A stretch of 64,000 nucleotides of DNA from an uncultured delta proteobacterium (lineage in GTDB: Bacteria; Myxococcota_A; Polyangia; Fen-1088): the NCBI GenBank assembly GCA_963767925.1, contig CAVYGB010000006.1:256001-320000 (forward strand), read 5' to 3'. The translations under genes and the position numbers were made by a program. Shown piece after piece: positions 1 to 64,000 of this stretch (position 1 is the stretch's first letter; every line of letters starts with the position of its first letter). The notes under the pieces are model-generated. The model did no database searches. It was not told the origin of the DNA and saw only the letters and a program-made list of their open reading frames with translations.

Positions 1-1412
1 GCTCTTCCACGAGCCGCTGGAAGGGCAACTCCGCGTGGTTGAAGGCGTCGACCATGGTCCGACGCACGCGCTTTATCACCTCGATGAAAGTCGGATCACC
101 CGAGAGGTTCGTGCGGAGCACCAGCTCGTTGACGAAGCACCCGATGAGCCGGGCGGTCTCGGAGCGATCCCGATTCGCGAAGTCCGTTCCCACCAGCAAG
201 TCCCGCCGTCCCGTGCGAACGTGCAGCATGACGTTGAAGGCGGCGAACAGCGTCATGAACAGGGTGGCTTGCTCGGCTCGGGCCAGGTCGCGTACCCGTT
301 CAAACATCCGGCGGTCGACCAGCACCTTCTCGACCGCACCGTTCGCCGTGCGAATCTTCGGGCGCGGCTTTTCGAGTGAAACCTCGAGGGTGAAAGGAGC
401 CCCTGCCAGCTTGCGCTTCCAGTATTCGACCTCGGCGGCGACAGCGGCAGGCGTCAGCGTCCGGACCTGCCACTCGGCGTAGTCGGCGTACTGTACCGTC
501 AAGCCCGGGAGCAGGGAGGTGTCACCCTTGCTCGCGAACAGCACCCCCAGCTCTTCCAGAAAGACACCCACCGACCATTCGTCCCCGATGATGTGATGCA
601 GGGTGAGCAGAAGAAGCCGCTCGTCCGGCGCGGTACGAAAGCTGTTGATCCGCAGCAGCGGACCGGACGTCAGATCGAAGGGCCGCACCGCCTCGGCCAC
701 GAGGGCGGCCATCACCGCCTCATCGCGCTCCGACGGCGGTACCTCCTCAAAGCTCCGTTCGGCGATGGCGATCTCCCGGCTCGGGGCGATGATCTGCAGC
801 GGACCGGCCGGGCCCTCCACGAAATTGGTCCGGAGGATCTCGTGGCGGGCGATGATGGCGTTGACACATGCCTGCAGCCGCTGCAGATCCAGGGGCCCGG
901 TTGCGCATACGCCGGTGGCGATGTTGTGGGTGCCCGACCCAGGCGCCAGCTTCTCCATGAACCACAGGCCGCGCTGGGCGTACGAGAGCTCGGCGGTCAC
1001 CGCCCCCTCGACCGACGGGGCCAGCAGCCGCTCGAGCAGCAGCCTGCGTTGAGGCCCGGTGAGGACCGGCACACGCTCCCGCAGCCGGGCGAGGCTTGCC
1101 GTCCCGTCCGCCCTGAGGAGGTGACCGAGCTCGGCGGTCACCTGGTCATCCCCGAGCGACGCCACGCGGGCGCGATGCAGGTCTCGTGCGTCTACCCGCG
1201 GGCGGGCCTGGATCTTGGGTCGAGCGCCCCCTGCTCCTCCGTCCAGCTCCTGCAACCGCCGGAGCAGGGTCTCCTTCTGACCGCGCGTCAACCGGGACAG
1301 TCGATTCTTGCAGTCCGGAGAGCTGGGGGAGGTCGACGAGGATCTGGGCGATCCGGACGTCGAGATCCCCGTCCTTCGGCGGCCCGGCGACGGCTTCGCT
1401 CGAAGCACTCAT
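1..1412 (-). CDS. NRPS (partial, continues off left edge): N-terminal docking-like region plus LCL-type condensation domain; apparent +1 frameshift near 1310
   Basis: Hand translation of the minus strand below ~1308 gives ELSYAQRGLWFMEKL...IIARHEILRTNF...LLLTLHHIIGDEWSVGVFLEEL...ELPFQRLVEE, open to base 1. The ATG at 1412 overlaps the upstream TGA (ATGA) but is in another frame (ORF 1146..1412). Confidence 0.85.
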
Positions 1413-3322
1413 CCCGCCGCCTTGGCGCTGAGCACGTCGGCCAGCAAGGAGTCGACGTCGGCGTCTGTCATCTGGTTGCCCTTGTCGGTCGCCCCACCCG
1501 GTGCTCCTGGCTGGAGCGGCTGGGCGCCGTCGTTCGCCGGCTCGGCCCGACGCCTCTCCTCTATCACGCGAACCACCTGCTCCACGGCGGGAAACTCGAA
1601 CAAGGTTGCCAGCGGCAGCTCCACCTCGAAATGAGTGGAGAGGCGGGCGAGGAGGCTCATCGCCAGCAAGGAGTGTCCCCCCATGCGGAAGAAGTCCTCG
1701 TTCACGCCTATCGAGTCCCGCCCCAGCACCTCGGCGAAGATGCGGGCCGCGTCCGCTTCAGCCCGGTTGCGGGGGCTGATGGGATCGACGTTGCTGCTCG
1801 TCTGCTCTGGCGCGGGGAGGGACTTCCGGTCGATCTTCCCCGTCGCGGTGCGAGGCAGCCAGTCGAGCTCGACGAAGGCGGAGGGGACGAGGTGGTCGGG
1901 CAAGCTGGCCGAGATGGCCTGGCGTACCTTCTCGATCGACCCCTCCTCGCTGGGCACGAGGTAGGCGCACAGGAAGGCGCTGCCCTGGCGGTCGGCGCGT
2001 CCCACCGCCGCCACCTCCTTCACCAGCCCCGTCGCGAGAATGGCGCTCTCGATCTCGCCGAGCTCCACCCGCACGCCGCGGATCTTGACTTGCTGGTCGC
2101 GGCGTCCGATGAACTCCAGGCTGCCATCTTCGAGCACCCGCCCGAGATCGCCCGTCCGGTAGACGATGTCGTCGGGTTCGTCGCCCAAGGGATTGGGCAC
2201 GAACACCTGTTCGGTCAACTCGGGGTTGTTGAAGTACCCCAGGGTGGCAAAGTCGGTCTTGATGTAGATCTCACCTACCGTCCCCTGCTCGGCGGGACCT
2301 CCCGCATCGTCCAGGACGAGCACGCTGGCTCCCGGCATGGCTCGACCGATCGGGACCGAACGGCGAACCCCGTCCTCGGGCCGGACCCGATGAAACAGCT
2401 TCACCATGGTGGTTTCGGTTGGCCCGTAGAGGTTCACGAGCCGGACGCGATCTCCGAACACCTGCGTCCAGCGCTGGACGTCGCTGGGCAGCAGGGGCTC
2501 GCCTGCCAGGGCGACGTGGCGAAGGGCCGGAAACAGGTCCGGGCGGAGAGGCTCCGCCAGGATGGTGCGAAAGAGCGAGGGAACCGCGTGCACGATCTCG
2601 ATCCGGGTCCCGTCGAGCCAGGCGACGAGGCGCCTGGGATCGAGTACGGTTTCGCGGCTCTCCGGAACGCACATGGTCCCACCGGCACACAGCGCCGTGA
2701 AGGTGTCGCGCAGGAATGCGTCGAACACGAAGGAGGTGAGCTGGGATACCCGGGTCCCTGGCCCCACGGCGAGCGCCTCCATCTCCCAGCGGACGAAGTG
2801 GTCGATGCTCTTGAGCCGGCCAGCGATCGCCTTCGGCCGGCCAGTAGAACCCGAGGTAAAGTAGACGTAACACATGTCCTCCGGCTCCGAGACGCCGGGA
2901 GGCGACTGCTCCGACCCGCGGGCGGCGCTCAGCTCGATGCCAACCACGGGCACGTCGCTCCTCCCCACCTTCTCGTGGACCGCTGCCCGCAGAGGCTCAG
3001 CGGCCAGAACGAAGGCGGGGGCGACCTGGGCGGTGAGGGCCCGGATCCGTGCCGCTGGTTGCTGGAGGTCGACGGGAACGAACACCGCGCCGATCTTGAG
3101 CGTGGCGAGCATCGAGGCCACCGCCGAGGGCGTGTTTGCCGCGGCCACGTATACGAGGGCGCCTTTGCGGGCTCCTCGGTCCAGGAGATCGTTTCCCAGC
3201 TGGTTCGACCACAGGTCGAGCTGCCGGTAGCTGAGCTCCTGCTGTCCGCTCAGGATGGCCGCCCGGTCGGGGTGGGCGAGGGCCGCCCGCTGGAACATCT
3301 CATGCACAAATGGTAGCCGCAT
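1409..3322 (-). CDS. Stand-alone NRPS A-T didomain (no C domain); code DARHAALMVK, probably (D-)Asp-type
   Basis: YVYFTSGSTGRPK, NLYGPTETT, YRTGDLG, QVKIRGVRVELGEIE; PCP FFRMGGHSLLA; C-terminal docking-like MTDADVDSLLADVL. Code hand-read by alignment to GrsA. Confidence 0.92.
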   Translation of the reverse strand: MRLPFVHEMFQRAALAHPDRAAILSGQQELSYRQLDLWSNQLGNDLLDRGARKGALVYVAAANTPSAVASMLATLKIGAVFVPVDLQQPAARIRALTAQVAPAFVLAAEPLRAAVHEKVGRSDVPVVGIELSAARGSEQSPPGVSEPEDMCYVYFTSGSTGRPKAIAGRLKSIDHFVRWEMEALAVGPGTRVSQLTSFVFDAFLRDTFTALCAGGTMCVPESRETVLDPRRLVAWLDGTRIEIVHAVPSLFRTILAEPLRPDLFPALRHVALAGEPLLPSDVQRWTQVFGDRVRLVNLYGPTETTMVKLFHRVRPEDGVRRSVPIGRAMPGASVLVLDDAGGPAEQGTVGEIYIKTDFATLGYFNNPELTEQVFVPNPLGDEPDDIVYRTGDLGRVLEDGSLEFIGRRDQQVKIRGVRVELGEIESAILATGLVKEVAAVGRADRQGSAFLCAYLVPSEEGSIEKVRQAISASLPDHLVPSAFVELDWLPRTATGKIDRKSLPAPEQTSSNVDPISPRNRAEADAARIFAEVLGRDSIGVNEDFFRMGGHSLLAMSLLARLSTHFEVELPLATLFEFPAVEQVVRVIEERRRAEPANDGAQPLQPGAPGGATDKGNQMTDADVDSLLADVLSAKAAG

Positions 3323-4031
3323 TCTCTTCCTCCGCGGTTCGCCGAGCTATGGCAGACAAAGGATCGATGACCTCGAACTGCTGATTGAGGGCCGTCAGAC
3401 CGGCGCTCTCCCGAGAGAGCAGGTGAAGCTCCGTGCAGCCGGCGATGATTCCTCGCACCTGGTGCCGCACCGCAAGCTCCTGCACGACCCGTTCGAGCAC
3501 CTCCGTCTGGTGCTCGCGCTTGACCCGATAGATGGCCTGGTGCAGGCGCTCCTGCTCTTCCTCCGAGAGCTCGGCGATCCGCTCGCGGGAGCGGCGCCAG
3601 GCCGGATGATCGTGGAACAACCTCAGCTTCCTGGCGCCCGTGGTGCAAGCCAGCAGCACCCGCTGGTCGAACCGCAGCAACTCTTCGAAGACTGTGTCGA
3701 CCAGGGAGACCACCCGCCGGCGCAGGTCCGCCCTCACCAGGGGCAACAGGTGGTGCATGGTGACGCAGCAGATCACGACCTGTTCGGCCCCCTGGGCGAG
3801 CAGGCTTCCGATGCCTCCCTCCAGATCACGAAGCAGCGGCCGGTGATCGCCTCCGTTGAGGAACGTCGCCGTGCGATCCCCGATCTTGGGGTTCGAGTTG
3901 AGCAAGACGATCGGCGAGTCCTGCTCGATGCGGCCCCGGTACATCCCGTAGATGGTTCGTACGAACGCGGCCGACGCCAGCGGCCCCATGCCGCCGAGCA
4001 CGCCTATGGGCGACACCTGTGATTGCCTCAT
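3300..4031 (-). CDS. Aspartate/glutamate racemase (McyF-like)
   Basis: GVLGGMGPLAS, DRT, ICCVTMH and AGCTELHLL (both catalytic Cys), C-terminal IDPLSAIA. Confidence 0.9.
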   Translation of the reverse strand: MRQSQVSPIGVLGGMGPLASAAFVRTIYGMYRGRIEQDSPIVLLNSNPKIGDRTATFLNGGDHRPLLRDLEGGIGSLLAQGAEQVVICCVTMHHLLPLVRADLRRRVVSLVDTVFEELLRFDQRVLLACTTGARKLRLFHDHPAWRRSRERIAELSEEEQERLHQAIYRVKREHQTEVLERVVQELAVRHQVRGIIAGCTELHLLSRESAGLTALNQQFEVIDPLSAIARRTAEEENAATICA

Positions 4032-4049
4032 TTTGCCCTCTCCTCCTGT

Positions 4050-5030
4050 CTACTGGCCGGTCATCGCCACGAGCACCTTGCGGTCGCCCTTGAAAGGCAT
4101 CCGACCGTGGGCCACCAGCATGTTGTCCACCATCAGAAAGTCTCCGGGGCGCCAGGGGAAGCGAGTCATCTGCGCGCGGGTGGTCTCGCGGATGGCGGCC
4201 AGGTCCTCGATCGGTATCTTGCCGCCGTCACCAAAGAAGGCGTTCTGGGGAAAGAGCTCCTCCCGTCCCTGGTAAAGAACGAGCATCGACTCGTAGATCG
4301 CCCGAGGGTGGGTCGACGGATGAAATTGATCGGCCTGGTTGAACCAGACCTCCTCCCCGGTCAGCGGATGAAGTGCGGTAGCCGGACGGACAGAGGACAG
4401 GCGAACCGCCCCTTCGGCCAGCCACTCGAGCGTCATCCCAGAGGCCCGGGCGTAATGCTCGATGTCCGACCGCGCTTCTGTCTGGAAGGTCTTCTGCCAG
4501 GAGGGTCCGAACCCCTTGCCCCCATGCATGTGACGGACGTAGCGGACACCTCTGCTCCGGAACCTCTCGAGGAGCGGCGCCGGCAGCGCCTTCAGCAAAC
4601 CCCGGCTGTCCACCAGCGGCGTCTCTCCGCCCTCTGGCGGCGCCTGGACGCAGCAGAAGAACAGCCGGCGGGGCCAGGAGCCCGAGTAGGAGAGCTCGTT
4701 GTGCAGAGAGATGAAGTAGCTGGCGGGGTATTCGGTCGACGTGTAGACGCCGGCCCCCACCTTGGTGCGGGGCGAGTTGCCGTCGACGTAGTCCAGGGTC
4801 TCCCGCTTGAGGTCAGCCATCACCTGCCCGAAGACCTCCGCCTCGCCCACCTGGAAGCCCCGGAACAGGATCGCCCCGTGCTGGTACAGACACGGGTCGA
4901 GACGCTCATCCTCCCGGAACAGTCGCAGGAGACTCTCGCGACCGTCAGGACGGTTGGCGCCGTCCAGCTCGATGACGAAGGGAAGTGCGCGCGCTGGCGT
5001 CGCCTGCTTCGCCGCCTGGAGCATCGTCAT
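4050..5030 (-). CDS. Stand-alone Fe(II)/2-oxoglutarate TauD/SyrP-family aminoacyl beta-hydroxylase
   Basis: GAILFRGF, YTSTEYP, LHNELSY (HxE), GGETP, WFNQA, DNMLVAHGRMPFKGDRKVLVAM. Confidence 0.92.
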   Translation of the reverse strand: MTMLQAAKQATPARALPFVIELDGANRPDGRESLLRLFREDERLDPCLYQHGAILFRGFQVGEAEVFGQVMADLKRETLDYVDGNSPRTKVGAGVYTSTEYPASYFISLHNELSYSGSWPRRLFFCCVQAPPEGGETPLVDSRGLLKALPAPLLERFRSRGVRYVRHMHGGKGFGPSWQKTFQTEARSDIEHYARASGMTLEWLAEGAVRLSSVRPATALHPLTGEEVWFNQADQFHPSTHPRAIYESMLVLYQGREELFPQNAFFGDGGKIPIEDLAAIRETTRAQMTRFPWRPGDFLMVDNMLVAHGRMPFKGDRKVLVAMTGQ

Positions 5031-5033
5031 GAC

Positions 5034-6902
5034 CTAGGCGAGCTCCGGCATGGAGAAGATCTCCTGAAAGAGCCCGAAGGTCGCGACCACCATCAGCCAG
5101 TCGCTCTCGAAGGGCTGCTTCAGCCGGAAGTTTGGCGCGGAGTACTGGCGCTTGAGCGTCTCGATGAAACCAGGGTCGAAGTAGCCCTGCCGACGGATGG
5201 TGGCCGGCGACAACATGTCATGGATCCACTCGACTCCCTGTTGCAGCATCTCCGGGCTTCCGGGGGCGTACCAGCCGAACTTCTCCCGGCGCTGGATGGC
5301 CTCGGGGAGCACGTCCTTGCCCATCCGCCGCAGGAGATACTTCTCGGTATAGCCACGCAGCTTCAGGTTCGGAGGAATCTTCCGGGCGTATTCGATGAAT
5401 CCGATGTCGAGGAAGGGGTATCGAGCTTCGACGGAGTTTGCCAGTGCCATCGCGTCCCCGTGATCCATGAGGAGGTGGTCGGCCATCCTGAGCTTGAAGT
5501 CGAGGTAGGATCGCTGGTGCACCGGGTGGCGGCCCACGATCCGATCCTTCCGGACCAGGGGGTGTTGCAGGCAGTTGAACTGAGGAAAGGCGCCTTGCAC
5601 CTCCCGGGAGTAGAGCAGTGGCCGCCGCTGCTGGTCGTCGTAGTAGTCGAGCTCGTAGTGGACGTTGGCGTCACCCCAGAGCGCCTCCCGCATCCTCTCC
5701 TCGACCAGCTCGCCGGGTTGGGCGTTGCCCAGGGCCCGTTCGGTCCGGGCCCGGTCGAATCGATAGCCAACGTAGCCGGCGAAGAGCTCATCTGCCCCTT
5801 CTCCGGTCAAGATGACCTTTATCCCCTCCGCCCGGGCGGCCCGCGAGAGCTCCATGGAGCAGGTGTTGTAGGTCTCCTTTACCGGACACTCGGCGTGATA
5901 GATCATGGGTCGCATCAGACTGGCCGCCCGGTTCCAGTCGAAGCGCGCGCTGTGCAACTGGCAACCCACCTGGTCGGCCATGAGCTGCTGGAATCGCTGC
6001 TCGTCGGCGCGCTGGTCGGCGAAGGTGATCGAGAAGGCGTGGCGGCCAAGGCCTGGCTCGATCTGGCTGATGAAGGCGGCCGTGAGCGATGAGTCCAGCC
6101 CCCCGCTAAGATAGAAGCCGACCGGCACGTCGGCCTGCAGGCGATAACGAACCGAGCGGGTGAATGCCTCGGTCAAGCCCTCGAGATACTTCTCCTCGGG
6201 TTCATCGGGCTGATCGGCCGCCGCGGGGTAGTCCAGGTCCCAGTACTCGTGATCCTGGACTCCCTGGGCGTCGACAAGCAGGTAGTGTCCGGGAGCGAGC
6301 CGCTGAATCCCCTTGAAGACGGTGCGCGGGCTGACCAGCCCCGGAAAGGTCAGGATCTGGTCGAGGCCGGTCAGGTCCACCTCCCGCGAAACCGCGGGGT
6401 GCTTCAAGATGGCCTTTATCTCCGAGCCGAACACGAAGGTCCCCTTGGCGGTCGTGAAATGCAGGGGCGCGATGCCGACGTGATCGCGGGCCAACATCAA
6501 CCGCCGCCGGGTGCGATCCAGCAGGGCAAAAGCGAACTGTCCGTTGAGCTTTCGCACCATCTCGGGTCCGTGCTCTTCATAGAGATGGACCAGCACCTCC
6601 ACGTCGCACTGGCTGCGGAACCTGTGACCGCGGGCCTCCAGCTCCGCGCGCAGCTCCTTGTAGTTGTAGATCTCGCCGTTACAGACCACGGCCACCGACT
6701 CGTCTTCATTGAACAGCGGCTGGTCGCCGGTGGTCAGGTCGATGATGGCCAGACGACGAAAGCCCAGGGCCACGTAGGTGTCCTGAAAGGACCCGTCCGC
6801 GTCAGGCCCGCGATGTCGGAGGGTCTCGGCCATCCGTCCGATCAAGGAGGGGTCGGATCGAGCACCGGTGCCCATATCGAAGTATCCAGCAATTCCGCAC
6901 AT
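5034..6902 (-). CDS. asnB: Asparagine synthetase (glutamine-hydrolysing)-family amidotransferase
   Basis: Start reassigned to ATG 6902 giving MCGIAG (Ntn Cys2); RHRGPD, RRLAIID, NGEIYN, LSGGLDSS, TGEGADELFAGY, EARYPFLD. Confidence 0.93.
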   Translation of the reverse strand: MCGIAGYFDMGTGARSDPSLIGRMAETLRHRGPDADGSFQDTYVALGFRRLAIIDLTTGDQPLFNEDESVAVVCNGEIYNYKELRAELEARGHRFRSQCDVEVLVHLYEEHGPEMVRKLNGQFAFALLDRTRRRLMLARDHVGIAPLHFTTAKGTFVFGSEIKAILKHPAVSREVDLTGLDQILTFPGLVSPRTVFKGIQRLAPGHYLLVDAQGVQDHEYWDLDYPAAADQPDEPEEKYLEGLTEAFTRSVRYRLQADVPVGFYLSGGLDSSLTAAFISQIEPGLGRHAFSITFADQRADEQRFQQLMADQVGCQLHSARFDWNRAASLMRPMIYHAECPVKETYNTCSMELSRAARAEGIKVILTGEGADELFAGYVGYRFDRARTERALGNAQPGELVEERMREALWGDANVHYELDYYDDQQRRPLLYSREVQGAFPQFNCLQHPLVRKDRIVGRHPVHQRSYLDFKLRMADHLLMDHGDAMALANSVEARYPFLDIGFIEYARKIPPNLKLRGYTEKYLLRRMGKDVLPEAIQRREKFGWYAPGSPEMLQQGVEWIHDMLSPATIRRQGYFDPGFIETLKRQYSAPNFRLKQPFESDWLMVVATFGLFQEIFSMPELA

Positions 6903-6919
6903 GACTTCTCCTGACTCCG

Positions 6920-7471
6920 TCAGACGGCGATGGCCCGGCGGAGCTCCGCCCCTTGCCGGCAGAGGTCGGGGAGCAGCTCGAGTTGCTCCGCTTTCACTTC
7001 CGCTGCCACCGCCCGCTGAAGCATGGTCACCGAAACGATCACCCGGAGCCGCTCCCGAGTCGCGAGCAGGACCCCCTCGAGACCGGCGAGCGGGCCGGCG
7101 ATCACCCGCACCCGCTGGCCGACCCGCAGGGAGGCGGGCTCGGCGGGTACGCCCAGCTCGACGATCCGGCGAACCGCCTCCACCTCCGCCTCGGGGACGG
7201 CGAGGGGAGCATTGTTGACGCCCAGCAAGCGAATAACGCCGTTGACCTGGATTATCCGGTGAGGGTTGTCTTTGGCGTAACGGCAGAACAGATATCCCGG
7301 AAACAGCGGCAGGCGGGCTCGCTCGTTCCCGAGGGCGCCGCGCGGGCGGTACAGCGGCAGGAACTGTTCGTAGCCATGGCGGCTGAGCTGTGTGGCGACG
7401 ACCCTTTCGTAGTTGGTGCGGACCAGAACCGCTATCCAATCACCTTCGCGGCAGCTACGTGAATTCAGCAT
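6920..7471 (-). CDS. NusG/RfaH-family transcription antiterminator paralogue (UpxY/LoaP/TaA-like), ~183 aa
   Basis: NGN domain WIAVLVRTNYE...FLPLY...PLFPGYLFCR...GVIRLLG; KOW GQRVRVIAGPLAGLEG. ATG 7471 preferred because the longer ORF extension lies in the conserved leader. Not in secE/rplK context. Confidence 0.9.
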   Translation of the reverse strand: MLNSRSCREGDWIAVLVRTNYERVVATQLSRHGYEQFLPLYRPRGALGNERARLPLFPGYLFCRYAKDNPHRIIQVNGVIRLLGVNNAPLAVPEAEVEAVRRIVELGVPAEPASLRVGQRVRVIAGPLAGLEGVLLATRERLRVIVSVTMLQRAVAAEVKAEQLELLPDLCRQGAELRRAIAV

Positions 7472-7534
7472 GTCTTTCCCCACTGTTTCTCCGAGGAGTC
7501 TCGCCGCAGCCCTCTCCTCCGCCTGAGTCAGGAA

Positions 7535-7690
7535 GGCAGGCTGCCGCCACATCGAGCGACCGCGCGAGTGCCGCTGACATCGCAGCACCGATTCGCCGAG
7601 AGGCTCGCGGCGGCCTCGCTGACGTCCAGTCGCTTCGGAGACAATGGCAGAGGGGAAAGAAGCGAGCACGTCTGCATTTTCGATACGCGG
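7535..7690 (-). promoter_or_regulatory. Conserved leader copy A with ops-like element (7535-7549)
   Basis: Blocks 7666-7690, 7605-7618, 7568-7578, 7535-7549 match 32641-32665 (23/25), 32596-32609 (12/14), 32545-32555 (11/11), 32504-32518 (15/15). Confidence 0.8.
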
Positions 7691-7721
7691 TTTACCGAAG
7701 CGCCCGAGCGCAAGCCCGACC

Positions 7722-8456
7722 TCACAGGCTGAGGGCGGGCGGCTCCAACTCGGTTGCGGCCGCCCCGGACGTCGCTCCGGCGAGCTGACCGTCGAACAGT
7801 TGCACGTTGCGCGTCGCCAGGCGGGCGTAGTCCGGGTTGTGCGTCACCATGCAGATGGTGGAGCCCGAGACGTGGAGCTCCCGCAGCAGATCCATGACCG
7901 CGTCGCCGTTCTTCGAGTCGAGGTTTCCGGTGGGCTCGTCGGCGAGGAGGACGAGCGGGTCGCCCGCCACCGCTCGTGCCACCGCGACCCGCTGCTGCTG
8001 TCCACCGGAGAGCTGACCAGGCATGTGCCGGCCCCGGTGGGTCATGGCCACCCGATCGAGGGCCATATGTACGCGCTCGCGCCGCTCCGCTGCCGGCAGC
8101 CCCCGGTAGGTGAGCGGCAGCTCGACGTTCTCGAAGACGGTCAGATCGCCGAGGAGATTGAAGGACTGGAAGATGAAGCCCAGGTGGCGGTTGCGGATGA
8201 GGGCCCGCCGCCGTGGGCGCAGATCGTTGACCCGGTCCCCACCCAGGTGGTAGGTGCCGGCGCTGGGCGTATCGAGGAGACCCAGGATCGAAAGCAAGGT
8301 CGTCTTCCCGGAGCCGGAGGGACCCTCGATCGACACGAACTCTCCCCGGGTGATACGCATATCGATGCCTTGGAGCGCGTACGTCTCCATCTCCGCCGTC
8401 GAGAAGACCTTCTCCACGCCCGCGAGCTCGATGAGCACTTCTTGTGACCCACTCAT
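7722..8456 (-). CDS. ABC transporter ATP-binding protein (LolD/MacB-type), no adjacent permease
   Basis: [47 protein letters not shown]. Confidence 0.95.
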
Positions 8457-8513
8457 GGACTCTCCTTACGATGTGGCCGAAGTAGGAATCCTCGCGATGG
8501 CCAGCCTCGAGGA

Positions 8514-8530
8514 AGCGAGCTTCGTGCCAG
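8514..8530 (-). promoter_or_regulatory. Putative sigma54 (-24/-12) promoter for the ABC ATPase gene
   Basis: Minus strand CTGGCACGAAGCTCGCT versus consensus TGGCACG-N4-TTGCW; GG-N10-GC spacing exact; ~58 nt upstream of ATG 8456. Confidence 0.6.
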
Positions 8531-8569
8531 CCCTGGTACCGCGCGGGATTGGGGTCAGCCGGGCTGCTT

Positions 8570-8606
8570 TGACCGGTTCTGGGACTTCGCGTCCCAGAAC
8601 CGGTCA
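8570..8606 (-). terminator. Perfect 16-bp stem-loop directly after the PKS stop (terminator-like, no U-tract)
   Basis: tgaccggttctgggac-ttcgc-gtcccagaaccggtca. Confidence 0.6.
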
Positions 8607-8616
8607 GCGGGGGCGC

Positions 8617-11600
8617 TCAACCCCCGGTCCGGGCCGCGGCGGCCAGAACCGGAGACAGCTCTGTCGTCTCGTCAGCCCCGGCCAGCGACGCGAGACTGCT
8701 GGCCAGGGCGGCTACGGTCTGGTGCTGGAAGAGCTCCTGGGCGGTCAGTCCGTAACCCATCTCGTTGAGCTGGGACACGATCTGGATGGCCTGGATGGAG
8801 TCGCCCCCGAGATCGAAGAAGTTGTCATTCAGACCGACGTCTTCGACCCCCAGCACGCGCTGCCAGACCTCGATCAGCTTCTGCTCGAGCTCACCGACCG
8901 AAGCGACGATCGGCGGGGCCGAAACGGCCTGCCCCGCCTCCGGGGAGGGTGCGGTCGCCTGGGCGGCGGCAACGGCCACCTGTCGTTCCGACGGGCGCTC
9001 CAGGGCCAGGCGCAAGGAGGCGTGCAGGTCGCGCGCCGAGACCACGACCTGAGGATGACCTTTCAGGAAGGCGAGCCGGCGGAAGGCCTCCGCCCCCTCG
9101 GCCGGGCTGATCCCCTGGGCGAGCTGATCGGCGTAGACCCGGTCGAGGGTCTTCTTCATCGGGCGTCGGGCGGCGGTGTCTTCCCAGCGGCCATACTGGC
9201 GATTGGCGAACGCGCGCACCTGCCCCGTGACGTCGTTGATCCGCTTCTGGGCGAAGGCCTCGATGTCCACCAGCTCGTCGCCCTCGCCGTTCATGAACAC
9301 CACGTCGAAGGTGATGGTCTGACCGGTCGGGTCGACCTCCTCCCGGAACCTCACGTGGACGAAGATCTTCCGCGTGAGCGGGCGGTGGAGCGTCAGTCGG
9401 CGGTAGCCCATCGGCAGGTAGATCCCGCTTCTGATCAGGAACTCCTTGCCTGTCCCGGTCGCCCGATCGAGCAGCGAGGGATGCAGCTTCATCGTGGCGA
9501 GCTCGGCGTTGAACATCTCCGGCAACTCGAGGATCGCCAGGTGCTCGTTCTTTCCCACGTGGGCCTCGCGCAGCGCCTGCCAGCGCGGTCCGAGATCCTC
9601 GTCGCGAGACGAATCGTCGGTGATGACCACGTGCCGGTCGGAGCAGCGGCGCATGAGAGCCTTCAGATCGTGGCGTCGCGGCGCAGTGGCGGGCACGAGG
9701 CGGATCTTCCCGCTGGCATAGTCCTTCCACTCGCGCCCACCCTGCCCGTTGACGCCCTCCCCTTGACCCTCGCTGGCCTGGCTACTGACACGGAAGCTGA
9801 AGCCGCCGGGATCATCTCTCTTGATGGTGGTCCGGACCTCACGTTGCTCGTCGTCCCTCAGCCCGAGGGGCGCCAGGAAGAAGGCGTCCCGGATCTCCAG
9901 GGCGGCGCCGCCGGCATGGCGCTCGACGGCGGCGCGAGCCATCTCCAGGTAGGCCGTGCCCGGCATCACGGCGCTACCGACGATCCGGTGTTCGTCGAGC
10001 ACCCAGTGCGTGCGGGGGCTCACCCGGGTCAGATAGACCTCGGTCCCGTCCGGCCCCTGGCTGTAATGGTCGAGCAAGGGGTGGTCGGACGTCGTCGTCG
10101 TCCCGGGCAGAGACGCGTGTCGGGCCGCCTTGTCCGCGAGCATGCCAACGCCTTTCCAGGCGTCCCAGTTCAGCGAGAGGATCGGGTTCATCGAGTCCCG
10201 GGTGGACGCAGCGAAGACATCGAGGAACGCATTCGCCGCACAGTAGTCGGACTGCCCGAAGCCGCCGAGGATCGCGCTGCGCGATGAGCACGCCACGAAG
10301 AAGTCGAGCGGTGTGTCGCCCAGCAGCGAGGCGAGAAGCCTCGTGCCGGTAACCTTGGGCGCCAGCACGGCCCGTATCGCCTCGCGCGTCTTGAGCTGGA
10401 TCATGCCCCCCCCGGCCACTCCGGCCGCGTGGATCACCCCGTGGATCTCGCCGAACCTCTCCCGGGCTCGGTCGAGCGCGCCGCTCAGCGAGGAGGCATC
10501 GCTCACGTCTGCGCTGAGGACGAGCACTTCCGCGCCCTTCGCCTCCAGCTCGCGCAGCCCCCGGATGCGCGTTGAGGTAACGTCTCCCTCCGGGTGGCCG
10601 TCGAGCCAGGACTGCCAGGTCTCGGGCGAAGGTAGCTCGGACCGACCGATCAGCACGAGCTTGACCGGTCCGGATTCAACCAGGCAACCTGCCAGGGTGA
10701 GCCCGATTCCCCCGAGCCCGCCGCTGATCAGGTAGACCCCGCCCGGCCGGACCCGGAACGAATCGGTCGAAGGCGATGCCAGGGAGGTGTAGGTCGGCTG
10801 CCAGCGATGACGGCCGTAGAGCGCGACTCTCTGCTGCGTGCCGTGCTCGCACTCGGTGACGAGCTGCTCGACCCTGCCTCCCGTCCAGGGTCGGCCCACC
10901 TCGAGGTCGAGGTCGATGTGGCGGCAGGTGAGGGTCGGATACTCCTGGGGGATGACCTGGCAGGCGCCAAACAGGGTAGCGCGCTCGGGCCCAAGCACCC
11001 GATTGCCGATGACGTCGTGGAGCTGGTTTGTCACGAACACGAGGTCGGTGGTCGTGGAATCGGGCAGACGACCGAGCGCCTGGGCCAGGTAGATGGCCGA
11101 CAGCAGGCTCGCGCCCGTCTCTCGCTCGGCCTCACCCTCGGCGGCGACATTGCCGAGGTGAAGAATCCGCGAGGGCCAGCGCCCCTCGGCGCGAAGACCG
11201 TTGAGCAGCCGCTCGTAGCCCTCCGGTCCGGAGGGGTGCAGGGCCAGCTCGCCGTCGACTCGCATCACCTCGATCCCGCGCCGGCTCAGCTCGGCGCCGA
11301 CCGCGTCGGCCAGCCCGTGCGCGTCGGCGAGCAGCAACCAGGGCCCCCGGTCGCTGGCCGTCCTGGACGTCACGAGTGGGCTTCGCTGCCAGGTCGGGAC
11401 ATAGAACCATTGATCGAGATCCGGGCGCTTCTCCAGGGTCTCGAGGGCGGTGTCGGTGGCCGAGGTGGACCCCGGGTCGACCCAGCAACGCTGCCGTTCG
11501 AAAGGATAGCCGGGCAACGTCACGCGCGAGCGCGCTTCGTGCCGGTGAAACCCGCTCCACTCGATGCTCCCTCCCACCATCCACAGCCGACCGAGGGTGG

Positions 11601-14130
11601 TGAGCAGGAAGGCCTCATCGGAGGTAGCCTCGCTGGGGTGTCGCAGGGTGCTCAGGACCACCTGCGCCGCTGCGCGGGCCGGATGGAGGCGGGCGAACGT
11701 GCTGAGGCTGCGCCCGGGGCCGACCTCCAGGAGGACCGAATCGGCCTGGCGGACCAGCTCGGCGAGGCCATCGGCGAACCGGACGGTGTGCCGCAGGTGG
11801 CGTACCCAGTACCCGGGGTCCGTGGCCTCGGCGGCGGTGATCCAGGTCCCGGTGAGGTTGGACAGGTAGGGGCGCTGAGGGGCGTGAAAGCGGGCTCCCG
11901 CGCAGATCTCCCCGAACTCGGCAAGGATCGGGTCGAGCATATGCGAGTGAAAAGCGTGTGAGGTGTGCAGGCGCCGAACCGCCACGCCTCCGGCTCCGAG
12001 CTCACGCTCCAGGCCTTCGATGGCCAGGAGGGGCCCGGACAGCACGCATGATTCGGGGCCATTCACGGCTGCCAGCGAGAGCTGCTTGGACGCCGCCAGC
12101 TCGCGGCAAGCGGCCTCTGTCTGGGGCACCACCAGCATGCCGCCCGGCGGAGCCTTCTGCACGACCCGGCCGCGCAGAGCTACGAGGCGGAGCGCGTCTT
12201 CCAGCGAGAAGACGCCGGCCAGGCAGGCGGCCACGTATTCGCCGATGCTGTGGCCGATCATCGCGCTCGGCTCCAGCCCCCACTCGCGGCACAGCGCCGC
12301 CAGGGCGTATTCGATCACGAACAGCGCGGGTTGAGCCAGCTCGGTCTGGCGCAGCCGCGCGCTGGCCCGGGCCTCATCGACGCCTGCCGCGGGGAAGATC
12401 ACCTCGAGGAGATCGACCCCCAGGATCGGCCGAAGTTGCCGGGTGCAGGCCTCGACCTCACGTCGAAACGTCGGTTCGTGCCGGTACAGATCGAGGCCCA
12501 TGCCGATGTACTGGGCCCCCTGGCCGGGGAACATGAACACGAGGTCCCGTTGCCGGGGCTCGTGAAACCCAGTCCGGCCCAGCGTCGGATCCAGGCTGCG
12601 AAGAGCGCGGCTCGCCTCGTCGCGATCCCGGCAGACGACCATGCGCCGGTGGGGCAGCTGCGCGCGCCCGACCTGGAGGGTGTAGGCGACGTCCGGCAGC
12701 TCCAGGGACTGATCCTGGTCCAGCCGCTCCGCCAGACGGCGCGTGCTCTCCTCGAGAGCCGAGCTCGTCCCGGCCGAGAGAAGGAGCAGTTGCTGGGGGC
12801 GGCTGGCCGACCCCGCCGGGCTGGGCGGGGCTTCCTCGAGCACGAGGTGGGCGTTGGTGCCACCGATCCCGAACGAGCTGACACCAGCACGCAGCGGCCG
12901 GGGACCCTGCCACTCCTTCAGGCTGTCGTTGACCCGGAAAGGGCCTGCCGCGAACGGGATCTCGGGGTTGGCCCGAGAGAAGTGCAAGCTGGGCGGCACC
13001 TGCCGGTGTTGCAGGGCGAGCACGGTCTTGATCAAGCTCGCGACACCGGCAGCCGCGTCGAGGTGCCCCAGGTTGCTCTTCACCGAACCGACGAGACAAG
13101 CGCCGGGGGCGGCGTTTCGGAAGGCTTCATTGAGGGCGGCGATCTCTATCGGATCGCCCATCCGTGTCCCCGTCCCGTGGGCTTCGAGGAAACTGATCGA
13201 GGCGGGATCGACGCCGGAGACGGCGTGCGCCTCGCAGACGACGCGGGCCTGTCCCTCGACGCTGGGCGCGGTGTAGCCGACCTTGCCCGACCCGTCGTTG
13301 CCGATGGCCGAGCCCCGGATGACCGCGTAGATCCGATCGCGATCGGCGAGGGCGTCGGCCAGGCGCTTGAGGACCACAACTCCCGCGCCGTTGCCGCTCA
13401 CCGTGCCCTGGGCCTCGGCGTCGAATGGCCGGCAGTGGCCATCGGGCGACATGATGCCGCCTTCCTCCGCCAGGTATCCGCTGCGCTGAGGTACCGTGAC
13501 CGACGCTCCCCCGGCCATCGCCAGATCACATTCGTGCTGCAAGAGGCTCTGGCAGGCCAGGTGGACCGCGACAAGCGACGTGGAGCAAGCGGTCTGCACC
13601 GTCACCGCCGGCCCCTTGAGGTTCAGGCGGTAGGCCACGTTGGTGGCGACGTGGTCGCCCCGGTTGCGGATCGAGGTCTGCAAGAACCCGCTCGCCTCCA
13701 CGACCTTGCGGTTGCTCAGCAGGTTGTTGAGGAGGTAGTGGTTGAAGCCGACGCCTCCGAAGACGCCGACCGTCTGCTTGCACCTGGCCGGGTCGTATCC
13801 GGCGTTCTCGAGGGCCTCCCAGGCACACTCCAGGAACAGGCGCTGCTGGGGATCGGTGAGCTCCGCCTCCCGGCGGGAGTAGCCGAAGAAGGCGGGGTCG
13901 AAGCCCTCCACGTCCTCCACGATCCCCCGTCGCCGCACGTAGCGGGGGTCGCGCGCCGCGCGCGTCTCCCCCTCTGGCAGCTCCAGTTCCTCGGGGGCGA
14001 AGGTCGCGATGCACTCCACGCCGTCGCGCAGGTTGCGCCAGAAAGTCTCCAGGTCCGGAGACCCGGGGAACCGTCCCGACATGCCGACGACGGCCACCCT
14101 CGGAAGCGAGTCGTCCGGAGCGTTACTCAT
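8617..14130 (-). CDS. Type I PKS module KS-AT(malonyl)-KR with nested DH-carrier protein
   Basis: Start reassigned to MSNAPDD (14130). KS: QTACSTS, EAHGTGT, KSNLGHLD. AT: GHSIGE, HAFHS. KR: GGLGGIG, APK, GQSDYCAAN. DH: HRIVGSAVMP, HPSLLD. Carrier: FFDLGGDSIQA. Confidence 0.95.
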   Translation of the reverse strand: MSNAPDDSLPRVAVVGMSGRFPGSPDLETFWRNLRDGVECIATFAPEELELPEGETRAARDPRYVRRRGIVEDVEGFDPAFFGYSRREAELTDPQQRLFLECAWEALENAGYDPARCKQTVGVFGGVGFNHYLLNNLLSNRKVVEASGFLQTSIRNRGDHVATNVAYRLNLKGPAVTVQTACSTSLVAVHLACQSLLQHECDLAMAGGASVTVPQRSGYLAEEGGIMSPDGHCRPFDAEAQGTVSGNGAGVVVLKRLADALADRDRIYAVIRGSAIGNDGSGKVGYTAPSVEGQARVVCEAHAVSGVDPASISFLEAHGTGTRMGDPIEIAALNEAFRNAAPGACLVGSVKSNLGHLDAAAGVASLIKTVLALQHRQVPPSLHFSRANPEIPFAAGPFRVNDSLKEWQGPRPLRAGVSSFGIGGTNAHLVLEEAPPSPAGSASRPQQLLLLSAGTSSALEESTRRLAERLDQDQSLELPDVAYTLQVGRAQLPHRRMVVCRDRDEASRALRSLDPTLGRTGFHEPRQRDLVFMFPGQGAQYIGMGLDLYRHEPTFRREVEACTRQLRPILGVDLLEVIFPAAGVDEARASARLRQTELAQPALFVIEYALAALCREWGLEPSAMIGHSIGEYVAACLAGVFSLEDALRLVALRGRVVQKAPPGGMLVVPQTEAACRELAASKQLSLAAVNGPESCVLSGPLLAIEGLERELGAGGVAVRRLHTSHAFHSHMLDPILAEFGEICAGARFHAPQRPYLSNLTGTWITAAEATDPGYWVRHLRHTVRFADGLAELVRQADSVLLEVGPGRSLSTFARLHPARAAAQVVLSTLRHPSEATSDEAFLLTTLGRLWMVGGSIEWSGFHRHEARSRVTLPGYPFERQRCWVDPGSTSATDTALETLEKRPDLDQWFYVPTWQRSPLVTSRTASDRGPWLLLADAHGLADAVGAELSRRGIEVMRVDGELALHPSGPEGYERLLNGLRAEGRWPSRILHLGNVAAEGEAERETGASLLSAIYLAQALGRLPDSTTTDLVFVTNQLHDVIGNRVLGPERATLFGACQVIPQEYPTLTCRHIDLDLEVGRPWTGGRVEQLVTECEHGTQQRVALYGRHRWQPTYTSLASPSTDSFRVRPGGVYLISGGLGGIGLTLAGCLVESGPVKLVLIGRSELPSPETWQSWLDGHPEGDVTSTRIRGLRELEAKGAEVLVLSADVSDASSLSGALDRARERFGEIHGVIHAAGVAGGGMIQLKTREAIRAVLAPKVTGTRLLASLLGDTPLDFFVACSSRSAILGGFGQSDYCAANAFLDVFAASTRDSMNPILSLNWDAWKGVGMLADKAARHASLPGTTTTSDHPLLDHYSQGPDGTEVYLTRVSPRTHWVLDEHRIVGSAVMPGTAYLEMARAAVERHAGGAALEIRDAFFLAPLGLRDDEQREVRTTIKRDDPGGFSFRVSSQASEGQGEGVNGQGGREWKDYASGKIRLVPATAPRRHDLKALMRRCSDRHVVITDDSSRDEDLGPRWQALREAHVGKNEHLAILELPEMFNAELATMKLHPSLLDRATGTGKEFLIRSGIYLPMGYRRLTLHRPLTRKIFVHVRFREEVDPTGQTITFDVVFMNGEGDELVDIEAFAQKRINDVTGQVRAFANRQYGRWEDTAARRPMKKTLDRVYADQLAQGISPAEGAEAFRRLAFLKGHPQVVVSARDLHASLRLALERPSERQVAVAAAQATAPSPEAGQAVSAPPIVASVGELEQKLIEVWQRVLGVEDVGLNDNFFDLGGDSIQAIQIVSQLNEMGYGLTAQELFQHQTVAALASSLASLAGADETTELSPVLAAAARTGG

Positions 14131-17100
14131 GATCTTCTTCCCTGCCTTTCCTGTTGCGTGCAGATCTGGCTGCGGCGATGCGCTGGTGCGCCCGGCTGGA
14201 GGCGGCCAGGGCCGGCGCCGCGGTGGCCTCCCTTCCGTCCAGGTAGCGGGCCAGCGCCGAGATTGTCGGATTGCGGAACAGCTCCACCATGGGGACATCG
14301 CGGCCGAGCGCCGCCCGGAGCCGGGCGTGAACCTTCACCATGCGAAGCGAATGCCCACCCACGTCGAAGAAGTTCTCCTCGAACCCCACCGTCGGCAGGT
14401 CCAGCACCTCCCGCCAGATCGCCGCGACGGTCTGCTGGGTCGGGGTGCCGCCGGGCTCGCCACCCTCGCCCTGCCCGGGGTGCGGATCGGCGGCGGGCAG
14501 CGTCGCCACATCGAGCTTGCCGTTCGTCGTGAGGGGGAACCGTTCCAGCACCACGAAGGCGCCGGGGACCATGTAGTCCGGGAGCCTCAGGCGGAGGTGG
14601 GCCCGCAGCCGCTCCCTGTTGATCTTGATGCCTGGCCTGGGCACGACGTACGCCACCAGCAGTGCCTCTCCGCTGTCGCGACCGCCTGCCCCGCCGCGCA
14701 CCAGCGCGAGCGCGTCGCGGACCTCGGGCGACCCGCGCAGCGCCGAGGCGATCTCGTCGAGCTCGATCCGGTTGCCGCGAAGCTTGACCTGATTGTCGAG
14801 CCGGCCAAGATAGCGGAGGGCGCCGCTGGCCAGTCGACAGGCGCGGTCTCCGGTCCGGTACATGCGGCTTCCCGGCACGGTCGAGAAGGGATCGACCAGG
14901 AAACGTTCCGCGCTCAGGCCGGGCTGGCCGCGGTAGCCACGGGCCACCCCTGCCCCTCCGATGAAGACTTCACCGGGGGCGCCGAGCGGCTGGGGCGAGA
15001 GGGACCCGTCCAGCACGTAGGTTTGGCAGCCTTCGATGTCGACTCCGATGTTCGACAGCGGGCCGGCCACGCGGGCCGCTGTCGCATCCACCGTGCATTC
15101 GGTCGGGCCGTAGACGTTGAAGAAGGTGGTGGCGTTCCAGCCAGCGAGGGTCGTCCACAGCTCATCGTCGATCGACTCCCCTCCCACCAGCACCGCCCGC
15201 AGACCACGTTCGGTCGAGCGGGTCCAGGCCTCGCAGTCGACGAGGGCCTTGAGCTGGGAGGGCGTGCAATCGAGGACGTCGAGCCGGCGCTCGCGGGCAA
15301 ACCGCCAGAGCGCCTCGGGATCGAGGCGAGCCTCCTCGGGGACCACGTGCAGGGTGTGGCCATCGAGGACCTGGATCCATTGCTTGACCGAAGCGTCGAA
15401 GACGGTGGGGGCGTTCAGGCTCACCTGGCAGGGTCCACCCAGAGGGGCGTACACAAGCCCCCGCAGGGCCTGCAGGAGGTTGACCACCGAGCGATGGCTC
15501 ACCTCCACCCCCTTGGGAGCGCCGCTCGAGCCCGAGGTGTAGATGACGTATGCCAGGTTGTCCGCCGAGCTTCGCGTATCGCAGTTGCTCTCGACGGACG
15601 AGAGGACGTCATCAGGCCCGTCGAGGCAGACCGTGACCAGGCCCGCGAGGGCCGATGATGCCGCCAGGGAGGTCTCGGTCAACACAACCCGGGCTCCCGT
15701 GTCCGCCAGGATGCCGCGCACGCGCCCGGAGGGATGGGCCGGAGAGAGCGGAACGTAGGCCCCTCCAGCCTTGAGCACGCCCAGGATCGCCGCAAGCACC
15801 TGGCTCGATCGGTCGAGAAAGAGCCCGACCGGGGTCTCGGGGCCCACGCCCATCGCGACCAGCGTGTGCGCGATGCGGTTGGCCCAGGCGTTGAGCTGAG
15901 CGAAGCTGAACGAGCGGCGGTGACACGAGGCCGCTGTCCGCGAGGGGGTTCGGGCCGCCTGGATCTCGAACAGCCGATGGAGCGTCGGCACGGGAGACGT
16001 CCGGACCGAAGGGGTCGATCCCGGATCCGCCGCCGGCAGCGGCGTCGCCGCCTGCTGGGGACCCGCCCCGAGGGCCGACGCCATCGCGTCGACGAGCGCG
16101 TGGATATAGGGCTCCTCCGCCGTGCAGGACTGGTAGCTGGCCCGGATCACGAGCTGCTCGGGACAGACCAGGCAGCACAGCTCCAGCCGGGCCGGGCCAG
16201 GATCGATGTAGAGGTCCTCCAGGGAGAAGGTGACGCCGCCCTGCTTTCGCGGTGACGGCCGCTCCAGGTAGCGAAACCCGACCCGCAGCTCGCTGCAGGC
16301 CTGCTCCGGATCGCGGTCGGGCCGAAAATACGGCAGCATCTGGCCGGCTTGCGCCAGGTCCTCCTGCACGTGCGCGGCCCGGCGGGACCGGTCCAGATCA
16401 CGCTCCCCCGAGATCAGCGGCACGGTGGTGGCGAGCGCGCCACAGAGCGCGTCCAGGGCTCCGTCGAACCGTCCCGGGAGGGTGACCCAGGTGGCAACCC
16501 CTGCGCCCTCGGAGAAGCGGAACAGGACCTCCTGCCAGGCCGCCAGCAACCAGGCCTCGACCGAGACACCAGCCTGGCTGGCCCTGTCGCGCAGCCCTTG
16601 CAGAGCGTGAGCGCCGACTCGCCGGTGGAACGTTCCGCCCGGCAAGGAAGGTTGCCCGCTGCTGCCACGGCCCTCGAAGGCGAACTTGACCGCCTGGCTG
16701 CCGGCCCGCTCGCTCCGCTCTTGCCAGTAGCGCCGCCCGGCCTCGCCCTCCTCGGCCACGATCAGGCCTTCTTGCCAGTCGAAGAGCTGGAGCTGCTGCA
16801 ACTCCGCCTCGCCTGGCGAGAACTCCCCGCCAGCACCGACCAACTGGCCGTATGCCGCCGTCATCTCGGCGAACACGATCTTCATGGTCTCGAGGTCGGC
16901 ACAGAGCGCCGGCAGGGTGAGCACGAGGACGTGTCGGCCGGGCCCCCCGGAGATGGAGCGGGCCCGGACGGCCGCGCCCGCCCCGGCTGTCGCCGCCTGA
17001 CGGCGTTCTTCCCGGGCCAGCTCCTCGGGATTCAGCGAGCAAGCGGGCGGCGTCTCGTCCCAGATCGGGGCGGCCAGCGGGGCCACGGTCTGCAGGGGGA

Positions 17101-17329
17101 ACCGCAAGCCAGCCACCGGGTGAAAGCTGGTCCGCAAGGCCGTGTGTCGGGCCATGACGAGCGCGAGGGCAGACCGGAGGGCGTCGGGATCCACCGGGCC
17201 TTCCAGGGAGACGACGGCCTGAGCCAGCGGCGCTTGCCCTGACTCGGTCGCAGCCCACAGGCGCCGCTGCTGCGCCGACAGGGGAAATCCGGCGAGAGGC
17301 CGGGACGGCGCGGCCCCGGGTGTGCTCAC
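14123..17329 (-). CDS. NRPS: Interface (non-canonical C) domain-A(Glu, code DAKDLGVVDK)-T
   Basis: C-like N-terminus with LPALCAD in place of HHxxxD; A motifs FDASVKQ, DCTPS, LVGGE, NVYGPTECTVD; PCP FFDVGGHSL. Confidence 0.9.
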   Translation of the reverse strand: MSTPGAAPSRPLAGFPLSAQQRRLWAATESGQAPLAQAVVSLEGPVDPDALRSALALVMARHTALRTSFHPVAGLRFPLQTVAPLAAPIWDETPPACSLNPEELAREERRQAATAGAGAAVRARSISGGPGRHVLVLTLPALCADLETMKIVFAEMTAAYGQLVGAGGEFSPGEAELQQLQLFDWQEGLIVAEEGEAGRRYWQERSERAGSQAVKFAFEGRGSSGQPSLPGGTFHRRVGAHALQGLRDRASQAGVSVEAWLLAAWQEVLFRFSEGAGVATWVTLPGRFDGALDALCGALATTVPLISGERDLDRSRRAAHVQEDLAQAGQMLPYFRPDRDPEQACSELRVGFRYLERPSPRKQGGVTFSLEDLYIDPGPARLELCCLVCPEQLVIRASYQSCTAEEPYIHALVDAMASALGAGPQQAATPLPAADPGSTPSVRTSPVPTLHRLFEIQAARTPSRTAASCHRRSFSFAQLNAWANRIAHTLVAMGVGPETPVGLFLDRSSQVLAAILGVLKAGGAYVPLSPAHPSGRVRGILADTGARVVLTETSLAASSALAGLVTVCLDGPDDVLSSVESNCDTRSSADNLAYVIYTSGSSGAPKGVEVSHRSVVNLLQALRGLVYAPLGGPCQVSLNAPTVFDASVKQWIQVLDGHTLHVVPEEARLDPEALWRFARERRLDVLDCTPSQLKALVDCEAWTRSTERGLRAVLVGGESIDDELWTTLAGWNATTFFNVYGPTECTVDATAARVAGPLSNIGVDIEGCQTYVLDGSLSPQPLGAPGEVFIGGAGVARGYRGQPGLSAERFLVDPFSTVPGSRMYRTGDRACRLASGALRYLGRLDNQVKLRGNRIELDEIASALRGSPEVRDALALVRGGAGGRDSGEALLVAYVVPRPGIKINRERLRAHLRLRLPDYMVPGAFVVLERFPLTTNGKLDVATLPAADPHPGQGEGGEPGGTPTQQTVAAIWREVLDLPTVGFEENFFDVGGHSLRMVKVHARLRAALGRDVPMVELFRNPTISALARYLDGREATAAPALAASSRAHQRIAAARSARNRKGREEDHE

Positions 17330-20300
17330 GGTGCGCCCTCCCGGGGAGCCAGCGCGTCGTGGGGATCGGTCATCGCCACCGCGATCCGCCGGGGCCCGAC
17401 GAACGGGTCGCGCCCGTGGGCTACCAGCATGTTGTCGAGGGCGAGGATGTCGCCCTGCTGCCAGGGAAAGCCCCGGGTCTCGGCCAGGTAGGCGGCGCGG
17501 ATCTCAGCCAGCACCTCCGGCTCGATCTGGCCACCATCGCCGTAGAAGGTGTTGAACGGCAAATCGTGTTCCGTCAGCCCGGAGGCCATCGCTGAAAGCA
17601 CGCGTTCGGGCAGGCTGCTGACGTGAAAGAACAGCAGGTGGTTGAACCAAGTGGCCTCGCCGGTCTCGGGATGGGTTCGCAGCGCCGGGCGGACCTGCCG
17701 GGTGTGCAGGCGCCCGTCGGCGGACCATTGCAACTGGATGTGCGCCCGGCGGCAGTGCTCGGCCACCTTCTCGCGATCGGTGGTCTGGAAAGCTTCGACC
17801 CAGGAGAGGCCGAAATTTTCGCCGTAGTTTCTTACGTAGAGCACCTGCCGCTCGCGGAAACGCGCGATCGTGGCGGGCGTCAGCCGCTTCAGGATCCGCC
17901 GGCTGTCGGCGATCGGCGTGGCGCCGCCTCTCAGCGCCGGCTGCAGGCAGCAGAACCAGATCCGGCGCGGCCACTCGAGGGTGTAGGACTGCTCGTTGTG
18001 CAGGAGGATCGGCTCATCTTCGGGATGGTCCGTCGAGGTGTAGATCCCTGCCGAGATCTCGCTGCGCGGTGAAGACCGCTCGCCGTAGGGAATCAGGGCA
18101 GGAGAGATCCGCTGGACGGCCTTTCGGAAGTCCTCTGCCCCGCCGATGGCGAAGCCGCGAAACAGCAGGGCTCCCTCCCGGGCCAGCCTCTGGCGAATGT
18201 CGTCGACCTGATCGGCCAACCAGGCGGCCAGATCGACGTCGGGCCGCCGCGCCTCGACCAGCAGGGGAAGGGGGTGCTCTGCCTCGAGGCGCCGCATGGC
18301 CACCAGCTCGGAGGGGACAATGGTGGTCGGCCGCGGCCGGGTAGCCCTCAGCCCCTCCAGGAGAGCGGACACACGGGAGCCGGCAGGCTGCCCGGGGGGG
18401 ACGCGGTTGTCATCTTCTCGCATCGAGCGGTTTACCTCCGAGGTCGTGGGGCAGGCATCGGGATCCGTCACGACCGCCTCGAGAACCGAACGCAGATCGG
18501 TGAGGAGCTGTTCGGCGAAGCGACGTTCGAAGATGGAGGCGTAGCGCAGGGAAGCGACGAGGCCCCCCGCACGCGGCACGAACGCCAGGCTGAGATCGAA
18601 GACCGCGCCCTCTGCGTCCATCTCTACCGGCGAGAGGTCGAGCCCGGGCAGGTTCAAGGTCGCTGGCGCGCTCTGCAAGATGACCATCACCTGGAACAGG
18701 GGGTTGCGACCCAGCTCCCGGGGCGGACGCAGGTGCTCGACCACGGCCCCGAAGGGCACGTCCTGGTGTTCCCAGGCCTGCAGCACCACCCTCTTCACCC
18801 GGCCCAGGAGCTCGCGGAAGCTGGGAGCGCCACCGAGGTCAGTGCGAAGCACCACCTGGTTGACCATCAGACCGATGAGCGGCTCGAGCGCGGGGTGATT
18901 TCGACTGGCAAAATCGGTCCCCACGACGATGTCGTACGTCCCCGAGGTTCGGGCCAGCAGCGCCTCCCAGGCTGCCAGCAGGGTCATGAACAGTGTGGCC
19001 CCCTCGCGCCGGCCCAGGGCCTCGATCTCCCGAACCAGCCCCGCGGGCAACTCGATCTTCGCTGTCCCACCCTCGTAGCTGGCGATGCTCCCGTTGCCCT
19101 CGCGCGTGCGGGCCTGGGGCAAGGTGAGCCCGGCCGGCGCGCCCCGAAGCTGGTCCAGCCAGTAGGCCAGACTGCCCGCGAACGCGCCGCTCGTGAGCTG
19201 CTGCCGCTGCCAGGCCACGTAGTCGGGGTATTGCACCTCGAGGGGGGCCAATCCGGGCGCCTGACCCTGGCGGTGCGCGCGGTAGCGCTCGACGAGCTCG
19301 GCGAGGAGGATCCCGATCGACCAGCCGTCGGCCACGATGTGGTGCAGGACCAGAAGGAAGACGTGCTCATCGTCTCCGATCTGGTAGAGGCGGCAGCGGA
19401 GCAACGGCGGCACACCGAGGTCGAAACAGCGGTTCACCTCCGCCCTGAGCAGGGCGGAGAGCTCGCTCGACCCGGGTTCCACTCCCGACTGGCGAAGGTC
19501 GCTGAAAGACAGGGTGGCGCGGACGCCTTCTTCGAGCTGCTGATAGGGGACCCCGCCCTCCTCGCGAACGCTCGTCCGCAAGACCTCGTGCCGGGCGACG
19601 ATGCCCTCCAGGCTGCGCGCGAGAGCGTCGCGATCCAGCGGGCCGCGGAGCCGGACTGCGCCCGCGATGTGGTAGGCGGCGCGGCTGCCGGTGAAGCGGT
19701 CGAGGAACCAGAGGCGCTCCTGCCCGGAGGAGAGCGGCAGCCGGCTCGTCCGCAGCGTCGCATCGAGGCGCGCCGAGGGTGGGCTGGCCCCCGTCTGCCC
19801 CAGCCGGCCGACCTGGGCCACCAGGTCGCGCAGGACCGGATAGTCGAAGGCCCAGCGCAGCGGCACCTCCTTTCCGAAGGCTTCCCGTAGACGGACGATC
19901 ATCTGAGCGGCGGAGAGCGAGTGCCCGCCCAGCTCGAAGAAGCTGGCCTCCGGGCAGATGTCTTCGCGGACTAGCAAGCTGGACCAGACCTGGGCGACCA
20001 CCTCCTCGGCGGGGGACGACAGCGGCGACCGGCGCTGGCCCTGGACCGGTGGCGAGAGCTGCTCCAGCGCCTGCCGGTCGATCTTCCCGTTGGCGGTGAG
20101 CGGCAGCGCGGCCACCGGCAGGAGCAAGGAAGGGATCATGTATTCGGGGAGGTGCCGGCGGAGGTGCTGGCGCAACCTCGCCTCATCGGCCTGCTGGGCC
20201 GGGCGAAACACGACGTAGGCAGCCAGCAAGGGCTCCGCGCCGTCCGGTGAACGCCGGAGATCGACGAAAGCGTCGGCTACCGAGGGTTCGCGCTTGAGCG

Positions 20301-22971
20301 AGGCCGCCACCTCATCGGGCTCGATGCGGTGACCCCGCAGCTTGATCTGCTGATCGGTGCGCCCCAGGAACATCAAGTCGCCGTCTTCGGTATGGCTGCC
20401 CAGATCGCCGGTCCGGTACAGGCGGGCGCCCGGCGCCCGGGAGAAGGGGTCGGGCAAGAAGCGTTCGGCGGTCAAGGCCGGCCTCCCCCGATAGCCGCGC
20501 GCGACACCCACCCCGGCGACGTGCAACTCCCCCGGCACGCCGGTCGGCACCAGCTCGAGCTGGTCGTCCAGCAGGTAGACCGCGGCGCTGGCGATCGGGC
20601 GTCCGATAGACGGCGCCGAGGCGGACGGCTCGGGCGACACCGGTTGCGAGGTGGCCACCACCGAGGCTTCAGTGGGGCCGTAGTTGTTCACCAGCTGGAA
20701 GGGAAGACCCGCGCGCGGGCGGCTGCGCAGGCGATCCCCGCCGGTCAGGAGTAGACGCAGGGGCGCATGGGCCGGCCAATCGAGCGCGAGCACGGCCTCG
20801 GCCAGCGGAGTGGGCAGGAAGCAGGAGGTGATGCCCCGGCTGAGAATCCAGTCCCGGAGGCCAGCGGGCAGGAGGCGGACCTCGGCGCTCGGAAAGAAGA
20901 GCGCCGCGCCGCTGGTCAGCGCCGACCAGATCTCCCATACCGAGGCATCGAAGCTCTGGCTAGCGACCTGCCCCGTCCGATCGCCGGGACCGAGCGAGAA
21001 GGCTTGCCGGTGCCAGCGAACCAGGTTGGCGAGCCCTCGATGCGTCACCTCCACGCCCTTGGGCTGCCCGCTGGATCCCGAGGTGTAGATGACGTAAGCG
21101 AGGTTCTCGAGACCGGGCGGCGAGCCCTCGACCTCGGCGGCTTGCAGCGGCGGTGAGTTCAGCTCGTCATCGGTGACGACGAGGGCCGGACCCTCGCCCG
21201 ATGAGAACCGCCGGCGCAGGCGGGGCTCGGTGAAGATGGCCAGGCAGCCCGCGTCGCGGATCATGAAATGCAGCCGCTCGTCCGGGTAGGCCGGGTCCAG
21301 GGGGAGATAGGCGCTGCCGCACTTGAGGATGGCCAGCATGGCGACCACGGCATCGGGCCCGGGTTCACAGAAGACGCCGATCAACGACTCCTGGCGGGCA
21401 CCGAGGCGACGCAGCCGGGCCGCCAGGCGCTCGGATCGACGATCCAGGTCCAGATAGGTCAGGCATTCGTCTCGGCGCTGGAGCGCGATGGCCTGCGGCG
21501 CATCGGCCAGCCGGCGCCCGAACAGCTCCAGCACGGTGTCGTCGGCCCGGTCGCCGAGGGCCGGGCCCCGGGACCTGCCCAGCACACGTTTTCGCTCGCC
21601 GGCATCGAGCAGGCCGAGCCGGGCAACGCCGAGGTCGGGGTCGGCCACCGCCGACCCGAGCAACTGGACGAACTGGCCGCAGAATCGGTCAATCGTTTCG
21701 GCGGAGTACCGATCGGAGCGGTACTCCACCGGGCCAGCGATCTCGGGGCCCAGGTCATCCAGGTTCAGCGTCAGGTCGAACTTGGCCGTACCGGTATGGA
21801 TCGGTTCTCCCCGCCCCCGCACATCACCGAGCATCAGCTCACTGTTCAGGCCAGCCTGCCAGGCCAGCACGCAAGTCAGGGGCGAATCGCTCGACCGGGA
21901 ACGGGCCAGCTCGGGGGCGGCCGCCTCGAAGGGCACGTCCTCGTGGGCCTGGGCGTCGAGCACCGTCGCCCGCACTCCGCGCAGGAGCTCGCGAAAGCTG
22001 GCCCGGCCATCCACCAGGGTGCGCAGGCCGACCATGTTGACGAAGAGGCCGACCACCCCGTGGGTCTGGCGCTCACGGCGACCGCTCACCGGGCTGCCCA
22101 CGAGGATGTCCTTCTGCCGAGTGAGGCGGGAGAGAAGCAGCTGGAGGGCCGTCAACAGCGTGGTAAAGACGGTGACGCCCTCGCGCCGGCTGAACTCGCG
22201 CACAGCCTGGGTGAGGGCCTGCCCCAGGCTGAGAGGCCACAGCTTGCCGGGGTACCCCTGCTCGGCGCGAGAGGGGCGGCAGGCGGGCAGCGGCAGGCCC
22301 GGCGTCGCGCCGCCGAGTTGACCACGCCAGTAGCTCAGGCTCGCGTCCAGGGCCCCCCCGGTCAGCCGTTCGCGCTGCCAGGCGGCGTAGTCGGCGTACT
22401 GGATCTCCGGCTCGGCCAGTGACGGCGGCCGTCCGGCGCGGTGGTCCCGGTACAGCACCTGCAGCTCCCGCAGCAGCACCCCGATGGACCAGCCATCGGC
22501 GACGAGATGATGGAGAACGAGGATCAGCACCTGCTCGCCGCCGGGCCGCCGGATCAATCGGGCACGCGGCACCAGCGGGGCCCCCAGATCGAAGGGACGT
22601 GTGGCCTCCTGTCGCATGACGCCGGCGAGATCGCGCTCGCTGACCGGCTCGCCATTCCCCGGAATCGTTCCGACCTCGAAGCTCAGCTCCGCGTCCGGGT
22701 GGATCCGCTGATAGACCCCGTCTCCGACCGTGAGAAAGCTGGTCCGGAGGGCTTCATGGCGGCGCACCAGCTCTTGCAAACTGGCCCGCAGCGCCACCGG
22801 ATCCACGTCGCCACGCAACCGGACGGCGCCGGCGATGTGAAAGAGAGGCCCACCCGGCGCCAGTTGCTCGCGCAACCAAATCCGCTCCTGGGCGAGGCCC
22901 AGGGGAAAGCAGCCGTACTCCGATCCTCGAGAGTCGAGCAGTGCCTTGGCCTGGTTGGTCACGGAGGTCAT
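17326..22971 (-). CDS. NRPS C-A(Leu, code DAWFLGNVVK)-T-C with fused C-terminal TauD-type beta-hydroxylase
   Basis: HHLVADGWS, FDASVWE, NNYGPTEASVV, GGHSL, HHIVADGWS, then HNEQSY...WFNH...VAHGRDPF. Confidence 0.95.
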   Translation of the reverse strand: MTSVTNQAKALLDSRGSEYGCFPLGLAQERIWLREQLAPGGPLFHIAGAVRLRGDVDPVALRASLQELVRRHEALRTSFLTVGDGVYQRIHPDAELSFEVGTIPGNGEPVSERDLAGVMRQEATRPFDLGAPLVPRARLIRRPGGEQVLILVLHHLVADGWSIGVLLRELQVLYRDHRAGRPPSLAEPEIQYADYAAWQRERLTGGALDASLSYWRGQLGGATPGLPLPACRPSRAEQGYPGKLWPLSLGQALTQAVREFSRREGVTVFTTLLTALQLLLSRLTRQKDILVGSPVSGRRERQTHGVVGLFVNMVGLRTLVDGRASFRELLRGVRATVLDAQAHEDVPFEAAAPELARSRSSDSPLTCVLAWQAGLNSELMLGDVRGRGEPIHTGTAKFDLTLNLDDLGPEIAGPVEYRSDRYSAETIDRFCGQFVQLLGSAVADPDLGVARLGLLDAGERKRVLGRSRGPALGDRADDTVLELFGRRLADAPQAIALQRRDECLTYLDLDRRSERLAARLRRLGARQESLIGVFCEPGPDAVVAMLAILKCGSAYLPLDPAYPDERLHFMIRDAGCLAIFTEPRLRRRFSSGEGPALVVTDDELNSPPLQAAEVEGSPPGLENLAYVIYTSGSSGQPKGVEVTHRGLANLVRWHRQAFSLGPGDRTGQVASQSFDASVWEIWSALTSGAALFFPSAEVRLLPAGLRDWILSRGITSCFLPTPLAEAVLALDWPAHAPLRLLLTGGDRLRSRPRAGLPFQLVNNYGPTEASVVATSQPVSPEPSASAPSIGRPIASAAVYLLDDQLELVPTGVPGELHVAGVGVARGYRGRPALTAERFLPDPFSRAPGARLYRTGDLGSHTEDGDLMFLGRTDQQIKLRGHRIEPDEVAASLKREPSVADAFVDLRRSPDGAEPLLAAYVVFRPAQQADEARLRQHLRRHLPEYMIPSLLLPVAALPLTANGKIDRQALEQLSPPVQGQRRSPLSSPAEEVVAQVWSSLLVREDICPEASFFELGGHSLSAAQMIVRLREAFGKEVPLRWAFDYPVLRDLVAQVGRLGQTGASPPSARLDATLRTSRLPLSSGQERLWFLDRFTGSRAAYHIAGAVRLRGPLDRDALARSLEGIVARHEVLRTSVREEGGVPYQQLEEGVRATLSFSDLRQSGVEPGSSELSALLRAEVNRCFDLGVPPLLRCRLYQIGDDEHVFLLVLHHIVADGWSIGILLAELVERYRAHRQGQAPGLAPLEVQYPDYVAWQRQQLTSGAFAGSLAYWLDQLRGAPAGLTLPQARTREGNGSIASYEGGTAKIELPAGLVREIEALGRREGATLFMTLLAAWEALLARTSGTYDIVVGTDFASRNHPALEPLIGLMVNQVVLRTDLGGAPSFRELLGRVKRVVLQAWEHQDVPFGAVVEHLRPPRELGRNPLFQVMVILQSAPATLNLPGLDLSPVEMDAEGAVFDLSLAFVPRAGGLVASLRYASIFERRFAEQLLTDLRSVLEAVVTDPDACPTTSEVNRSMREDDNRVPPGQPAGSRVSALLEGLRATRPRPTTIVPSELVAMRRLEAEHPLPLLVEARRPDVDLAAWLADQVDDIRQRLAREGALLFRGFAIGGAEDFRKAVQRISPALIPYGERSSPRSEISAGIYTSTDHPEDEPILLHNEQSYTLEWPRRIWFCCLQPALRGGATPIADSRRILKRLTPATIARFRERQVLYVRNYGENFGLSWVEAFQTTDREKVAEHCRRAHIQLQWSADGRLHTRQVRPALRTHPETGEATWFNHLLFFHVSSLPERVLSAMASGLTEHDLPFNTFYGDGGQIEPEVLAEIRAAYLAETRGFPWQQGDILALDNMLVAHGRDPFVGPRRIAVAMTDPHDALAPREGAP

Positions 22972-25900
22972 GGCTTGCTCTCGCGCAAGAGCCGCCGCAC
23001 GTCCCCGTCGCCGCGGGTCAACCGGCGGATGCTGCCCAGGGGCGCCGCCTGACCGGCGCTCGCTTCGATCGCCTCGGCGACCGCCGCCACCGTCGGGGAG
23101 TCGAACAGCTGCCGCAAGGGCAGATCCACGCCGAAGCGGGCCTCGAGGCGCGCGCGGACCGTGACCATCAGCAGCGAGTGCGCGCCGAGAGTGAAGAGGT
23201 CCTCGTCGGGGCCAACCGCGGCTATGCCCAGGGCGTCGGCCCAGATGCGACCCACCTCGGCCTCGGTCGCGTTGCGGGCCGGTCGACGCGTGTCCAGCTC
23301 CCCGGTCGGCGCCGGCAAGGCGGCGCGATCGACCTTCCCGTTGGGCGTGCGGGGCAAACGCTCCAGCACCACGATCCGGGCCGGCTCCATGTGGCGGGGC
23401 AGCCGGGCCCTGAGATGACTCTGCAGATCCTGGGGGGAGACAGACTGGTCCGGTCGGAGGGCCACGTAGGCCACCAGCCGGCGATCCGCGGCGCCGCCAG
23501 CCAGGACAGCCACGCTCTCCCCGACCGCCGGGTGGGCGGCCAGCACCGAGGAGACCTCCCTGAGCTCGATCCGGAAGCCCCGGATCTTGACCTGGTCGTC
23601 CTCGCGACCGAGGAACTCGAGCCGGCCATCCCGGCGCCAGCGCACGCGGTCTCCAGTCCGGTATACCCGCTCGCCCGGCTCCTGGGCGAGCGGGTCGGGG
23701 ACGTAGCTCGCCGCCGTCAGGCCGGGCCGGCGCCAGTAGCCCCGCGAGACGCCGGGGCCTCCGATGTAGAGCTCACCCGCCACACCGACTGGCACGAGCT
23801 GCTGTCCTGGATCGAGCACCCGCAGGGTGGTGGCGCCAAGCCCCACTCCGATCGTGACGGGCTCGCCTCGCCGGAGGGTGGTCCAGGTCGAATAGGTGGT
23901 GGTTTCAGTGGGCCCATAGAGGTTGTTGACCCGCAGCTCGGACGATCCGGCCCGATACAGGCCTTCGACAAGGGTCGCGTCCAGGGGCTCGCCGGCCAGA
24001 TTGATGGCTCTCAGGTCAGGCGGCAGCCAGCCGGCGCTCGCCACCGCCGCCATCGCCGAAGGGACTGTGTTGATCAGGCGCACCGCCTCGACCGAACCTC
24101 CCTCGCGCTGCCCCTCCCACCATTGCAGCAGGTTCTCGGCGAGGACCACCGCGCCGCCGCTGCAAAGTGGCGCCCACAGCTCGAAGATGGACAGGTCGAA
24201 GCAGGCCGAGGTGGAGGCGAGGACACGCTCGAGCTCGGCCGGCCCGAACGCTCCCGTCGCCCACTGCACGAAGGCGTCAGCCTGACGGTGCTCGATCATC
24301 ACGCCCTTCGGGACACCGGTCGAGCCAGAGGTGTAGATCAGATAGGCAACGTTCGCCGGGCCGACCGACGACTCGGCTGCCTCTTCAGATTCGCCCGGCG
24401 CGACGCCGACGAGGCCCTCGGCGTCCAGGGTGATGACCCGACTGGCACCGCCGTCGAACCGTCCCGTCCAGCGTGGCTCGGTGATGATGGCGAGCGCCGC
24501 GGCGTCGCTGGCCATGAAACGCAGCCGCTCTTCCGGATAGTCCGGGTCCAGGGGCAGGTAGGCAGCCCCCGCCTTCCAGACCGCCAGCATCGCCTCTACC
24601 ATCCGCCCGGACCGGGAGAGGCAGATCCCGACCCGCTCTTCCGGACCCACGCCAAGGGCCCGGAGCTGGCGGGCGAGGCGGTTGGCCCGACGATCCAGCT
24701 CTCGATAGCTGATCGACTCTCTGCCGTCGAGCAGGGCCGGACGTTCGGGCGTCTCCCGGGCCTGTCGTTCGAAGCGGTGATGCAGGCACACGCAGGCCGG
24801 AGGACGAGCGGCGGGCGCCTGGAAGCTCAGGATCGTGGCCCGGGCGGCTTCGGACAGGATGGGAAGATCGAGGATCGGCCGGTGGGGATCTTCGGCGATC
24901 GACCGGAGCAGGACCTGAAGACATTCCGCCCAGCCGGCCACGGTTTCGGGCGCGAGCAGATCGCTGCGATAACGCAGGCGTCCTCCCAGGCCTTCCTCCA
25001 CCTCGCCGAGGGCGAGGCTGAGGTCGAACTGGGCAGTCCGCTCGGGCAGAGCGACCGACTCGAGCGCCAGCTCTCCCACCTGGAGCTTCGCGCCGCCCAT
25101 CCCCAGAGCCAGCCGGGCCATCCCCCAGCCGTCGCGCTCCGCCTGCTGGGCCTTGTGAAAGGTGAAGCTGGCCTGGATGGGAGCACGGTTACTCGCCCCG
25201 CGTGAGAGCTGGCTGGCCTTCACCATCAGCGGGAAGGGGTAGGCGGCGTGTTCCATCCCGCTCAGCACCCGTGCCCGGACCTGCCCGAGGAGCTCGTTGA
25301 AGGTCGTCACCCCCGCGAAATCGACCCCCAGCGGCAACATGTTCACGAAGTAGCCGATCACGTCGGCAAACTCCGCCCGCGGTCGGCCGGAGCTAGGCGT
25401 GCCCACGACGAAGCGCGCCTGGCCGGTCAGGCGGTGCAGCAGGGCCAGCCAGGCCGCCGCTGTCACCATGAACAGCGTGGCCCCGTTCTTCGTGGCCACC
25501 TCCTGCAGGCGCTCCCGGACCTCCAGGTCGACGATGAAGTCCAGGCTGGCCCCGGCAGCGGCCTCCTCCCGGGAACGCGGGTTGTCGAGCGGCAAATCGA
25601 GCTGTGGCCACTCCTGGCCCAGCTCGCCCTTCCAGTAGGTCGCCAGACGGTCGCCCTCGCTGCCGGCCAGCAGGTCCTCCTGCCAGGCCACGAACTCGGC
25701 GTAGCCGTCCCGGGCCGCCTCGACGTCCAGGCGCAGGTTCAGCCCGAGCGCGGTGTAGATCGTGCCCAGCTCCCGCAGCAGCAGCACCAGCGACCAGAGG
25801 TCGGCGACGATGTGGTGGATCACGAACAGCAGGAGGTGTTCCTCCTCGGAGCGACGGTAATGCGTCACCTGCAACAGCGGCCCCTCCGCCAGGTCGATCG

Positions 25901-28181
25901 GCCGATGGGCGTCCTCTTCGAGGGTCCGGGCCAGCTCCACCTCGCTCAGCGCCTCGACGGGAAGGAAACGCACGACCCGGGGGTCGTTGCGCCGAAGCAC
26001 CCTGACCGCCTCCCCGCGGGCGACGGGGAAGCTGCTGCGCAAGGCAGGATGGCGCTCGAGCAGCAGCTCCAGGGCCCTCCGCAGGCGATCGCGATCGAGC
26101 ACACCTCGCAGGCGCACGACCCGCGCGATGTTGTTGCTCGCTCCTTCCGGATCGAGTTGCTGCAGGAACCACAGGGCTCGCTGGCCGTGCGAGAGCCCGC
26201 CACCGCCCGAAGAACTGGGCGGCGGGCGCCCCGCGCCGATCCGCCGGGCGGTGTCGGCCAGGCTCAAGCGTTCGAACAGCAGCGAGGGCTCGATCGCCAG
26301 GCCAAACTGCTTCTCGAGCCCGTGGGCGATCTCGATGGCCGCCAGGGAGTCGAGGCCGTAAGCCGTGATGGGCTGCTGGGGGTCCACCGACGCCGGCGGC
26401 AGACCCGCTCGCCGAGCCACCTCCGCCCGCAGCCAGGCGCCGACGGCGTCCTGGTCCCCCGGCGAGGGGGTGGCAGTCGAACGGCCAACGACCGAGAGCG
26501 TCCCGTCGAGGAAGGCTCGCCGGCACTGACTCCGCTGGATCTTTCCACTCGAGGTCTTCGGGATCGACCCCTTGCGGATGAGCACGACCTCGTGGGCCGC
26601 CAGCTCGTGGCTCGCGGCCAGGGCCTGCCGGATCGCGGCCTCGATCTCGTTGCCGTCGACCCCGCTCCCTCGGTCCACCTCCGCCACCACGACCAGCCGT
26701 TCCTCCCGCTCGATCTCGACTGACACCGCCGCCACGCAGCCCGGTCGCAACAGGGGATGGCTCCGCTCGACGCTGACCTCGATGTCCTGCGGGTAGTGGT
26801 TCTGGCCACGCAAGACGAGGAGATCTTTGCAGCGGCCCGTGATGACGAGCGATCCGTCTTCGAGGAAGCCGAGGTCGCCGGTCCGCAGGAAGGGGCCCCT
26901 GCCGCTCCCCGAGAGAAAGGACTGAAAGGTGAGGGCCGACTCCTCTGGCCGGTTCCAGTAGCCGACGGCCACGCTGCCCCCCTTCACCCAGATCTCGCCC
27001 ACCTCACCCGGGCCACGCTCCGACCCGGTCTCCGGATCGACGATGACCACCTCCTGCTCGCCGAGAGGTCGCCCACAGCCCACGAGGCTGGCGGCGTCCG
27101 CCGCCGCCTCTCGCCGCACCAGCCGGTGCTCCCCGAGCGCGTGCTTGTCGACGTGCAGGACGAGCGGGGATCGGGCTTTGTGGCTCCCCGTGACCATGAG
27201 GGTGGCCTCGGCCAGGCCGTAGCAGGGGTAGAAGGCCTCGGCGCGAAAGCCACAATCGGCGAAGACCTCGGCAAAACGGGTCAGGGTGTGCGCGCGCACC
27301 GGCTCGGCCCCGTTGAAGGCGACCGTCCAGCTCGACAGATCGAGCCCCGCCCGCTCGGCCGGGGAGATCTTCTCCAGGCAGAGCTCGTAGGCGAAGTTGG
27401 GCCCGCCGCTGGTGGTGGCCCGATAGCGGGAGATAGCCTGCAACCAGCGGAGGGGCCGCTTGAGGAAGGCGGAGGGCGCGATCTGGACACAGGGGATGCC
27501 AGCAAAGAGCGGCTGCAGCAGACCGGCCATGAAGCCCATGTCGTGGAAGGTGGGCAGCCAGGACACGTAGCTGTCGCCCGCGCCATGCTCCACCGCCGCG
27601 TGGACCAGGGCCGCGTTGTGCAAGAGGTTGGCGTGGGTGAGCATCACCCCTTTCGGGGTGCCGGTTGAGCCCGAGGTGTACTGCAGGAAGGCTACTTCGT
27701 CCGGCGGCCCGCCCGGCAGGCGCTCCTGGGCCTCGGGCACGACATCGGTGGCGATCCAGGTGAAGCGTCCAAGATCGAGCCCCTGCTCCATGAACCCCGC
27801 CTGGATCCGCTCGACCAGCGCGGCGGTGGTGAGCACGCAGGTGGGCTGGGCGTCGGCCATGATCGCGACGAGGCGGCTCAGCGTGCGGGTGCTGGTAGGC
27901 GGATAGGCGGGCACGGCGATGACTCTGGCGTGCAGGCAGCCGAAGAAGCCGACCAGGAAGTCGAGCCCCGCAGGGTAGAGCAACACCGCGCGGGCGCCGG
28001 GGTTTGCCCGATCTCGCAAAGCTGCCGCCACCGAGAGGGCGCGGCGGCGCAGCAGGGCGTAGTCGAGGCTCATCTCCTCGCGATCGCCGTCGGGCAAGAA
28101 GGTGAAGGCCTCCCCGACCGGGGACGTCTCGGCCCGGAGATCGAGCAGGTCGGTCAGGGTATCTGGCTGAGATGAACGCAT
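22968..28181 (-). CDS. Lipo-initiation NRPS: FAAL-ACP-C-A(Ala-type, code DLFNNALTYK)-T
   Basis: Start reassigned to MRSSQPD (28181, purine-rich SD). FAAL: LQYTSGSTG, SWLPTFHDMG, NGAEPV, CYGLAEATL. ACP YGLDSL; C HHIVADLWS; A FDLSIFE, NLAGE, GPTETTTYST; PCP LGAHSL. Confidence 0.95.
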   Translation of the reverse strand: MRSSQPDTLTDLLDLRAETSPVGEAFTFLPDGDREEMSLDYALLRRRALSVAAALRDRANPGARAVLLYPAGLDFLVGFFGCLHARVIAVPAYPPTSTRTLSRLVAIMADAQPTCVLTTAALVERIQAGFMEQGLDLGRFTWIATDVVPEAQERLPGGPPDEVAFLQYTSGSTGTPKGVMLTHANLLHNAALVHAAVEHGAGDSYVSWLPTFHDMGFMAGLLQPLFAGIPCVQIAPSAFLKRPLRWLQAISRYRATTSGGPNFAYELCLEKISPAERAGLDLSSWTVAFNGAEPVRAHTLTRFAEVFADCGFRAEAFYPCYGLAEATLMVTGSHKARSPLVLHVDKHALGEHRLVRREAAADAASLVGCGRPLGEQEVVIVDPETGSERGPGEVGEIWVKGGSVAVGYWNRPEESALTFQSFLSGSGRGPFLRTGDLGFLEDGSLVITGRCKDLLVLRGQNHYPQDIEVSVERSHPLLRPGCVAAVSVEIEREERLVVVAEVDRGSGVDGNEIEAAIRQALAASHELAAHEVVLIRKGSIPKTSSGKIQRSQCRRAFLDGTLSVVGRSTATPSPGDQDAVGAWLRAEVARRAGLPPASVDPQQPITAYGLDSLAAIEIAHGLEKQFGLAIEPSLLFERLSLADTARRIGAGRPPPSSSGGGGLSHGQRALWFLQQLDPEGASNNIARVVRLRGVLDRDRLRRALELLLERHPALRSSFPVARGEAVRVLRRNDPRVVRFLPVEALSEVELARTLEEDAHRPIDLAEGPLLQVTHYRRSEEEHLLLFVIHHIVADLWSLVLLLRELGTIYTALGLNLRLDVEAARDGYAEFVAWQEDLLAGSEGDRLATYWKGELGQEWPQLDLPLDNPRSREEAAAGASLDFIVDLEVRERLQEVATKNGATLFMVTAAAWLALLHRLTGQARFVVGTPSSGRPRAEFADVIGYFVNMLPLGVDFAGVTTFNELLGQVRARVLSGMEHAAYPFPLMVKASQLSRGASNRAPIQASFTFHKAQQAERDGWGMARLALGMGGAKLQVGELALESVALPERTAQFDLSLALGEVEEGLGGRLRYRSDLLAPETVAGWAECLQVLLRSIAEDPHRPILDLPILSEAARATILSFQAPAARPPACVCLHHRFERQARETPERPALLDGRESISYRELDRRANRLARQLRALGVGPEERVGICLSRSGRMVEAMLAVWKAGAAYLPLDPDYPEERLRFMASDAAALAIITEPRWTGRFDGGASRVITLDAEGLVGVAPGESEEAAESSVGPANVAYLIYTSGSTGVPKGVMIEHRQADAFVQWATGAFGPAELERVLASTSACFDLSIFELWAPLCSGGAVVLAENLLQWWEGQREGGSVEAVRLINTVPSAMAAVASAGWLPPDLRAINLAGEPLDATLVEGLYRAGSSELRVNNLYGPTETTTYSTWTTLRRGEPVTIGVGLGATTLRVLDPGQQLVPVGVAGELYIGGPGVSRGYWRRPGLTAASYVPDPLAQEPGERVYRTGDRVRWRRDGRLEFLGREDDQVKIRGFRIELREVSSVLAAHPAVGESVAVLAGGAADRRLVAYVALRPDQSVSPQDLQSHLRARLPRHMEPARIVVLERLPRTPNGKVDRAALPAPTGELDTRRPARNATEAEVGRIWADALGIAAVGPDEDLFTLGAHSLLMVTVRARLEARFGVDLPLRQLFDSPTVAAVAEAIEASAGQAAPLGSIRRLTRGDGDVRRLLRESKP

Positions 28182-28990
28182 CGCTCTTCTTCCTCGGGGC
28201 GGGCGCCACGTTGACTGCCGATGGCCGCGCGCAACTCGGCCGCTACCAACGCCAGCAGCTCGGTCCGACTCGTGTTGACGAAGAAATGGCCACCGGGCAA
28301 AAGGTGCAGACGGAAGGCACCGTTGCCGTGTTCCCGCCACGCCTCGAGCTCGGGGGGGTCGATCCCCCCGTCCGAGAGCCCGCCAAAGGCGGTGATGGGG
28401 CAGCTCAAGGGGGCCTCCTCGAGATAGGCGTAGCGCTCGACCGCCTGGAGGTCTGCTCGTAGCAGCGGCGTCATCACCTCCATGAGCGCGGCGTTCTGCA
28501 GCACCTCGGCCGGCGTGCCCTGCATGCTCGCCAGGGCAGCGACAAAGTCCGCCTCGGGGAGCAGGTGAAGCTCCGGGCGCCGGCGGGGCCGGTGCGGCGC
28601 CCGGTGGCCCGACACCATGACCTGGACCGGTGCTTTCCCTTCCTCACGCCGCCAGCGCCTGGCCAGTTCGAAGGCGACGATCGCCCCCATGCTGTGGCCA
28701 AAGAAGGCGACTGGCCCCGACAGGAACGGTCGCAATCCAACCCACAGATCGTCGATCAAGGCTCCGATGTCCCGGTGAGCCGGCTCGCGAAGGCGCGCAC
28801 CCCGCCCGGCCAGCTCGACGGCCAGGACGTCGACGCCCGCCGATAGCCCGGCGGACCAGGCTCGAAACAGGTGGGCCATGCCCCCGGCGTGAGGAAAGCA
28901 GAAGAGCCGCAGGCGTCCGGCAGGCGCGGTCGCCATCGGATCGATCCTCGTCTGGGGCAGATATCGGGAGAAGAACCGGGGGAGGGTCAT
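28154..28990 (-). CDS. Type II (editing) thioesterase
   Basis: LFCFPHAGG, FGHSMG, LLRADL, PGGHFF. Confidence 0.95.
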   Translation of the reverse strand: MTLPRFFSRYLPQTRIDPMATAPAGRLRLFCFPHAGGMAHLFRAWSAGLSAGVDVLAVELAGRGARLREPAHRDIGALIDDLWVGLRPFLSGPVAFFGHSMGAIVAFELARRWRREEGKAPVQVMVSGHRAPHRPRRRPELHLLPEADFVAALASMQGTPAEVLQNAALMEVMTPLLRADLQAVERYAYLEEAPLSCPITAFGGLSDGGIDPPELEAWREHGNGAFRLHLLPGGHFFVNTSRTELLALVAAELRAAIGSQRGARPEEEERCVHLSQIP

Positions 28991-29038
28991 GGGTGCACCA
29001 TCAGGGAGGTCAAGGCGATGGGCCGGAGGGCGACCTGG

Positions 29039-30766
29039 TCAGACGCTGTTGAGGGCGGGGGCCCGCACCAGCTCGTCCCACTCGACGCGTCCGCGTTCCA
29101 GCTTGATCACCCGATCCGCGACGTCGAAGTAGCGATCGTCGTGGGTGATCACGAGGACGGTCTTGTTTCGGTCGCGAAGCTCGGGGAGCAACTTGTGGTA
29201 AAAAACCTGGCGGAAGCTGGGATCCTGGTCCGCGGCCCACTCGTCGAACACGTAGATCGGACGATCCTCGAGGGTGGCCAGCACGAGGGCCAGCCGCTTG
29301 CGCTGGCCCTGTGACACCTCGAGGGTAGAGAAGCGGCGGTTGACGAGCTTCACCTTTTCCCCGAGCTGCAAACGATCGAGCTGGGCCCGGCCATCGACCT
29401 CGAGTCGCTCCTCGACTGGACCCACCAGCCGGTTGAACAGATGGTAGTCGGCGAAGATGCCGGAGAAGTGCTGACGGTACTCATCACGGTTGGCGCTCGT
29501 GACCGGGACACCGTCGAGGCGGATCTCCCCCGCGTGAGGCTCGTAGAGGCCGGTCAGGAGCTTGGCGAGGGTGGTCTTTCCGCTGCCGTTGCCGCCGACG
29601 ATGAACACCATCTGTCCAGCGTAGAAGCTCAGGTCCAGCGGGCCGACGGCGAAGCTCTCGCTGCTGGGCTCACTCTGATAGACGTGTCGGACACCGAGGA
29701 GCTGAAGCTGACGCCAGGGACGCGGCGATCGGGCTCGGGCGGACGGCTCCAGGGGCGAGCTCGTCAGCGACAGACCCAGGGCACGTACCTTCTCTGCCGC
29801 CACGAACGCCCGGCTGAAGCTGGGCAGGTTGTTGAGGATGATGGTGAGCGGCGTGATCATGAACAAGATGGTCAGGGCGTAGCCGGTTATGGATGCTCGA
29901 TCGATGGCCAGGACCGCGGGGGAGGCGAAGAGGATTAACCCGATGAAGAGGAAGAAAAGGATCTGCCCCCAATTGCCCGCGGCCAGGGCGTAGGTGTTGG
30001 CCAGGACCGCCCTTCGCCGGATGGCCTCGACGGGCGGCTCCAGCTCCTCTTGCAAGAACAGCCGGCGGCGCTCTCGGTTGAGCTTGAGCTCCTTGGCCCC
30101 CTCGGTCAGGCCACGAAAGGCCGCAAACATCCGATCCCACTCCTCGCGCAGTCGCCGGAAGTGGCCGAGCGACTTCCGCGCCGGGACGGCGTGGGTGAGG
30201 ATGCCGAAGGCCATGAAGGCGAGCACCGCCAGCAGCAGAGGGCGAGACAACCAGCCCAGGTAGGCGAGACAGCCGGCCATGATCCCGAGCTGCATGAGCA
30301 CCACGGGCAGGGCGGTTATCGCCGACGTGACGCTTCCGATGTCGTCGGTGAAGGTGGCCAGTAGCCGGGCCGCCCCGATGTCCTCGAGCAAGCGATACGG
30401 CGCGTCCAGGACCTGTCGAGCCATCCGCAACCGGAGCTCCTTGGCCGCCCGCGAGGTCAGCCGGACCAGCAGGACTTGCGAGCCGAACCCGGCCAGGGGA
30501 ACGAGCAGGCAGAGGACGGCGAACATCCCGGCCAGCGGGTGATGGCGCGAGCTGTCCAGGCCGGCCCCCAGGACGGCGTTGATCACGGCCACCAGCGCCG
30601 TGCTGCCCAGCCCCGCGAGGAGCCCGCTCAGGGTGGCCAGGATCACCGTGAGACGGGCGAACCGGGTCCCCTGCGACCAGCGCAACAGCACCGAGATGAG
30701 GCGACCTAGGCTTTGCAAGGACGACTCCTTGTTCGCGCTGGACGAACGTTCCACAGCATGTTCCAA
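29039..30766 (-). CDS. Cyclic peptide export ABC transporter (SyrD/PvdE/YojI family)
   Basis: Fused TM domain and NBD; GGNGSGKT, SQGQRKRLAL, FDEWAADQDP, ITHDDRYF. Confidence 0.95.
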   Translation of the reverse strand: MEHAVERSSSANKESSLQSLGRLISVLLRWSQGTRFARLTVILATLSGLLAGLGSTALVAVINAVLGAGLDSSRHHPLAGMFAVLCLLVPLAGFGSQVLLVRLTSRAAKELRLRMARQVLDAPYRLLEDIGAARLLATFTDDIGSVTSAITALPVVLMQLGIMAGCLAYLGWLSRPLLLAVLAFMAFGILTHAVPARKSLGHFRRLREEWDRMFAAFRGLTEGAKELKLNRERRRLFLQEELEPPVEAIRRRAVLANTYALAAGNWGQILFFLFIGLILFASPAVLAIDRASITGYALTILFMITPLTIILNNLPSFSRAFVAAEKVRALGLSLTSSPLEPSARARSPRPWRQLQLLGVRHVYQSEPSSESFAVGPLDLSFYAGQMVFIVGGNGSGKTTLAKLLTGLYEPHAGEIRLDGVPVTSANRDEYRQHFSGIFADYHLFNRLVGPVEERLEVDGRAQLDRLQLGEKVKLVNRRFSTLEVSQGQRKRLALVLATLEDRPIYVFDEWAADQDPSFRQVFYHKLLPELRDRNKTVLVITHDDRYFDVADRVIKLERGRVEWDELVRAPALNSV

Positions 30767-30779
30767 GCGACGGCCATCC

Positions 30780-31025
30780 TCAGCGGTCGAGGCCTGTCTT
30801 CTCCTCGACGAGCTGGCGGCGCACGCTGAGCGGCCGCATGTCGGTCCAGGTCTCTTCGATGAAGGCCAGGCACTCGGATCTCGTTCCCGTCTTGCCAGCG
30901 GGTCGCCAGCCCAGGGGCAGCGGCCGGGCGGCCGGCCAGATCGAATATTGCTCTTCCAGGTTCATCACGGCCTGGTAGGGGGTCGTTTCGTCGTCAGGCT
31001 GGCTCATCGTGCTCTCGTCCTTCAT
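30780..31025 (-). CDS. mbtH: MbtH-like protein
   Basis: [10 protein letters not shown]...PLGW...[16 protein letters not shown]. Confidence 0.97.
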
Positions 31026-32425
31026 TGGCTGGCGCGCAGCTCCCGGCTGGCTCGGATGGCTCCCCTCCGGACGGCGACGATGGTCTGCTTCTCGTCGGCG
31101 AGGACGGAGGCGATCACGTCGCGGAAACGCTGGATCAGCCGGCTGACCGTCGCTGCCTCGAAGACCCGGCTGTCGTAAACCGAGCGAAGCAGCAACCTCG
31201 GCCCGGGCTCGATGACCAGCATCAGCGGATAGCTGTTCCGCTCGATCGAGCTGGCGGCGACGATGCGGGGCGACCCCATGCTGGCCAGGGCCGCGTTCAC
31301 TGGATAGTTCTGGAAGACGACCACGCTGGAAAAAAGCGGCGTGCCCCGGGGAACCTCGCTGCTCTGCTGGATGTCCGGCAGCGACATGTATTCGTAGCGA
31401 CGGGCCTCGGCCTGCTGGACTTGCAGCTCCTGCAGCCAGGGCACCACCGGGGCATCCATCTCGATGCGCGCGCGAACCGGCAAGTTGTTGATGAACAGGC
31501 CCACCATGCTCTCCATCCCAGGCAGCTCCACGGGGCGTCCGGCGACGACATTCCCGAAGACGACGTCATCGACTCCGCTCTGCTGGGCCAGATGGAGGGC
31601 CCAGGCACCGAGAATCACTGTATGAGTGGTCACCCGGTGCTTGCGCGCGAAGGCCTTCAGCGCGGCCGTCTCGCCCTCCTGCAGCGATACCTCCTGCTGG
31701 CGGTACACGTCCTCGGTAGGGGTGGCCGGGACAACCTGGTCCTCTCCGATGGAGGTCGGCGCGACGAACCCCTGCAGCGTCTTGCGCCAGTACTCACGAC
31801 CCCGCACCCGGTCCTGACGTTCGAGCCAGTCGATGTACCGTCTGAACGGCAGGGGCTGCTTGAGCCGGAGCGCCTGGCCCCGGGCCAACGCCCCGTAGAT
31901 GGCGATGACCTCGGCGAGGACGACCGCCACCGACCAGCCGTCGAGCAGGGTGAGGTGGTAACGCCAGATGAACTGGTAACGGTCGGGCCCGCACTTGATG
32001 AAGGTGGCCTCGACCAGAGGCGGACTCGAGAGATCGAAGTCCCGGTGTCGCCCTCGCTGCAGCAGCTCCTCGAGCCGCTGTTCCTGATCGGCCCGGCTGA
32101 GGTCCGACCAGTCATATTCCTGCCAGGGGAGCGCCACCCTCCGTAGCACCATCTGCCGCGGTTTGCCCTGCTCATCGGTCACGAAGCCGGTGCGCAGGAT
32201 CTGGTGCCGGCCGATCACCTGCTCGAAGGACTGTCGAAACGCGGAGGCGTCGACTTCTCCCTCCAGGGCGTAGCTCTGCTGGTTGATATAGGCCCCGGAA
32301 TTGGGGGCATTGAGACTGTAGAACAGCATCCCTTCTTGCAAGGGAGTGACGACGTAAACGTCCTCGATCCGTTCGTCAACCAGCGGCTGCGGCTTGAGCA
32401 GGGCTGGTTTCGAGTTGAGTCTCAT
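31022..32425 (-). CDS. Stand-alone condensation domain (DCL-like) with atypical active site HLTLLDG
   Basis: Start reassigned to MRLNSK (32425). [67 protein letters not shown]. No A or T domain. Confidence 0.9.
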
Positions 32426-32503
32426 GTTGCAGGTCGTTCCTTGGCTGGTTGGGGACGTTCGGGATCGCGCAAGCTTGGAGATGGGGCGGCGGCGCCGTCT
32501 CCG

Positions 32504-32665
32504 GGCAGGCTGCCGCCAGGACCGCCTCATCCCCTTCCTCGCGCGTGCCGCTGACCCGAGCTGCCCGCGCGTTGCGAGCTGGCCGGTGAAGTCCGTCGCG
32601 GCAGCTTCGTCCCGAGATTTGCCACGGCGACGATCGCGCCGCACGTCTGCATTTTCGGTACGTGG
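32504..32665 (-). promoter_or_regulatory. Conserved leader copy B at the cluster head with ops-like element (32504-32518)
   Basis: Homologous to 7535-7690 in four collinear blocks; minus strand GGCGGCAGCCTG versus enterobacterial ops GGCGGTAGnnTG. Confidence 0.8.
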
Positions 32666-32728
32666 GGCAGAGGAAGGGCGCCGGCGGCGATTTGACTCGC
32701 GCCCGTGGTCGGGGGAAGACTCCCGCCC

Positions 32729-33757
32729 ATGTCATACTCCCGACGAGGGATCCTCGCCCTGGCGGGCGCTGGCGCGGCGGCGCCGCTCGGGCGGCGGGCG
32801 CGCGCGGACTGGGAGGCCAGCCAGCGGTACCCCGATCCGCGCATCCAGGTGCTCGATCCGGCGTTCGCCAAGTACCGGCTCAACCTGGCCAAGGTGGAGC
32901 GGCTGGCCACCGGGTTTCGCTGGTGCGAGGGGCCGGTCTGGTTCGGGGACGGGCGCTACGCGCTGTTCAGCGACATCCCCAACAACCGGATCATGAAGTG
33001 GGAGGAGGAGACGGGGGAGGTCAGCGTGTTCCGCAAGCCGGCCAACTTCACCAACGGCAACACCCGCGACCGCCAGGGCCGCCTGCTGAGCTGCGAGCAC
33101 GGCACCCGCCGGATCACCCGCACCGAATACGACGGCTCGATCACCGTCGTCGCCGACCGCTTCGAGGGCAAGCCGCTCAACTCGCCCAACGACGTGGTCT
33201 GCCGGTCGGACGGGTCGATCTGGTTCACCGATCCGCCCTTCGGCATCCTGGGCTACTACGAGGGCTACCAGGCCAAGCAGGAGCTGCCGACCAACGTCTA
33301 CCGGGTCGACGGCAAGACCGGCAAGCTCACGGTGGCGACGGGTGACATCAGCCGCCCCAACGGCCTGGCCTTCTCGCCGGACGAATCGAAGCTGTACGTG
33401 GTGGAGGCCGGCACCACCCCCCGCATCATCCACTCCTTCGAGGTGGCCGACGGCGGCGCCCGGCTCACCGGCAAGCGCAAGCTCATCGACGCGGGCGCGG
33501 CCGGCACGCCCGACGGCCTCCGCTGCGACGTCGACGGCAACCTCTGGGTGGGCTGGGGCATGGGCAAGGAGGGGCTCGACGGGGTGATGGTGTTCTCGCC
33601 CGCTGGCAAGGCCATCGGCCGCATCGACCTGCCCGAGCGCTGCGCCAACCTCTGCTTCGCCGGGCCCCAGCGCAACCGGCTGTTCCTGGCTGGCAGCACC
33701 TCCATCTATTCGCTGTTCATCAACACCCAGGGCGCCGCCCCGCCCCGCACCGCCTAG
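32729..33757 (+). CDS. SMP-30/gluconolactonase/LRE family protein with Tat-like signal
   Basis: SRRGIL signal; EGPVW, FSDIP, NSPND, FTDP, PNGLAFSPD, PDG. Confidence 0.93.
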   Translation: MSYSRRGILALAGAGAAAPLGRRARADWEASQRYPDPRIQVLDPAFAKYRLNLAKVERLATGFRWCEGPVWFGDGRYALFSDIPNNRIMKWEEETGEVSVFRKPANFTNGNTRDRQGRLLSCEHGTRRITRTEYDGSITVVADRFEGKPLNSPNDVVCRSDGSIWFTDPPFGILGYYEGYQAKQELPTNVYRVDGKTGKLTVATGDISRPNGLAFSPDESKLYVVEAGTTPRIIHSFEVADGGARLTGKRKLIDAGAAGTPDGLRCDVDGNLWVGWGMGKEGLDGVMVFSPAGKAIGRIDLPERCANLCFAGPQRNRLFLAGSTSIYSLFINTQGAAPPRTA

Positions 33758-33855
33758 AGAGCCCCGAACAATCACGGCTTTATCGACCGGTATCGGGGAG
33801 GTGCCCGATGCGGGCCGCCCGGCGCGTTAGCAGATTGGTTGCAGGGAGGCGTACC

Positions 33856-34437
33856 ATGTGGCTGATCGCGTTGTGGGTGTGGGGAGGGGCGCTGCCGGCC
33901 GGAGAGGCGGCGCCGGCCGGGGCGGTCGAGGAGCCGCTCGAGGCCGAGGTCGAGGCGGCCGCCGAGGCGGAGACCGGGGTGAACCAGGTGCCGGTGCGGA
34001 TCTACGTCCGCAACGAGATGAGCAATCGGCTGCGCCTGGTGGAGGCCCGGGTCGTGCTCGACGACATCGAGGTGGTGCACGAGACGGCGCGGCCGGCGCA
34101 GGAGCTGGAGCGCAGCTTCAGCGCGCTCGAGACGGTGGTGCCGCCCGGCGATCACGCCTTGACCGCGACCCTGGTCTACGTGGCGAAGAACGCCGGTCCC
34201 TTCAACTACCTCGAAGGCTACCGCTACCGGGTGCAGACGGTGTACCCGTTTTCCCTCGATGGGGTGCGGGAGCCGGCCTCCCTCCACCTGGTGGCGCGCG
34301 AGCGGCGGGGGCCCAACCTGGCGCCCGAGCGCCGGCTGGTGCTCGAGGCGATGAGCACCCCCGGATCGGGTGTCACGCCCCTGCCCGGCGTGACCCGGGC
34401 GAGCGGCCAGAACGTCGTCCGCGCCCCCGCGCCCTGA
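33856..34437 (+). CDS. Hypothetical secreted protein
   Basis: GGAGG SD before ATG 33856, signal-like N-terminus, GC-rich third positions; no family recognised. Confidence 0.7.
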   Translation: MWLIALWVWGGALPAGEAAPAGAVEEPLEAEVEAAAEAETGVNQVPVRIYVRNEMSNRLRLVEARVVLDDIEVVHETARPAQELERSFSALETVVPPGDHALTATLVYVAKNAGPFNYLEGYRYRVQTVYPFSLDGVREPASLHLVARERRGPNLAPERRLVLEAMSTPGSGVTPLPGVTRASGQNVVRAPAP

Positions 34438-34491
34438 CCGGGCGATAGCTCTGGCGCCCGCACCGGGTATATTCCCCGCCAGGTGGAAGAC

Positions 34492-37386
34492 ATGGACGGC
34501 ACAGATCATGACAGGGCTGGCCGGGGCCGCAAGACGCCCCGGGTGGTCCTCGTGCTCGGCGCGATCGCGCTGGCGCTCGCGCTGATCGTGGTCGGCGCGG
34601 GCTTCGGCATCGAAGGCTTCGTCAACAAGAAGAAGGACGCCGCGCTCGCCGATCTGTCAGCGCAGCTCGGCCGGCCCGTGACGACGGGGCGGGTGCGGCT
34701 GGCGCTGCTGCGCGGGCGGGTGGAGGTGCGCGACATCCTGGTCGGGCGCGACCCCACCGTCCCCGCCGAGCCCGATCCCGCCTTCCACCTCGACCGGGCC
34801 TACCTGGCCATCGACCTCGGATCGGCCATCTCCTCCCTCGGCAAGCGGGTGGTCGTGCAGGACGTCCTCGTCGAGCGGCCGCTGGTGCAGGTCGTGCGCC
34901 ACCCGGACGGCACGCTCAACTGGCAGAAGATCGCCGAGCGGCTCGACACCGGCCCGCCGGAGGAGCCCGCGCCGCTGGACCCCGCCACCCGCGAGCGGGT
35001 CGAGGGGCTGGTGATCCGCAACGTGCGCATCGACGACGCCAAGATCCGGTTCGTCGACCTGGCCCGGCAGGGCGCGGCCGCCGAGATCGCCGACCTCGAT
35101 CTGGCGGTGGCCAACGTCTCGGTCAAGGGGCCCTTCGAGGCCCGCGTCTCGGCCGCCGTGCTGGCGGCCAGCAAGAACTTCGACTTCCGGGCCCGCTTCG
35201 CCGCCGCCCCCGCCGGGGGCGCCGAGCTGGCCGGGCCGCCGCTCGAGCAGGTCACGATCAAGCTCGAGCCGATGCCCCTGGCCCCCCTGGCCCCCTTCCT
35301 GGGTGCGCTGGCCGGCGCGGGCCTCGAGGAGCTCGCCGAGGGCAAGCTGGCGATGGACTTCCAGGCGGCGCCCGGCGCGGCGGCGCCCGGCGGGCGCGGC
35401 CCCACCTCGGTGCGGGGGTTCGTGGGCCTGGAGGGCCTCAAGTTCGCGGGCGGCGAGCGCTTCGACGCCCGCCTGCAGACCGACGTGGGCGGCGACCCTG
35501 GCCAGGGCACGCTCGAGGTCAACGAGATCAAGGCCCAGCTCGGCACCATGGGGCTGCGGATCACGGGCAAGCTGTCGGACCTGCAGGGGGCCCCGCGCGC
35601 CGACGCCCTCAGCATCGTGTCCGAGGGGCTCGACTTCACCCGCCTGCGCGGCTACTACCCGCCCCTCGACCGCACGGCGGGGGCCGAGCTGCGCGGGCCC
35701 TTCTCCATCGAGGCCCAGGGCCAGGGCAGCGCCGAGCAGCAGCGGCTGACCGCCCGCCTCGACCTCACCACCGCCTCGGTCAACGTGCCGGGGCAGCTCC
35801 GCAAGCCGGCCGGCACCCCCTTGCACCTGGAGCTGCGGGCCACCGCGGGGCCGGAGGTCGTGCGGGTCGAGCGGCTGGCCCTCACCTTCGCCAAGCTCGT
35901 GATGACCGCGACGGCCACCCTGCGCACCCAGGGCACCGGACCCAAGGCCCGGCGCACCTTCGAGGCCACCCTCGACGCCCCCACCTTCGCCGTCCGGGAG
36001 GTGGGCGCGCTGGTGGCCCCCAAGGAGACCGCGGATCTGCCCGACATGCGGGTGGCTTTCAAGGCGAAGGCCAGCGGCACGGTGGGCCGGCCGGAGAGCA
36101 TCAAGGCCGAGCTGCCCGAGCTGCGCCTGCTGTCGGGCAAGTCCGACCTGACCGGCCGCCTCAGCGTCGAGAACGCGGTCAAGCCGCGCATCAGCTTCGA
36201 CGGCCGGTCCAGGTACCTCGACGTCGACGACTTCGTCCCCGCCGCCAAGCCGGCGCCCGGCGCCGCCGAGGCGAAGAAGTCCGACGCCGCGGCCGGCAAG
36301 AAGGCCGCCGAGCCCCTGCCCCCCATCGTGCGGGACCTCGAGGGGACGGTGAAGCTGGCGGTCGAGCGCGGGCGCGCCTCGGGGATCGACTACCAGAACC
36401 TGCGCACCGACGTCACCCTCGAGCAGGGGCGGCTGCAGGCCCGCACCCTGGAGGTGGGGGCCTTCGGCGGGCGCTTCTCGGGCGCCGGCTCGGAGCTGCC
36501 GCTGCCGGGGGCGGCCGAGCCCTTCGTGGCCCGCGGCGAGGTCGAGGGGCTCGACGTGGCCGCGGTGATCGCCCACTTCTCGCGCGACACCGGCATCTTG
36601 ACCGGCAAGCTGAGCGGCAAGCTCGACCTCAACGGCGTCTCGCTCGAACCCGAGCAGATCCTGCGCACGCTCGGGGGCACCCTCAGCGGGCGGGTGGCGG
36701 ACGCCCAGTTCCTGCCGGCCAACCTCGTCGAGCCGATCATCCAGGCCCTCGAGACCGTCGCCAAGGGCCCCGCCCTGGCCGCGCTGCAGGGGGCCTCGGA
36801 GCGGGTCACCCTGCTGCGCGACCGGCGGCTGCGCGACCTGGCCGGTGGGCTCCGTTTCGCCGACGGGTCCATGACCATCACCACCCCGCTCAAGGCCCAG
36901 ACGCCGAGCGGGCCGCTCAGCCTCGCCGGACGCATCGGGCTCGACGGGGTGGCCGATCTCGACGCCGAGCTGGCGCTGTCGCCCGAGACCGCCTCCGCCA
37001 TCCTCGGCGGGCGGGCGCGCTTCGATGGGCCAGTGCCGGTGCAGCTTCGCATCGAGGGCCCCCTGCGCAAGCCGCGCATCCGCCCCCAGCAGCCCACCGC
37101 GCTGGCCAAGGTGTTCCTGACCGCGCTGGCCAAGTCGACCGCCGGCGAGGCGCTGCGGGCCAAGGCCAACGAGGTCAGCCAGCGGGCCAACGAGGCGGTC
37201 CAGCAGCAGACCGCCAGGGCCAACGAGGCCGCCGACAACGCCAGGAAGGCCGCCGAGCAGCGCGCCCGCGAGGAGGCCGAGAAGGCGCGCGAGGCCCGCA
37301 ACGCCGCCGAGCAGCGCGCCCGCGAGGAGGCCGAGAAGGCGCGCGAGGCCGCCGGCCGCAAGCTGCGCGGCATCCTTGGCCGCTGA
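34492..37386 (+). CDS. AsmA/DUF748-family protein
   Basis: N-terminal TM anchor, long beta-rich body, AsmA-like C-terminal region, coiled tail. Confidence 0.8.
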   Translation: MDGTDHDRAGRGRKTPRVVLVLGAIALALALIVVGAGFGIEGFVNKKKDAALADLSAQLGRPVTTGRVRLALLRGRVEVRDILVGRDPTVPAEPDPAFHLDRAYLAIDLGSAISSLGKRVVVQDVLVERPLVQVVRHPDGTLNWQKIAERLDTGPPEEPAPLDPATRERVEGLVIRNVRIDDAKIRFVDLARQGAAAEIADLDLAVANVSVKGPFEARVSAAVLAASKNFDFRARFAAAPAGGAELAGPPLEQVTIKLEPMPLAPLAPFLGALAGAGLEELAEGKLAMDFQAAPGAAAPGGRGPTSVRGFVGLEGLKFAGGERFDARLQTDVGGDPGQGTLEVNEIKAQLGTMGLRITGKLSDLQGAPRADALSIVSEGLDFTRLRGYYPPLDRTAGAELRGPFSIEAQGQGSAEQQRLTARLDLTTASVNVPGQLRKPAGTPLHLELRATAGPEVVRVERLALTFAKLVMTATATLRTQGTGPKARRTFEATLDAPTFAVREVGALVAPKETADLPDMRVAFKAKASGTVGRPESIKAELPELRLLSGKSDLTGRLSVENAVKPRISFDGRSRYLDVDDFVPAAKPAPGAAEAKKSDAAAGKKAAEPLPPIVRDLEGTVKLAVERGRASGIDYQNLRTDVTLEQGRLQARTLEVGAFGGRFSGAGSELPLPGAAEPFVARGEVEGLDVAAVIAHFSRDTGILTGKLSGKLDLNGVSLEPEQILRTLGGTLSGRVADAQFLPANLVEPIIQALETVAKGPALAALQGASERVTLLRDRRLRDLAGGLRFADGSMTITTPLKAQTPSGPLSLAGRIGLDGVADLDAELALSPETASAILGGRARFDGPVPVQLRIEGPLRKPRIRPQQPTALAKVFLTALAKSTAGEALRAKANEVSQRANEAVQQQTARANEAADNARKAAEQRAREEAEKAREARNAAEQRAREEAEKAREAAGRKLRGILGR
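37249..37350 (+). repeat. Exact 48-bp duplication (54-bp period) encoding AAEQRAREEAEKAREA twice
   Basis: 37249-37296 is identical to 37303-37350. Confidence 0.9.
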
Positions 37387-37392
37387 GCGAAC

Positions 37393-38172
37393 ATGATCCC
37401 CTACTTCGATCAGCCGCGCCTGGCCCTGGGCCCCCTCACCATCCACGCCTTCGGCGTGCTGGTGGCGACCGCCGTGCTGGTGGGCTACCGGGTCTTCCGC
37501 CGGCAGGAGGACCGGCGCGGCCTGGACCGGCTGACCGGCGATCTCCTGTTCAGCTACATCGTCATGGCCGGGTTCGTGGGCGCCCACCTGGTCGACCGGC
37601 TGGTCTACTTCCCGGCCGAGACGCTGGACGACCCCTGGAGCCTCGTGCGCTTCTGGGACGGCCTCTCCTCGTTCGGCGGCTTCCTCGGCGCGGTGGTGGG
37701 GGCCTGGCTGTTCGCCCTGCGCCGGCGGCCCCCCGGGCTGGACGCCTGGCCCTATATCGACGCGGTCGCCTACGCCTTTCCGTTCGGCTGGATCTTCGGG
37801 CGCCTCGGCTGCTTCCTGGCCTTCGACCACCCGGGCGCGCCGACCGCCTTCGTGCTGGGGCAGCGTTACCGGGACGGCGTGATCCGCCACAACCTCGGCC
37901 TGGAGGAGGCCCTCTTCACGATCGCCCTGAGCGGCCTGTTCTTCCTGCTGGGGCGCCGGTCGCGCCCGGCCGGCTTCTACGTGGGCCTGCTGGCCATGGC
38001 CTACGCCCCCTTCCGGTTCGCCCTCGACTTCTGGCGCCTTGTCGATGTCCGCTACGGCGGGTTCACCCCCGGCCAGTGGGGGTGCCTGGCCCTCTTCCTG
38101 GTCGGCGCCTGGATCCTGCGCGTAAGCGCGCGCCGGCCGGCCCCGGTCACGACCCCGGCGCCGGCGGCCTGA
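37393..38172 (+). CDS. lgt: Prolipoprotein diacylglyceryl transferase family protein
   Basis: GPLTIHAFG, GLSSFGG, GRLGCF, RFALDFWR, TPGQW; multiple TM segments. Confidence 0.85.
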   Translation: MIPYFDQPRLALGPLTIHAFGVLVATAVLVGYRVFRRQEDRRGLDRLTGDLLFSYIVMAGFVGAHLVDRLVYFPAETLDDPWSLVRFWDGLSSFGGFLGAVVGAWLFALRRRPPGLDAWPYIDAVAYAFPFGWIFGRLGCFLAFDHPGAPTAFVLGQRYRDGVIRHNLGLEEALFTIALSGLFFLLGRRSRPAGFYVGLLAMAYAPFRFALDFWRLVDVRYGGFTPGQWGCLALFLVGAWILRVSARRPAPVTTPAPAA

Positions 38173-38256
38173 CCCCGGGTGCGAGGCGCGGCGCGGAGGG
38201 CGCCCTCGGGTCGGGCGCGGCATACTTGAAGGCCTGATCGAGGCACCGCTCCCATT

Positions 38257-38301
38257 GTTCGCCCTCGCCCCGCGGCAGCGGGGAGAGGGGGGGGTGAGGG
38301 G
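38257..38301. repeat. REP-like palindromic repeat, copy 1 of 3
   Basis: gttcgccctcgccccgcggcagcggggagaggg...ggggtgagggg, near-identical to 47218-47262; lies between convergent genes. Confidence 0.8.
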
Positions 38302-38348
38302 TCCGGTGGCCGCGGTCGAATCTGTTCGGTGCGCGCGGCCGCGCGCGG

Positions 38349-39650
38349 TCAGCCTCGTTTCCAGGGTTCCTGGCCGCGCCACTTGGCCCAGGGGTCGTAG
38401 TCGGGATCGGGGGGCTCGACGGGGGGGCGCTCGGCTTCGGGGATGGCGGCCAGGTTGACCCGGATGCGGGTCCAGGTTGTCGAGCGGCCGCGCATGCCGT
38501 CGACCAGGTAGTCGGTGGGGCCCAGGCGCGGCACCAGCTCGGGGTGGCGGGCCTTCCAGCGCTCGAGGCCGGCCAGGGCGTCGGCCTTCTCGAGGGCCTT
38601 GGCGACGGTGATCAGCGCCTTGTTGGCGCGGCCCGCGCCGGGCTGGCCGCGCCGCCGCGACGGCGCCACCCGGGCCGGCTCGTCCTCGGTCTTCTGGTAG
38701 TGGGGCGGCCAGGGGGCGTCGCCCTGCCCCTCCGACGCCTGCCGGGCGGACAGCTCGAGCAGGGTGTCCAGGCTGCCCGGGTGGCGATCGATCTCGGCCG
38801 CCGGATCGCCCACCGCCAGCAGGCGCGCCGGCACGGTCAGCAGCGTGAAGTCGGCCGGGTTGCAGACCGGCACCTCGTCCCAGGTCAGCGGGGTCGAGAC
38901 GCGGGCGTCGGGCACCGGGCGCACCGAATAGGCCCCGGCGGTGGTGCGGTCCTTGGCGTTCTGGTTGTAGTCGAGGAAGACGCCCTTGCGCTCCTCCTTC
39001 CACCAGGCGCTGGTGGCCAGCCCGGGGGCGCGCCGCTCCACCTCGCGGGCCACCGCCAGGGCCGCCCGCCGCACCTGCTCGAAGCGCCAGCGCGGGTGCA
39101 GGCGCACGTTGAGGTGCATGCCCCGCGACCCGGAGGTCTTGGCGAAGGAGACCAGGCCGTGTTCGGCCAGGACCTCCCGGCTCAGCAGCGCCACCCGGCG
39201 GATCTCGTCCCAGCCGACGTCCGGGGAGGGATCGAGGTCGATGCGCAGCTCGTCGGGGTGGTCGAGGTCGCTGGCCCGGATGGCGTGGGGGTGCAGCTCG
39301 ATGCACCCCAGGTTGGCCACCCAGGCGAGCTGGGCGGCGTCGCGCAGCACCACCTCGGTCGCGGTGCGCCCCGAGGGGAAGGAGATGGTGACGGTGTCGA
39401 TCCAGTCGGGGCGCTTGTCGGGGGCCCGCTTCTGGTAAAAAGCCGGGCGCTCCGCGCCGTCGACGAAGCGGCGCAGGACGATGGGGCGCCCGCCGTTGTG
39501 CCGCAGGGCCACGTCGGCCACCTCGAGGTAATAGCGGACGAGCTGGAGCTTGCTGTAGCCGGCTTGCGGGAAGTAGATCTTGTCCGGGTTGCTGACCACG
39601 ACCTCGCGGCCAGCCACCGGCAACACCTCGCTCTTCTTCTTGGCGCTCAC
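38349..39650 (-). CDS. LigD polymerase-domain (PolDom, AEP primase-polymerase) protein with C-terminal extension
   Basis: SNPDKIYFP, FYQK, ANLGCIELH, PDELRIDLDP, KTSGSRGMH, FLDYNQN, AYSVR. Confidence 0.92.
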   Translation of the reverse strand: MSAKKKSEVLPVAGREVVVSNPDKIYFPQAGYSKLQLVRYYLEVADVALRHNGGRPIVLRRFVDGAERPAFYQKRAPDKRPDWIDTVTISFPSGRTATEVVLRDAAQLAWVANLGCIELHPHAIRASDLDHPDELRIDLDPSPDVGWDEIRRVALLSREVLAEHGLVSFAKTSGSRGMHLNVRLHPRWRFEQVRRAALAVAREVERRAPGLATSAWWKEERKGVFLDYNQNAKDRTTAGAYSVRPVPDARVSTPLTWDEVPVCNPADFTLLTVPARLLAVGDPAAEIDRHPGSLDTLLELSARQASEGQGDAPWPPHYQKTEDEPARVAPSRRRGQPGAGRANKALITVAKALEKADALAGLERWKARHPELVPRLGPTDYLVDGMRGRSTTWTRIRVNLAAIPEAERPPVEPPDPDYDPWAKWRGQEPWKRG

Positions 39651-39679
39651 GCAGCTCCCCCGGCGATCATGGCTCTATC

Positions 39680-40804
39680 ATGCCGCAGCGATTTTACCCC
39701 CCCACCCGCCGCCAGCTCCTGCGCGGTCTGCTCGCCGCACCCCTGGTCAGACCGGAGGGGAACCCTCCCAGGGTTCCGCAGAAGATGAAACAGGAACCGC
39801 TGGAGCCAGCCTACGCGCTCGTCGACGAGGCGGTGAAGGCCGGCAAGGTGCAGGCGGCCGTGCTGCAGGTGCAGGCGGGCAAGACCACCTATCTGCGGGC
39901 CTTCGGCAGCGCCCGCACCAAGACGGTCTTCCTGCTGGCCTCGATCACGAAGCCGATGACGGCCGCGGCGGTGATGGCCCTCGTGGAGGCCGGGCGCCTG
40001 TCGCTCGACGATCCGGCCCAGAAATACGTGCCCGAGCTCGAGGGGCCAGAACGGGCGCGCATCAGCGTGCGCAGCCTGCTCGACCACAGCTCGGGGCTGC
40101 CCGACATGCCGCCGGACAACCTGGAGCTGCGGCGCCGCCAGGCCCCCCTGGCGGAGTTTCTCACCAGCGCCTGCCGGGCGCCGCTCCTGTTTCCCCCGGG
40201 CAGCGCGATCCGCTACCAGAGCATGGGCTTCCTGGTGGCCGGCACCATCGTGGAGCGGCTGACCGGCCTGCCCCTGCGCGAGCACCTGCGCAAGGTGCTG
40301 CTGGCCCCCCTGGCCCTGGCCGACACCTCGCTGGGCCTCGGTGGGCGGGCCCTGGCCGACACCGCGCCCTGTCAGGTGCCCGACGACCCGGGCGGCTGGA
40401 ACAGCCCCTACTGGCGCGACCTGGGCTCGCCCTGGGGCGGGGCCCACGGCACCGCCGCCGACCTGGTCCGCTGGCTGCGGTTCTTCGCCGCCCCCACCCC
40501 GACCCCCGGCACCCTCGAGCCGGAGACGGCCCGCGCGATGTCGACCCCCTCGGGTCCGGCCGGGAGCCGCGATCGGTACGGGCTCGGGTTCCGCCTGGAA
40601 ATGGGGGCCAAGGGCTGCAGCGAGCGGACCTTCGGGCACGGGGGCGCAACCGGGACCCTCGCCTGGACCGACCCGACCCGCGACCTCACCTTCGTCCTGC
40701 TGACGACCTGGCCGGCGGCCCAGTCCCAGGGCCCGCTGCTGACGCCGGTCTCCGAAGCGGTGGCGGCGGCCCTGATCGCGCCTCAGCCGGGAAAGCGCCG
40801 GTAG
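39680..40804 (+). CDS. Serine hydrolase, beta-lactamase class C/PBP-like family
   Basis: ASITK (SxxK), LLDHSSGL, YQS, FGHGG; TRRQLL Tat-like N-terminus. Confidence 0.88.
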   Translation: MPQRFYPPTRRQLLRGLLAAPLVRPEGNPPRVPQKMKQEPLEPAYALVDEAVKAGKVQAAVLQVQAGKTTYLRAFGSARTKTVFLLASITKPMTAAAVMALVEAGRLSLDDPAQKYVPELEGPERARISVRSLLDHSSGLPDMPPDNLELRRRQAPLAEFLTSACRAPLLFPPGSAIRYQSMGFLVAGTIVERLTGLPLREHLRKVLLAPLALADTSLGLGGRALADTAPCQVPDDPGGWNSPYWRDLGSPWGGAHGTAADLVRWLRFFAAPTPTPGTLEPETARAMSTPSGPAGSRDRYGLGFRLEMGAKGCSERTFGHGGATGTLAWTDPTRDLTFVLLTTWPAAQSQGPLLTPVSEAVAAALIAPQPGKRR

Positions 40805-41685
40805 TCCGTGCCGGCGTGGGCCTGCCCGAACCGTTCGGGGTGGAGCATCTCGGCCAGGCGGGGGATGGTGGCGAACAGGCTGGGGCTCGAGCGGTTGAAG
40901 TAGAGGTTGCCGTCGGCGGCGTAACAGCGGCCGGCCGCGACGGCCTTCAGGGAGGCGAAGCCGGGACGGCGGGCCAGGGCGGGCAGCTCGGACAGGGCGC
41001 GTTCCAGGCCCCAGCCACAGGGCGCCACCACGAGGACGTCGGGATCGGCCGCCACCACGTCCTCCCAGGTGATGGTCCGGGAGTGGACGCCGAGGCTGCC
41101 GAGCAGGTCCTCGCCGCCGGCCAGGGCGACCAGCTCCGGGCCCCAGTTGCCCATGGCGAAGGGAGGATCGATCCACTCCAGGCAGACCACCCGCGGGCGG
41201 GGCAGCCCGGCGGTGCGCGCGCGCCAGCCGTCCAGCTCCGCGCGCAGGCGGGCGACAAGGGCGGCGCCGGCCTCCGGTCGGCCGATCACTTCGGCGACGG
41301 CCTGGAAGTCGGCCAGCACGCCGGCGAGGGTCCCCCCCTGGAAGGTCGCCACCCGCTGCCGGGCCGGGGTGGGCGCGCCCAGGGCCCCGGGACCCACCGC
41401 GCACACCTCGCAGTGGGTCTGGGTGATCACCACGTCGGGGGCCAGCGCGGCCAGCGCCGCCTCGTCGACCTGGTAGAGCGCTTCGCCCGCCCGGAGCTTG
41501 TCTCGCACGCGGCGGTCGATCTCCGCCGAGGTGCCGGCGATGTCGAAGGTGGGGCGGGAGAGCGCCGGCAGCCGCGTGACCCAGGGCGGGTGGTCGCACT
41601 CGTGCGAGCGGCCCAGCAGCTCGTCCCCCGCGCCGAGGGCCACCGCCAGCTCGGTTCCGCTGGCCAGCAACGAGACGATTCGCAT
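40783..41685 (-). CDS. BtuF-like cobalamin/iron ABC substrate-binding protein
   Basis: Start MRIVSLLASGTE (41685); GRSHECD, LEWIDP, PCG, DGNLYFNR. Confidence 0.85.
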   Translation of the reverse strand: MRIVSLLASGTELAVALGAGDELLGRSHECDHPPWVTRLPALSRPTFDIAGTSAEIDRRVRDKLRAGEALYQVDEAALAALAPDVVITQTHCEVCAVGPGALGAPTPARQRVATFQGGTLAGVLADFQAVAEVIGRPEAGAALVARLRAELDGWRARTAGLPRPRVVCLEWIDPPFAMGNWGPELVALAGGEDLLGSLGVHSRTITWEDVVAADPDVLVVAPCGWGLERALSELPALARRPGFASLKAVAAGRCYAADGNLYFNRSSPSLFATIPRLAEMLHPERFGQAHAGTDYRRFPG

Positions 41686-41690
41686 GGACG

Positions 41691-42635
41691 CTAGCGGCCG
41701 GCGATGGAGAGGCGATCGGTGCCGGGGAAGGTGGGCGGGACCGGGATGGTCACCGTGCCGGTGGCGGCCCACTGCACGCTGCGGGTGAAGACGGTGCGGA
41801 AGCCGACGCAGTCGAGGGCGTCGCTGTCGGCCTGATCCCGCCACTGGTGCCCCAGCATGGTGGTGACCACCTGGCCCTTGCCGAAGGGGATCACCCAGGT
41901 CATGGGCTCGTGCTGGCCGCTGCCGCCCCCCTCGACCGAGGAGAAGGCGCTGTCGAGGACGAGCATGTCGGCCGCCGGCCCGCGCTGGCCGTGCGAGAGC
42001 TGGTCCTTGCCGTGCAGCCACTCCGCGGGCAGGCCCGCCATGATCGGGTGCTGCGGCTGGCGGACCTTCACCTTGAAGACGTGGGAGGGCCCGTGCCCCG
42101 CCCCCAGCCCCTCCCCCTTCGGCGTGCGCACCGGCGCGCCGGTGGCGTCGTCGATGGTGAGGCGGTCGCCGTAGTCCGGCTTGCGCCAGCCGAGGCCGAT
42201 CATCCGGTTGAAGGCGGGCCACTCGGGGAAGGGGTTGTTGGCGGCGTGGACCATCACCGCCCCGCCACCGCCGGCGACGAAGGCCTCGAAGTCCCGCTGC
42301 ACCTCGGCCGGCCAGGCCTCGCCGTTGTAGTTGCTGACCACCACCTGGTGGGCGCGGAAGTCGGGACGGAAGCTCTGCCAGGCAGCGGGCGGGCTGCCCT
42401 TGTCCGGCGCGGTGGCCACCCGGGTCTCGAACAGCCCCGCCGCGGCCAGCGCCTGCTGCAGGCGCTCGGTGGTGCGGCGCCAGTCGTGGTTGTTCTGCCC
42501 GTCGACGATGAGCACCGCGATCGGCCGGGACGGCTCGACCGGGGCCGGGGGGGCGGCCGGCCCGCCCGTGGAGGCACAGGCCAGGCCCAGCAGGGAGAGC
42601 GGAAGGGCGAACCGGGCGGCGGCGCTGGCTTTCAC
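41691..42635 (-). CDS. ThuA-like (class I GATase fold) lipoprotein
   Basis: Lipobox-like LGLAC; DGQNNHDW, HAANN, HPIM, GKGQVVTTMLGH. Confidence 0.8.
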   Translation of the reverse strand: MKASAAARFALPLSLLGLACASTGGPAAPPAPVEPSRPIAVLIVDGQNNHDWRRTTERLQQALAAAGLFETRVATAPDKGSPPAAWQSFRPDFRAHQVVVSNYNGEAWPAEVQRDFEAFVAGGGGAVMVHAANNPFPEWPAFNRMIGLGWRKPDYGDRLTIDDATGAPVRTPKGEGLGAGHGPSHVFKVKVRQPQHPIMAGLPAEWLHGKDQLSHGQRGPAADMLVLDSAFSSVEGGGSGQHEPMTWVIPFGKGQVVTTMLGHQWRDQADSDALDCVGFRTVFTRSVQWAATGTVTIPVPPTFPGTDRLSIAGR

Positions 42636-42682
42636 GGGGGCCAGTCTACCCCCCGGCCGGGAGGCTGGGGCATACTCGGCGC

Positions 42683-43603
42683 ATGACCGCAAGCAAGGCC
42701 GCAGGTGTCACCCGGCGGCCGCTGGGCGCCACCGGCGTCGACGTGTCCATCCTCTGCCTCGGGGGCTACCACCTCGGCAACTTCGCCCGCCCGGAGGACT
42801 GCAGCCGGCTGGTGCACGAGGCCATGGACGCCGGCGTCGACTTCTTCGACAACGCCTGGGAGTACCACGGGGGCCGCAGCGAGGAGCGGCTGGGAGAGGC
42901 GCTCGTCGGCCGGCGCGACAAGGCCTTCGTGATGACGAAGGTCTGCACCCACGGCCGCGACAGGAAGGTGGCCATGCAGCAGCTCGAGGAGTCGCTGCGC
43001 CGCCTGCGCACCGACTACCTCGACCTGTGGCAGATCCACGAGTGCGTCTACCCGGACGAGCCGGCCAAGCACTTCGCCCCCGACGGCGCGGTGGAGGCGC
43101 TGACCCGGGCCAAGCAGCAGGGCAAGGTCCGCTTCGTCGGCTTCACCGGGCACAAGGACCCGGCCATCCACCTCGACATGCTGGCCCGGGGTTACCCCTT
43201 CGACGTCTGCCAGCTCCCGCTCAACTGCTTCGACCCCCACTTCCGCAGCTTCGAGCGCCAGGTCCTGCCGGAGCTGGCCCGCCAGAACATCGCCGCCCTC
43301 GGCATGAAGAGCATGGGCGGCGACGGCCAGCTCATCCGGGAGGGGGGCGTGCGCCCGGAGGACGCCCTCCGCTATGTGCTGAGCCTCCCGGTGGCCGCGC
43401 TGGTCAGCGGCATCGACACCCCCGAGGTGCTCCGCAAGAACCTGGCCCTCACCCGCGACTTCCAACCGCTGACCGACGCCGAGATGACCGACCTGCGCGC
43501 CCGCCACGCTGCCCGGGCCGGCGACGGCGCCCTGGAACAGTACAAGACCACCCGCAACTACGACGGCATCCCCGGCCAGCAACAACACGGCCTGCTGCCC
43601 TGA
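42683..43603 (+). CDS. Aldo/keto reductase
   Basis: LGGYH, FFDNAWEY, MTK, SLRRLRTDYLDLWQIH, GKVRFVGFTGH. Confidence 0.93.
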   Translation: MTASKAAGVTRRPLGATGVDVSILCLGGYHLGNFARPEDCSRLVHEAMDAGVDFFDNAWEYHGGRSEERLGEALVGRRDKAFVMTKVCTHGRDRKVAMQQLEESLRRLRTDYLDLWQIHECVYPDEPAKHFAPDGAVEALTRAKQQGKVRFVGFTGHKDPAIHLDMLARGYPFDVCQLPLNCFDPHFRSFERQVLPELARQNIAALGMKSMGGDGQLIREGGVRPEDALRYVLSLPVAALVSGIDTPEVLRKNLALTRDFQPLTDAEMTDLRARHAARAGDGALEQYKTTRNYDGIPGQQQHGLLP

Positions 43604-43621
43604 CGGCAGACCGCGGGCGGG

Positions 43622-44215
43622 TTAACGGCGGAAGGGGGGGCCGGCGGCGCGGCCGGCGTTGCGGGTGGGGGCGGGCTCGGCGCCGTCGGGGTCGAGGCGG
43701 TTGAGCCAGCGGACCGTCACCATGCGCAGCTTGATCTGGCGGGGAAACCGGGTCCGCACGAAGCGGCGCAGCTCCTGCACCGAGGCTCCCTCGCGCCGGC
43801 GCTCGAACAGCTCGTTCACGGCCGGAGGGACGGCGACGTTGGCCCGCGCCAGGTCGTTGAGCAAGACCAGCTCGGAGCTGGAGTGCAGGGCCCGCTGCAT
43901 GCCCGCCGGGCTGGTCGGCTCGGAGGTGGGGTTCTCCAGGGCGGCTGCCCCGATGCGGTCGGGGGCCGGACGGCCCCGGCGGGTCCGCGGGGGGAGCAGC
44001 TCGATCTGGGGCGCGGACGGCCGCCGCTCGATCTGGGCCCGGGTGGCCGCCGGAGGCATACCGTCCTCGCCGGACGTGTCCTCCGAGCCCCTGCCGGCTA
44101 TCCACAAGATGCCCGCGACGAGCACGAGCGATGCCCCGACGAGCAAGATTCCCGGCCGAAACCTCCGGCCGGCCCCCTGGCCGATGACCCTCGCGTGCGT
44201 GCGACCGCGTTCCAT
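43622..44215 (-). CDS. Hypothetical single-pass membrane protein
   Basis: AGGAG SD before ATG 44215; TM segment ILLVGASLVLVAGILWI. Confidence 0.65.
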   Translation of the reverse strand: MERGRTHARVIGQGAGRRFRPGILLVGASLVLVAGILWIAGRGSEDTSGEDGMPPAATRAQIERRPSAPQIELLPPRTRRGRPAPDRIGAAALENPTSEPTSPAGMQRALHSSSELVLLNDLARANVAVPPAVNELFERRREGASVQELRRFVRTRFPRQIKLRMVTVRWLNRLDPDGAEPAPTRNAGRAAGPPFRR

Positions 44216-44339
44216 GATGCTCCTGCTTTCTTGGAGGCCCTGCCGCAATGAGACGGGGTAAGCCGGAGGGTCGAGTTTCGCCAAACCACCCACATCCGCA
44301 AGGACAAAGCGGCGGGGTCCGGTTTCCCCGCACCTGTCT

Positions 44340-44791
44340 TTACACGACAGGCGGATTTGACACGCGTGCCCACCCTGACTCCCCCGGAAGGCGCCCCGCC
44401 GGAGAAGTGTGACGGGAGCCTACACGACGAGACGCTGCATGTCGCGCGCGGGACACCGCCAGCAGCTCTTCCCCGGCGGGCGTCTCGTCGGGCGGGTCGA
44501 GCCAGGCCCGCGGCTCCCAGCGCCGCCGGCGCTTGAGGTGCTCGCTGGCGACCTTGAAGGCGATGCCGCCCAGCCAGGGTCGCAGCGGCCGCCCGGGGTC
44601 GTAGGCGCCCAGCGCCGCCAGGTCACCAGGAACACGTCCTGGGCCAGGTCCTCGGCGTCCGAGGGGCTGACGCCGTGGCGCAGGAGGGCCCGGTGGACGT
44701 AATCGAGCTCGTCCTCGAAGGCGCGCACGCAGGCCGCCGCCGCCGACCGTGTCGCCGCGTCGCCCCGCGGGCTGGTGCCTGCTCGCCGCAT
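44340..44791 (-). pseudogene. Frameshifted and truncated ECF sigma factor (region 2 only)
   Basis: DYVHRALLRHGV...DAEDLAQDVFLVTWRRW, frameshift at ~44609, then YDPGRPLRPWLGGIAFKVASEHLKRR. No region 4 before TAA at ~44340. Confidence 0.75.
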
Positions 44792-44829
44792 GATCGCCGT
44801 CTCTCTATAAGTGGCGGGGCCCCCAGCTT

Positions 44830-46215
44830 TCACGTCGGCGGCGTGACGACGATCTGCACCCGGTTGCCGTCGACGACACATCGACGCAGGACGTCCACCA
44901 CGTCCTTGCGCGAATACCGCGCCGCCTCGCTGGCGGTCTTGCCGAGGTCGGCGCGCTTCTGCCCGCGGTTGTCGAAGCCCTCGAGCGCGCTGGCCCAGTG
45001 GGCCGCCTTGAGCTCGGCGGCCCGGGCCTCCGCCTGCAGCTCGGTGCGCGCCGCCGCCAGCTCCGCGGCGTCCGGTCCCTGCCTGGCCAGCCGCTCGACA
45101 AGGGCGCGCGCCTGGCGGGCCACCTCCGCCGCCCGGGCCGGCTCCACCTGCAAGGTGGCCCCCAGCCAGCGGCGCCCGGGAAACCCGGGCGGCAGCACCA
45201 CGGCGACGTCGACCCCGGGCTGCAGGTCGCGGGCCAGCCGGGCGCGCAAGATCCGGCCGGCGACCTGCAGGACCCGCTCGCCCCGCCCGTCGATCTGCGC
45301 CGGCACCCGCCAGCCGACCCGCACCCGCGCGCCCGAGCCGGCGCCCGTATCGGCGACGGTGACGGCCTGCTCGCGGGGCCCGGGGGCGGCCACCCGCTCG
45401 CGCCGGGCGGTGAGCTGAGAGTCGCGCAGCTTGCGCCGCGGGACCGACCCGAAGTACTTGAGCCCGAGCGCCAGCAGGTCGTCTCGCGGCAGGTTCGCCG
45501 CCAGCGCCACCTCGAGCGGCGCCTCGCGGACCTCGGTCTCCAGCCAGGCCTGCGCCGCCGCCAGGGTCAGCCGATCGATCTGCTCGGCGGTGGGTGGCCG
45601 GGCCGCCTCCCCCTCGGGCGCGAGCGCGGCGGCCGTGCTGGCCTCGAGCTGCTGGGCGGCGTCCTTGTCGAACGTGCGGGCCCGGGCGACGGCCTGGCTC
45701 TTCCACACCCGGAAGGCCTCCTCGTCGAGGCGGCCCTCGGTCAGCAGCAGGTGGCCGAGGCGCAGGGCCTCCTCGAGCTGGGCCTGACTGGTGCCGATCC
45801 GCAGGACGAGGGCGTCGGCCGCCCCTTCGCCGCTGGTGGTGACGTGCTTGCCGCGGAAGTGCTCGCGGATGGCCGCCGCCGGCAGGCGGGCGCTGTGGGG
45901 GTGGGAGAAGGCGACCGCGGCGGCGTCGGCGATGCCCCGGTTGGCGTCGGTCTCGCGCAGCTCACCCCCGGCCAGCACCACGCTGACCGAGACGGCCCCG
46001 TCGGGATTGGCGATGCTGCGCGCGTGCACCCGCACGCCGTTGGCCCCGGTGGCCGAGGCCAGCCCCAGCGCGTTGACGTCCTCGCGCACCACCACCCCGG
46101 AGGCGGGGGGATTCTTGGCCAGCAGGTCGGCCGCGCCGGCGGCGGGGGCCGGCAGCAGCGCCAGGGCCCAGGCCAGCACCGGCCACGGGGTTCTCGGCAA
46201 GCTCGTGGGTCGCAT
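44830..46215 (-). CDS. M16 (insulinase)-family protein, probably non-catalytic half
   Basis: Signal peptide; ANGVRV...GGELRE; no HxxEH; typical C-terminal SRKDVVDVLRR. Confidence 0.7.
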   Translation of the reverse strand: MRPTSLPRTPWPVLAWALALLPAPAAGAADLLAKNPPASGVVVREDVNALGLASATGANGVRVHARSIANPDGAVSVSVVLAGGELRETDANRGIADAAAVAFSHPHSARLPAAAIREHFRGKHVTTSGEGAADALVLRIGTSQAQLEEALRLGHLLLTEGRLDEEAFRVWKSQAVARARTFDKDAAQQLEASTAAALAPEGEAARPPTAEQIDRLTLAAAQAWLETEVREAPLEVALAANLPRDDLLALGLKYFGSVPRRKLRDSQLTARRERVAAPGPREQAVTVADTGAGSGARVRVGWRVPAQIDGRGERVLQVAGRILRARLARDLQPGVDVAVVLPPGFPGRRWLGATLQVEPARAAEVARQARALVERLARQGPDAAELAAARTELQAEARAAELKAAHWASALEGFDNRGQKRADLGKTASEAARYSRKDVVDVLRRCVVDGNRVQIVVTPPT

Positions 46216-46293
46216 GGGGGGCCGAGTCTAGCCGGATCCGGAAAAGCAGGCGGAAGGGAGAAAGCGGGGGGGGCCTGGTGGTATCTTCCGCCC

Positions 46294-47058
46294 ATGCGAA
46301 GCGCGCTCTGCACGTTGGTGTTCGCGACCGTGTCGCTGGTGGGCTCGGTCCGCAGCCAGGCCGCCGAACCGGCTACCTCGGCCAAGGCGACCTCGCCCCG
46401 CAAGGCGGTCACCCTGTTCAACGGCAAGGACCTGGCCGGATGGCGGACCGACGTCCCCGCCAAGGACACCGATCCCAGGACGCCCGACAGCTTCGTCGTG
46501 CGCAACGGGTTGCTGGTCAGCCTCGGCAACCCCAAGGGGCACCTCATCACCGACGCCAGCTACCGCGACTACCGCCTCGAGGTGGAGTACCGCTTCCCCG
46601 GCGCGGGGGGCAACTGCGGGGTGCTGGTGCACGCCTCGACCCCCCGGGCGCTGTACAAGATGTTCCCGAAGTCGATCGAGGTGCAGATGAAGAGCGGCGA
46701 CGCCGGAGACTTCTGGGTCATCGCCGAGGACATCCAGGCGCCCGACATGGAGACCCGCCGGCCCCGCAAGGACGGTCAGAAGTGGGGCGGCACCGAGGCC
46801 GACGCCCGCCGCATCATCAACCTCACCGACGACTCGGAGAAGCCCCTCGGGCAGTGGAACAACATGGTGGTCGAGGCCCGCGCCGACACGATCAAGGTCT
46901 GGGTCAACGGCCACCTGGTCAACGAAGGGACCGGGGCCACCGCCAGCAGCGGACAGATCGCCCTGCAGGCCGAGGGGACCGAGGTCGAGTTCCGCAAGGT
47001 CGAGATCGGCCCCCTGCCCAAGGCCACCGCCAAGCCAGCCAAGCAAGCCAGCAACTGA
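46294..47058 (+). CDS. DUF1080 / 3-keto-disaccharide hydrolase family protein
   Basis: LFNGKDLAGW, YRLEVEYR, IEVQ, GQWN, VWVNG, GQIALQAEG, FRK. Confidence 0.9.
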   Translation: MRSALCTLVFATVSLVGSVRSQAAEPATSAKATSPRKAVTLFNGKDLAGWRTDVPAKDTDPRTPDSFVVRNGLLVSLGNPKGHLITDASYRDYRLEVEYRFPGAGGNCGVLVHASTPRALYKMFPKSIEVQMKSGDAGDFWVIAEDIQAPDMETRRPRKDGQKWGGTEADARRIINLTDDSEKPLGQWNNMVVEARADTIKVWVNGHLVNEGTGATASSGQIALQAEGTEVEFRKVEIGPLPKATAKPAKQASN

Positions 47059-47088
47059 CCGCCGCCGCCCGGACGGGCCGAGCGGAGT

Positions 47089-47262
47089 CCCCTCACCCCC
47101 TTTCTCTCCCCGCTGCGCGGGGCGAGGGCGAACGCTCGGCGAGGTGCCTGGATCAGCTTCCAGGCCGACTCTGCCGCGGCTCGCGGCTTGCTCGAGATCC
47201 CCGCTCCCCCATTGCCCGTTCGCCCTCGCCCCGCGGCAGCGGGGAGAGGGAGGGGTGAGGGG
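47089..47262. repeat. Inverted pair of REP-like repeats (47089-47133 and 47218-47262)
   Basis: The two units are near reverse complements of each other and match 38257-38301; they lie between convergent genes. Confidence 0.8.
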
Positions 47263-47277
47263 TCTGCGGCGGTGTGA

Positions 47278-48165
47278 TCAGAGGGCGGCGAAGAAGGCCG
47301 CGGGGTCGCTGGCGGCGGGGAGGTGGCGGCCGCCGGGGTAGGCGGGCTCGAGCCGGCCGTCGCGGAAGCGGCGCACGCCGTACAGCGTGGCGAAGCTGAA
47401 GTCGGGGGCCGCCTCGCCCTGGCCGCCCACGATCTCGCCGCCCCGGCGCACGTTGTCCTGCATCCAGGCTGGCATGCGCAGGTGGTAGGGGTTGCGCAGC
47501 ACCTCGCCGGCGTGAAAGGAGGTCGCCGCCACCAGGTCGGCCACGTCCTCGACGCTCGACTCGACGGTGAGGTTGGGCGCGGGCATGGCGCCCCAATATT
47601 CGGTCTCCACCACCGCCCCGGGGAAGGTCGCGCCCAGCCGGGCCAGCGCGTCCAGCACCAGGAAGTGGGTGCCGATGTGGGTGATGTTCCAGTCGCCGGC
47701 GTGGGGGAGAAAGACGATCGCCGGATCGTGCTCGCGCAGCAGGGCCGCGATCCGGTCGACCGCGCTCTGCCAGTGAACCGGATCCTGCTCGCGGGTGCGG
47801 GGGTTGATCCGCTCGAGGCCTCCGGGAACGGTGGTCAGCACCTCGAAGCCGAGGTGGTCGCAGGCCCCGCGCAGCTCGGCCAGCCGGGGGCCCTGGCGGT
47901 CCTTGCGGCTGCCCTGGGTCACCGCCACGTCGGCCACCCGCGCGCCCGCCTGGCGCAGCAGGCGCAGGGGCAGGCCGCCCACCAGGCACTCGTCGTCGGG
48001 GTGCGGGGCGAAGATCAGGACCCGCGGTCCGCCGGCGGCAGCGACAGCGGCCTCCGCGGGGGCGGCGACCGGCAGGCCGCCGAGCGGGAGAGCCCGCCCC
48101 TCCTGCATGAGGCGGACGTGTTCGGCCACCCAGCGCAGGTAGGGGTTGTCGCCGGCGGGCTTCAC
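47278..48165 (-). CDS. PIG-L/LmbE family N-acetyl sugar deacetylase
   Basis: FAPHPDDE, VTQG, RLAEL, PHAGDWNITH. Confidence 0.88.
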   Translation of the reverse strand: MKPAGDNPYLRWVAEHVRLMQEGRALPLGGLPVAAPAEAAVAAAGGPRVLIFAPHPDDECLVGGLPLRLLRQAGARVADVAVTQGSRKDRQGPRLAELRGACDHLGFEVLTTVPGGLERINPRTREQDPVHWQSAVDRIAALLREHDPAIVFLPHAGDWNITHIGTHFLVLDALARLGATFPGAVVETEYWGAMPAPNLTVESSVEDVADLVAATSFHAGEVLRNPYHLRMPAWMQDNVRRGGEIVGGQGEAAPDFSFATLYGVRRFRDGRLEPAYPGGRHLPAASDPAAFFAAL

Positions 48166-49583
48166 GCCGCCACCGGGGCCAGCGCGGGCAAGCTGGCGGC
48201 GGCGATGGCCTGGCCGTGGCGCTTGTTCTTCTCGTCGGGCATGTGAAAGCGGATGGTCTGGGCCAGCTCGGGGAAGTCGACCCGCAGGACCTCCGCCGCG
48301 GTGTCGCGCAGGATGGTCCCGCCCGCTCCCGAGGTCACGCGGCCGAGGACCAGCACGTGGCGGATGGGATAATAGCCGGCAAAGTGCGCCACCGCGTAGC
48401 CGAGGTAGGTCCCCAGGGTCTGGTAGATGCGGGCGGCCCGCGCGTCCCCCTCGGCCATCAGCCCCTGCACCACCTTGAGGCGCTCGGGCAACGGCAGGGC
48501 GTCGTCGACCGCGATCCCGGCCGGGGCCAGCAGCCGCCCCACCGCCTGCTGCGACAGGTACTGCACGCCGCAGCCCCGGTCACCCGACCACTCGTCGCGG
48601 GGGGCCTGGGGGTGGAAGTCGACCGGCACGAAGGCCAGCTCGTTGAGCCAGGAGGTGATGTTTCCCTCGGGCGTGACGTAGCCGGCGGCGGTGCTGGTCC
48701 CGAGGGCGATGCCCAGCACGGCGTTGTCGTGCAGGGCCATCGATCCGGCCAGGGCCGTCACCTCGCCATCGTTGACCACCTCGAAGGGCAGGTCGTGCCA
48801 GCGGCGCCGGATCTCGAGGAACAGGTCCTTCACCTCGCCCTCGAAGCGATCGCGGGGGACGCCCCGGAACAGCGAGGCCACCTTGACCTGGCCGTTGACG
48901 TAGACCCCGGCCGCGCAGCCGCCGATGGCGTCAACCCGCGGCAAATGGGCCGCCGCCCGCTGCAGCGACTCCTCGATGCCGCGCAGGTGGTAGCCGGGAT
49001 CGCCCTGCGGGTAGGGATCCCACTCCACCTCCTCGCTCCACACCACCTCGCCGTCGATGACGGCGGCGGCCTTGCGGTCGCTGCCCCCCAGATCGAAGCC
49101 GATCCGGCAGCCCTCGAGGTGACGGCCCAGGGGGGTGGTGCGGGCCCGCTCGGGCGGCAGCTCGCGGCTGGCCACCACCTCGAGCGGGCGGCCGAAGATC
49201 CGCTGGCCCACCGTCTCCGAATCGAAGCGACCGGTTTCGCTGTCGCGGTAGTGGGCGGCGAGCTGGGCGGCCAGCGCGGGCGGGCCGTCGAGGTGGAAAC
49301 GGAACCCGCCCCGCGACCAGAGGGCCAGCTTGGCCAGCCGCTCGAGGTGAACGAAGTTGGCAGCCGCCTCCGGGTGGGCCGCGGGCAGCAGCTCGGTCTC
49401 GAAGTGAAACACCGAGCCGTCGGTCTGCTCGAGCGCCAGGCGCACCGGCTGGCCGCCGGCCAGGGCCCGGACCTTCCGGCGGAAGGCGCGCGTGCTGAGC
49501 GCCGCCGGGCGGAAGCGGGCATCGAGGCTGGGAATCACGCCGGGGGCGGCGAGCGCCAGGCCCCGGTCTTCATCTTGGGACAT
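48162..49583 (-). CDS. ROK-family sugar kinase/regulator with N-terminal extension
   Basis: IGFDLGGSD, VVNDGEV, LGTS, ELAF. Confidence 0.85.
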   Translation of the reverse strand: MSQDEDRGLALAAPGVIPSLDARFRPAALSTRAFRRKVRALAGGQPVRLALEQTDGSVFHFETELLPAAHPEAAANFVHLERLAKLALWSRGGFRFHLDGPPALAAQLAAHYRDSETGRFDSETVGQRIFGRPLEVVASRELPPERARTTPLGRHLEGCRIGFDLGGSDRKAAAVIDGEVVWSEEVEWDPYPQGDPGYHLRGIEESLQRAAAHLPRVDAIGGCAAGVYVNGQVKVASLFRGVPRDRFEGEVKDLFLEIRRRWHDLPFEVVNDGEVTALAGSMALHDNAVLGIALGTSTAAGYVTPEGNITSWLNELAFVPVDFHPQAPRDEWSGDRGCGVQYLSQQAVGRLLAPAGIAVDDALPLPERLKVVQGLMAEGDARAARIYQTLGTYLGYAVAHFAGYYPIRHVLVLGRVTSGAGGTILRDTAAEVLRVDFPELAQTIRFHMPDEKNKRHGQAIAAASLPALAPVAA

Positions 49584-49719
49584 CGACCGGGCATTTGTAG
49601 GCGAGCGGGTGGGCCCCCTTCAAGCGCCGCCCGGCCCTGGCCCCGGTTCGGGCACACGTGTTGATTGGAATGCGCAAGGGCCCGCGCCTTCGTGACCCTG
49701 ACACCCGGAGCCGCAGGGC

Positions 49720-51504
49720 TCAGGACTGGGGGGTGGCCGGGCGTGCGAGCAGGTGGAGGATGGCGTCGACGTCGACCGGCTTCACCAGGTGCTCGTCGAA
49801 GCCGACCGCCAGCGAACGTTTCCGGTCGGACTCCTGCCCGAACCCGCTGACCGCCACCAAACGGATCTTCCCCTTGCCGAGCCGCTTGCGGATCTCGGTG
49901 GCGACGCCGTAACCGTCGAGCTTGGGCAGGCCGATGTCGACGATGGCCAGGTCGGGCTGGCAGCGGGCGATCAGCTCCACGCCCGCGAGGCCATCGCCCG
50001 CCACCTCGACCTTGTGGCCCCAGCTGCTGAGCAGCTCGGACATGGTCTCGCGGATGTCGGGGTTGTCGTCGACCAGCGCGATGACGAGGGGGCGGTCGCC
50101 CGCGCCCGGCGCGGCCGGGGCGCTCGGCTCGACGGTCATCGCCGCCAGCCGGCTTGGGCTGCCCACCGGCACCCAGAGCGTGAAGGTCGCGCCGAGCCCG
50201 GGGCCCTCGCTGTGAGCCTGCACCCGGCCACCGTGCAGGACCACCAGGCGCTGCACCAGGGTGAGGCCCAGGCCCAGCCCGCCCCCGCCCTCCTGCTCCT
50301 GGATGAACATGCCGAAGATGCGCGGCATGACATCGGCGGCGATACCCCGGCCGTTGTCGGTGACCTGGATCCGGATCTCGTCGCGCTGGGCCCCCGCCTG
50401 CAGGGTGATCTGCCCGCCCGGCTCGGTGTAGCGGATGGCGTTGTTGAGCAGGTTGGCGATGACCTGGGTCAGGCGCACGCCGTCGGCCACCAGGGCCACC
50501 GGGTCGGGGGGCAGGTCGAGCGTGAGGGCGTGGCCCCGCTCCTCCAGGGCCGGCCGCACGGTGGCCACCGCCTGCTCGATCACGTCGCGCAGCTCGACCG
50601 TCTCCTTGCGCAGCTCGATCTTGCCCGAGCTGATGCGCTGGACGTCGAGCAGGTCGTCGACGAGGCGGTTGAGGTGCTTGAGCTGGCGACCCATGGCCTG
50701 CCGGGTGCGGTGCAGGCGGATGGCGTCGACCGGGGTGGCGTTGAGGCCACTCTTGAGGATCTCCAGGCCCGCCATCAGCGGGGCCAGCGGGTTGCGCAGC
50801 TCGTGGCCCAGCACCGCCAGGAACTCGTCCTTGCGCCGGTCGGCCGCCTCGAGCGCGCGGTTGAGGAGGATGAGCTCGCTCTCGACCCGGTCCTTCTGCT
50901 CGATGGTGGCGGCCAGCTCCTGGGCCTTGAGGGCCAGGGCCTCGGCCGCCCGCCGGGCCTCGTCGCGCTGGCCGCGCAGCGACTCCTCTTGCCAGCGGCG
51001 CCGCTCCTCCTGCAGCCGCTGCTCGTGCAGGAGCTGCTGCTCGGAGCGGAGGATCTCGATCTGGCGGGCCACCTCGTCGGTGCGCCGGGCGAGCTCGACG
51101 AACACCGCCACCTTGGCCCGCAACACGCGGGGCACGATGGGCTTGAGCAGGAAGTCCACCGCGCCGAGCTCGTAGCCGGCCAGCACCTCCTGCTCGCTGC
51201 GGGGATAAGCGGTCAGAAAGATGATGGGCGTGTGCCGGCAGGACTTGCCCGCCCGGATGAGGCGGGCGGTGGCGAAGCCGTCGAGCGTCGGCATGTTGAC
51301 GTCGATCAACATGACGGCGCAGGGCCGCTCGGCGGCGCGCTCGACCGCCTCCCGGCCGGACTGAGCGCAGATCACCTCGCTGCCCAGTCCCTCCAGCGCG
51401 GCCTTTATGGCGATCAGGTTGGCCGCGTTGTCGTCGACCAGGAGGATGTCACCCGAGCTCGCAGCTACATCAGACGCCATCATTGGATCCGCTGTACGCA
51501 CCAT
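49720..51504 (-). CDS. Hybrid histidine kinase REC-HisKA-HATPase-REC
   Basis: [38 protein letters not shown]-terminal DIGLP...KP. Confidence 0.95.
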
Positions 51505-51732
51505 CCAGGGGGCGGCTACTCCGAAGGAAAACTATGTACGGATCCCCGCCAGGACGCCAGCAGCAACCGCCCCCCGTCTGCCAGAGATCAGCCGAATGTT
51601 GTACAGGATCCTCCCGAGCCCGCGGCCGTCCCGAGGTGCGAAGCCGCCGCCGGCGCAGCGGCGGGCCACGAAAGGCGGCGGTCCGGCAAGAAGGGCAGGC
51701 CAGGCGGGCCACCGGGGGCCCACCGCCTCACC

Positions 51733-54669
51733 TCACTGCGGATCGATGCAGGAGCCGGCCAGGCAGAGCTTGCCCGGTGCGCAGCCCGCGTTGTTGAGCG
51801 GCTCGCAGCTGCTGAGGCAGACGCCGTCCGCGCAGGCAAACGGGTTGCAGCTCGTGGGGGGATCGGCGCTGTCCTGGCAGACGCCGGCGCCGTTGCACAC
51901 CCGGCCCTGGACCGAAGCTCCCCCCGAGACGCAAGTGCCACCACAATTCTGCCCCTGAGCGCGCAGCTTGCAGACGCCGCTGCCGTCGCACTTGCCGGTC
52001 GTGCCGCAGGGGTTGGTCCCCATCTGGTCGCTGCAGCTATCGGGATCGGAGCCCTCGTCGGCGACGTTGGCGCAGGTGCCCTGGGGGTTGCGGCAACTCT
52101 GGCAGGAGCCGCAGCTCGCGCTGCCGCAGCAGGTCCCGTCCACGCAGCTGCCCGAGCCACACTCGCCGGCGTTGGTGCAGCTCGCGCCGAGGGCCTTCTT
52201 GCCGCAGCTCCCGTCGTCCCCGCACACGCCCACCGAGCAGTCGCCGTCGTCCGCGCAGGTCTCGCGGCACCTGGAGGCGCCGTCGCAGGTGAAGGGGGCG
52301 CAGGTCTGCTGCCCGCTGGCCGGGCAGTTGCCGTTGCCGTCGCAGAAGGCGGGGGCCGATCGATCGCTCGACCCGGCCGGGCAGGCGGCCGCCCGGCACT
52401 GGGTGCTCCGGCCCCACTGGCGGCAGGCGCCGCCGCCGTTGCAGGTCCCGTCGTTGCCACAGCTTCGCTCGGGCGACGGGGCGCAGCCCCCCTGGGGGTC
52501 GCTGCCGCCGGGGGGCACGTTGGTGCAGGTGCCCATCGACCCGGGCACCGCGCAGCTCTGGCAAGTGCCCCCGCAGGCGGTGCCGCAGCAGACGCCCTCC
52601 ACGCAGAAGCCGGAGGCGCACTCGGGGCCGTTGCCGCAGGGGCTGCCGTCGGTCTTGGTGCCGCAGCGGCCGTTGTCATCGCACTGGTTGGGCGCCTGAC
52701 ACTGGCCGTTGCCGGTGCAGGAGTTGAAGCAGTCGGTGCCCTCGCCGTTGCAGGCGAAGGGGGCGCAGGCCTGGGTGGCCCCCGGGACGCAGCTCCCGCC
52801 ACCGTCGCAGGCCGATACCAGCGTGCGCTGGCCCCCGTTGCAGCTCGCCGACCGGCAGACCGTGCCGGCGGCGTAGCGCCGGCAGGCGCCCCCGCCGTCA
52901 CACAGGCCGTCGGTGCGGCAGCTCGTGGGCCCCTCGTCGCGGCACTGGTCCGCGGGGTCGGGGCTGCCCGCCGCCACCGCCGAGCAGGTCCCGGCCTGGC
53001 CGACCTGGTTGCAGGAGAAGCAGCTCGCCGTGCAGGCCGACGAGCAGCAGACGCCCTGGGCGCAGAAGTTCGATCCGCACTCGGCCGCCGCCGAGCAGAG
53101 GGCGCCGAGCGGTTTGCGGCCGCAGGAACCGTCCTGGCAGGTGGCGGGGGCGACACACTGGCTGTCGTTGGCGCAGGAGGAGCCGCAGCTCGCCCCGTTG
53201 CAGCGGAAGGGGGCGCAGGAGGTGGCGGCCGGCGTCACGCAGCTGCCCGCGGCGCAGGTCCCGTCCTGGGTCTCCCGGTTGCTGCCGGCGTCGCAGCTCT
53301 CGGCCCGGCAGGCGGTGCCGTTGGGGTAGCGCTGGCAGCCGCGGTTGCCGTTGCAGCGGCCGTTGGTGCCGCAGGAGGCGGCGCCGGTGTCGGCGCAGGC
53401 CGCCCGGGGATCGGGCGTGCCGGGGGGGGTGTTGGTGCAGCGGCCGCGCGAGCCGGGGAAGCCACAGAACACGCAGCTCCCGCCGCAGGCGCTGTTGCAG
53501 CAGAAGCCGTCCACGCAGAAGCTGGACTGGCACTCGGCGGCGCCGGCGCAGGCCTGGCCGTTCTGCTTCTTGCCGCAGGAGCCCTGCTGGCAGGTGTTGC
53601 CCCCGGTGCAGTCGGCGGTGGCGGTGCAGCTCGCCTTGCAGACGTTGTCCGAGCAGGCGTAAGGAGCGCAGGGCACTGGCGCACCCACCAGGCAGGTGCC
53701 CGCCCCGTCACACACGCTCATCGGGAGCTCGCTGCCGCCCGAGCAGCTCCCGGGCCGGCACTCGGTGCCGGCCGCGTATTTGGCGCAGCCGCCCTGGCCG
53801 TTGCAGGTGCCGCTCAGGCCGCAGCCGGCGCGCGGCTCGGCCTGGCAGAGCCCGTGGGGGTCGGGGCTGCCGGCGGCGGCGGGGCTGCATTCGCCCATCT
53901 TGCCGACCTGGTTGCAGGCGACGCAGGGGCCCCCGCAGGCCAGGTTGCAACAGACGCCGTCGGTGCAGAAGTTCGAGGCGCACTCGCCGGCGGCGCCGCA
54001 GGTGGCGCCGAGCGGCTTTTTGCCACAGGAGCTGTCCTGGCAGGCCCGCCCGTCGCACTGGCTGTTCTCGGTGCAGCGGGAGAAGCAACGACCGCTCCCC
54101 GGGTCGCAGCCGTAGGGCGAGCAGACCGTGTTCGAGCCCTCGACACAGGACCCCGCCCGGCAGACCCGGGCCCCCGCCACGGCGTTGCCCTGGCACCGGC
54201 CGGCCGCACACTCGGTGCCGTCGGGGTAGCTGCGGCAGCCCCCGTTGCCGTTGCAGGTGCCGTCCAGCCCGCAGCTCGCGGCGGACTCCTGCTTGCACTG
54301 GCCCGGGACCACCGGGCGCTCACCCGCCGGGATGGGCCCACAGACACCGGGGCGATCGGGCAGGTTGCAGGCCTGGCAGGTGCCGGCGCAGCCGCTGTTG
54401 CAGCAGACGCCGTCCACGCAGAAGCCCGACTGGCAGGCCGAGTTGCAGCCGCAGGCGGTGCCGTTGGCCAGCTTGTCGATGGGCGGGCTGGCGCAGACCG
54501 CGGGCGGTGCCTCACGGATGAAGCCGTCGCGCCCACCTCCATCCCGTGTCCGGCCGTCGGTCCCGCCGTCAGCGGGGAGCACGACGGGGCGCGCCTCCGT
54601 GCGGCAGCCACCCAGCAACAACATCGCCAGCAGCGGCGCCCCCAGAACCCAAGCTCTATTACCCGACAT
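51733..54669 (-). CDS. Large cysteine-rich repeat lipoprotein (six ~155-aa repeats)
   Basis: Lipobox LLLGGC; six units beginning K-x-x-G-x-x-C...C-x-S-x-[FS]-C-x-[DEQ]-G-x-CC. Confidence 0.88.
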   Translation of the reverse strand: MSGNRAWVLGAPLLAMLLLGGCRTEARPVVLPADGGTDGRTRDGGGRDGFIREAPPAVCASPPIDKLANGTACGCNSACQSGFCVDGVCCNSGCAGTCQACNLPDRPGVCGPIPAGERPVVPGQCKQESAASCGLDGTCNGNGGCRSYPDGTECAAGRCQGNAVAGARVCRAGSCVEGSNTVCSPYGCDPGSGRCFSRCTENSQCDGRACQDSSCGKKPLGATCGAAGECASNFCTDGVCCNLACGGPCVACNQVGKMGECSPAAAGSPDPHGLCQAEPRAGCGLSGTCNGQGGCAKYAAGTECRPGSCSGGSELPMSVCDGAGTCLVGAPVPCAPYACSDNVCKASCTATADCTGGNTCQQGSCGKKQNGQACAGAAECQSSFCVDGFCCNSACGGSCVFCGFPGSRGRCTNTPPGTPDPRAACADTGAASCGTNGRCNGNRGCQRYPNGTACRAESCDAGSNRETQDGTCAAGSCVTPAATSCAPFRCNGASCGSSCANDSQCVAPATCQDGSCGRKPLGALCSAAAECGSNFCAQGVCCSSACTASCFSCNQVGQAGTCSAVAAGSPDPADQCRDEGPTSCRTDGLCDGGGACRRYAAGTVCRSASCNGGQRTLVSACDGGGSCVPGATQACAPFACNGEGTDCFNSCTGNGQCQAPNQCDDNGRCGTKTDGSPCGNGPECASGFCVEGVCCGTACGGTCQSCAVPGSMGTCTNVPPGGSDPQGGCAPSPERSCGNDGTCNGGGACRQWGRSTQCRAAACPAGSSDRSAPAFCDGNGNCPASGQQTCAPFTCDGASRCRETCADDGDCSVGVCGDDGSCGKKALGASCTNAGECGSGSCVDGTCCGSASCGSCQSCRNPQGTCANVADEGSDPDSCSDQMGTNPCGTTGKCDGSGVCKLRAQGQNCGGTCVSGGASVQGRVCNGAGVCQDSADPPTSCNPFACADGVCLSSCEPLNNAGCAPGKLCLAGSCIDPQ

Positions 54670-54824
54670 CAACTTCCCTCGACGTCCCTTCGCCCATCAG
54701 GGCTCAGACGGAGGTAATTGTAATCCATAAATCGGAGTGTAAGAGAAAATACTCTCTTGACACACCCTAACGAGTCGAGCCGGCGTCCTCCGCCAGCGTC
54801 ACGGGTCCGGCGGGCACCGGCGGG

Positions 54825-54867
54825 AAAAAAGCAGGGAGAGGGGCCCCTTTCCGGTCCCCCTCGTCCC
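54825..54867 (-). terminator. Probable intrinsic terminator of bfr
   Basis: Minus strand GGGACGAGGGGGACC-GGAAA-GGGGCCCCTCTCCC followed by TGCTTTTTT; imperfect stem. Confidence 0.6.
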
Positions 54868-54879
54868 ATCTCGACGTGG

Positions 54880-55347
54880 TCAGTGGATCTGCTGCGAGAG
54901 GTACTGCTGCTCGCCGACCTGGGCGAGGAGGGTGAGCTGGGCTTCCAGCCAGTTCACGTGCTCTTCCTCGGAGACGAGGATCTCCTCGAGCAGCTCGCGG
55001 GTCCCGTTGTCTCCGAGGCTCCGGCACAGCTCGATGGCGGCGTTGAGCTTGCCGATGGCGGTGCGCTCCAGGTCCAGGTCCAGCCGATGCTGCTCGGGAA
55101 CGGTCTCGCCGATGGTGATCTTCCACAGGCGCTGCACGTTGGGAATGCCTTCGAGGTAGAGGATCCGCGCGATCAGCTTGTCCGCGTGTTTCATCTCGTC
55201 GATGGACTCGGCCCGCCCGTGCTCCCAGAGCCGCTTGTAGCCCCAGTTTTCACACATGCGGGCGTGCAGAAAGTACTGATTCGTCGAGGACAGCTCTCCA
55301 GTGAGGATGTCGTTGAGGGCGTCGATGACTTCCGGTTTGCCTTTCAT
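54880..55347 (-). CDS. bfr: Bacterioferritin
   Basis: MKGKPEVI...[11 protein letters not shown]...[10 protein letters not shown]...RILYLEG...EEEHVNWLE. Confidence 0.97.
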
Positions 55348-55455
55348 CGTGGCCCCATAGTACGCCAAGGGGCGGCAATTGGCCCCACCCGTCTAAACCC
55401 CGGTTTCGACGGGCGATTGACTGACTCTACCTCGCCTGCTACCTAAAGAGAAGGC

Positions 55456-55474
55456 GATCTTGAGAATCAGTATC
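55456..55474. promoter_or_regulatory. Fur-box-like operator between divergent bfr and bfd
   Basis: GATCTTGAGAATCAGTATC matches GATAATGATAATCATTATC at 15/19. Confidence 0.7.
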
Positions 55475-55506
55475 AAATCTGGACCGATCGCGTCGGGGGT
55501 ACCACG

Positions 55507-55731
55507 ATGATCGTGTGTGTGTGCCATGGCATCTCCGACCGCCACATCGAGGCGCTGGTGGCCAGCGGCGCGCGGACCCCGGAGCAGGTCGAGCAGGCCT
55601 GCGGGGCGGGCAGCGACTGCGGCGCCTGCCGCTCCGAGGTGGAGCGGATCGTCGACTGTGCCGGGGTGTGTGCACCCCACAAGGCCAGCCAGACCTCGCC
55701 CAACCTGATCCTGCTCCGCGCCCGCCCCTGA
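55507..55731 (+). CDS. bfd: Bacterioferritin-associated [2Fe-2S] ferredoxin
   Basis: MIVCVCHGISD...GAGSDCGAC (CxC...CxxC), adjacent to bfr. Confidence 0.92.
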   Translation: MIVCVCHGISDRHIEALVASGARTPEQVEQACGAGSDCGACRSEVERIVDCAGVCAPHKASQTSPNLILLRARP

Positions 55732-55738
55732 GCCCGGC

Positions 55739-56968
55739 TCAGCGTGCCGGTCGAGCCGCGAGCACCGCGTTGGCGGTCGTGGCGCTGGCCTGCTGCGGGC
55801 GGCTGTCGAGCAGGCGGCCGCCGAGCAACAGGCCGAGCAGGCCGACGACGGTGGCGGTGGCCAGCGCAGCCCAGCGGCGGCGCCGGAGGGGGATGGCGCC
55901 GATGCCCGACGTCGGGTCGAGATCGGACCTGGCCAGGCGGGTGCTGGCCTGGGAGGGCCAGGTGCCGGCGGGGCCGGCGTCGATCACGGGCAGGTCAGCC
56001 GGGGTCAGAGAGACGCTGTTCTCTTCCCGCCCGAACAGGTCGTCGAGCAGGTTGGGGATCGCCTCGCTCCGGTAGCGGAGGTCCTGCACCACCGTCTCGA
56101 GGGCGTCGCCCAGCGCGCGGGCGTCGGGGAAGCGGTCGTCGGGCCGGCGCTGCAGCGCGCGCAGCACGATGGCGTCGAGGGCGGGCGGGATGCCCGGGCG
56201 CAGGGTCGAGGGGGCGACGACGGGCCGCTCGAGCACGTTCTGCATGGTCTCGTAGTCGGTCCGCCCCACGAATAGCCGCCGGCCGGTGAGCGCCTCCCAC
56301 ATCAGGACGCCGAGGGTGAAGAGGTCGGAGCGGTGGTCGAGGGGCTGCCCCTCGACCTGCTCGGGCGAGAGGTAGGGGAGCTTGCCCTTGCACACCCCGG
56401 TCTCGGTGTTTTCGCCGAGGGTGAACTCGCCCTGGGTCTTGGCGATCCCGAAGTCGAGCAGCTTCACGCCGCCCGAGCGCAGCAGCATGATGTTGGAAGG
56501 CGTGACGTCGCGGTGGACGATGTTGAGCGGCACGCCGGTCGAGGAGATCAGGCCGTGGGCGTAGGCCAGTCCTCGCACCACCTGCAGGACCACGAAGGCC
56601 ACCGTGGCGGGGTCGAGGCTCAGGTTGCGGGTGGCCAGCTCGCGCAAGATGGTCGACAGATCCCGGCCGCGCAGGTACTCCATCGTGAGGAAATAGCAGC
56701 CCTCGACCTCCCCGAAGTCGTAGGTCTGCACGATGTTCTCGTGGTCGAGGAGCGCCGAGATGCGGGCCTCGTTGACGAACATGTCGACGAAGTTCGTCGA
56801 CTCCGAGCGGTCCGAGCGGATGCGCTTGAGCACGAAGGTTCGCTGGAACCCCTCCGCCCCGTGGGCCACCGCCCGGAACACCTCCGCCATGCCCCCGGCG
56901 CCGATGCGCTCGAGCAGCACGTAGCGGCCAAAACGCACACCCCAATCCCCGGTCTGGCGTGTCCGCAC
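55739..56968 (-). CDS. Hanks-type Ser/Thr protein kinase with C-terminal TM segment
   Basis: GAGGMAEV, LKR, HRDVTPSN, DFG, YLSPEQ, SDLFTLG. Confidence 0.95.
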   Translation of the reverse strand: MRTRQTGDWGVRFGRYVLLERIGAGGMAEVFRAVAHGAEGFQRTFVLKRIRSDRSESTNFVDMFVNEARISALLDHENIVQTYDFGEVEGCYFLTMEYLRGRDLSTILRELATRNLSLDPATVAFVVLQVVRGLAYAHGLISSTGVPLNIVHRDVTPSNIMLLRSGGVKLLDFGIAKTQGEFTLGENTETGVCKGKLPYLSPEQVEGQPLDHRSDLFTLGVLMWEALTGRRLFVGRTDYETMQNVLERPVVAPSTLRPGIPPALDAIVLRALQRRPDDRFPDARALGDALETVVQDLRYRSEAIPNLLDDLFGREENSVSLTPADLPVIDAGPAGTWPSQASTRLARSDLDPTSGIGAIPLRRRRWAALATATVVGLLGLLLGGRLLDSRPQQASATTANAVLAARPAR

Positions 56969-57067
56969 CGTTCGATCTCCCTCATTGAATGGTAATACAA
57001 GTTACCAAAATAACAAGGAGACACCCTCGGGCCCGCCCCCGAGGGAAAGCCCAATCGGCCCCGTGGG

Positions 57068-58447
57068 TTAGCTCAGGAAGAACTTCAGGTAGGGCTTCCC
57101 CTCCGCCTGGCGCAGCAGCAGCAGGGCCAGCTCGCGGGCGTGGTAGTCGCCCCACATGGACGACTCGCCGAGGGGCACCGAGCGGCCATCGGGCACGTGG
57201 TCCCAGCCGTTGGGACGGTGGTAGACCGAGTGGAGCAGGAGTCCCTCGTGGGCCGGGTCGCTCGAGAGGTAGGGTTCGCCGAACAGCGCGCGGGCGACCG
57301 TGAGGCCAGCCTGCTGGTAGCGGCGGGCCTTGGCGGCCTCGCCCTGCGTCGCCAGGTAGTTGCCGAGGCGGATCAGCCCCTGAGCGGCGATGGCCGCCGC
57401 CGAGCTGTCGACCGGCTCGTGCTGGTTGTAGGGGTCGGCGGCGCGGCCCAGGTAGTCGCCCATCCGGGCCAGGCCGGGGGCCCCGGTGTCCCAGTAGGGG
57501 ATGCCGTCGGTGGGCGTGTTGTCGATGTAGAAATCGGCGGTCGCCTCGGCCGCCTCCCGGAAGCGGCTCAGCACCTGCTCGCGGTCGCCCAGCCCGGCGA
57601 AGGCCTGGTCGGGCAGGGTCGAGAGGAACTCGAGCTGCTCGGGGTAGCCGCACAGGACCCAGGCCAGGCCGCGGGTCCAGGTGGAGAAGGGGGAATAGCC
57701 CTGCTGGCTCGAGGGGCAGCGGTAGGCCCCGTCGTTGAGGTTGAAGATCGACTCGTGGGCCACCCGGCCCCGCAGGTCGTAGGAGTCGCGGCCCTTGCCG
57801 TAGTAGACGTTGAAGCGGGCGGTGGCCTCGCCGTGCTGGATGATCCGGCCGAGCAGGGAGATCGGCTTGTCGCCCTCCCCCATCAGCACGTGGCCGAGCT
57901 GGTGGGAGACCGCCAGCGCCCGCAGCGAGCGGATGGTGTCGGCGAACAGCGAGTGGGGGCCGTTGAACGAGTAGATGTACCCCAGCTCGGGCGAGAGGCG
58001 GGTGAAGCGGGCGGCCTGGACGGCGCCCGTGACCTTGAGGGCCAGCTCGTAAAAACGCCGCTCCCAGGCGTCGTCGGGGATGCGCCCCTCCCGCTGCAGG
58101 CGCAGCAGGTTGCCGTAGGTGCTGACGTTGTTGAAGCCGTGGTCGTGCACGCCGACGTGGGTCAGGTGCGAGGCCATGCGCTCGACGGTGGCGGTGCGGC
58201 CGATCTCCAGGAAGCGCGGCTCGCCGGTGGCGTCGAACTGCAAGATGGCGGCGCCGAACTGGAAGCCCTGGGTCCACTCGGTCCAGCCGCGGGTCGTGTA
58301 CTGGCCGCGCACGGTGAAGACGGGGGTGCCCTGGGCCGGGTTCCAGCGCTTCTCCAGCCGATCGATCTTTTGACCGGACAGCTCGAACAGCTTGCGGATG
58401 GCGGGGGCGAGATCTTTGCTGGTGAGGGCGGAGTCGATCTTGAGCAT
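57068..58447 (-). CDS. Glycoside hydrolase, GH88-like (unsaturated glucuronyl hydrolase family)
   Basis: Start MLKIDS (58447); WTQGF, HDHGF, WTRGLAW, PYWD, DSSAAAIAA, WGDY. Confidence 0.85.
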   Translation of the reverse strand: MLKIDSALTSKDLAPAIRKLFELSGQKIDRLEKRWNPAQGTPVFTVRGQYTTRGWTEWTQGFQFGAAILQFDATGEPRFLEIGRTATVERMASHLTHVGVHDHGFNNVSTYGNLLRLQREGRIPDDAWERRFYELALKVTGAVQAARFTRLSPELGYIYSFNGPHSLFADTIRSLRALAVSHQLGHVLMGEGDKPISLLGRIIQHGEATARFNVYYGKGRDSYDLRGRVAHESIFNLNDGAYRCPSSQQGYSPFSTWTRGLAWVLCGYPEQLEFLSTLPDQAFAGLGDREQVLSRFREAAEATADFYIDNTPTDGIPYWDTGAPGLARMGDYLGRAADPYNQHEPVDSSAAAIAAQGLIRLGNYLATQGEAAKARRYQQAGLTVARALFGEPYLSSDPAHEGLLLHSVYHRPNGWDHVPDGRSVPLGESSMWGDYHARELALLLLRQAEGKPYLKFFLS

Positions 58448-58449
58448 GG

Positions 58450-59253
58450 TCAGAGCCTCTGCAGGTGGATGCCGCCGTCGACGTTGATGACGTCGCCGGT
58501 CGAAAACGGGAAGTTCCCCTTGAGCAGCGCGCTCACCGCGAGGCCGACGTCTTCGCCGGTGCCCCAGCGCTTCTGGGGCACGAGCCCCTCGCCGATGAGC
58601 TTGTCGTATTTTTCTTTCACCCCCGCGGTCATGTCGGTGGCCATGATGCCGGGGCGGATCTCGAAGACCTGCACGCCCTCGGTGGCCAGGCGGGAGGCCC
58701 ACAGCTTGGTGACCATGCCCAGCCCCGCCTTGGAGATGCAATATTCGCCCCGGTTGATCGAGGCGAGGTAGGCGGAGATCGAGGAGACGATGATGAGCTT
58801 GAAGCCCCCGGCCAGGCGCGAGGTGCCCTTGCGCTCGAGCCAGTGGCGGACCACCGTCTGTGACAGGAAGTAGGGGCCCTTGAGGTTGACGGCGATGACC
58901 TCGTCGAAGCTCTCCTCGGTGGCCTCGACGATGTCGGCCCGCACGCGGGGGGCCATGCCGGCGTTGTTGACGAGGGCGTCGATGCGGCCGAGGCCAGCCA
59001 GGGTCTCGGTCACGATGCGGGCCCGATCGCCGGCGTCGCCGACGTTGCCGCCCACCGCGAGGAAGCGCTGCTCCGGCCCGGGCGCCAGCTTGCGGCAGGC
59101 GGCCACCGTCTCCTCGGCGGCCTTGACGTTGCTGGCGTAGTGGACCGCCACCGAGAGCCCGTCGCGGGCGAGCACCTCGGCGATGCCGCGCCCAAGCCCC
59201 CGGCTGGCCCCGGTGACCAGCGCGACCGGGGGACCTTTCGTCTCTGGGTTCAT
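58450..59253 (-). CDS. Short-chain dehydrogenase/reductase
   Basis: TGASRGLG, NNAG, YCISK, PG, STG-x-x-INVDGG. Confidence 0.93.
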   Translation of the reverse strand: MNPETKGPPVALVTGASRGLGRGIAEVLARDGLSVAVHYASNVKAAEETVAACRKLAPGPEQRFLAVGGNVGDAGDRARIVTETLAGLGRIDALVNNAGMAPRVRADIVEATEESFDEVIAVNLKGPYFLSQTVVRHWLERKGTSRLAGGFKLIIVSSISAYLASINRGEYCISKAGLGMVTKLWASRLATEGVQVFEIRPGIMATDMTAGVKEKYDKLIGEGLVPQKRWGTGEDVGLAVSALLKGNFPFSTGDVINVDGGIHLQRL

Positions 59254-59387
59254 GGGCCGCGCATTCAAGCACAGCCCCGGGTGGCGGGGGACCGGAAATC
59301 GCCAGGTGGGCTGGCGCGCCCGGGAGGGTCGCGATTCTCGGGTGCGGGCCCCGGCCGCCGCCAGCGGGAGCGGGGGTCAGGCCGGTC

Positions 59388-60701
59388 TCACCAGCCGAGC
59401 CACTCGGACTGGAGCGCGATGTTGATCTCGTCCTCGAAGGCCAGCTTGCCCCGGGTGTCCATGGAGTAGATCCGGGTGATGTTGGTGGGGCGGTGGTCCT
59501 CGGCGGTGAAGGAGATCGGCGGCGTCAGGCCCCCCGTCTGCAGGCCGCGGAAGGACTCGTAGGCCTCCTTGAGGTTCTTGCCGGTGAGGGGCTTGTCCTC
59601 GTCGAGCAGCTTCTCGATCCCCTCGCGGAAGAGAAAAAACGAGATGTAGCCCTGCACGTAGCGCACGTTGCGCCACCTCGTGTCGTCCTCGCCGTCGTGG
59701 CGCCGCCACTTCTTGTGGATGCGCATCAGCTCCTCCATGCCGACGTGGCGGAGGTCGCCGAAGGCGGCGAAGGCCTGCACCGAGAAGGTGCTGCCCACGC
59801 AGGCCTCGCCACACAGCTCCCAGGTGCGCTCGTCCATGCCGTAGAGGTTCATGATCAGCCGGGCGTCCGGGAGGTACCGCTTGGCCGCCTTGGCGAAGAA
59901 GGTGCTCGTGAGGATGGAGTTGCCGACCCAGAACCACTGCACGTCGGGGTTGGCGCTGGCGTACTCCTTGACCTTGAGATCGATCACCGCCTCGGTGTCC
60001 ATGAGGGCGGGGTTGACGTCGGGGGCGATGGTCAGGCCCAGGCTGACGGCGAAGGTCTTGCCGGGCGGGATGGGCTCCTTGCAGAAAGCGGAGTCCAGGC
60101 AATAGGCGAAGGCGATCTTGCCGCCGCCCCGCTTCTTCACGAACTCCATGCCGATCCGGATCTGGGTGGAGTAGTCGGTGCCGGCGAAGAAGTTGTAGGG
60201 GGCGCCCTCGGCCACGAACTCGCGGGCGCTGGGCTCGGTCGGCACCTGGATGGTGCGGCTCTGGGGCACCGGGGTGGCCAGGGTGGTGGCGTACGACCCG
60301 GAGATCCAGGGGACCTCGCGCATCTTTGCTTCCTTGCTGAAGGCCTGGGTGTCGGGGGTGCCCCAGCTGAAGAACTGGATGACGTCGTTGAAGCTCGGGT
60401 CGTTGGCCTTCCAGTCTTCGTAGGTCGCGATCCAGCGGGCCATCGAGTAGCCGTGGTCGACCGCCTTCTCCTCGATGGCGTGGCCGCGGATGCCGCCCAG
60501 CTCGTTGGCCTCGCGGATGGCGTCCTTGATCCCGATGTAATAGGGGGCGCCGTTCTCGGAGGTCGGCCCGGTGAGGACGGTCATGCTCCGCACCTGGATG
60601 GGCGCCTTGGGCCCCGGGGGCGTGACCGGTGGATCCTCCCCGCAGGCGAGGCCCGTCCCGATCAGCGCGCAACCGATCCAGCCCGCTCGTCTGTTCGTCA
60701 T
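59388..60701 (-). CDS. Branched-chain amino acid-type ABC substrate-binding lipoprotein (orphan)
   Basis: Lipobox-like GLAC; LTGPTS, SWGT, YNFF...DYS, PISFTAEDHRP. Confidence 0.85.
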   Translation of the reverse strand: MTNRRAGWIGCALIGTGLACGEDPPVTPPGPKAPIQVRSMTVLTGPTSENGAPYYIGIKDAIREANELGGIRGHAIEEKAVDHGYSMARWIATYEDWKANDPSFNDVIQFFSWGTPDTQAFSKEAKMREVPWISGSYATTLATPVPQSRTIQVPTEPSAREFVAEGAPYNFFAGTDYSTQIRIGMEFVKKRGGGKIAFAYCLDSAFCKEPIPPGKTFAVSLGLTIAPDVNPALMDTEAVIDLKVKEYASANPDVQWFWVGNSILTSTFFAKAAKRYLPDARLIMNLYGMDERTWELCGEACVGSTFSVQAFAAFGDLRHVGMEELMRIHKKWRRHDGEDDTRWRNVRYVQGYISFFLFREGIEKLLDEDKPLTGKNLKEAYESFRGLQTGGLTPPISFTAEDHRPTNITRIYSMDTRGKLAFEDEINIALQSEWLGW

Positions 60702-60842
60702 GGTCTCCTCCAGCGTCCCCGCGTCGGTGACCACACCGCGCCCTGCCCGACTAGTCGGGCCCGAGCGCAGCGAGGGAACCCGGCTACTTCGAAAACAGTA
60801 CCTAGACTCGGCCGTCGGGGGACAGGACTTGAGGGCGACGCG

Positions 60843-62291
60843 TCAGCGGCGGCGGCGGCGGAAAAGAGCGACGGGAGGGAGGAGCGCCAGCGGCAGGCCG
60901 GATGCGGAGGGGCCACCGGCGAGCTGGCACCCGAGCGGGGCGGAGGAGGCGCCAGGCAGGAGCGTCTCGGTCCCCCCGTCGAGGATCGCCTCGGGGTGGG
61001 GCCCGCCGGGCAGCGGGTGCTCGGCCGCCAGCGCGAGGCCGAGCGCGAGGAAGGCGGTCCAGTTCTCCTCGGCGGTCGGGATGATCTGCTCGGGCGGCAG
61101 GCCGAAGCCGGCCACCTCCCGGCCGTCGCGCAGCTCGATGGCGAAGCTCTCGCGACCGCTGGTGCGGAACCAGTCGATGGCCCCGCCGCCCTGCCCCTGG
61201 GCCAGGTCGAAGCCCTCGCGGGCCGGGTGCAAAGTGCCGTGGAGCGACCGCAGGGTGTCAGCGTAGAGCTGGGCCCGGGCGGCGCTCGCCTCGAAGCCGT
61301 CGGGGCGCGCGCGGGTGTGGGCGAAGGGGATCATCACCTGCTCGGCGGGGGCGTGGTAGTCGAGGAAGAGCTGCAGGTTGGGCAACGAGTCGGCCAGGTC
61401 CTTGATGGCCCGGGTCTCCGGCTCGGAGAAGGGATGGGGGCCCGGGTAGCTCTCCTCGGCGCAGCCCCCGGCGGGGGCGCCCAGGCCGAAGGCGACGTCG
61501 TAGTTGCGGTTGAGATCGACCGGGCAGCGCGGGTTCATGTTCTTGCGCAGCAGGCGCTGGCCGGTGTGGGTGGCCACGTAGCCGTCGACGTTGACCACCG
61601 GCACCACGAACACGGCGAGGGTGTTGACCACCCGCCGCACGCGCGGATCGACGAGGTACTGGCGAACGAGCGCCTCGGCGATCCCCATCGTCACCATCGG
61701 GGAGGCCCACTCGCGCGCGTGGTGGGTGCCGGTGACGAGGATGGCCGCCCGGGTGATGGTCTCGTCGGCGGGGGCGCCGCCGGCCAGGATGCGCAGGCCC
61801 TGGATGGGCCGCCCTTCGATCGATCGGCCCAGGGTGACGACGCGGGCCCGTCCCCGCGAGGCCAGGGCGAGCTCGCCGAGCCGCCGGTTCACTGCGGCGA
61901 GGTCCTGCACCTGCCCCCACCAGCCGTCGAAGACCCCCAGACGCCCGGGCAAGGTGCTGCCGAGCGCCCGGGTCGCGGGGGCACCGGCGCTGCCGAGCGA
62001 TCCGAGCGAATCGGCGGCCGGGCCCGGCGCGCGCAGGGTGATCCCGCGGGCGGCGAGGCGGTCGGCGGTCGGCCGGCTGATCAGCAGCAGGTGGCGCCCC
62101 GGGCCGGGATCGTGGGGCTCGATGACCTGCTCGGCGAGCCGCCAGATCGCCGCCACCTGCTCCTCGCTGGCGGGCTCCACGGCGACGGGGAACAGGGCGT
62201 CGCTGCGGGGGGCGGCGGCAGCGCTGCGGCTGGTCAGCCCGAGCGCCAGGGCGAGCAACCCGGCGAGGAGGGCGGAGACCCGGCGGCGCAC
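60843..62291 (-). CDS. M14 zinc carboxypeptidase with MYXO-CTERM-like sorting tail
   Basis: HAREW, NVDG, RKN, DLNRNY, FSEPET, DYH, IELR; tail GCQLAG...LALLPPVALFRRRRR. Confidence 0.9.
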   Translation of the reverse strand: MRRRVSALLAGLLALALGLTSRSAAAAPRSDALFPVAVEPASEEQVAAIWRLAEQVIEPHDPGPGRHLLLISRPTADRLAARGITLRAPGPAADSLGSLGSAGAPATRALGSTLPGRLGVFDGWWGQVQDLAAVNRRLGELALASRGRARVVTLGRSIEGRPIQGLRILAGGAPADETITRAAILVTGTHHAREWASPMVTMGIAEALVRQYLVDPRVRRVVNTLAVFVVPVVNVDGYVATHTGQRLLRKNMNPRCPVDLNRNYDVAFGLGAPAGGCAEESYPGPHPFSEPETRAIKDLADSLPNLQLFLDYHAPAEQVMIPFAHTRARPDGFEASAARAQLYADTLRSLHGTLHPAREGFDLAQGQGGGAIDWFRTSGRESFAIELRDGREVAGFGLPPEQIIPTAEENWTAFLALGLALAAEHPLPGGPHPEAILDGGTETLLPGASSAPLGCQLAGGPSASGLPLALLPPVALFRRRRR

Positions 62292-62450
62292 GCCTACAGG
62301 CTACCACACGGGATTACAAATGGAGATTTGTATTACATATCATAATGAAGTGAATCATTCGCGCGGGCAACCGCGGCGGCCTGCGGCGTGCACGGCTTCC
62401 GCCTGACGTGCACGTCGCACGTGCACGGGTTCCGTTCTGAAGTCCGCCGC

Positions 62451-64000
62451 TCAGCGCTTGAAGGGGTCCGTGAGGGGCGGGTTGCAGGCCAGGTCGACCA
62501 GGGCCTCGATCAGCACGTGCGCGCCGCGGTGGAGGTCCGCGATGGGGACCTGCTCGTCGACGTCGTGGCCGGGGTACGGCCTGTCCGGGAACCACATCCC
62601 GAAGGCGATGCTCCTCGGCATCCGCTTGGCGTACGTCCCGCCGCCGGAGATGGCGGGCCGGGCGACGCGGCCGGTGGCCCGCGCGTAGACGGCCAGCAGG
62701 CGGCGCACCAGCTTCGACCGAGGATCGAACGAGCAGCGGCTCGTCGTCGTAAAAGCCGCCCGCCACCAGGGCAGCGCCGGTGCGCTTGTTGAAGGCGGCC
62801 ACCCAGGCGTTCAGCTTCTTCTCGAGCTGCGGTCCGGTCAGCGGGGGGGTTCGCCGCAGGTTGATCACGAGCTGGTGGCTCCCCCCCTCGATCGGCTTGA
62901 GGGTGGCGACGTTGACCGCGTAGCGGCCCCACAGCGGGTCCTTCCGGGTCAGACCGAAGCCGCTGCCGTACAGATCGCGCCCCGCCAGGCGCGCCACCGC
63001 CAGCAGGTCCCCGGCGCCGCCCGCCGGCAGCAGCCCGTCCACCGCCAGGGCCAGCCCGACCAGCGCGTTGCGCCCCCCCTCGAGGTTCACCCCGCCGTGG
63101 GCGGCCCGCCCGCGGGCGACGGCGGTGAGGGCGTCGTCCCGGGTGTCGATCTCGAGGCGGACGCCCGAGGGCAAGGTGCGGGTCCGGAGCTGTTCGATGA
63201 CCGGCTGCCAGGCCGGGGCGCTGGCCCCCTCCCCGCCCCGCCAGGTGAGCGTGATGCGCGCCTGGTCGGGCACGATGCTGGGCGTGAGCCCCGCCTCGAG
63301 GGCGGTCACCTCGTAGGGCAGCGGCTTGCCCCCCGGGCGGGCGGCCAGCGGCGCGCTCACGTACAGCGCGTTCCAGGCTTTCTCCCCGACCACCACCGGG
63401 AAGGCCGAGTCGAGCACCAGGCTGAAGGCGGGCGGCGGGTGGGTCTCGAGGTACTCGGCGATGTCGCGGTTGCCGCTCTCTTCATCGCTGCCCACCAGCA
63501 GGCGCACGGTGTGGGTGCGGGCGAGGCCGCTGTCGCGCAGGGCGGTCATCGCCAGCAGCGCCTGCACCAGCGGGCCCTTGTCATCGGCCGAGCCGCGCCC
63601 GAGGACCACGTCGTCGCGGACCCGCCCCTCGAAGGGCGGGATGCTCCAGCGGTCCGCCTCGACCGGCTGCACGTCGCCGTGGACCAGCAACCCCAGCACG
63701 GGGGCCAGGTCGGGGCCGGGCAGATCGATCTCGGTGACCAGCCCCGCCTCCCGCACCTCCAGCCCGAGGGCGGTGCCGGCGCTCTTCAGCCAGGCCTGCT
63801 GGTCGCGGCGGGCCTTGTCGTTGCCGGCGACGGTGGGGAAGCGCAGCACCTCCGATAGCAGCGGCAGCAGGCGGTAGCCCCAGCGCTCGTCGTATTGCCG
63901 GTGGGCCGCGGTGGCGTCCCGCACCGGCGCCGGGGCTGACGCCGCTGGTTTTGGGGGGGCCGCTCCGCCAGCGGCCGCTACCTGGGCGAGGAGAGCCGAG
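62451..64000 (-). CDS. M20 family dipeptidase (PepV/Sapep-like), secreted; start beyond right edge; apparent frameshift ~62730
   Basis: HGDVQP, GRGSADDKGP, DEESG, LDSAFPVVVGEK; C-terminal GGGTYAK...AFG...GHDVDE lies in a second frame (ORF 62451..62708). Confidence 0.88.

Follow-up and report, generated by a model that had tools for sequence, protein, structure and literature searches.

A hybrid NRPS-PKS lipopeptide gene cluster whose core resembles the myxoglucamide glutamate cassette, in an uncultured bacterium

The window, i.e., the whole stretch of 64,000 nucleotides that was analysed, contained, at positions 2-32425, 15 closely spaced genes of a hybrid NRPS-PKS cluster (Table 1), all on the minus strand and read from 32425 towards 1 with intergenic distances of -23 to +255 bases. 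Genes g3 to g7 are translationally coupled, with overlaps of 4-8 bases. The right end of the cluster, position 32425, is the exact ATG of the free-standing condensation-like gene g1, and on the left side the cluster runs off the window. The Pfam E-values of the cluster domains ranged from 1e-13 to 1e-173, so that the domain matches are not attributable to chance. Every item listed in the initial annotation of a hybrid lipopeptide cluster was found again in its place. Profile or motif searches retrieved the FAAL-ACP start, the AT with its malonyl motif HAFH, the racemase, and the AsnB-type amidotransferase. The cluster is real and is cut off by the window edge; its product is an uncharacterised fatty-acid-capped peptide that is only partly predictable. 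Among the relatives listed, no close relative of the cluster proteins was present, the best identities being 37-60 %. The GC3 of the cluster genes was 0.77-0.87; that of the right-hand flank was 0.93-0.97, except for two ORFs at 0.85-0.88. Fifteen genes from the start of the lipopeptide cluster lie in this region, which looks horizontally acquired. The flank genes code for AsmA/DUF748, Lgt, a Ser/Thr kinase, and a hybrid kinase; together with the finding that proteins resembling Lgt are most frequent in Myxococcota, they speak for a probably myxobacterial host.

Table 1. Genes of the cluster in order of reading, with their positions in the window and the basis of their assignment.
Gene	Feature	Position	Strand	Basis
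g1	Free-standing condensation-like protein, 467 aa	31022..32425	(-)	PF00668, 296 bits
	MbtH-like protein, 81 aa	30780..31025	(-)	PF03621, 74 bits (cut-off 27)
g2	ABC exporter, permease/ATPase fused	29039..30766	(-)	TIGR01194; ABC_membrane + ABC_tran
g3	Discrete thioesterase, type II-like	28154..28990	(-)	PF00975, 155.8 bits
g4	FAAL-ACP-C-A1-T, code DLFNNALTYK	22968..28181	(-)	Pfam domains
g5	C-A2-T-C-Ox, code DAWFLGNVVK	17326..22971	(-)	Pfam Condensation x2, AMP-binding, PP-binding, TauD
g6	Interface-type C-like domain-A3-T, code DAKDLGVVDK	14123..17329	(-)	Pfam + motifs
g7	KS-AT(malonyl)-KR-DH(LGP)-carrier protein, 1837 aa	8617..14130	(-)	Pfam + motifs
g8	ABC transporter ATP-binding protein	7722..8456	(-)	PF00005, 105 bits
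g9	NusG/RfaH/UpxY-like transcription antiterminator paralogue	6920..7669	(-)	PF02357, 50 bits, aa 77-166
g10	AsnB-type glutamine-dependent amidotransferase	5034..6902	(-)	TIGR01536; Asn_synthase + GATase_7
g11	Stand-alone TauD-family Fe(II)/alpha-KG dioxygenase	4050..5030	(-)	PF02668, 143.5 bits
g12	Asp/Glu-type amino-acid racemase, McyF-like	3300..4031	(-)	PF01177, 90.8 bits
g13	A4-T didomain, code DARHAALMVK	1409..3322	(-)	AMP-binding, AMP-binding_C, PP-binding
g14	138-aa N-terminal region, then C domain, open at window edge	2..1408	(-)	PF00668

The MbtH-like gene, the two ABC genes, the NusG/RfaH-like gene, g1, and the interface domain of g6 had been absent from the initial annotation. In g1, HLTLLDG replaces HHxxxDG, the second His being aligned with Leu, and the pattern [H/Y]LxxxDG is shared by all of the 9 closest proteins other than itself, which are metagenomic (458-473 aa, 53-60 % identity). 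Compared with C domains that relatives of g7 carry in fusion with FMN oxygenases, g1 displayed about 24 % identity (47-55 bits) and was no closer to them than the other C domains of the window. The start of the MbtH-like gene overlaps the stop of g1 by 4 bases. Gene g2 codes for a cyclic peptide export ABC transporter (TIGR01194, 449.7 bits versus a cut-off of 286.2). The claim that a terminal TE or reductase is lacking holds for a terminal fused TE, but a discrete thioesterase is encoded by g3.

The fatty-acid--AMP ligase of g4 matched NF004509 with 521.8 bits, and the C motif of this protein reads HHIVADL; its likely start is the ATG at 28181, within an ORF spanning 22968-28340. In g5, HHxxxDG is intact in both C domains, and the protein ends with an alpha-KG dioxygenase domain (Ox; aa 1567-1864, about 17380-18273; TauD, 152.4 bits) that is 42 % identical to the stand-alone dioxygenase g11. 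Two TauD-type hydroxylases are present, as annotated before, but one of them is this domain, which follows a C domain within the second NRPS. Of the 150 representatives listed, 5 matched C and Ox contiguously up to their C-terminus. Alignment of the four A domains yielded the codes DLF(N/T)NALTYK, DAWFLGNVVK, DAK(D/C)LGVVDK, and DAR(H/A)AALMVK; a one-residue gap in the alignment leaves two readings of position 278 in three of them. These agree with the codes assigned earlier. The first code presumably stands for Ala and the third for Glu. The second, DAWFLGNVVK, is in print as a Leu code.

The Condensation match of g6 was weak (60 bits, profile positions 6-323 of 456), and LPALCAD occurs where HHxxxDG is expected, the HH motif being absent. 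Its nearest full-length relative listed shares 37 % identity, and the nearest I-domain relatives share 30-37 %. The combination of PALCAD with a Glu-type code identical to that of A3 was found in I-A-T proteins of about 1080 aa (P0025, P0029, and P0036). The next gene, g7, starts with the ATG at 14130 in an ORF spanning 8617-14298 and codes for a protein with the motifs GHSIG and HAFH (AT), YCAAN (KR), HRIVGSAVMP, and LGPRW, LGP replacing Y/FGP. Of the 120 relatives listed for the KR-DH-CP region of g7, a count that includes g7 itself, 96 have LGPRW. Further, the KR domain (1187-1382) precedes the DH domain (1406-1688), as in all 98 of the 98 listed relatives in which patterns detected both. 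The protein ends in a carrier domain, without a release domain according to Pfam. The single PKS module is a malonyl module, as first described, but its KR and DH domains had been overlooked.

Downstream, no permease gene adjoins g8, of which the best NCBIfam match was of the DarD type (242.5 bits, below the cut-off of 375). Gene g9 scored 81.6 bits with the UpxY family profile NF033644, below its cut-off of 100, and its true start probably lies downstream of 7669. The amidotransferase g10 (TIGR01536, 466.8 bits versus a cut-off of 267.1; ORF spanning 5034-7439) begins with MCGIAG, and the N-terminal Met-Cys, the start that an active amidotransferase has, was confirmed. The PDB relatives of g11 are 1y0z and 9yut. 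The racemase g12 scored 93.4 bits with TIGR00035 (cut-off 93.1) and its best match among solved structures was McyF (5wxx; E 3.7e-32, 114.8 bits), the next one, an aspartate racemase, scoring 63.2 bits. McyF supplies D-Asp/D-MeAsp in microcystin synthesis. The gene of g12 adjoins that of the A4-T didomain, in which Arg239/His278 is a combination presumably characteristic of A domains that activate iso-linked acidic D-amino acids; otherwise, the cluster bears no relation to microcystin synthetase. A D-acidic amino acid as next unit, as proposed before, is plausible, given the McyF-like racemase and the Arg at position 239 of the A4 code. A simple collinear placement of A4-T after the PKS module is uncertain, because this protein lacks its own C domain. 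The C domain of g14 (235 bits, profile positions 5-336 of 456) contains the motif HHIIGDE, and a Pfam search with the first 138 aa of this protein gave no match.

The closest parallel to this core is the myxoglucamide (mxg) cluster of Cystobacterineae sp. MCy9003 (Wang et al., Angew. Chem. 2026, PMC13638107), which converts glutamate into an unusual gamma-amino acid of the vinyl type. There, MxgB loads L-Glu and the Ox domain of MxgA hydroxylates C3 on the carrier, condensation and hydroxylation being coupled; the beta-hydroxy-Glu formed is a cryptic intermediate and does not persist, since reduction and dehydration follow and a final decarboxylation leaves a vinyl group, each cassette step having been tested (PMC13638107). 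The g5-g7 core, C-Ox / I-A(Glu)-T / KS-AT-KR-DH(LGP)-CP, has the MxgA/B/C architecture. Both assembly lines begin with FAAL-ACP. In both, one NRPS ends with a C domain plus fused alpha-KG dioxygenase, the next protein is I-A(Glu)-PCP without HHxxxDG, a KS-AT-KR-DH-CP protein with LGP replacing Y/FGP comes after it, and a C-like protein without the second His is present. The catalytic and variant residues are H1381/L1513/D1555 in g7 and H1396/L1516/D1558 in MxgC (PMC13638107). The host of mxg is myxobacterial, which is probable for the window too. This likeness to the mxg cluster (GenBank OR000721) is one of architecture and reported residue numbers. Unlike mxg, the window contains two full NRPS modules (Ala and Leu) between FAAL-ACP and C-Ox, an extra racemase/TauD/AsnB/A-T set, and a g7 protein without E domain. 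Among the Pfam domains of the window, no E domain, C-FMN-oxygenase of the MxgE type, P450, glycosyltransferase, or Abu-TE module was seen. In addition, g1 has HLxxxDG, whereas MxgE has HPxxxD and MxgH an intact HH (PMC13638107). The statement that the locus matches no known product thus stands for the whole cluster, but not for its core cassette, which matches a characterised pathway in architecture.

The best explanation, which we hold with some confidence, is a lipopeptide assembly line with a core formed by a myxoglucamide-type Glu cassette. In the assembly proposed from domains and gene order, FAAL-ACP would load a fatty acid, to which modules 1 and 2 would add Ala and Leu. Module 3 would be split over two proteins, with the last C domain and fused dioxygenase of g5 acting on the I-like-A(Glu)-T protein g6, of which the T-bound Glu would be hydroxylated at C3 in step with condensation. 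The g7 protein would then add one malonate, reduce the keto group, and dehydrate the product, so that an unsaturated gamma-amino acid derived from Glu would result. The order acyl, Ala, Leu, and C3-hydroxylated Glu plus one malonate, as read initially, is supported by gene order, domains, and codes. The C3 hydroxyl and C5 carboxyl groups may later give way to a vinyl group, as in the myxoglucamides; this would need a partner, candidates being g1, the C-like protein that stands alone, and genes outside the window. The racemase, second dioxygenase, AsnB-type amidotransferase, and A4-T most likely provide an acidic D-amino acid in modified form, and the line would continue through g14 outside the window.

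A literal collinear reading, in which 3-hydroxy-Glu (or Gln) is kept, extended by C2, and directly followed by a D-Asp derivative with no cryptic chemistry, agrees with the domain order and is helped by the fact that neither an FMN oxygenase nor a C domain of the HPxxxD/HAxxxDG type was seen in the window; also, if the side-chain carboxylate is retained, the AsnB-type enzyme could convert it to the amide. As for precedent, Glu, beta-hydroxylation, and C2 extension have been found experimentally in the myxoglucamide pathway, but the hydroxyl group is lost there, in the only pathway with this cassette that has been characterised (PMC13638107). Moreover, the KR (YCAAN) and DH (HxxxGxxxxP, Asp) motifs of g7 are intact, so that at least reduction and dehydration are expected, and the missing C domain of A4-T does not fit either, which makes this reading unlikely. 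Siderophore beta-hydroxylase/interface-domain systems, reportedly those of Reitz et al. (PNAS, 2019), are said to modify Asp or His residues that serve to bind iron. They share with the window a TauD-type hydroxylase at an NRPS C-terminus and a motif-less C-like interface domain, and differ from it in that the window has a Glu-type code, a PKS module next, and no siderophore uptake genes seen. An acylated, amphiphilic peptide siderophore with beta-hydroxy acid iron ligands made by the two beta-hydroxylases would fit the fatty-acyl start, the acidic residues, and the codes of the Lys-x-Gly-His/Glu type, presumably Asp/Asn codes, in 32 of the 72 I-domain relatives listed, which indicate that the I-domain family as a whole is not Glu-specific. 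The 'siderophore-associated' profiles introduced in antiSMASH 8, with reference to Reitz et al. (2019), cover the layout of fused beta-hydroxylase and interface domain as well. Yet, the A3 code is of the Glu type and not of the Asp type, the PKS module with its LGP-type DH fits the non-siderophore mxg logic, and TonB-dependent receptor, hydroxamate, and catechol genes were not found within 2-32425, the left part of the cluster lying outside; a siderophore is therefore quite improbable.

Finally, the lack of a C domain upstream of A4-T, and the separation of g7 from the rest by g8 and g9 (transport and regulator) and a 160-base gap, could point to two adjoining pathways, g1-g7 making an acyl-Ala-Leu-gamma-amino acid and g10-g14 a separate peptide with A4-T as loading module. 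This is very improbable, as the genes are closely spaced on a single strand and have a common GC3 range, g7 ends in a carrier domain without a release domain, and the presence of a NusG-like antiterminator gene among them is in keeping with a single long transcript.

Returning to the assembly line with a myxoglucamide-type core, related features are found in other known systems. In the AMB oxyvinylglycine pathway of Pseudomonas aeruginosa, as described in PMC13638107, carrier-bound Glu is beta-hydroxylated by alpha-KG dioxygenases too, and an unusual C domain assists in its conversion into a vinyl-type amino acid; unlike in the window, there are two discrete dioxygenases, no PKS extension, and a tripeptide precursor product. 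Similarly, corramycin and vioprolide are made by myxobacterial NRPS-PKS lines starting with FAAL-ACP-C, in which the acyl group may serve as a pro-drug cap that can be removed, but an FkbH/HAD glycerate module follows, and dioxygenase, racemase, and asparagine synthase are mentioned 0 times each in that text (PMC10099666). With respect to the cassette itself, P0036 (I-A-T) and P0237 (KS-AT-KR-DH(LGP)-CP) have the same longest contig figure, 43853 bases, which suggests that the cassette recurs elsewhere.

The genes between positions 32425 and 2 encode an uncharacterised lipopeptide line in which the glutamate cassette of the myxoglucamide (mxg) pathway of Cystobacterineae sp. MCy9003 is probably reused in a new context. 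Third-position G+C (GC3) delineated these genes as one unbroken run on the minus strand, and their contents were assigned with Pfam and NCBIfam (see the table, in which g1 to g14 are numbered in transcription order). The last gene, g14, is truncated by the window edge at position 2, and the cluster is incomplete in the window, as the initial annotation had stated. Neighbouring genes overlap by up to 23 bases or lie up to 255 bases apart, g3 through g7 overlap successively by 4 – 8 bases, a pattern expected of translational coupling within an operon, and GC3 amounts to 0.77 – 0.87 in every cluster gene. The FAAL-ACP loading unit, the C-A-T modules with intact core motifs, the KS-AT-CP unit with active-site Cys/His and a GHSxG AT, and the MbtH partner are those of a generic type I modular NRPS-PKS lipopeptide system. 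The NusG/RfaH/UpxY-like protein (g9) could serve this long operon as its own antiterminator.

Genes of the NRPS-PKS cluster, in order of transcription (window positions)
Gene	Position	Strand	Content
g1	31022-32425	-	free-standing condensation-like protein
mbtH-like	30780-31025	-	MbtH-like protein, 81 aa; ATG overlaps the g1 stop by 4 bases; absent from the initial annotation
g2	29039-30766	-	ABC exporter, cyclic-peptide exporter family
g3	28154-28990	-	discrete thioesterase
g4	22968-28181	-	FAAL-ACP-C-A1-T
g5	17326-22971	-	C-A2-T-C-TauD
g6	14123-17329	-	weak C-like domain, A3-T
g7	8617-14130	-	KS-AT-KR-DH-carrier
g8	7722-8456	-	ABC ATPase; best NCBIfam match DarD-type, below cut-off; no adjoining permease gene
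g9	6920-7669	-	NusG/RfaH/UpxY-like protein, between the g8 ABC ATPase and the g10 amidotransferase
g10	5034-6902	-	AsnB-type amidotransferase, N-terminus Met-Cys-Gly
g11	4050-5030	-	TauD-family dioxygenase
g12	3300-4031	-	Asp/Glu-type racemase
g13	1409-3322	-	A4-T
g14	2-1408	-	138 residues followed by a C domain; open-ended

The ten code positions of the four adenylation domains (A1 to A4) were read off an alignment with the landmarks A4/A5/A10, and gave DLFNNALTYK, DAWFLGNVVK, DAKDLGVVDK, and DARHAALMVK, respectively, with position 278 ambiguous by one residue in the first, third and fourth domain. Within this ambiguity, the codes are identical to those of the initial annotation, whose malonyl PKS AT is likewise borne out by the GHSIG and HAFH motifs. 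The other features that it listed were recovered as well, but it had passed over the KR and DH domains, the fusion of one of the hydroxylases, a degenerate C-like domain, g1, the MbtH-like protein, and g9. Its remark that a terminal thioesterase is lacking holds for a fused domain in the window and not for the discrete thioesterase g3. We take the A3 code to be the classic Glu code, and that of A1 is presumably Ala-type. Literature checks for the adenylation codes gave no match, including that for the A3 code in the papers searched, and the supplement of PMC12283262 contains none of the codes; the A2 code as one for Leu is supported by the text of PMC12283262 that was available.

The cassette is encoded by g5, g6, and g7. 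In g5, the HHIVADG motif is intact in the second C domain, which is directly followed by a TauD-type α-ketoglutarate dioxygenase domain (PF02668, 152.4 bits, amino acids 1567 – 1864 of 1881) that ends the protein, so that a canonical C domain with a dioxygenase fused behind it (C-Ox) forms the C-terminus of the upstream NRPS. The next protein, g6, matches the Condensation profile at its N-terminus over two thirds only (60 bits) and displays LPALCAD at the position of HHxxxDG, ahead of A-T; this N-terminal part is a putative interface-type C-like (I) domain. In g7, of the order KS-AT-KR-DH-CP with a malonyl AT, the KR domain (YCAAN) precedes a DH domain that retains HxxxGxxxxP and Asp, thus the catalytic His and Asp, and carries LGP where YGP or FGP is usual. 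Its residues H1381, L1513, and D1555 (numbered from the ATG at 14130) compare with H1396, L1516, and D1558 of MxgC. The protein ends 26 amino acids past the carrier domain, without an E domain.

The mxg cluster, in the available text of its description (Wang et al., 2026; PMC13638107), encodes MxgA (FAAL-ACP-C-Ox, Ox being an α-ketoglutarate dioxygenase), MxgB (I-A-PCP, the I domain lacking HHxxxDG), MxgC (a PKS module that includes KR and DH and precedes an E domain), MxgD (DCL-A(Abu)-PCP-TE), MxgE (an HPxxxD C domain in fusion with an FMN monooxygenase), MxgH (a discrete C-like O-acyltransferase in which the HH motif is intact), and also a P450 and a glycosyltransferase. It was shown there that MxgB loads L-Glu, that the Ox domain of MxgA hydroxylates C3 of the carrier-bound Glu, and that hydroxylation and condensation are mutually dependent, the I domain being dispensable in vitro. 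H1396 and D1558 were reported for the MxgC DH domain, and its LGP variant at L1516 is required for production. Furthermore, it was proposed that a vinyl group arises through decarboxylative dehydration by the C domain of MxgE, and that the Ox domain of this protein oxidises the α carbon (PMC13638107). The common C-Ox, I-A(Glu-type)-T and KS-AT-KR-DH(LGP)-CP core, the LGP variant and the near-identical residue positions therefore represent the same architecture as in mxg, on a comparison of domain order and reported residue numbers.

The likeness is limited to this cassette. Two complete modules (A1, Ala-type; A2, Leu-type) intervene here between FAAL-ACP and C-Ox, whereas FAAL-ACP-C-Ox is direct in mxg; g7 lacks the E domain of MxgC; and g10 to g13 are without counterpart in mxg. 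Across 2-32425 and the right flank, Pfam gave neither PF00296 nor another flavin oxygenase, and thus no MxgE-like one, and neither a P450 nor a glycosyltransferase; the cluster extends leftwards beyond the window. Similarly, no E domain or fused TE (Pfam) and no DCL-A(Abu)-PCP-TE module of the mxg type occur in the window, beyond which the cluster continues. In view of the intervening A1 and A2 modules and the missing P450 and glycosyltransferase, the run was rejected as a myxoglucamide cluster proper, with the same product. No Mxg-named protein was present among the matches of the g6 I domain, g1, or g7.

The free-standing C-like protein g1 displays HLTLLDG, with Leu in place of the second His of HHxxxDG. 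Among its 120 relatives listed (the window's own included), 16 have [H/Y]L and 90 have HH. The nine nearest non-self matches, all metagenomic (53 – 60% identity, 458 – 473 residues), have [H/Y]L without exception, which marks the motif as a conserved feature of a small free-standing subfamily and not as decay. Because the second His is missing in g1 too, the protein is a candidate equivalent of the C domain of MxgE, from which it differs in motif (HLxxxDG versus HPxxxD) and in the absence of an oxygenase, MxgE being fused to an FMN monooxygenase. Special similarity to the HAxxxDG C domains located behind FMN oxygenases in relatives of g7 was rejected as support for an equivalence of g1 and the MxgE C domain; g1 shares approximately 24% identity with these HAxxxDG domains (47 – 55 bits) and is no closer to them than are other C domains of the window. 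Alternative candidate roles would be a trans-acting condensation onto g13 or, by analogy with MxgH, an acyl transfer.

Downstream of the cassette, g10 retains the nucleophilic Cys that an active glutamine amidotransferase requires, g11 is paralogous to the fused Ox domain of g5 (42% identity), and the closest solved structure to g12 is McyF (114.8 bits), followed by aspartate racemase (63.2 bits). The A4-T protein g13, devoid of a C domain, has Asp235, Arg239, and His278 (position 278 being ambiguous by one residue), and the first four residues of its code are presumably shared with the code of the microcystin MeAsp-activating domain. In PMC12283262, DPRHLALLAK is given for a unit 'AMA', in a section whose heading mentions α-aminoadipic acid, and DPRHVSLLAK for Asn. 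Taken together, these features suggest an acidic D-amino acid that is hydroxylated and perhaps amidated, and that may be linked via the carboxyl group of its side chain.

In the proposed assembly, a fatty acid would be loaded by FAAL-ACP, Ala would be acylated by the starter C domain of g4, and Leu would be added by g5, the last C domain of which would couple acyl-Ala-Leu to g6-bound Glu, with C3 being hydroxylated by the fused dioxygenase at the same time. Addition of malonate, reduction of the former Glu carbonyl, and dehydration would be carried out by g7. If a functional equivalent of the MxgE C domain exists, a vinyl γ-amino acid without α-oxidation would result; if not, a hydroxy-dicarboxylic unit would be kept, or an amidated one with the participation of g10. 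A complete reading, which we put forward as speculative and rather unlikely to hold in full, is that the product is an undescribed scaffold consisting of acyl-Ala-Leu, a Glu-derived vinyl/hydroxy γ-amino acid without α-oxidation, and a β-hydroxylated, amidated D-iso-acidic residue, and that the [H/Y]LxxxDG C-like proteins (g1 and about 15 metagenomic relatives) constitute a new functional class, acting in decarboxylative dehydration or in trans-condensation onto A4-T.

An acylated siderophore is conceivable as the product instead, as the layout of fused hydroxylase and I domain is classed as siderophore-associated in the antiSMASH 8 description available. However, in siderophore NRPSs with this layout the hydroxylated residue is Asp or His, whereas the A3 code is Glu-type; the presence of a PKS module also argues against a siderophore, as does the result that receptor or uptake genes were not found with Pfam and NCBIfam in 2-32425, the left part being outside the window. 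That the run comprises two adjacent pathways instead of one is conceivable but less likely, given that all genes have strand, spacing and GC3 in common and that g7 ends without a release domain. A line of the corramycin/vioprolide type was rejected, since those lines start with FAAL-ACP-C-HAD-T and have an FkbH-type second module, according to the available text of PMC10099666.

The run offers a natural variant of the mxg cassette, placed after two ordinary peptide modules and accompanied by no FMN oxygenase or epimerase in the window, and by a free-standing C-like protein, g1, that is mutated differently. The conversion of Glu into a vinyl-bearing γ-amino acid was first reported in August 2026 and for one cluster only, and its key step, the removal of water and CO2, is assigned only tentatively to a C domain (PMC13638107). 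Comparison of both clusters could reveal which parts serve which step, and the present one is a reasonable, not exceptional, expression target for natural-product discovery. The initial annotation had found no match to a known product; the open-access literature searched indeed contained no description of a cluster or product with the same module set, but the cassette itself has the mxg architecture. Searches of this literature for β-hydroxy-Glu lipopeptides and for myxobacterial FAAL/TauD clusters yielded no further candidate.

Among the matches listed, the top identities are 60% for g1 and likewise for the KR-DH-CP region of g7, 30 – 37% for the g6 I domain, and 37% for g6 over its full length (P0036). 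The C domain of g14 has its best relative in a Chloroflexi MAG (44% identity; 37 loci, one genome per species), and a tblastn scan with 15 window domains, covering the g14 relatives, retrieved the same gene set in none of these 37 loci. The cluster thus appears isolated at the sequence level. The code DAKDLGVVDK, extracted by pairwise alignment, is exact in four of the 72 listed I-domain relatives (the window's own included) and differs by one or two residues in two more; 32 of the 72 have Lys-x-Gly-His/Glu codes, which we take to be Asp/Asn-type, and several codes are presumably Gln-type. The PALCAD motif is common to g6 and the database relatives P0025, P0029, and P0036. For both P0036 and P0237, a KS-AT-KR-DH(LGP)-CP protein, the longest contig given measures 43853 bases, a hint that the two may again occur together on one contig. 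The search with the C-Ox part of g5 gave a list dominated by giant NRPSs with many C domains, in which five of 150 representatives end in C-Ox.

Modules of the KS-AT-KR-DH(LGP)-CP type occur commonly among uncultured bacteria, and the logic of the glutamate cassette is therefore probably widespread and mostly unexplored. Out of 8000 candidates scored, 3384 matched the KR-DH-CP region of g7 at E ≤ 0.001, many of them fused to FMN oxygenases. LGPRW occurs in 96 of the 120 listed relatives, and KR precedes DH in all 98 in which motif patterns located both. Several forms were distinguished in the Pfam lists: KS-AT-KR-DH-CP alone, as in g7 (approximately 1860 – 1930 residues); with a luciferase-like FMN monooxygenase (approximately 2220 – 2380); with this monooxygenase and a C domain (approximately 2750 – 2800); and with a C/E-type domain, as in MxgC (approximately 2310 – 2350). 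Pyrinomonadaceae and Blastocatellia MAGs are the source of many of these proteins. The third form looks like a fused version of MxgC and MxgE. Relatives P0194 – P0312, largely from Acidobacteriota MAGs, are often fused to the monooxygenase and an HAxxxDG C domain.

The window has a G+C content of approximately 70%, and no RNA families were found in it with Rfam. GC3 reaches 0.93 – 0.97 in most genes of the right flank (32696-64000) and 0.85 – 0.88 in two ORFs there; the step from the cluster values is located at the divergent intergenic region 32426-32704 and suggests horizontal acquisition of the cluster. The right flank encodes AsmA/DUF748, Lgt, LigD primase-polymerase, Ser/Thr kinases, a hybrid histidine kinase, and peptidases. 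Proteins resembling Lgt in a language-model comparison are most frequent in Myxococcota, and the host is accordingly assumed to be Gram-negative and probably myxobacterial. The LigD primase-polymerase domain protein (38349-39650, minus strand, 433 amino acids) has no ligase or nuclease domain reported. Three consecutive small ORFs at 52877-54115 (plus strand; 150, 110, and 150 amino acids; GC3 0.93 – 0.97) are without Pfam match. Long ORFs at 44794-47058 (plus) and 44830-46227 (minus) overlap on opposite strands, both with coding-like GC3, and the minus-strand ORF alone has a Pfam match (Peptidase_M16_C).

Follow-up and report, generated by a model that had tools for sequence, protein, structure and literature searches.

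Paired leaders of an NRPS/PKS cluster share a candidate ops-type site for loading the NusG paralogue that the cluster encodes

Introduction

It is not settled how NusG paralogues embedded in antibiotic operons recognize the transcription units they serve. To our knowledge, recruitment sites have been described only for RfaH, LoaP, and UpxY. An earlier note on the DNA analysed here stated that no defined cis-element is known for myxobacterial NusG paralogues, which agrees with excerpts of reviews from 2020 and 2021 that call the mechanism of TaA unknown (PMC7819879, PMC7593976) and with excerpts of a 2025 paper in which no recruitment site for TaA is mentioned (PMC12691694). The same note proposed that two leaders in a 64,000-nucleotide stretch of DNA (the window, by which we mean this whole stretch) share four conserved blocks, the last of which is a variant ops site that loads a NusG paralogue encoded in the cluster onto both transcription units. 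The locus thus raises the question of whether this cluster carries both an elongation factor and the sites by which that factor is recruited.

Organization of the cluster and its two operons

The gene content proved to be as claimed, with a NusG paralogue (PF02357) and NRPS/PKS genes on the minus strand (Table 1). The first operon, of 25 kb, comprises three NRPS genes (a TauD domain is present in one of them), together with a free-standing condensation domain, an ABC exporter, a thioesterase, a PKS module, and an ABC ATPase; the domains recognized are condensation, adenylation, carrier, KS-AT-KR-DH, thioesterase, and ABC transporter. The second operon, headed by the paralogue gene, is at least 12 kb long; beyond the left edge of the window it encodes a further adenylation-carrier protein and a MacB-type permease. 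Besides the NusG paralogue, no regulator gene was found among the cluster genes scanned. Because the third-codon-position GC (GC3) of the cluster (0.75–0.86) is below that of the listed ORFs in the right flank (0.85–0.98, mostly at least 0.93) and no copy of the paralogue was found in the 71 same-family genomes searched, including the one genome of the same genus, the cluster looks foreign. Specialised NusG paralogues are described as serving foreign-type targets in an excerpt of a review (PMC7819879). The myxobacterial host assumed previously is probably wrong, as a look-up of ribosomal proteins weakly favours Acidobacteriota and the host is probably an acidobacterium from soil; the link to Myxococcus is limited to the paralogue, of whose nearest named homologue it is the source.

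Table 1. Positions of the leaders, operons, and shared blocks, counted from the first nucleotide of the window
Feature	Position	Strand	Sequence or remarks
Leader A	7472..7721	-	From ABC ATPase gene stop to NusG paralogue ATG (start codon at 7471)
Leader B	32426..32704	-	Flanked by first NRPS gene ATG (start codon at 32425) and divergent gluconolactonase-like gene
First operon (NRPS/PKS)	7722..32425	-	Behind leader B
NusG paralogue	6920..7471	-	183 aa; first gene of second operon, behind leader A
Second operon, remainder inside window	2..6902	-	AsnB-like, TauD, Asp/Glu racemase, adenylation-carrier protein, condensation domain
Block 1, copy A	7666..7690	-	CCGCGTATCGAAAATGCAGACGTGC; A/T-rich box; 17-nt core only twice in genome
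Block 1, copy B	32641..32665	-	CCACGTACCGAAAATGCAGACGTGC
Block 2, copy A	7605..7618	-	CGAGGCCGCCGCGA; includes GCCGC
Block 2, copy B	32596..32609	-	CGAAGCTGCCGCGA
Block 3, copy A	7568..7578	-	GTCAGCGGCAC; GCGGCA common to block 4
Block 3, copy B	32545..32555	-	GTCAGCGGCAC
Block 4, copy A	7535..7549	-	TGGCGGCAGCCTGCC; ops-like 12-mer GGCGGCAGCCTG at 7537-7548
Block 4, copy B	32504..32518	-	TGGCGGCAGCCTGCC; ops-like 12-mer GGCGGCAGCCTG at 32506-32517

The encoded NusG paralogue

The genome contains two NusG-family genes, a housekeeping NusG (contig C8) and the window paralogue, so that the only specialised paralogue of the genome directly follows site A. The protein matches PF02357 (2.4e-13) and has a KOW match under the Pfam cut-off. 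Its AlphaFold2 model (mean pLDDT 84.6) consists of an NGN domain and a beta-barrel KOW, and the best PDB matches are NusG and RfaH chains, with T. maritima NusG (2lq8) the closest full-length structure. With these two domains, and encoded besides a housekeeping NusG, it is a specialised paralogue within the NusG/Spt5 superfamily. Beta strands are predicted all across residues 110–166 (AlphaFold2, 17-sequence alignment), and RfaH-like autoinhibition is not indicated by the modelling, although fold switching may escape such a prediction. The nearest named homologue is the "NusG-like protein" of M. xanthus DK1622 (58% identity), which we take to be TaA; the two fall into one clade of a FastTree phylogeny of 99 sequences, which places the window paralogue in a TaA-like clade whose nearer homologues, the Myxococcus xanthus locus among them, are 57–65% identical to it. 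Similarity to RfaH is weak (E = 0.006). RfaH contacts ops through K10, H20, R23, Q24, and R73; the residues aligned to these are R, Q, R, H, and N, one of five being identical in an alignment that is distant and perhaps imprecise. Both K10 and R73 are given among the ops contacts in an excerpt of a review (PMC7593976).

Conserved blocks in the two leaders

The four blocks lie where the earlier note had placed them, collinear in leaders A and B on the minus (sense) strand. The two copies are identical at 23 of 25 positions in block 1, 12 of 14 in block 2, 11 of 11 in block 3, and 15 of 15 in block 4, and the spacers between them have near-random identity and differ by indels. Block 4 ends 64 and 79 nucleotides before the respective ATGs by coordinate difference, as claimed, which leaves 63 and 78 bases in between. 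Exact runs of 17, 15, and 11 nt are common to both leaders; when leader B was shuffled 1000 times with dinucleotides preserved, the longest common run averaged 8.0 nt and reached at most 13, and runs of at least 11 nt arose in 55 of the shuffles. In the 9.34-Mb genome, searched on both strands, the 17-mer core of block 1 and the 15-mer of block 4 each occur twice, in the two leaders only, with no further copy of the block 1 core at up to two mismatches; the block 2 pattern has 4 copies, the block 3 11-mer 38, and the 12-mer GGCGGCAGCCTG 18. That the blocks are now individually functionless, within the decaying remnant of a duplicated promoter-leader segment, would agree with the plain homology of two leaders in one cluster, but we consider it very improbable, as perfect runs of 17, 15, and 11 nt amid diverged spacers are not expected from neutral decay.

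Block 1 is possibly a promoter or operator. The GCCGC of block 2 is the complement of the GCGGC core in blocks 3 and 4, which raises the alternative that the blocks act as RNA, either in a leader structure to which the paralogue (as LoaP does) or another factor binds, or as a riboregulator in which block 2 pairs alternatively with blocks 3 and 4. Pairing of block 2 with block 3 appears in the minimum-energy folds of leader B, and LoaP reportedly requires an RNA hairpin (PMC12691694, in excerpt). The folds are, however, no better than those of shuffled sequences (z = -1.57 and -0.43 for whole leaders, -0.64 to +0.59 for sub-regions), leaders A and B are predicted to pair in different ways, an Rfam search covering leader A and six relatives' loci returned no match, and terminator-like sites in the cluster show no excess (5 against 6.2 and 2 against 5.5 by shuffle). 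An RNA-based function therefore strikes us as decidedly unlikely.

Block 4 as an altered ops site

On the non-template strand of both leaders, GGCGGCAGCCTG within block 4 fits nine of the ten defined positions of ops, and the sole mismatch in both is a change of T to C at position 6. The pause-consensus bases of ops (G-10, T-1, and G+1) are kept, as is the GCG..AGC stem. The changed base is the T that is read by E. coli RfaH according to an excerpt of a review (PMC7819879), and T6 is almost invariant among the sites of the related paralogue clade. As 12-mers matching ops this well make up 4.2e-5 of all those in the genome, about 0.001–0.002 matches of this grade are expected over the 21–57 positions within the conserved blocks. 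Genome-wide, the pattern GGCGG[CT]AGnnTG has 103 occurrences, 95 of them with C, and about 100 are expected from base composition; since this is the chance frequency in a GC-rich genome, the 12-mer alone is not specific. The scatter across the genome that the earlier note would have counted against the motif is thus weakly present for the 12-mer; for the full 15-mer, with two copies confined to the leaders, it is absent. Specificity probably needs the entire 15-mer rather than the 12-mer alone, and perhaps a contribution from blocks 2 and 3.

A different account of the same features is that the two operons share a promoter and operator layout and are co-regulated by a sigma factor or DNA-binding regulator encoded elsewhere, in which case block 4 would be a palindromic operator that resembles ops by GC-rich coincidence. 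In its favour, a perfect palindrome of 11 nt (GGCAG-C-CTGCC) lies within block 4 and could just as well be the target of a DNA-binding dimer; block 1 has the A/T-richness of a promoter core although the genome is 71% GC; and the ops-like 12-mer occurs at chance frequency across the genome. This layout is nonetheless unlikely in our judgement. The NusG paralogue is the sole regulator gene among the cluster genes scanned, blocks 1 and 4 have no other copies in the genome (core at up to two mismatches and exact match, respectively), which is unusual for the site of a host regulator, and neither leader matches a sigma-70 or sigma-54 consensus. The occurrence of ops at the same place in relatives of the paralogue would also stay unexplained. 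A sigma-54 promoter has exactly 10 bases between its GG and GC (TGGCAC-N5-TTGC). Considered separately for block 4, such a promoter was rejected, with no match in either leader at up to two mismatches and a spacing one base short; it was likewise rejected for the box of the relatives, where the GG is interrupted in the 11 of 53 sites that read TGTGAC.

Leaders of related paralogues

The relatives comprise 80 metagenome loci (L008–L087) whose paralogues are 37–46% identical to that of the window. Between -260 and -20 from the start codon, on the strand of the gene, exact GGCGGTAG is present at 49 of the 80 loci and exact GGCGGTAGnnTG at 33, and the rest of this DNA, ~1.26 Mb with both strands counted, holds 25 copies of GGCGGTAG. 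At one or two mismatches the element is present in 57 of the 80. Its spacing to the start codon resembles the spacing seen in the window. The paralogue leader of a same-class genome (G220) contains GGCGG-AGCCTGCC, an ops core with a loop one base shorter and with the AGCCTGCC flank found in the window. Preceding the relatives' ops is a hairpin with co-varying arms, stems of at least 6 bp being found in 29 of 53 cases versus 14% of shuffles. At the window sites, leader A shows no stem that ends within 6 nt, the 5-bp stem in leader B is at chance level, and the 20 nt upstream of block 4 are not conserved between the leaders. The two TaA-clade loci covered were both without the element: the leader at L009 lacks it, and the paralogue gene at L010, preceded by an MbtH gene, has no leader at all.

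The proposal that block 4 is an ops variant is strengthened by the canonical GGCGGTAG in the relatives' leaders and the AGCCTGCC flank in G220, and weakened by a bare 12-mer that is not rarer than chance, by the loss of the T that RfaH reads, by the lack of the relatives' upstream hairpin, by the two TaA-clade loci without the element, by the palindrome in block 4, and by the single identical residue among the five ops contacts. On balance we lean slightly towards block 4 as a candidate ops-type site, altered in its loop base and placed once in each operon leader, at which the NusG paralogue of the cluster would be loaded. The gene architecture fits such loading on both transcription units, the factor's own included.

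Proposed mechanism and significance

What the analysis establishes is which sequences the leaders share and that they are unique in the genome, how the genes are arranged, and that ops accompanies related paralogues; every functional step of the following mechanism is inferred. Transcription would begin somewhere before block 4, perhaps at block 1 or close to it, and RNA polymerase would pause at the T-G step of GGCGGCAGCCTG, about 120–140 nt into the transcript, where the consensus pause bases (G-10, a pyrimidine at -1, and G+1) are all retained. The non-template strand would expose a small GCG..AGC hairpin with the loop GC, versus GT in E. coli ops. The NGN domain of the paralogue would bind the paused complex, displace housekeeping NusG, and remain on the polymerase, carrying it across the ~25 kb of one operon and the 12 kb or more of the other, both presumably horizontally acquired. 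Since site A is followed first by the paralogue gene, the factor would promote its own expression in a positive feedback loop. The leaders of closer TaA-clade homologues would be expected to keep a GGCGGCAG-type element. A wider generalization, which we put forward tentatively and regard as doubtful, is that TaA-type paralogues in NRPS/PKS clusters are loaded at an adapted ops of their own, namely a GCG-GC-AGC non-template hairpin within a 15-mer, aided by upstream boxes that repeat the GCGGC core or its complement.

The window offers a mutable 15-nt candidate in two copies beside the only such factor of the genome. If the wider generalization is correct, the TaA clade would have its first defined recruitment element, and the cluster would carry its own elongation code of one factor and two loading sites. 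A foreign cluster of 37–40 kb could then be expressed in a new host following horizontal transfer, with positive feedback switching on both operons, and the pairing of factor and site might serve as a portable handle to express long silent NRPS/PKS clusters of uncultured soil bacteria. The canonical ops and hairpin in most leaders of the large sister clade show that ops-type loading is common far beyond the enterobacteria.

Comparison with known systems

The window resembles the E. coli RfaH/ops system (GGCGGTAGnnTG) in having a NusG paralogue and a 12-nt non-template element that leads long, foreign operons. RfaH is encoded alone, elsewhere, as a monocistronic gene and acts in trans on unlinked operons, whereas the window gene heads an operon within its presumed target cluster and the extended site is found nowhere else in the genome. 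The CTD of RfaH is alpha-helical and autoinhibitory and refolds to a beta-barrel, while that of the window paralogue is modelled as a beta-barrel KOW. Bacillus LoaP likewise belongs to the NusG paralogues and serves antibiotic (polyketide) operons, but reportedly acts with a leader RNA hairpin and reads through intrinsic terminators, and in the window neither a stable conserved hairpin nor a surplus of terminator-like sites is found.

Closer in layout is UpxY of Bacteroides fragilis, which, in excerpts of PMC11685472, is also encoded first in an operon that its own loading site precedes. In Bacteroides opsX sites the GCG..AGC stems are constant while the loop base varies between paralogue-specific sites (PMC11685472, in excerpt), much as the loop base of this hairpin is changed in the window, and recognition extends beyond the 12-mer, as we propose here. 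The opsX site is a multipartite one of ~40 bp with a region encoding a pause hairpin directly upstream, of which the window has no conserved counterpart; UpxY operons have an UpxZ-type inhibitor second, where the window has an AsnB-like (asparagine-synthase-like) gene; and the cargo is a capsule operon rather than an NRPS/PKS cluster. Bacteroides has many factor-site pairs, the window one factor and two sites. The sister clade of uncharacterised soil-bacterial paralogues (L008–L087) shares with the window the position of the element in the factor's own leader and its GGCGG.AGC(C/T)TG core. It differs in having T6 and an upstream hairpin; the window sites carry C6, lack the hairpin, and are accompanied by three additional conserved blocks. 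Myxococcus xanthus TaA, of the myxovirescin/TA cluster, shares with the window paralogue both its clade and its setting in a polyketide/peptide cluster, although the host of the window cluster probably belongs to the Acidobacteriota.

Conserved blocks in the leaders of the two operons

Pfam scans divided the cluster into two units that run in the same direction on the minus strand, and the intergenic regions preceding them (leader A, before the gene for the NusG paralogue, and leader B, before the first gene of the other unit) were aligned on that strand, which carries the sense sequence of every gene in the cluster. The earlier note had claimed four collinear blocks shared by these regions, and the alignment recovered all four in place and in the same order. 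The exact runs common to the leaders are 17, 15, and 11 nt long; in 1000 dinucleotide-preserving shuffles, the longest common run was 8.0 nt on average and at most 13 nt. That the blocks are a neutral remnant is very improbable.

Features of the two units, the shared blocks, and the loci used for comparison
Feature	Position	Strand	Remarks
Leader B unit: free-standing condensation domain	31022-32425	minus	first gene; unit of ~25 kb
Leader B unit: ABC exporter, thioesterase, three NRPS genes		minus	next genes; one NRPS gene with a TauD domain
Leader B unit: KS-AT-KR-DH-carrier PKS module		minus	toward end of unit
Leader B unit: ABC ATPase	7722-8456	minus	last gene
Leader A unit: NusG paralogue	6920-7471	minus	183 aa; unit of at least 12 kb
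Leader A unit: AsnB-like, TauD, racemase, adenylation-carrier protein, condensation domain		minus	inside the window
Leader A unit: second adenylation-carrier protein			left of the window
Leader A unit: MacB-type permease (FtsX/MacB)	L106:15259-17667		left of the window
Block 1	7666-7690; 32641-32665	minus	23/25 identical
Block 2	7605-7618; 32596-32609	minus	12/14 identical
Block 3	7568-7578; 32545-32555	minus	11/11 identical
Block 4	7535-7549; 32504-32518	minus	15/15 identical
Sigma-54-like match	8514-8529	minus	TGGCACGAAGCTCGCT
Ops-like element of same-class genome G220 (locus L113)	C2:285120-285132		GGCGGAGCCTGCC; one-base loop
Paralogue loci preceded by a FabA/FabZ-like gene	L091, L093, L095-L097, L099, L100, L104, L105

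The whole 9.34-Mb assembly (71% GC) was then searched for the blocks. The 17-nt core of block 1 and the 15-mer of block 4 each occur twice, in leaders A and B, with no further core of block 1 at up to two mismatches and no further exact block 4; block 2 occurs 4 times and block 3 occurs 38 times. The bare 12-mer of block 4, GGCGGCAGCCTG, is present in 18 copies.

Block 1 is confined to the cluster and is both the longest of the boxes and the richest in A/T. Among 400 other genomes of the class it has no exact match, its matches with two mismatches are at the level of a reversed-pattern control, and the three one-mismatch matches are followed by neither an ops-like nor a block 3 element; these near matches are unrelated. 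A role for block 1 as a promoter or operator is plausible. A conventional promoter/operator layout as the explanation for the shared blocks is, overall, considered unlikely. No match to a sigma-70 or sigma-54 consensus was found in leader A or B, and a sigma-54 promoter reading of block 4 was rejected on this ground. Neither leader contains a terminator-like site. The reverse complement of the block 1 center, CGTCTGCAT, occurs ~150 nt ahead of the paralogue gene at metagenome locus L009, possibly by chance.

Blocks 3 and 4 have the hexamer GCGGCA in common, and block 2 holds the partial complement GCCGC (7535-7618 and 32504-32609), such that blocks 2 and 3 might serve as accessory sites or base-pair in the RNA. 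Both block 3 and block 4 of leader A are preceded by CGATGT, resembling a short direct repeat. An RNA element as the basis of the conservation is nevertheless quite improbable, as RNA folding of the leaders was no better than that of shuffles and the predicted pairings are not the same in leaders A and B. An Rfam search with leader A and the loci of six relatives returned no relevant family, the sole match being a sub-threshold microRNA.

Gene layout and origin of the cluster

Leader A starts 32 nt past the ABC ATPase gene and may contain either its own promoter or a site for internal reloading along a single, very long transcript. A MacB-type ABC transporter is divided across the operons, with its ATPase ending the first and its permease encoded far down the second. 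The sigma-54-like match located between the PKS and ABC ATPase genes, which are 160 nt apart, is one mismatch from consensus; the window contains 18 such matches versus 19.9 expected, which is chance level.

GC3 is 0.75-0.86 in the cluster, whereas it is 0.85-0.98 (mostly at least 0.93) in the ORFs listed for the right flank. Likewise, GC content per 2 kb is 0.64-0.71 in positions 1-32700 of the window and mostly 0.72-0.75 in 32700-64000. The paralogue was not found in 71 further genomes of the family, among them the one genome of the same genus. Given the low GC3 and the failure to find the paralogue in these genomes, the biosynthetic cluster was probably acquired horizontally. Homologues of the paralogue were not found in a plasmid search, and DNA of the window occurs in soil-metagenome runs. 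A look-up with ribosomal protein L11 points weakly to Acidobacteriota, the phylum being known for just 4-6 members per cluster hit, and a myxobacterial host is therefore improbable.

Block 4 as a candidate ops-type site

Block 4 can be read as a GGCGGCAG-type box. Its 12-mer GGCGGCAGCCTG agrees with ops, GGCGGTAGnnTG, at nine of ten defined positions on the would-be non-template strand. Equally good 12-mers make up 4.2e-5 of all 12-mers in the genome (791 of 18.67 million), and ~0.001-0.002 such matches are expected by chance inside the conserved blocks. On balance, we favor block 4 as a candidate ops-type loading site for the NusG paralogue of the cluster. The block is also a perfect 11-nt palindrome.

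The single mismatch is a C at T6, the base of ops that is read by RfaH. Genome-wide, GGCGG[CT]AGnnTG has 103 copies, 95 of them with C, and ~100 are expected from base composition. As the 12-mer is at chance frequency, a working site would have to owe part of its specificity to the flanking T and CC, and perhaps to the other blocks. In a study of Bacteroides opsX sites, the GCG..AGC stems are reported to be kept while the loop base varies among paralogue-specific sites, and recognition to extend over ~40 bp (PMC11685472). A change in the loop is thus a known way to re-tune such sites.

The NusG paralogue and its relatives

Exactly two NusG-family genes are present in the genome, the housekeeping gene (contig C8) and the cluster paralogue. 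An AlphaFold2 model of the latter (mean pLDDT 84.6, pTM 0.76) pairs an NGN domain with a beta-barrel KOW domain and contains no RfaH-type helical hairpin; its best full-length structural match is Thermotoga maritima NusG in the closed form. The nearest named homologue is a "NusG-like protein" of M. xanthus DK1622 (58% identity), and unnamed metagenome homologues are 57-65% identical. In a FastTree phylogeny of 99 sequences rooted with housekeeping NusG, the paralogue appears to fall in a TaA-like clade, the sister of which is a large clade of soil-metagenome paralogues. Five residues of RfaH that contact ops are K, H, R, Q, and R. The aligned residues are R, Q, R, H, and N in the window paralogue and mostly R, H/Q, G, K, and P in the sister clade with canonical ops; because they differ, the contact residues are not transferable between clades and are no guide to ops use.

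Leaders of relatives were drawn from at least 80 metagenome loci with paralogues 37-46% identical to that of the window, among the matches listed. In 33 of the 80 listed loci (L008-L087), exact GGCGGTAGnnTG is found within 500 nt upstream of the gene. Exact GGCGGTAG is located at -260 to -20 on the gene strand in 49, with 25 further copies in the remaining ~1.26 Mb on both strands, and the element is present in 57 if one or two mismatches are allowed. The box, GGCGGTAGC(T/C)TG, lies ~10-120 nt, and up to 212 nt, upstream of the start codon in most of these loci; its consensus is A-G-TCC...TGGGACTCTnAT-GGCGGTAGCTTG, and T6 hardly varies within this sister clade. Only a few bases separate ops from a preceding hairpin, with stems of at least 6 bp at 29 of 53 sites versus 14% of shuffles when sequences were scored one at a time, and its arms co-vary (GAGAGTC/GACTCTC, GAAAGTC/GACTTTC). 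The consensus RNA fold contains only the invariant ops mini-stem, since an ungapped alignment does not bring the 5' arms of the hairpin into register. At 11 of the 53 sites the sequence is TGTGAC, in which the GG that is invariant in sigma-54 promoters is broken, and the hairpin is therefore preferred over a sigma-54 promoter as the reading of this box. A TGCAA-type box is often found ~20 nt further upstream. The upstream hairpin is missing at both window sites.

A NusG paralogue is present in 15 of 400 same-class genomes. Nine of these lie immediately behind a FabA/FabZ-like dehydratase gene, nearly abutting it and with no leader, a context judged by common upstream coding sequence, with Pfam confirmation on L091 only, and unlike that in the window or at the hairpin-ops loci. 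Only genome G220 offers a usable leader comparison among the 15. Its paralogue is 38% identical to that of the window, and its leader holds CCGAAGGG-GGCGG-AGCCTGCC-TTG, an ops core minus the loop T with the flank AGCCTGCC(TT) as in leader A. The one-base loop resembles Bacteroides opsX. The only other copy in that genome is inside an open reading frame, and a promoter-like TTGAAC...TAGGTT stretch lies ~40 nt upstream of the leader element. In 400 sampled genomes from the phylum, no paralogue match was obtained at 1e-25, and a genome-collection search with the single protein included two distant alphaproteobacterial loci among the matches listed. The block 4-type element is absent from L009 and L010, the TaA-clade loci compared. 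The L009 paralogue is the most similar among the metagenome loci listed (46% identity; 71% GC), and the NRPS-associated L010 paralogue (327-560) begins 23 nt past an MbtH-like gene, with no leader of its own.

Comparison with known antitermination systems

From their sequences, block 4 and the paralogue would work most like RfaH/ops and UpxY/opsX, yet they belong to neither. The paralogue differs from RfaH in lacking a helical C-terminal domain, the system does not share the trans action of RfaH, and the site does not have the T6 of ops. The pause-hairpin region of UpxY/opsX is missing at the window sites, and the cluster has no UpxZ partner. For TaA, the NusG-like protein of the Myxococcus TA cluster, the accessible portions of three papers give no recruitment site (PMC7819879, PMC7593976, PMC12691694). 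What is new here is a candidate ops variant with a changed loop and no hairpin, duplicated such that each of two operons in the same cluster has a copy, and accompanied by three extra conserved boxes.
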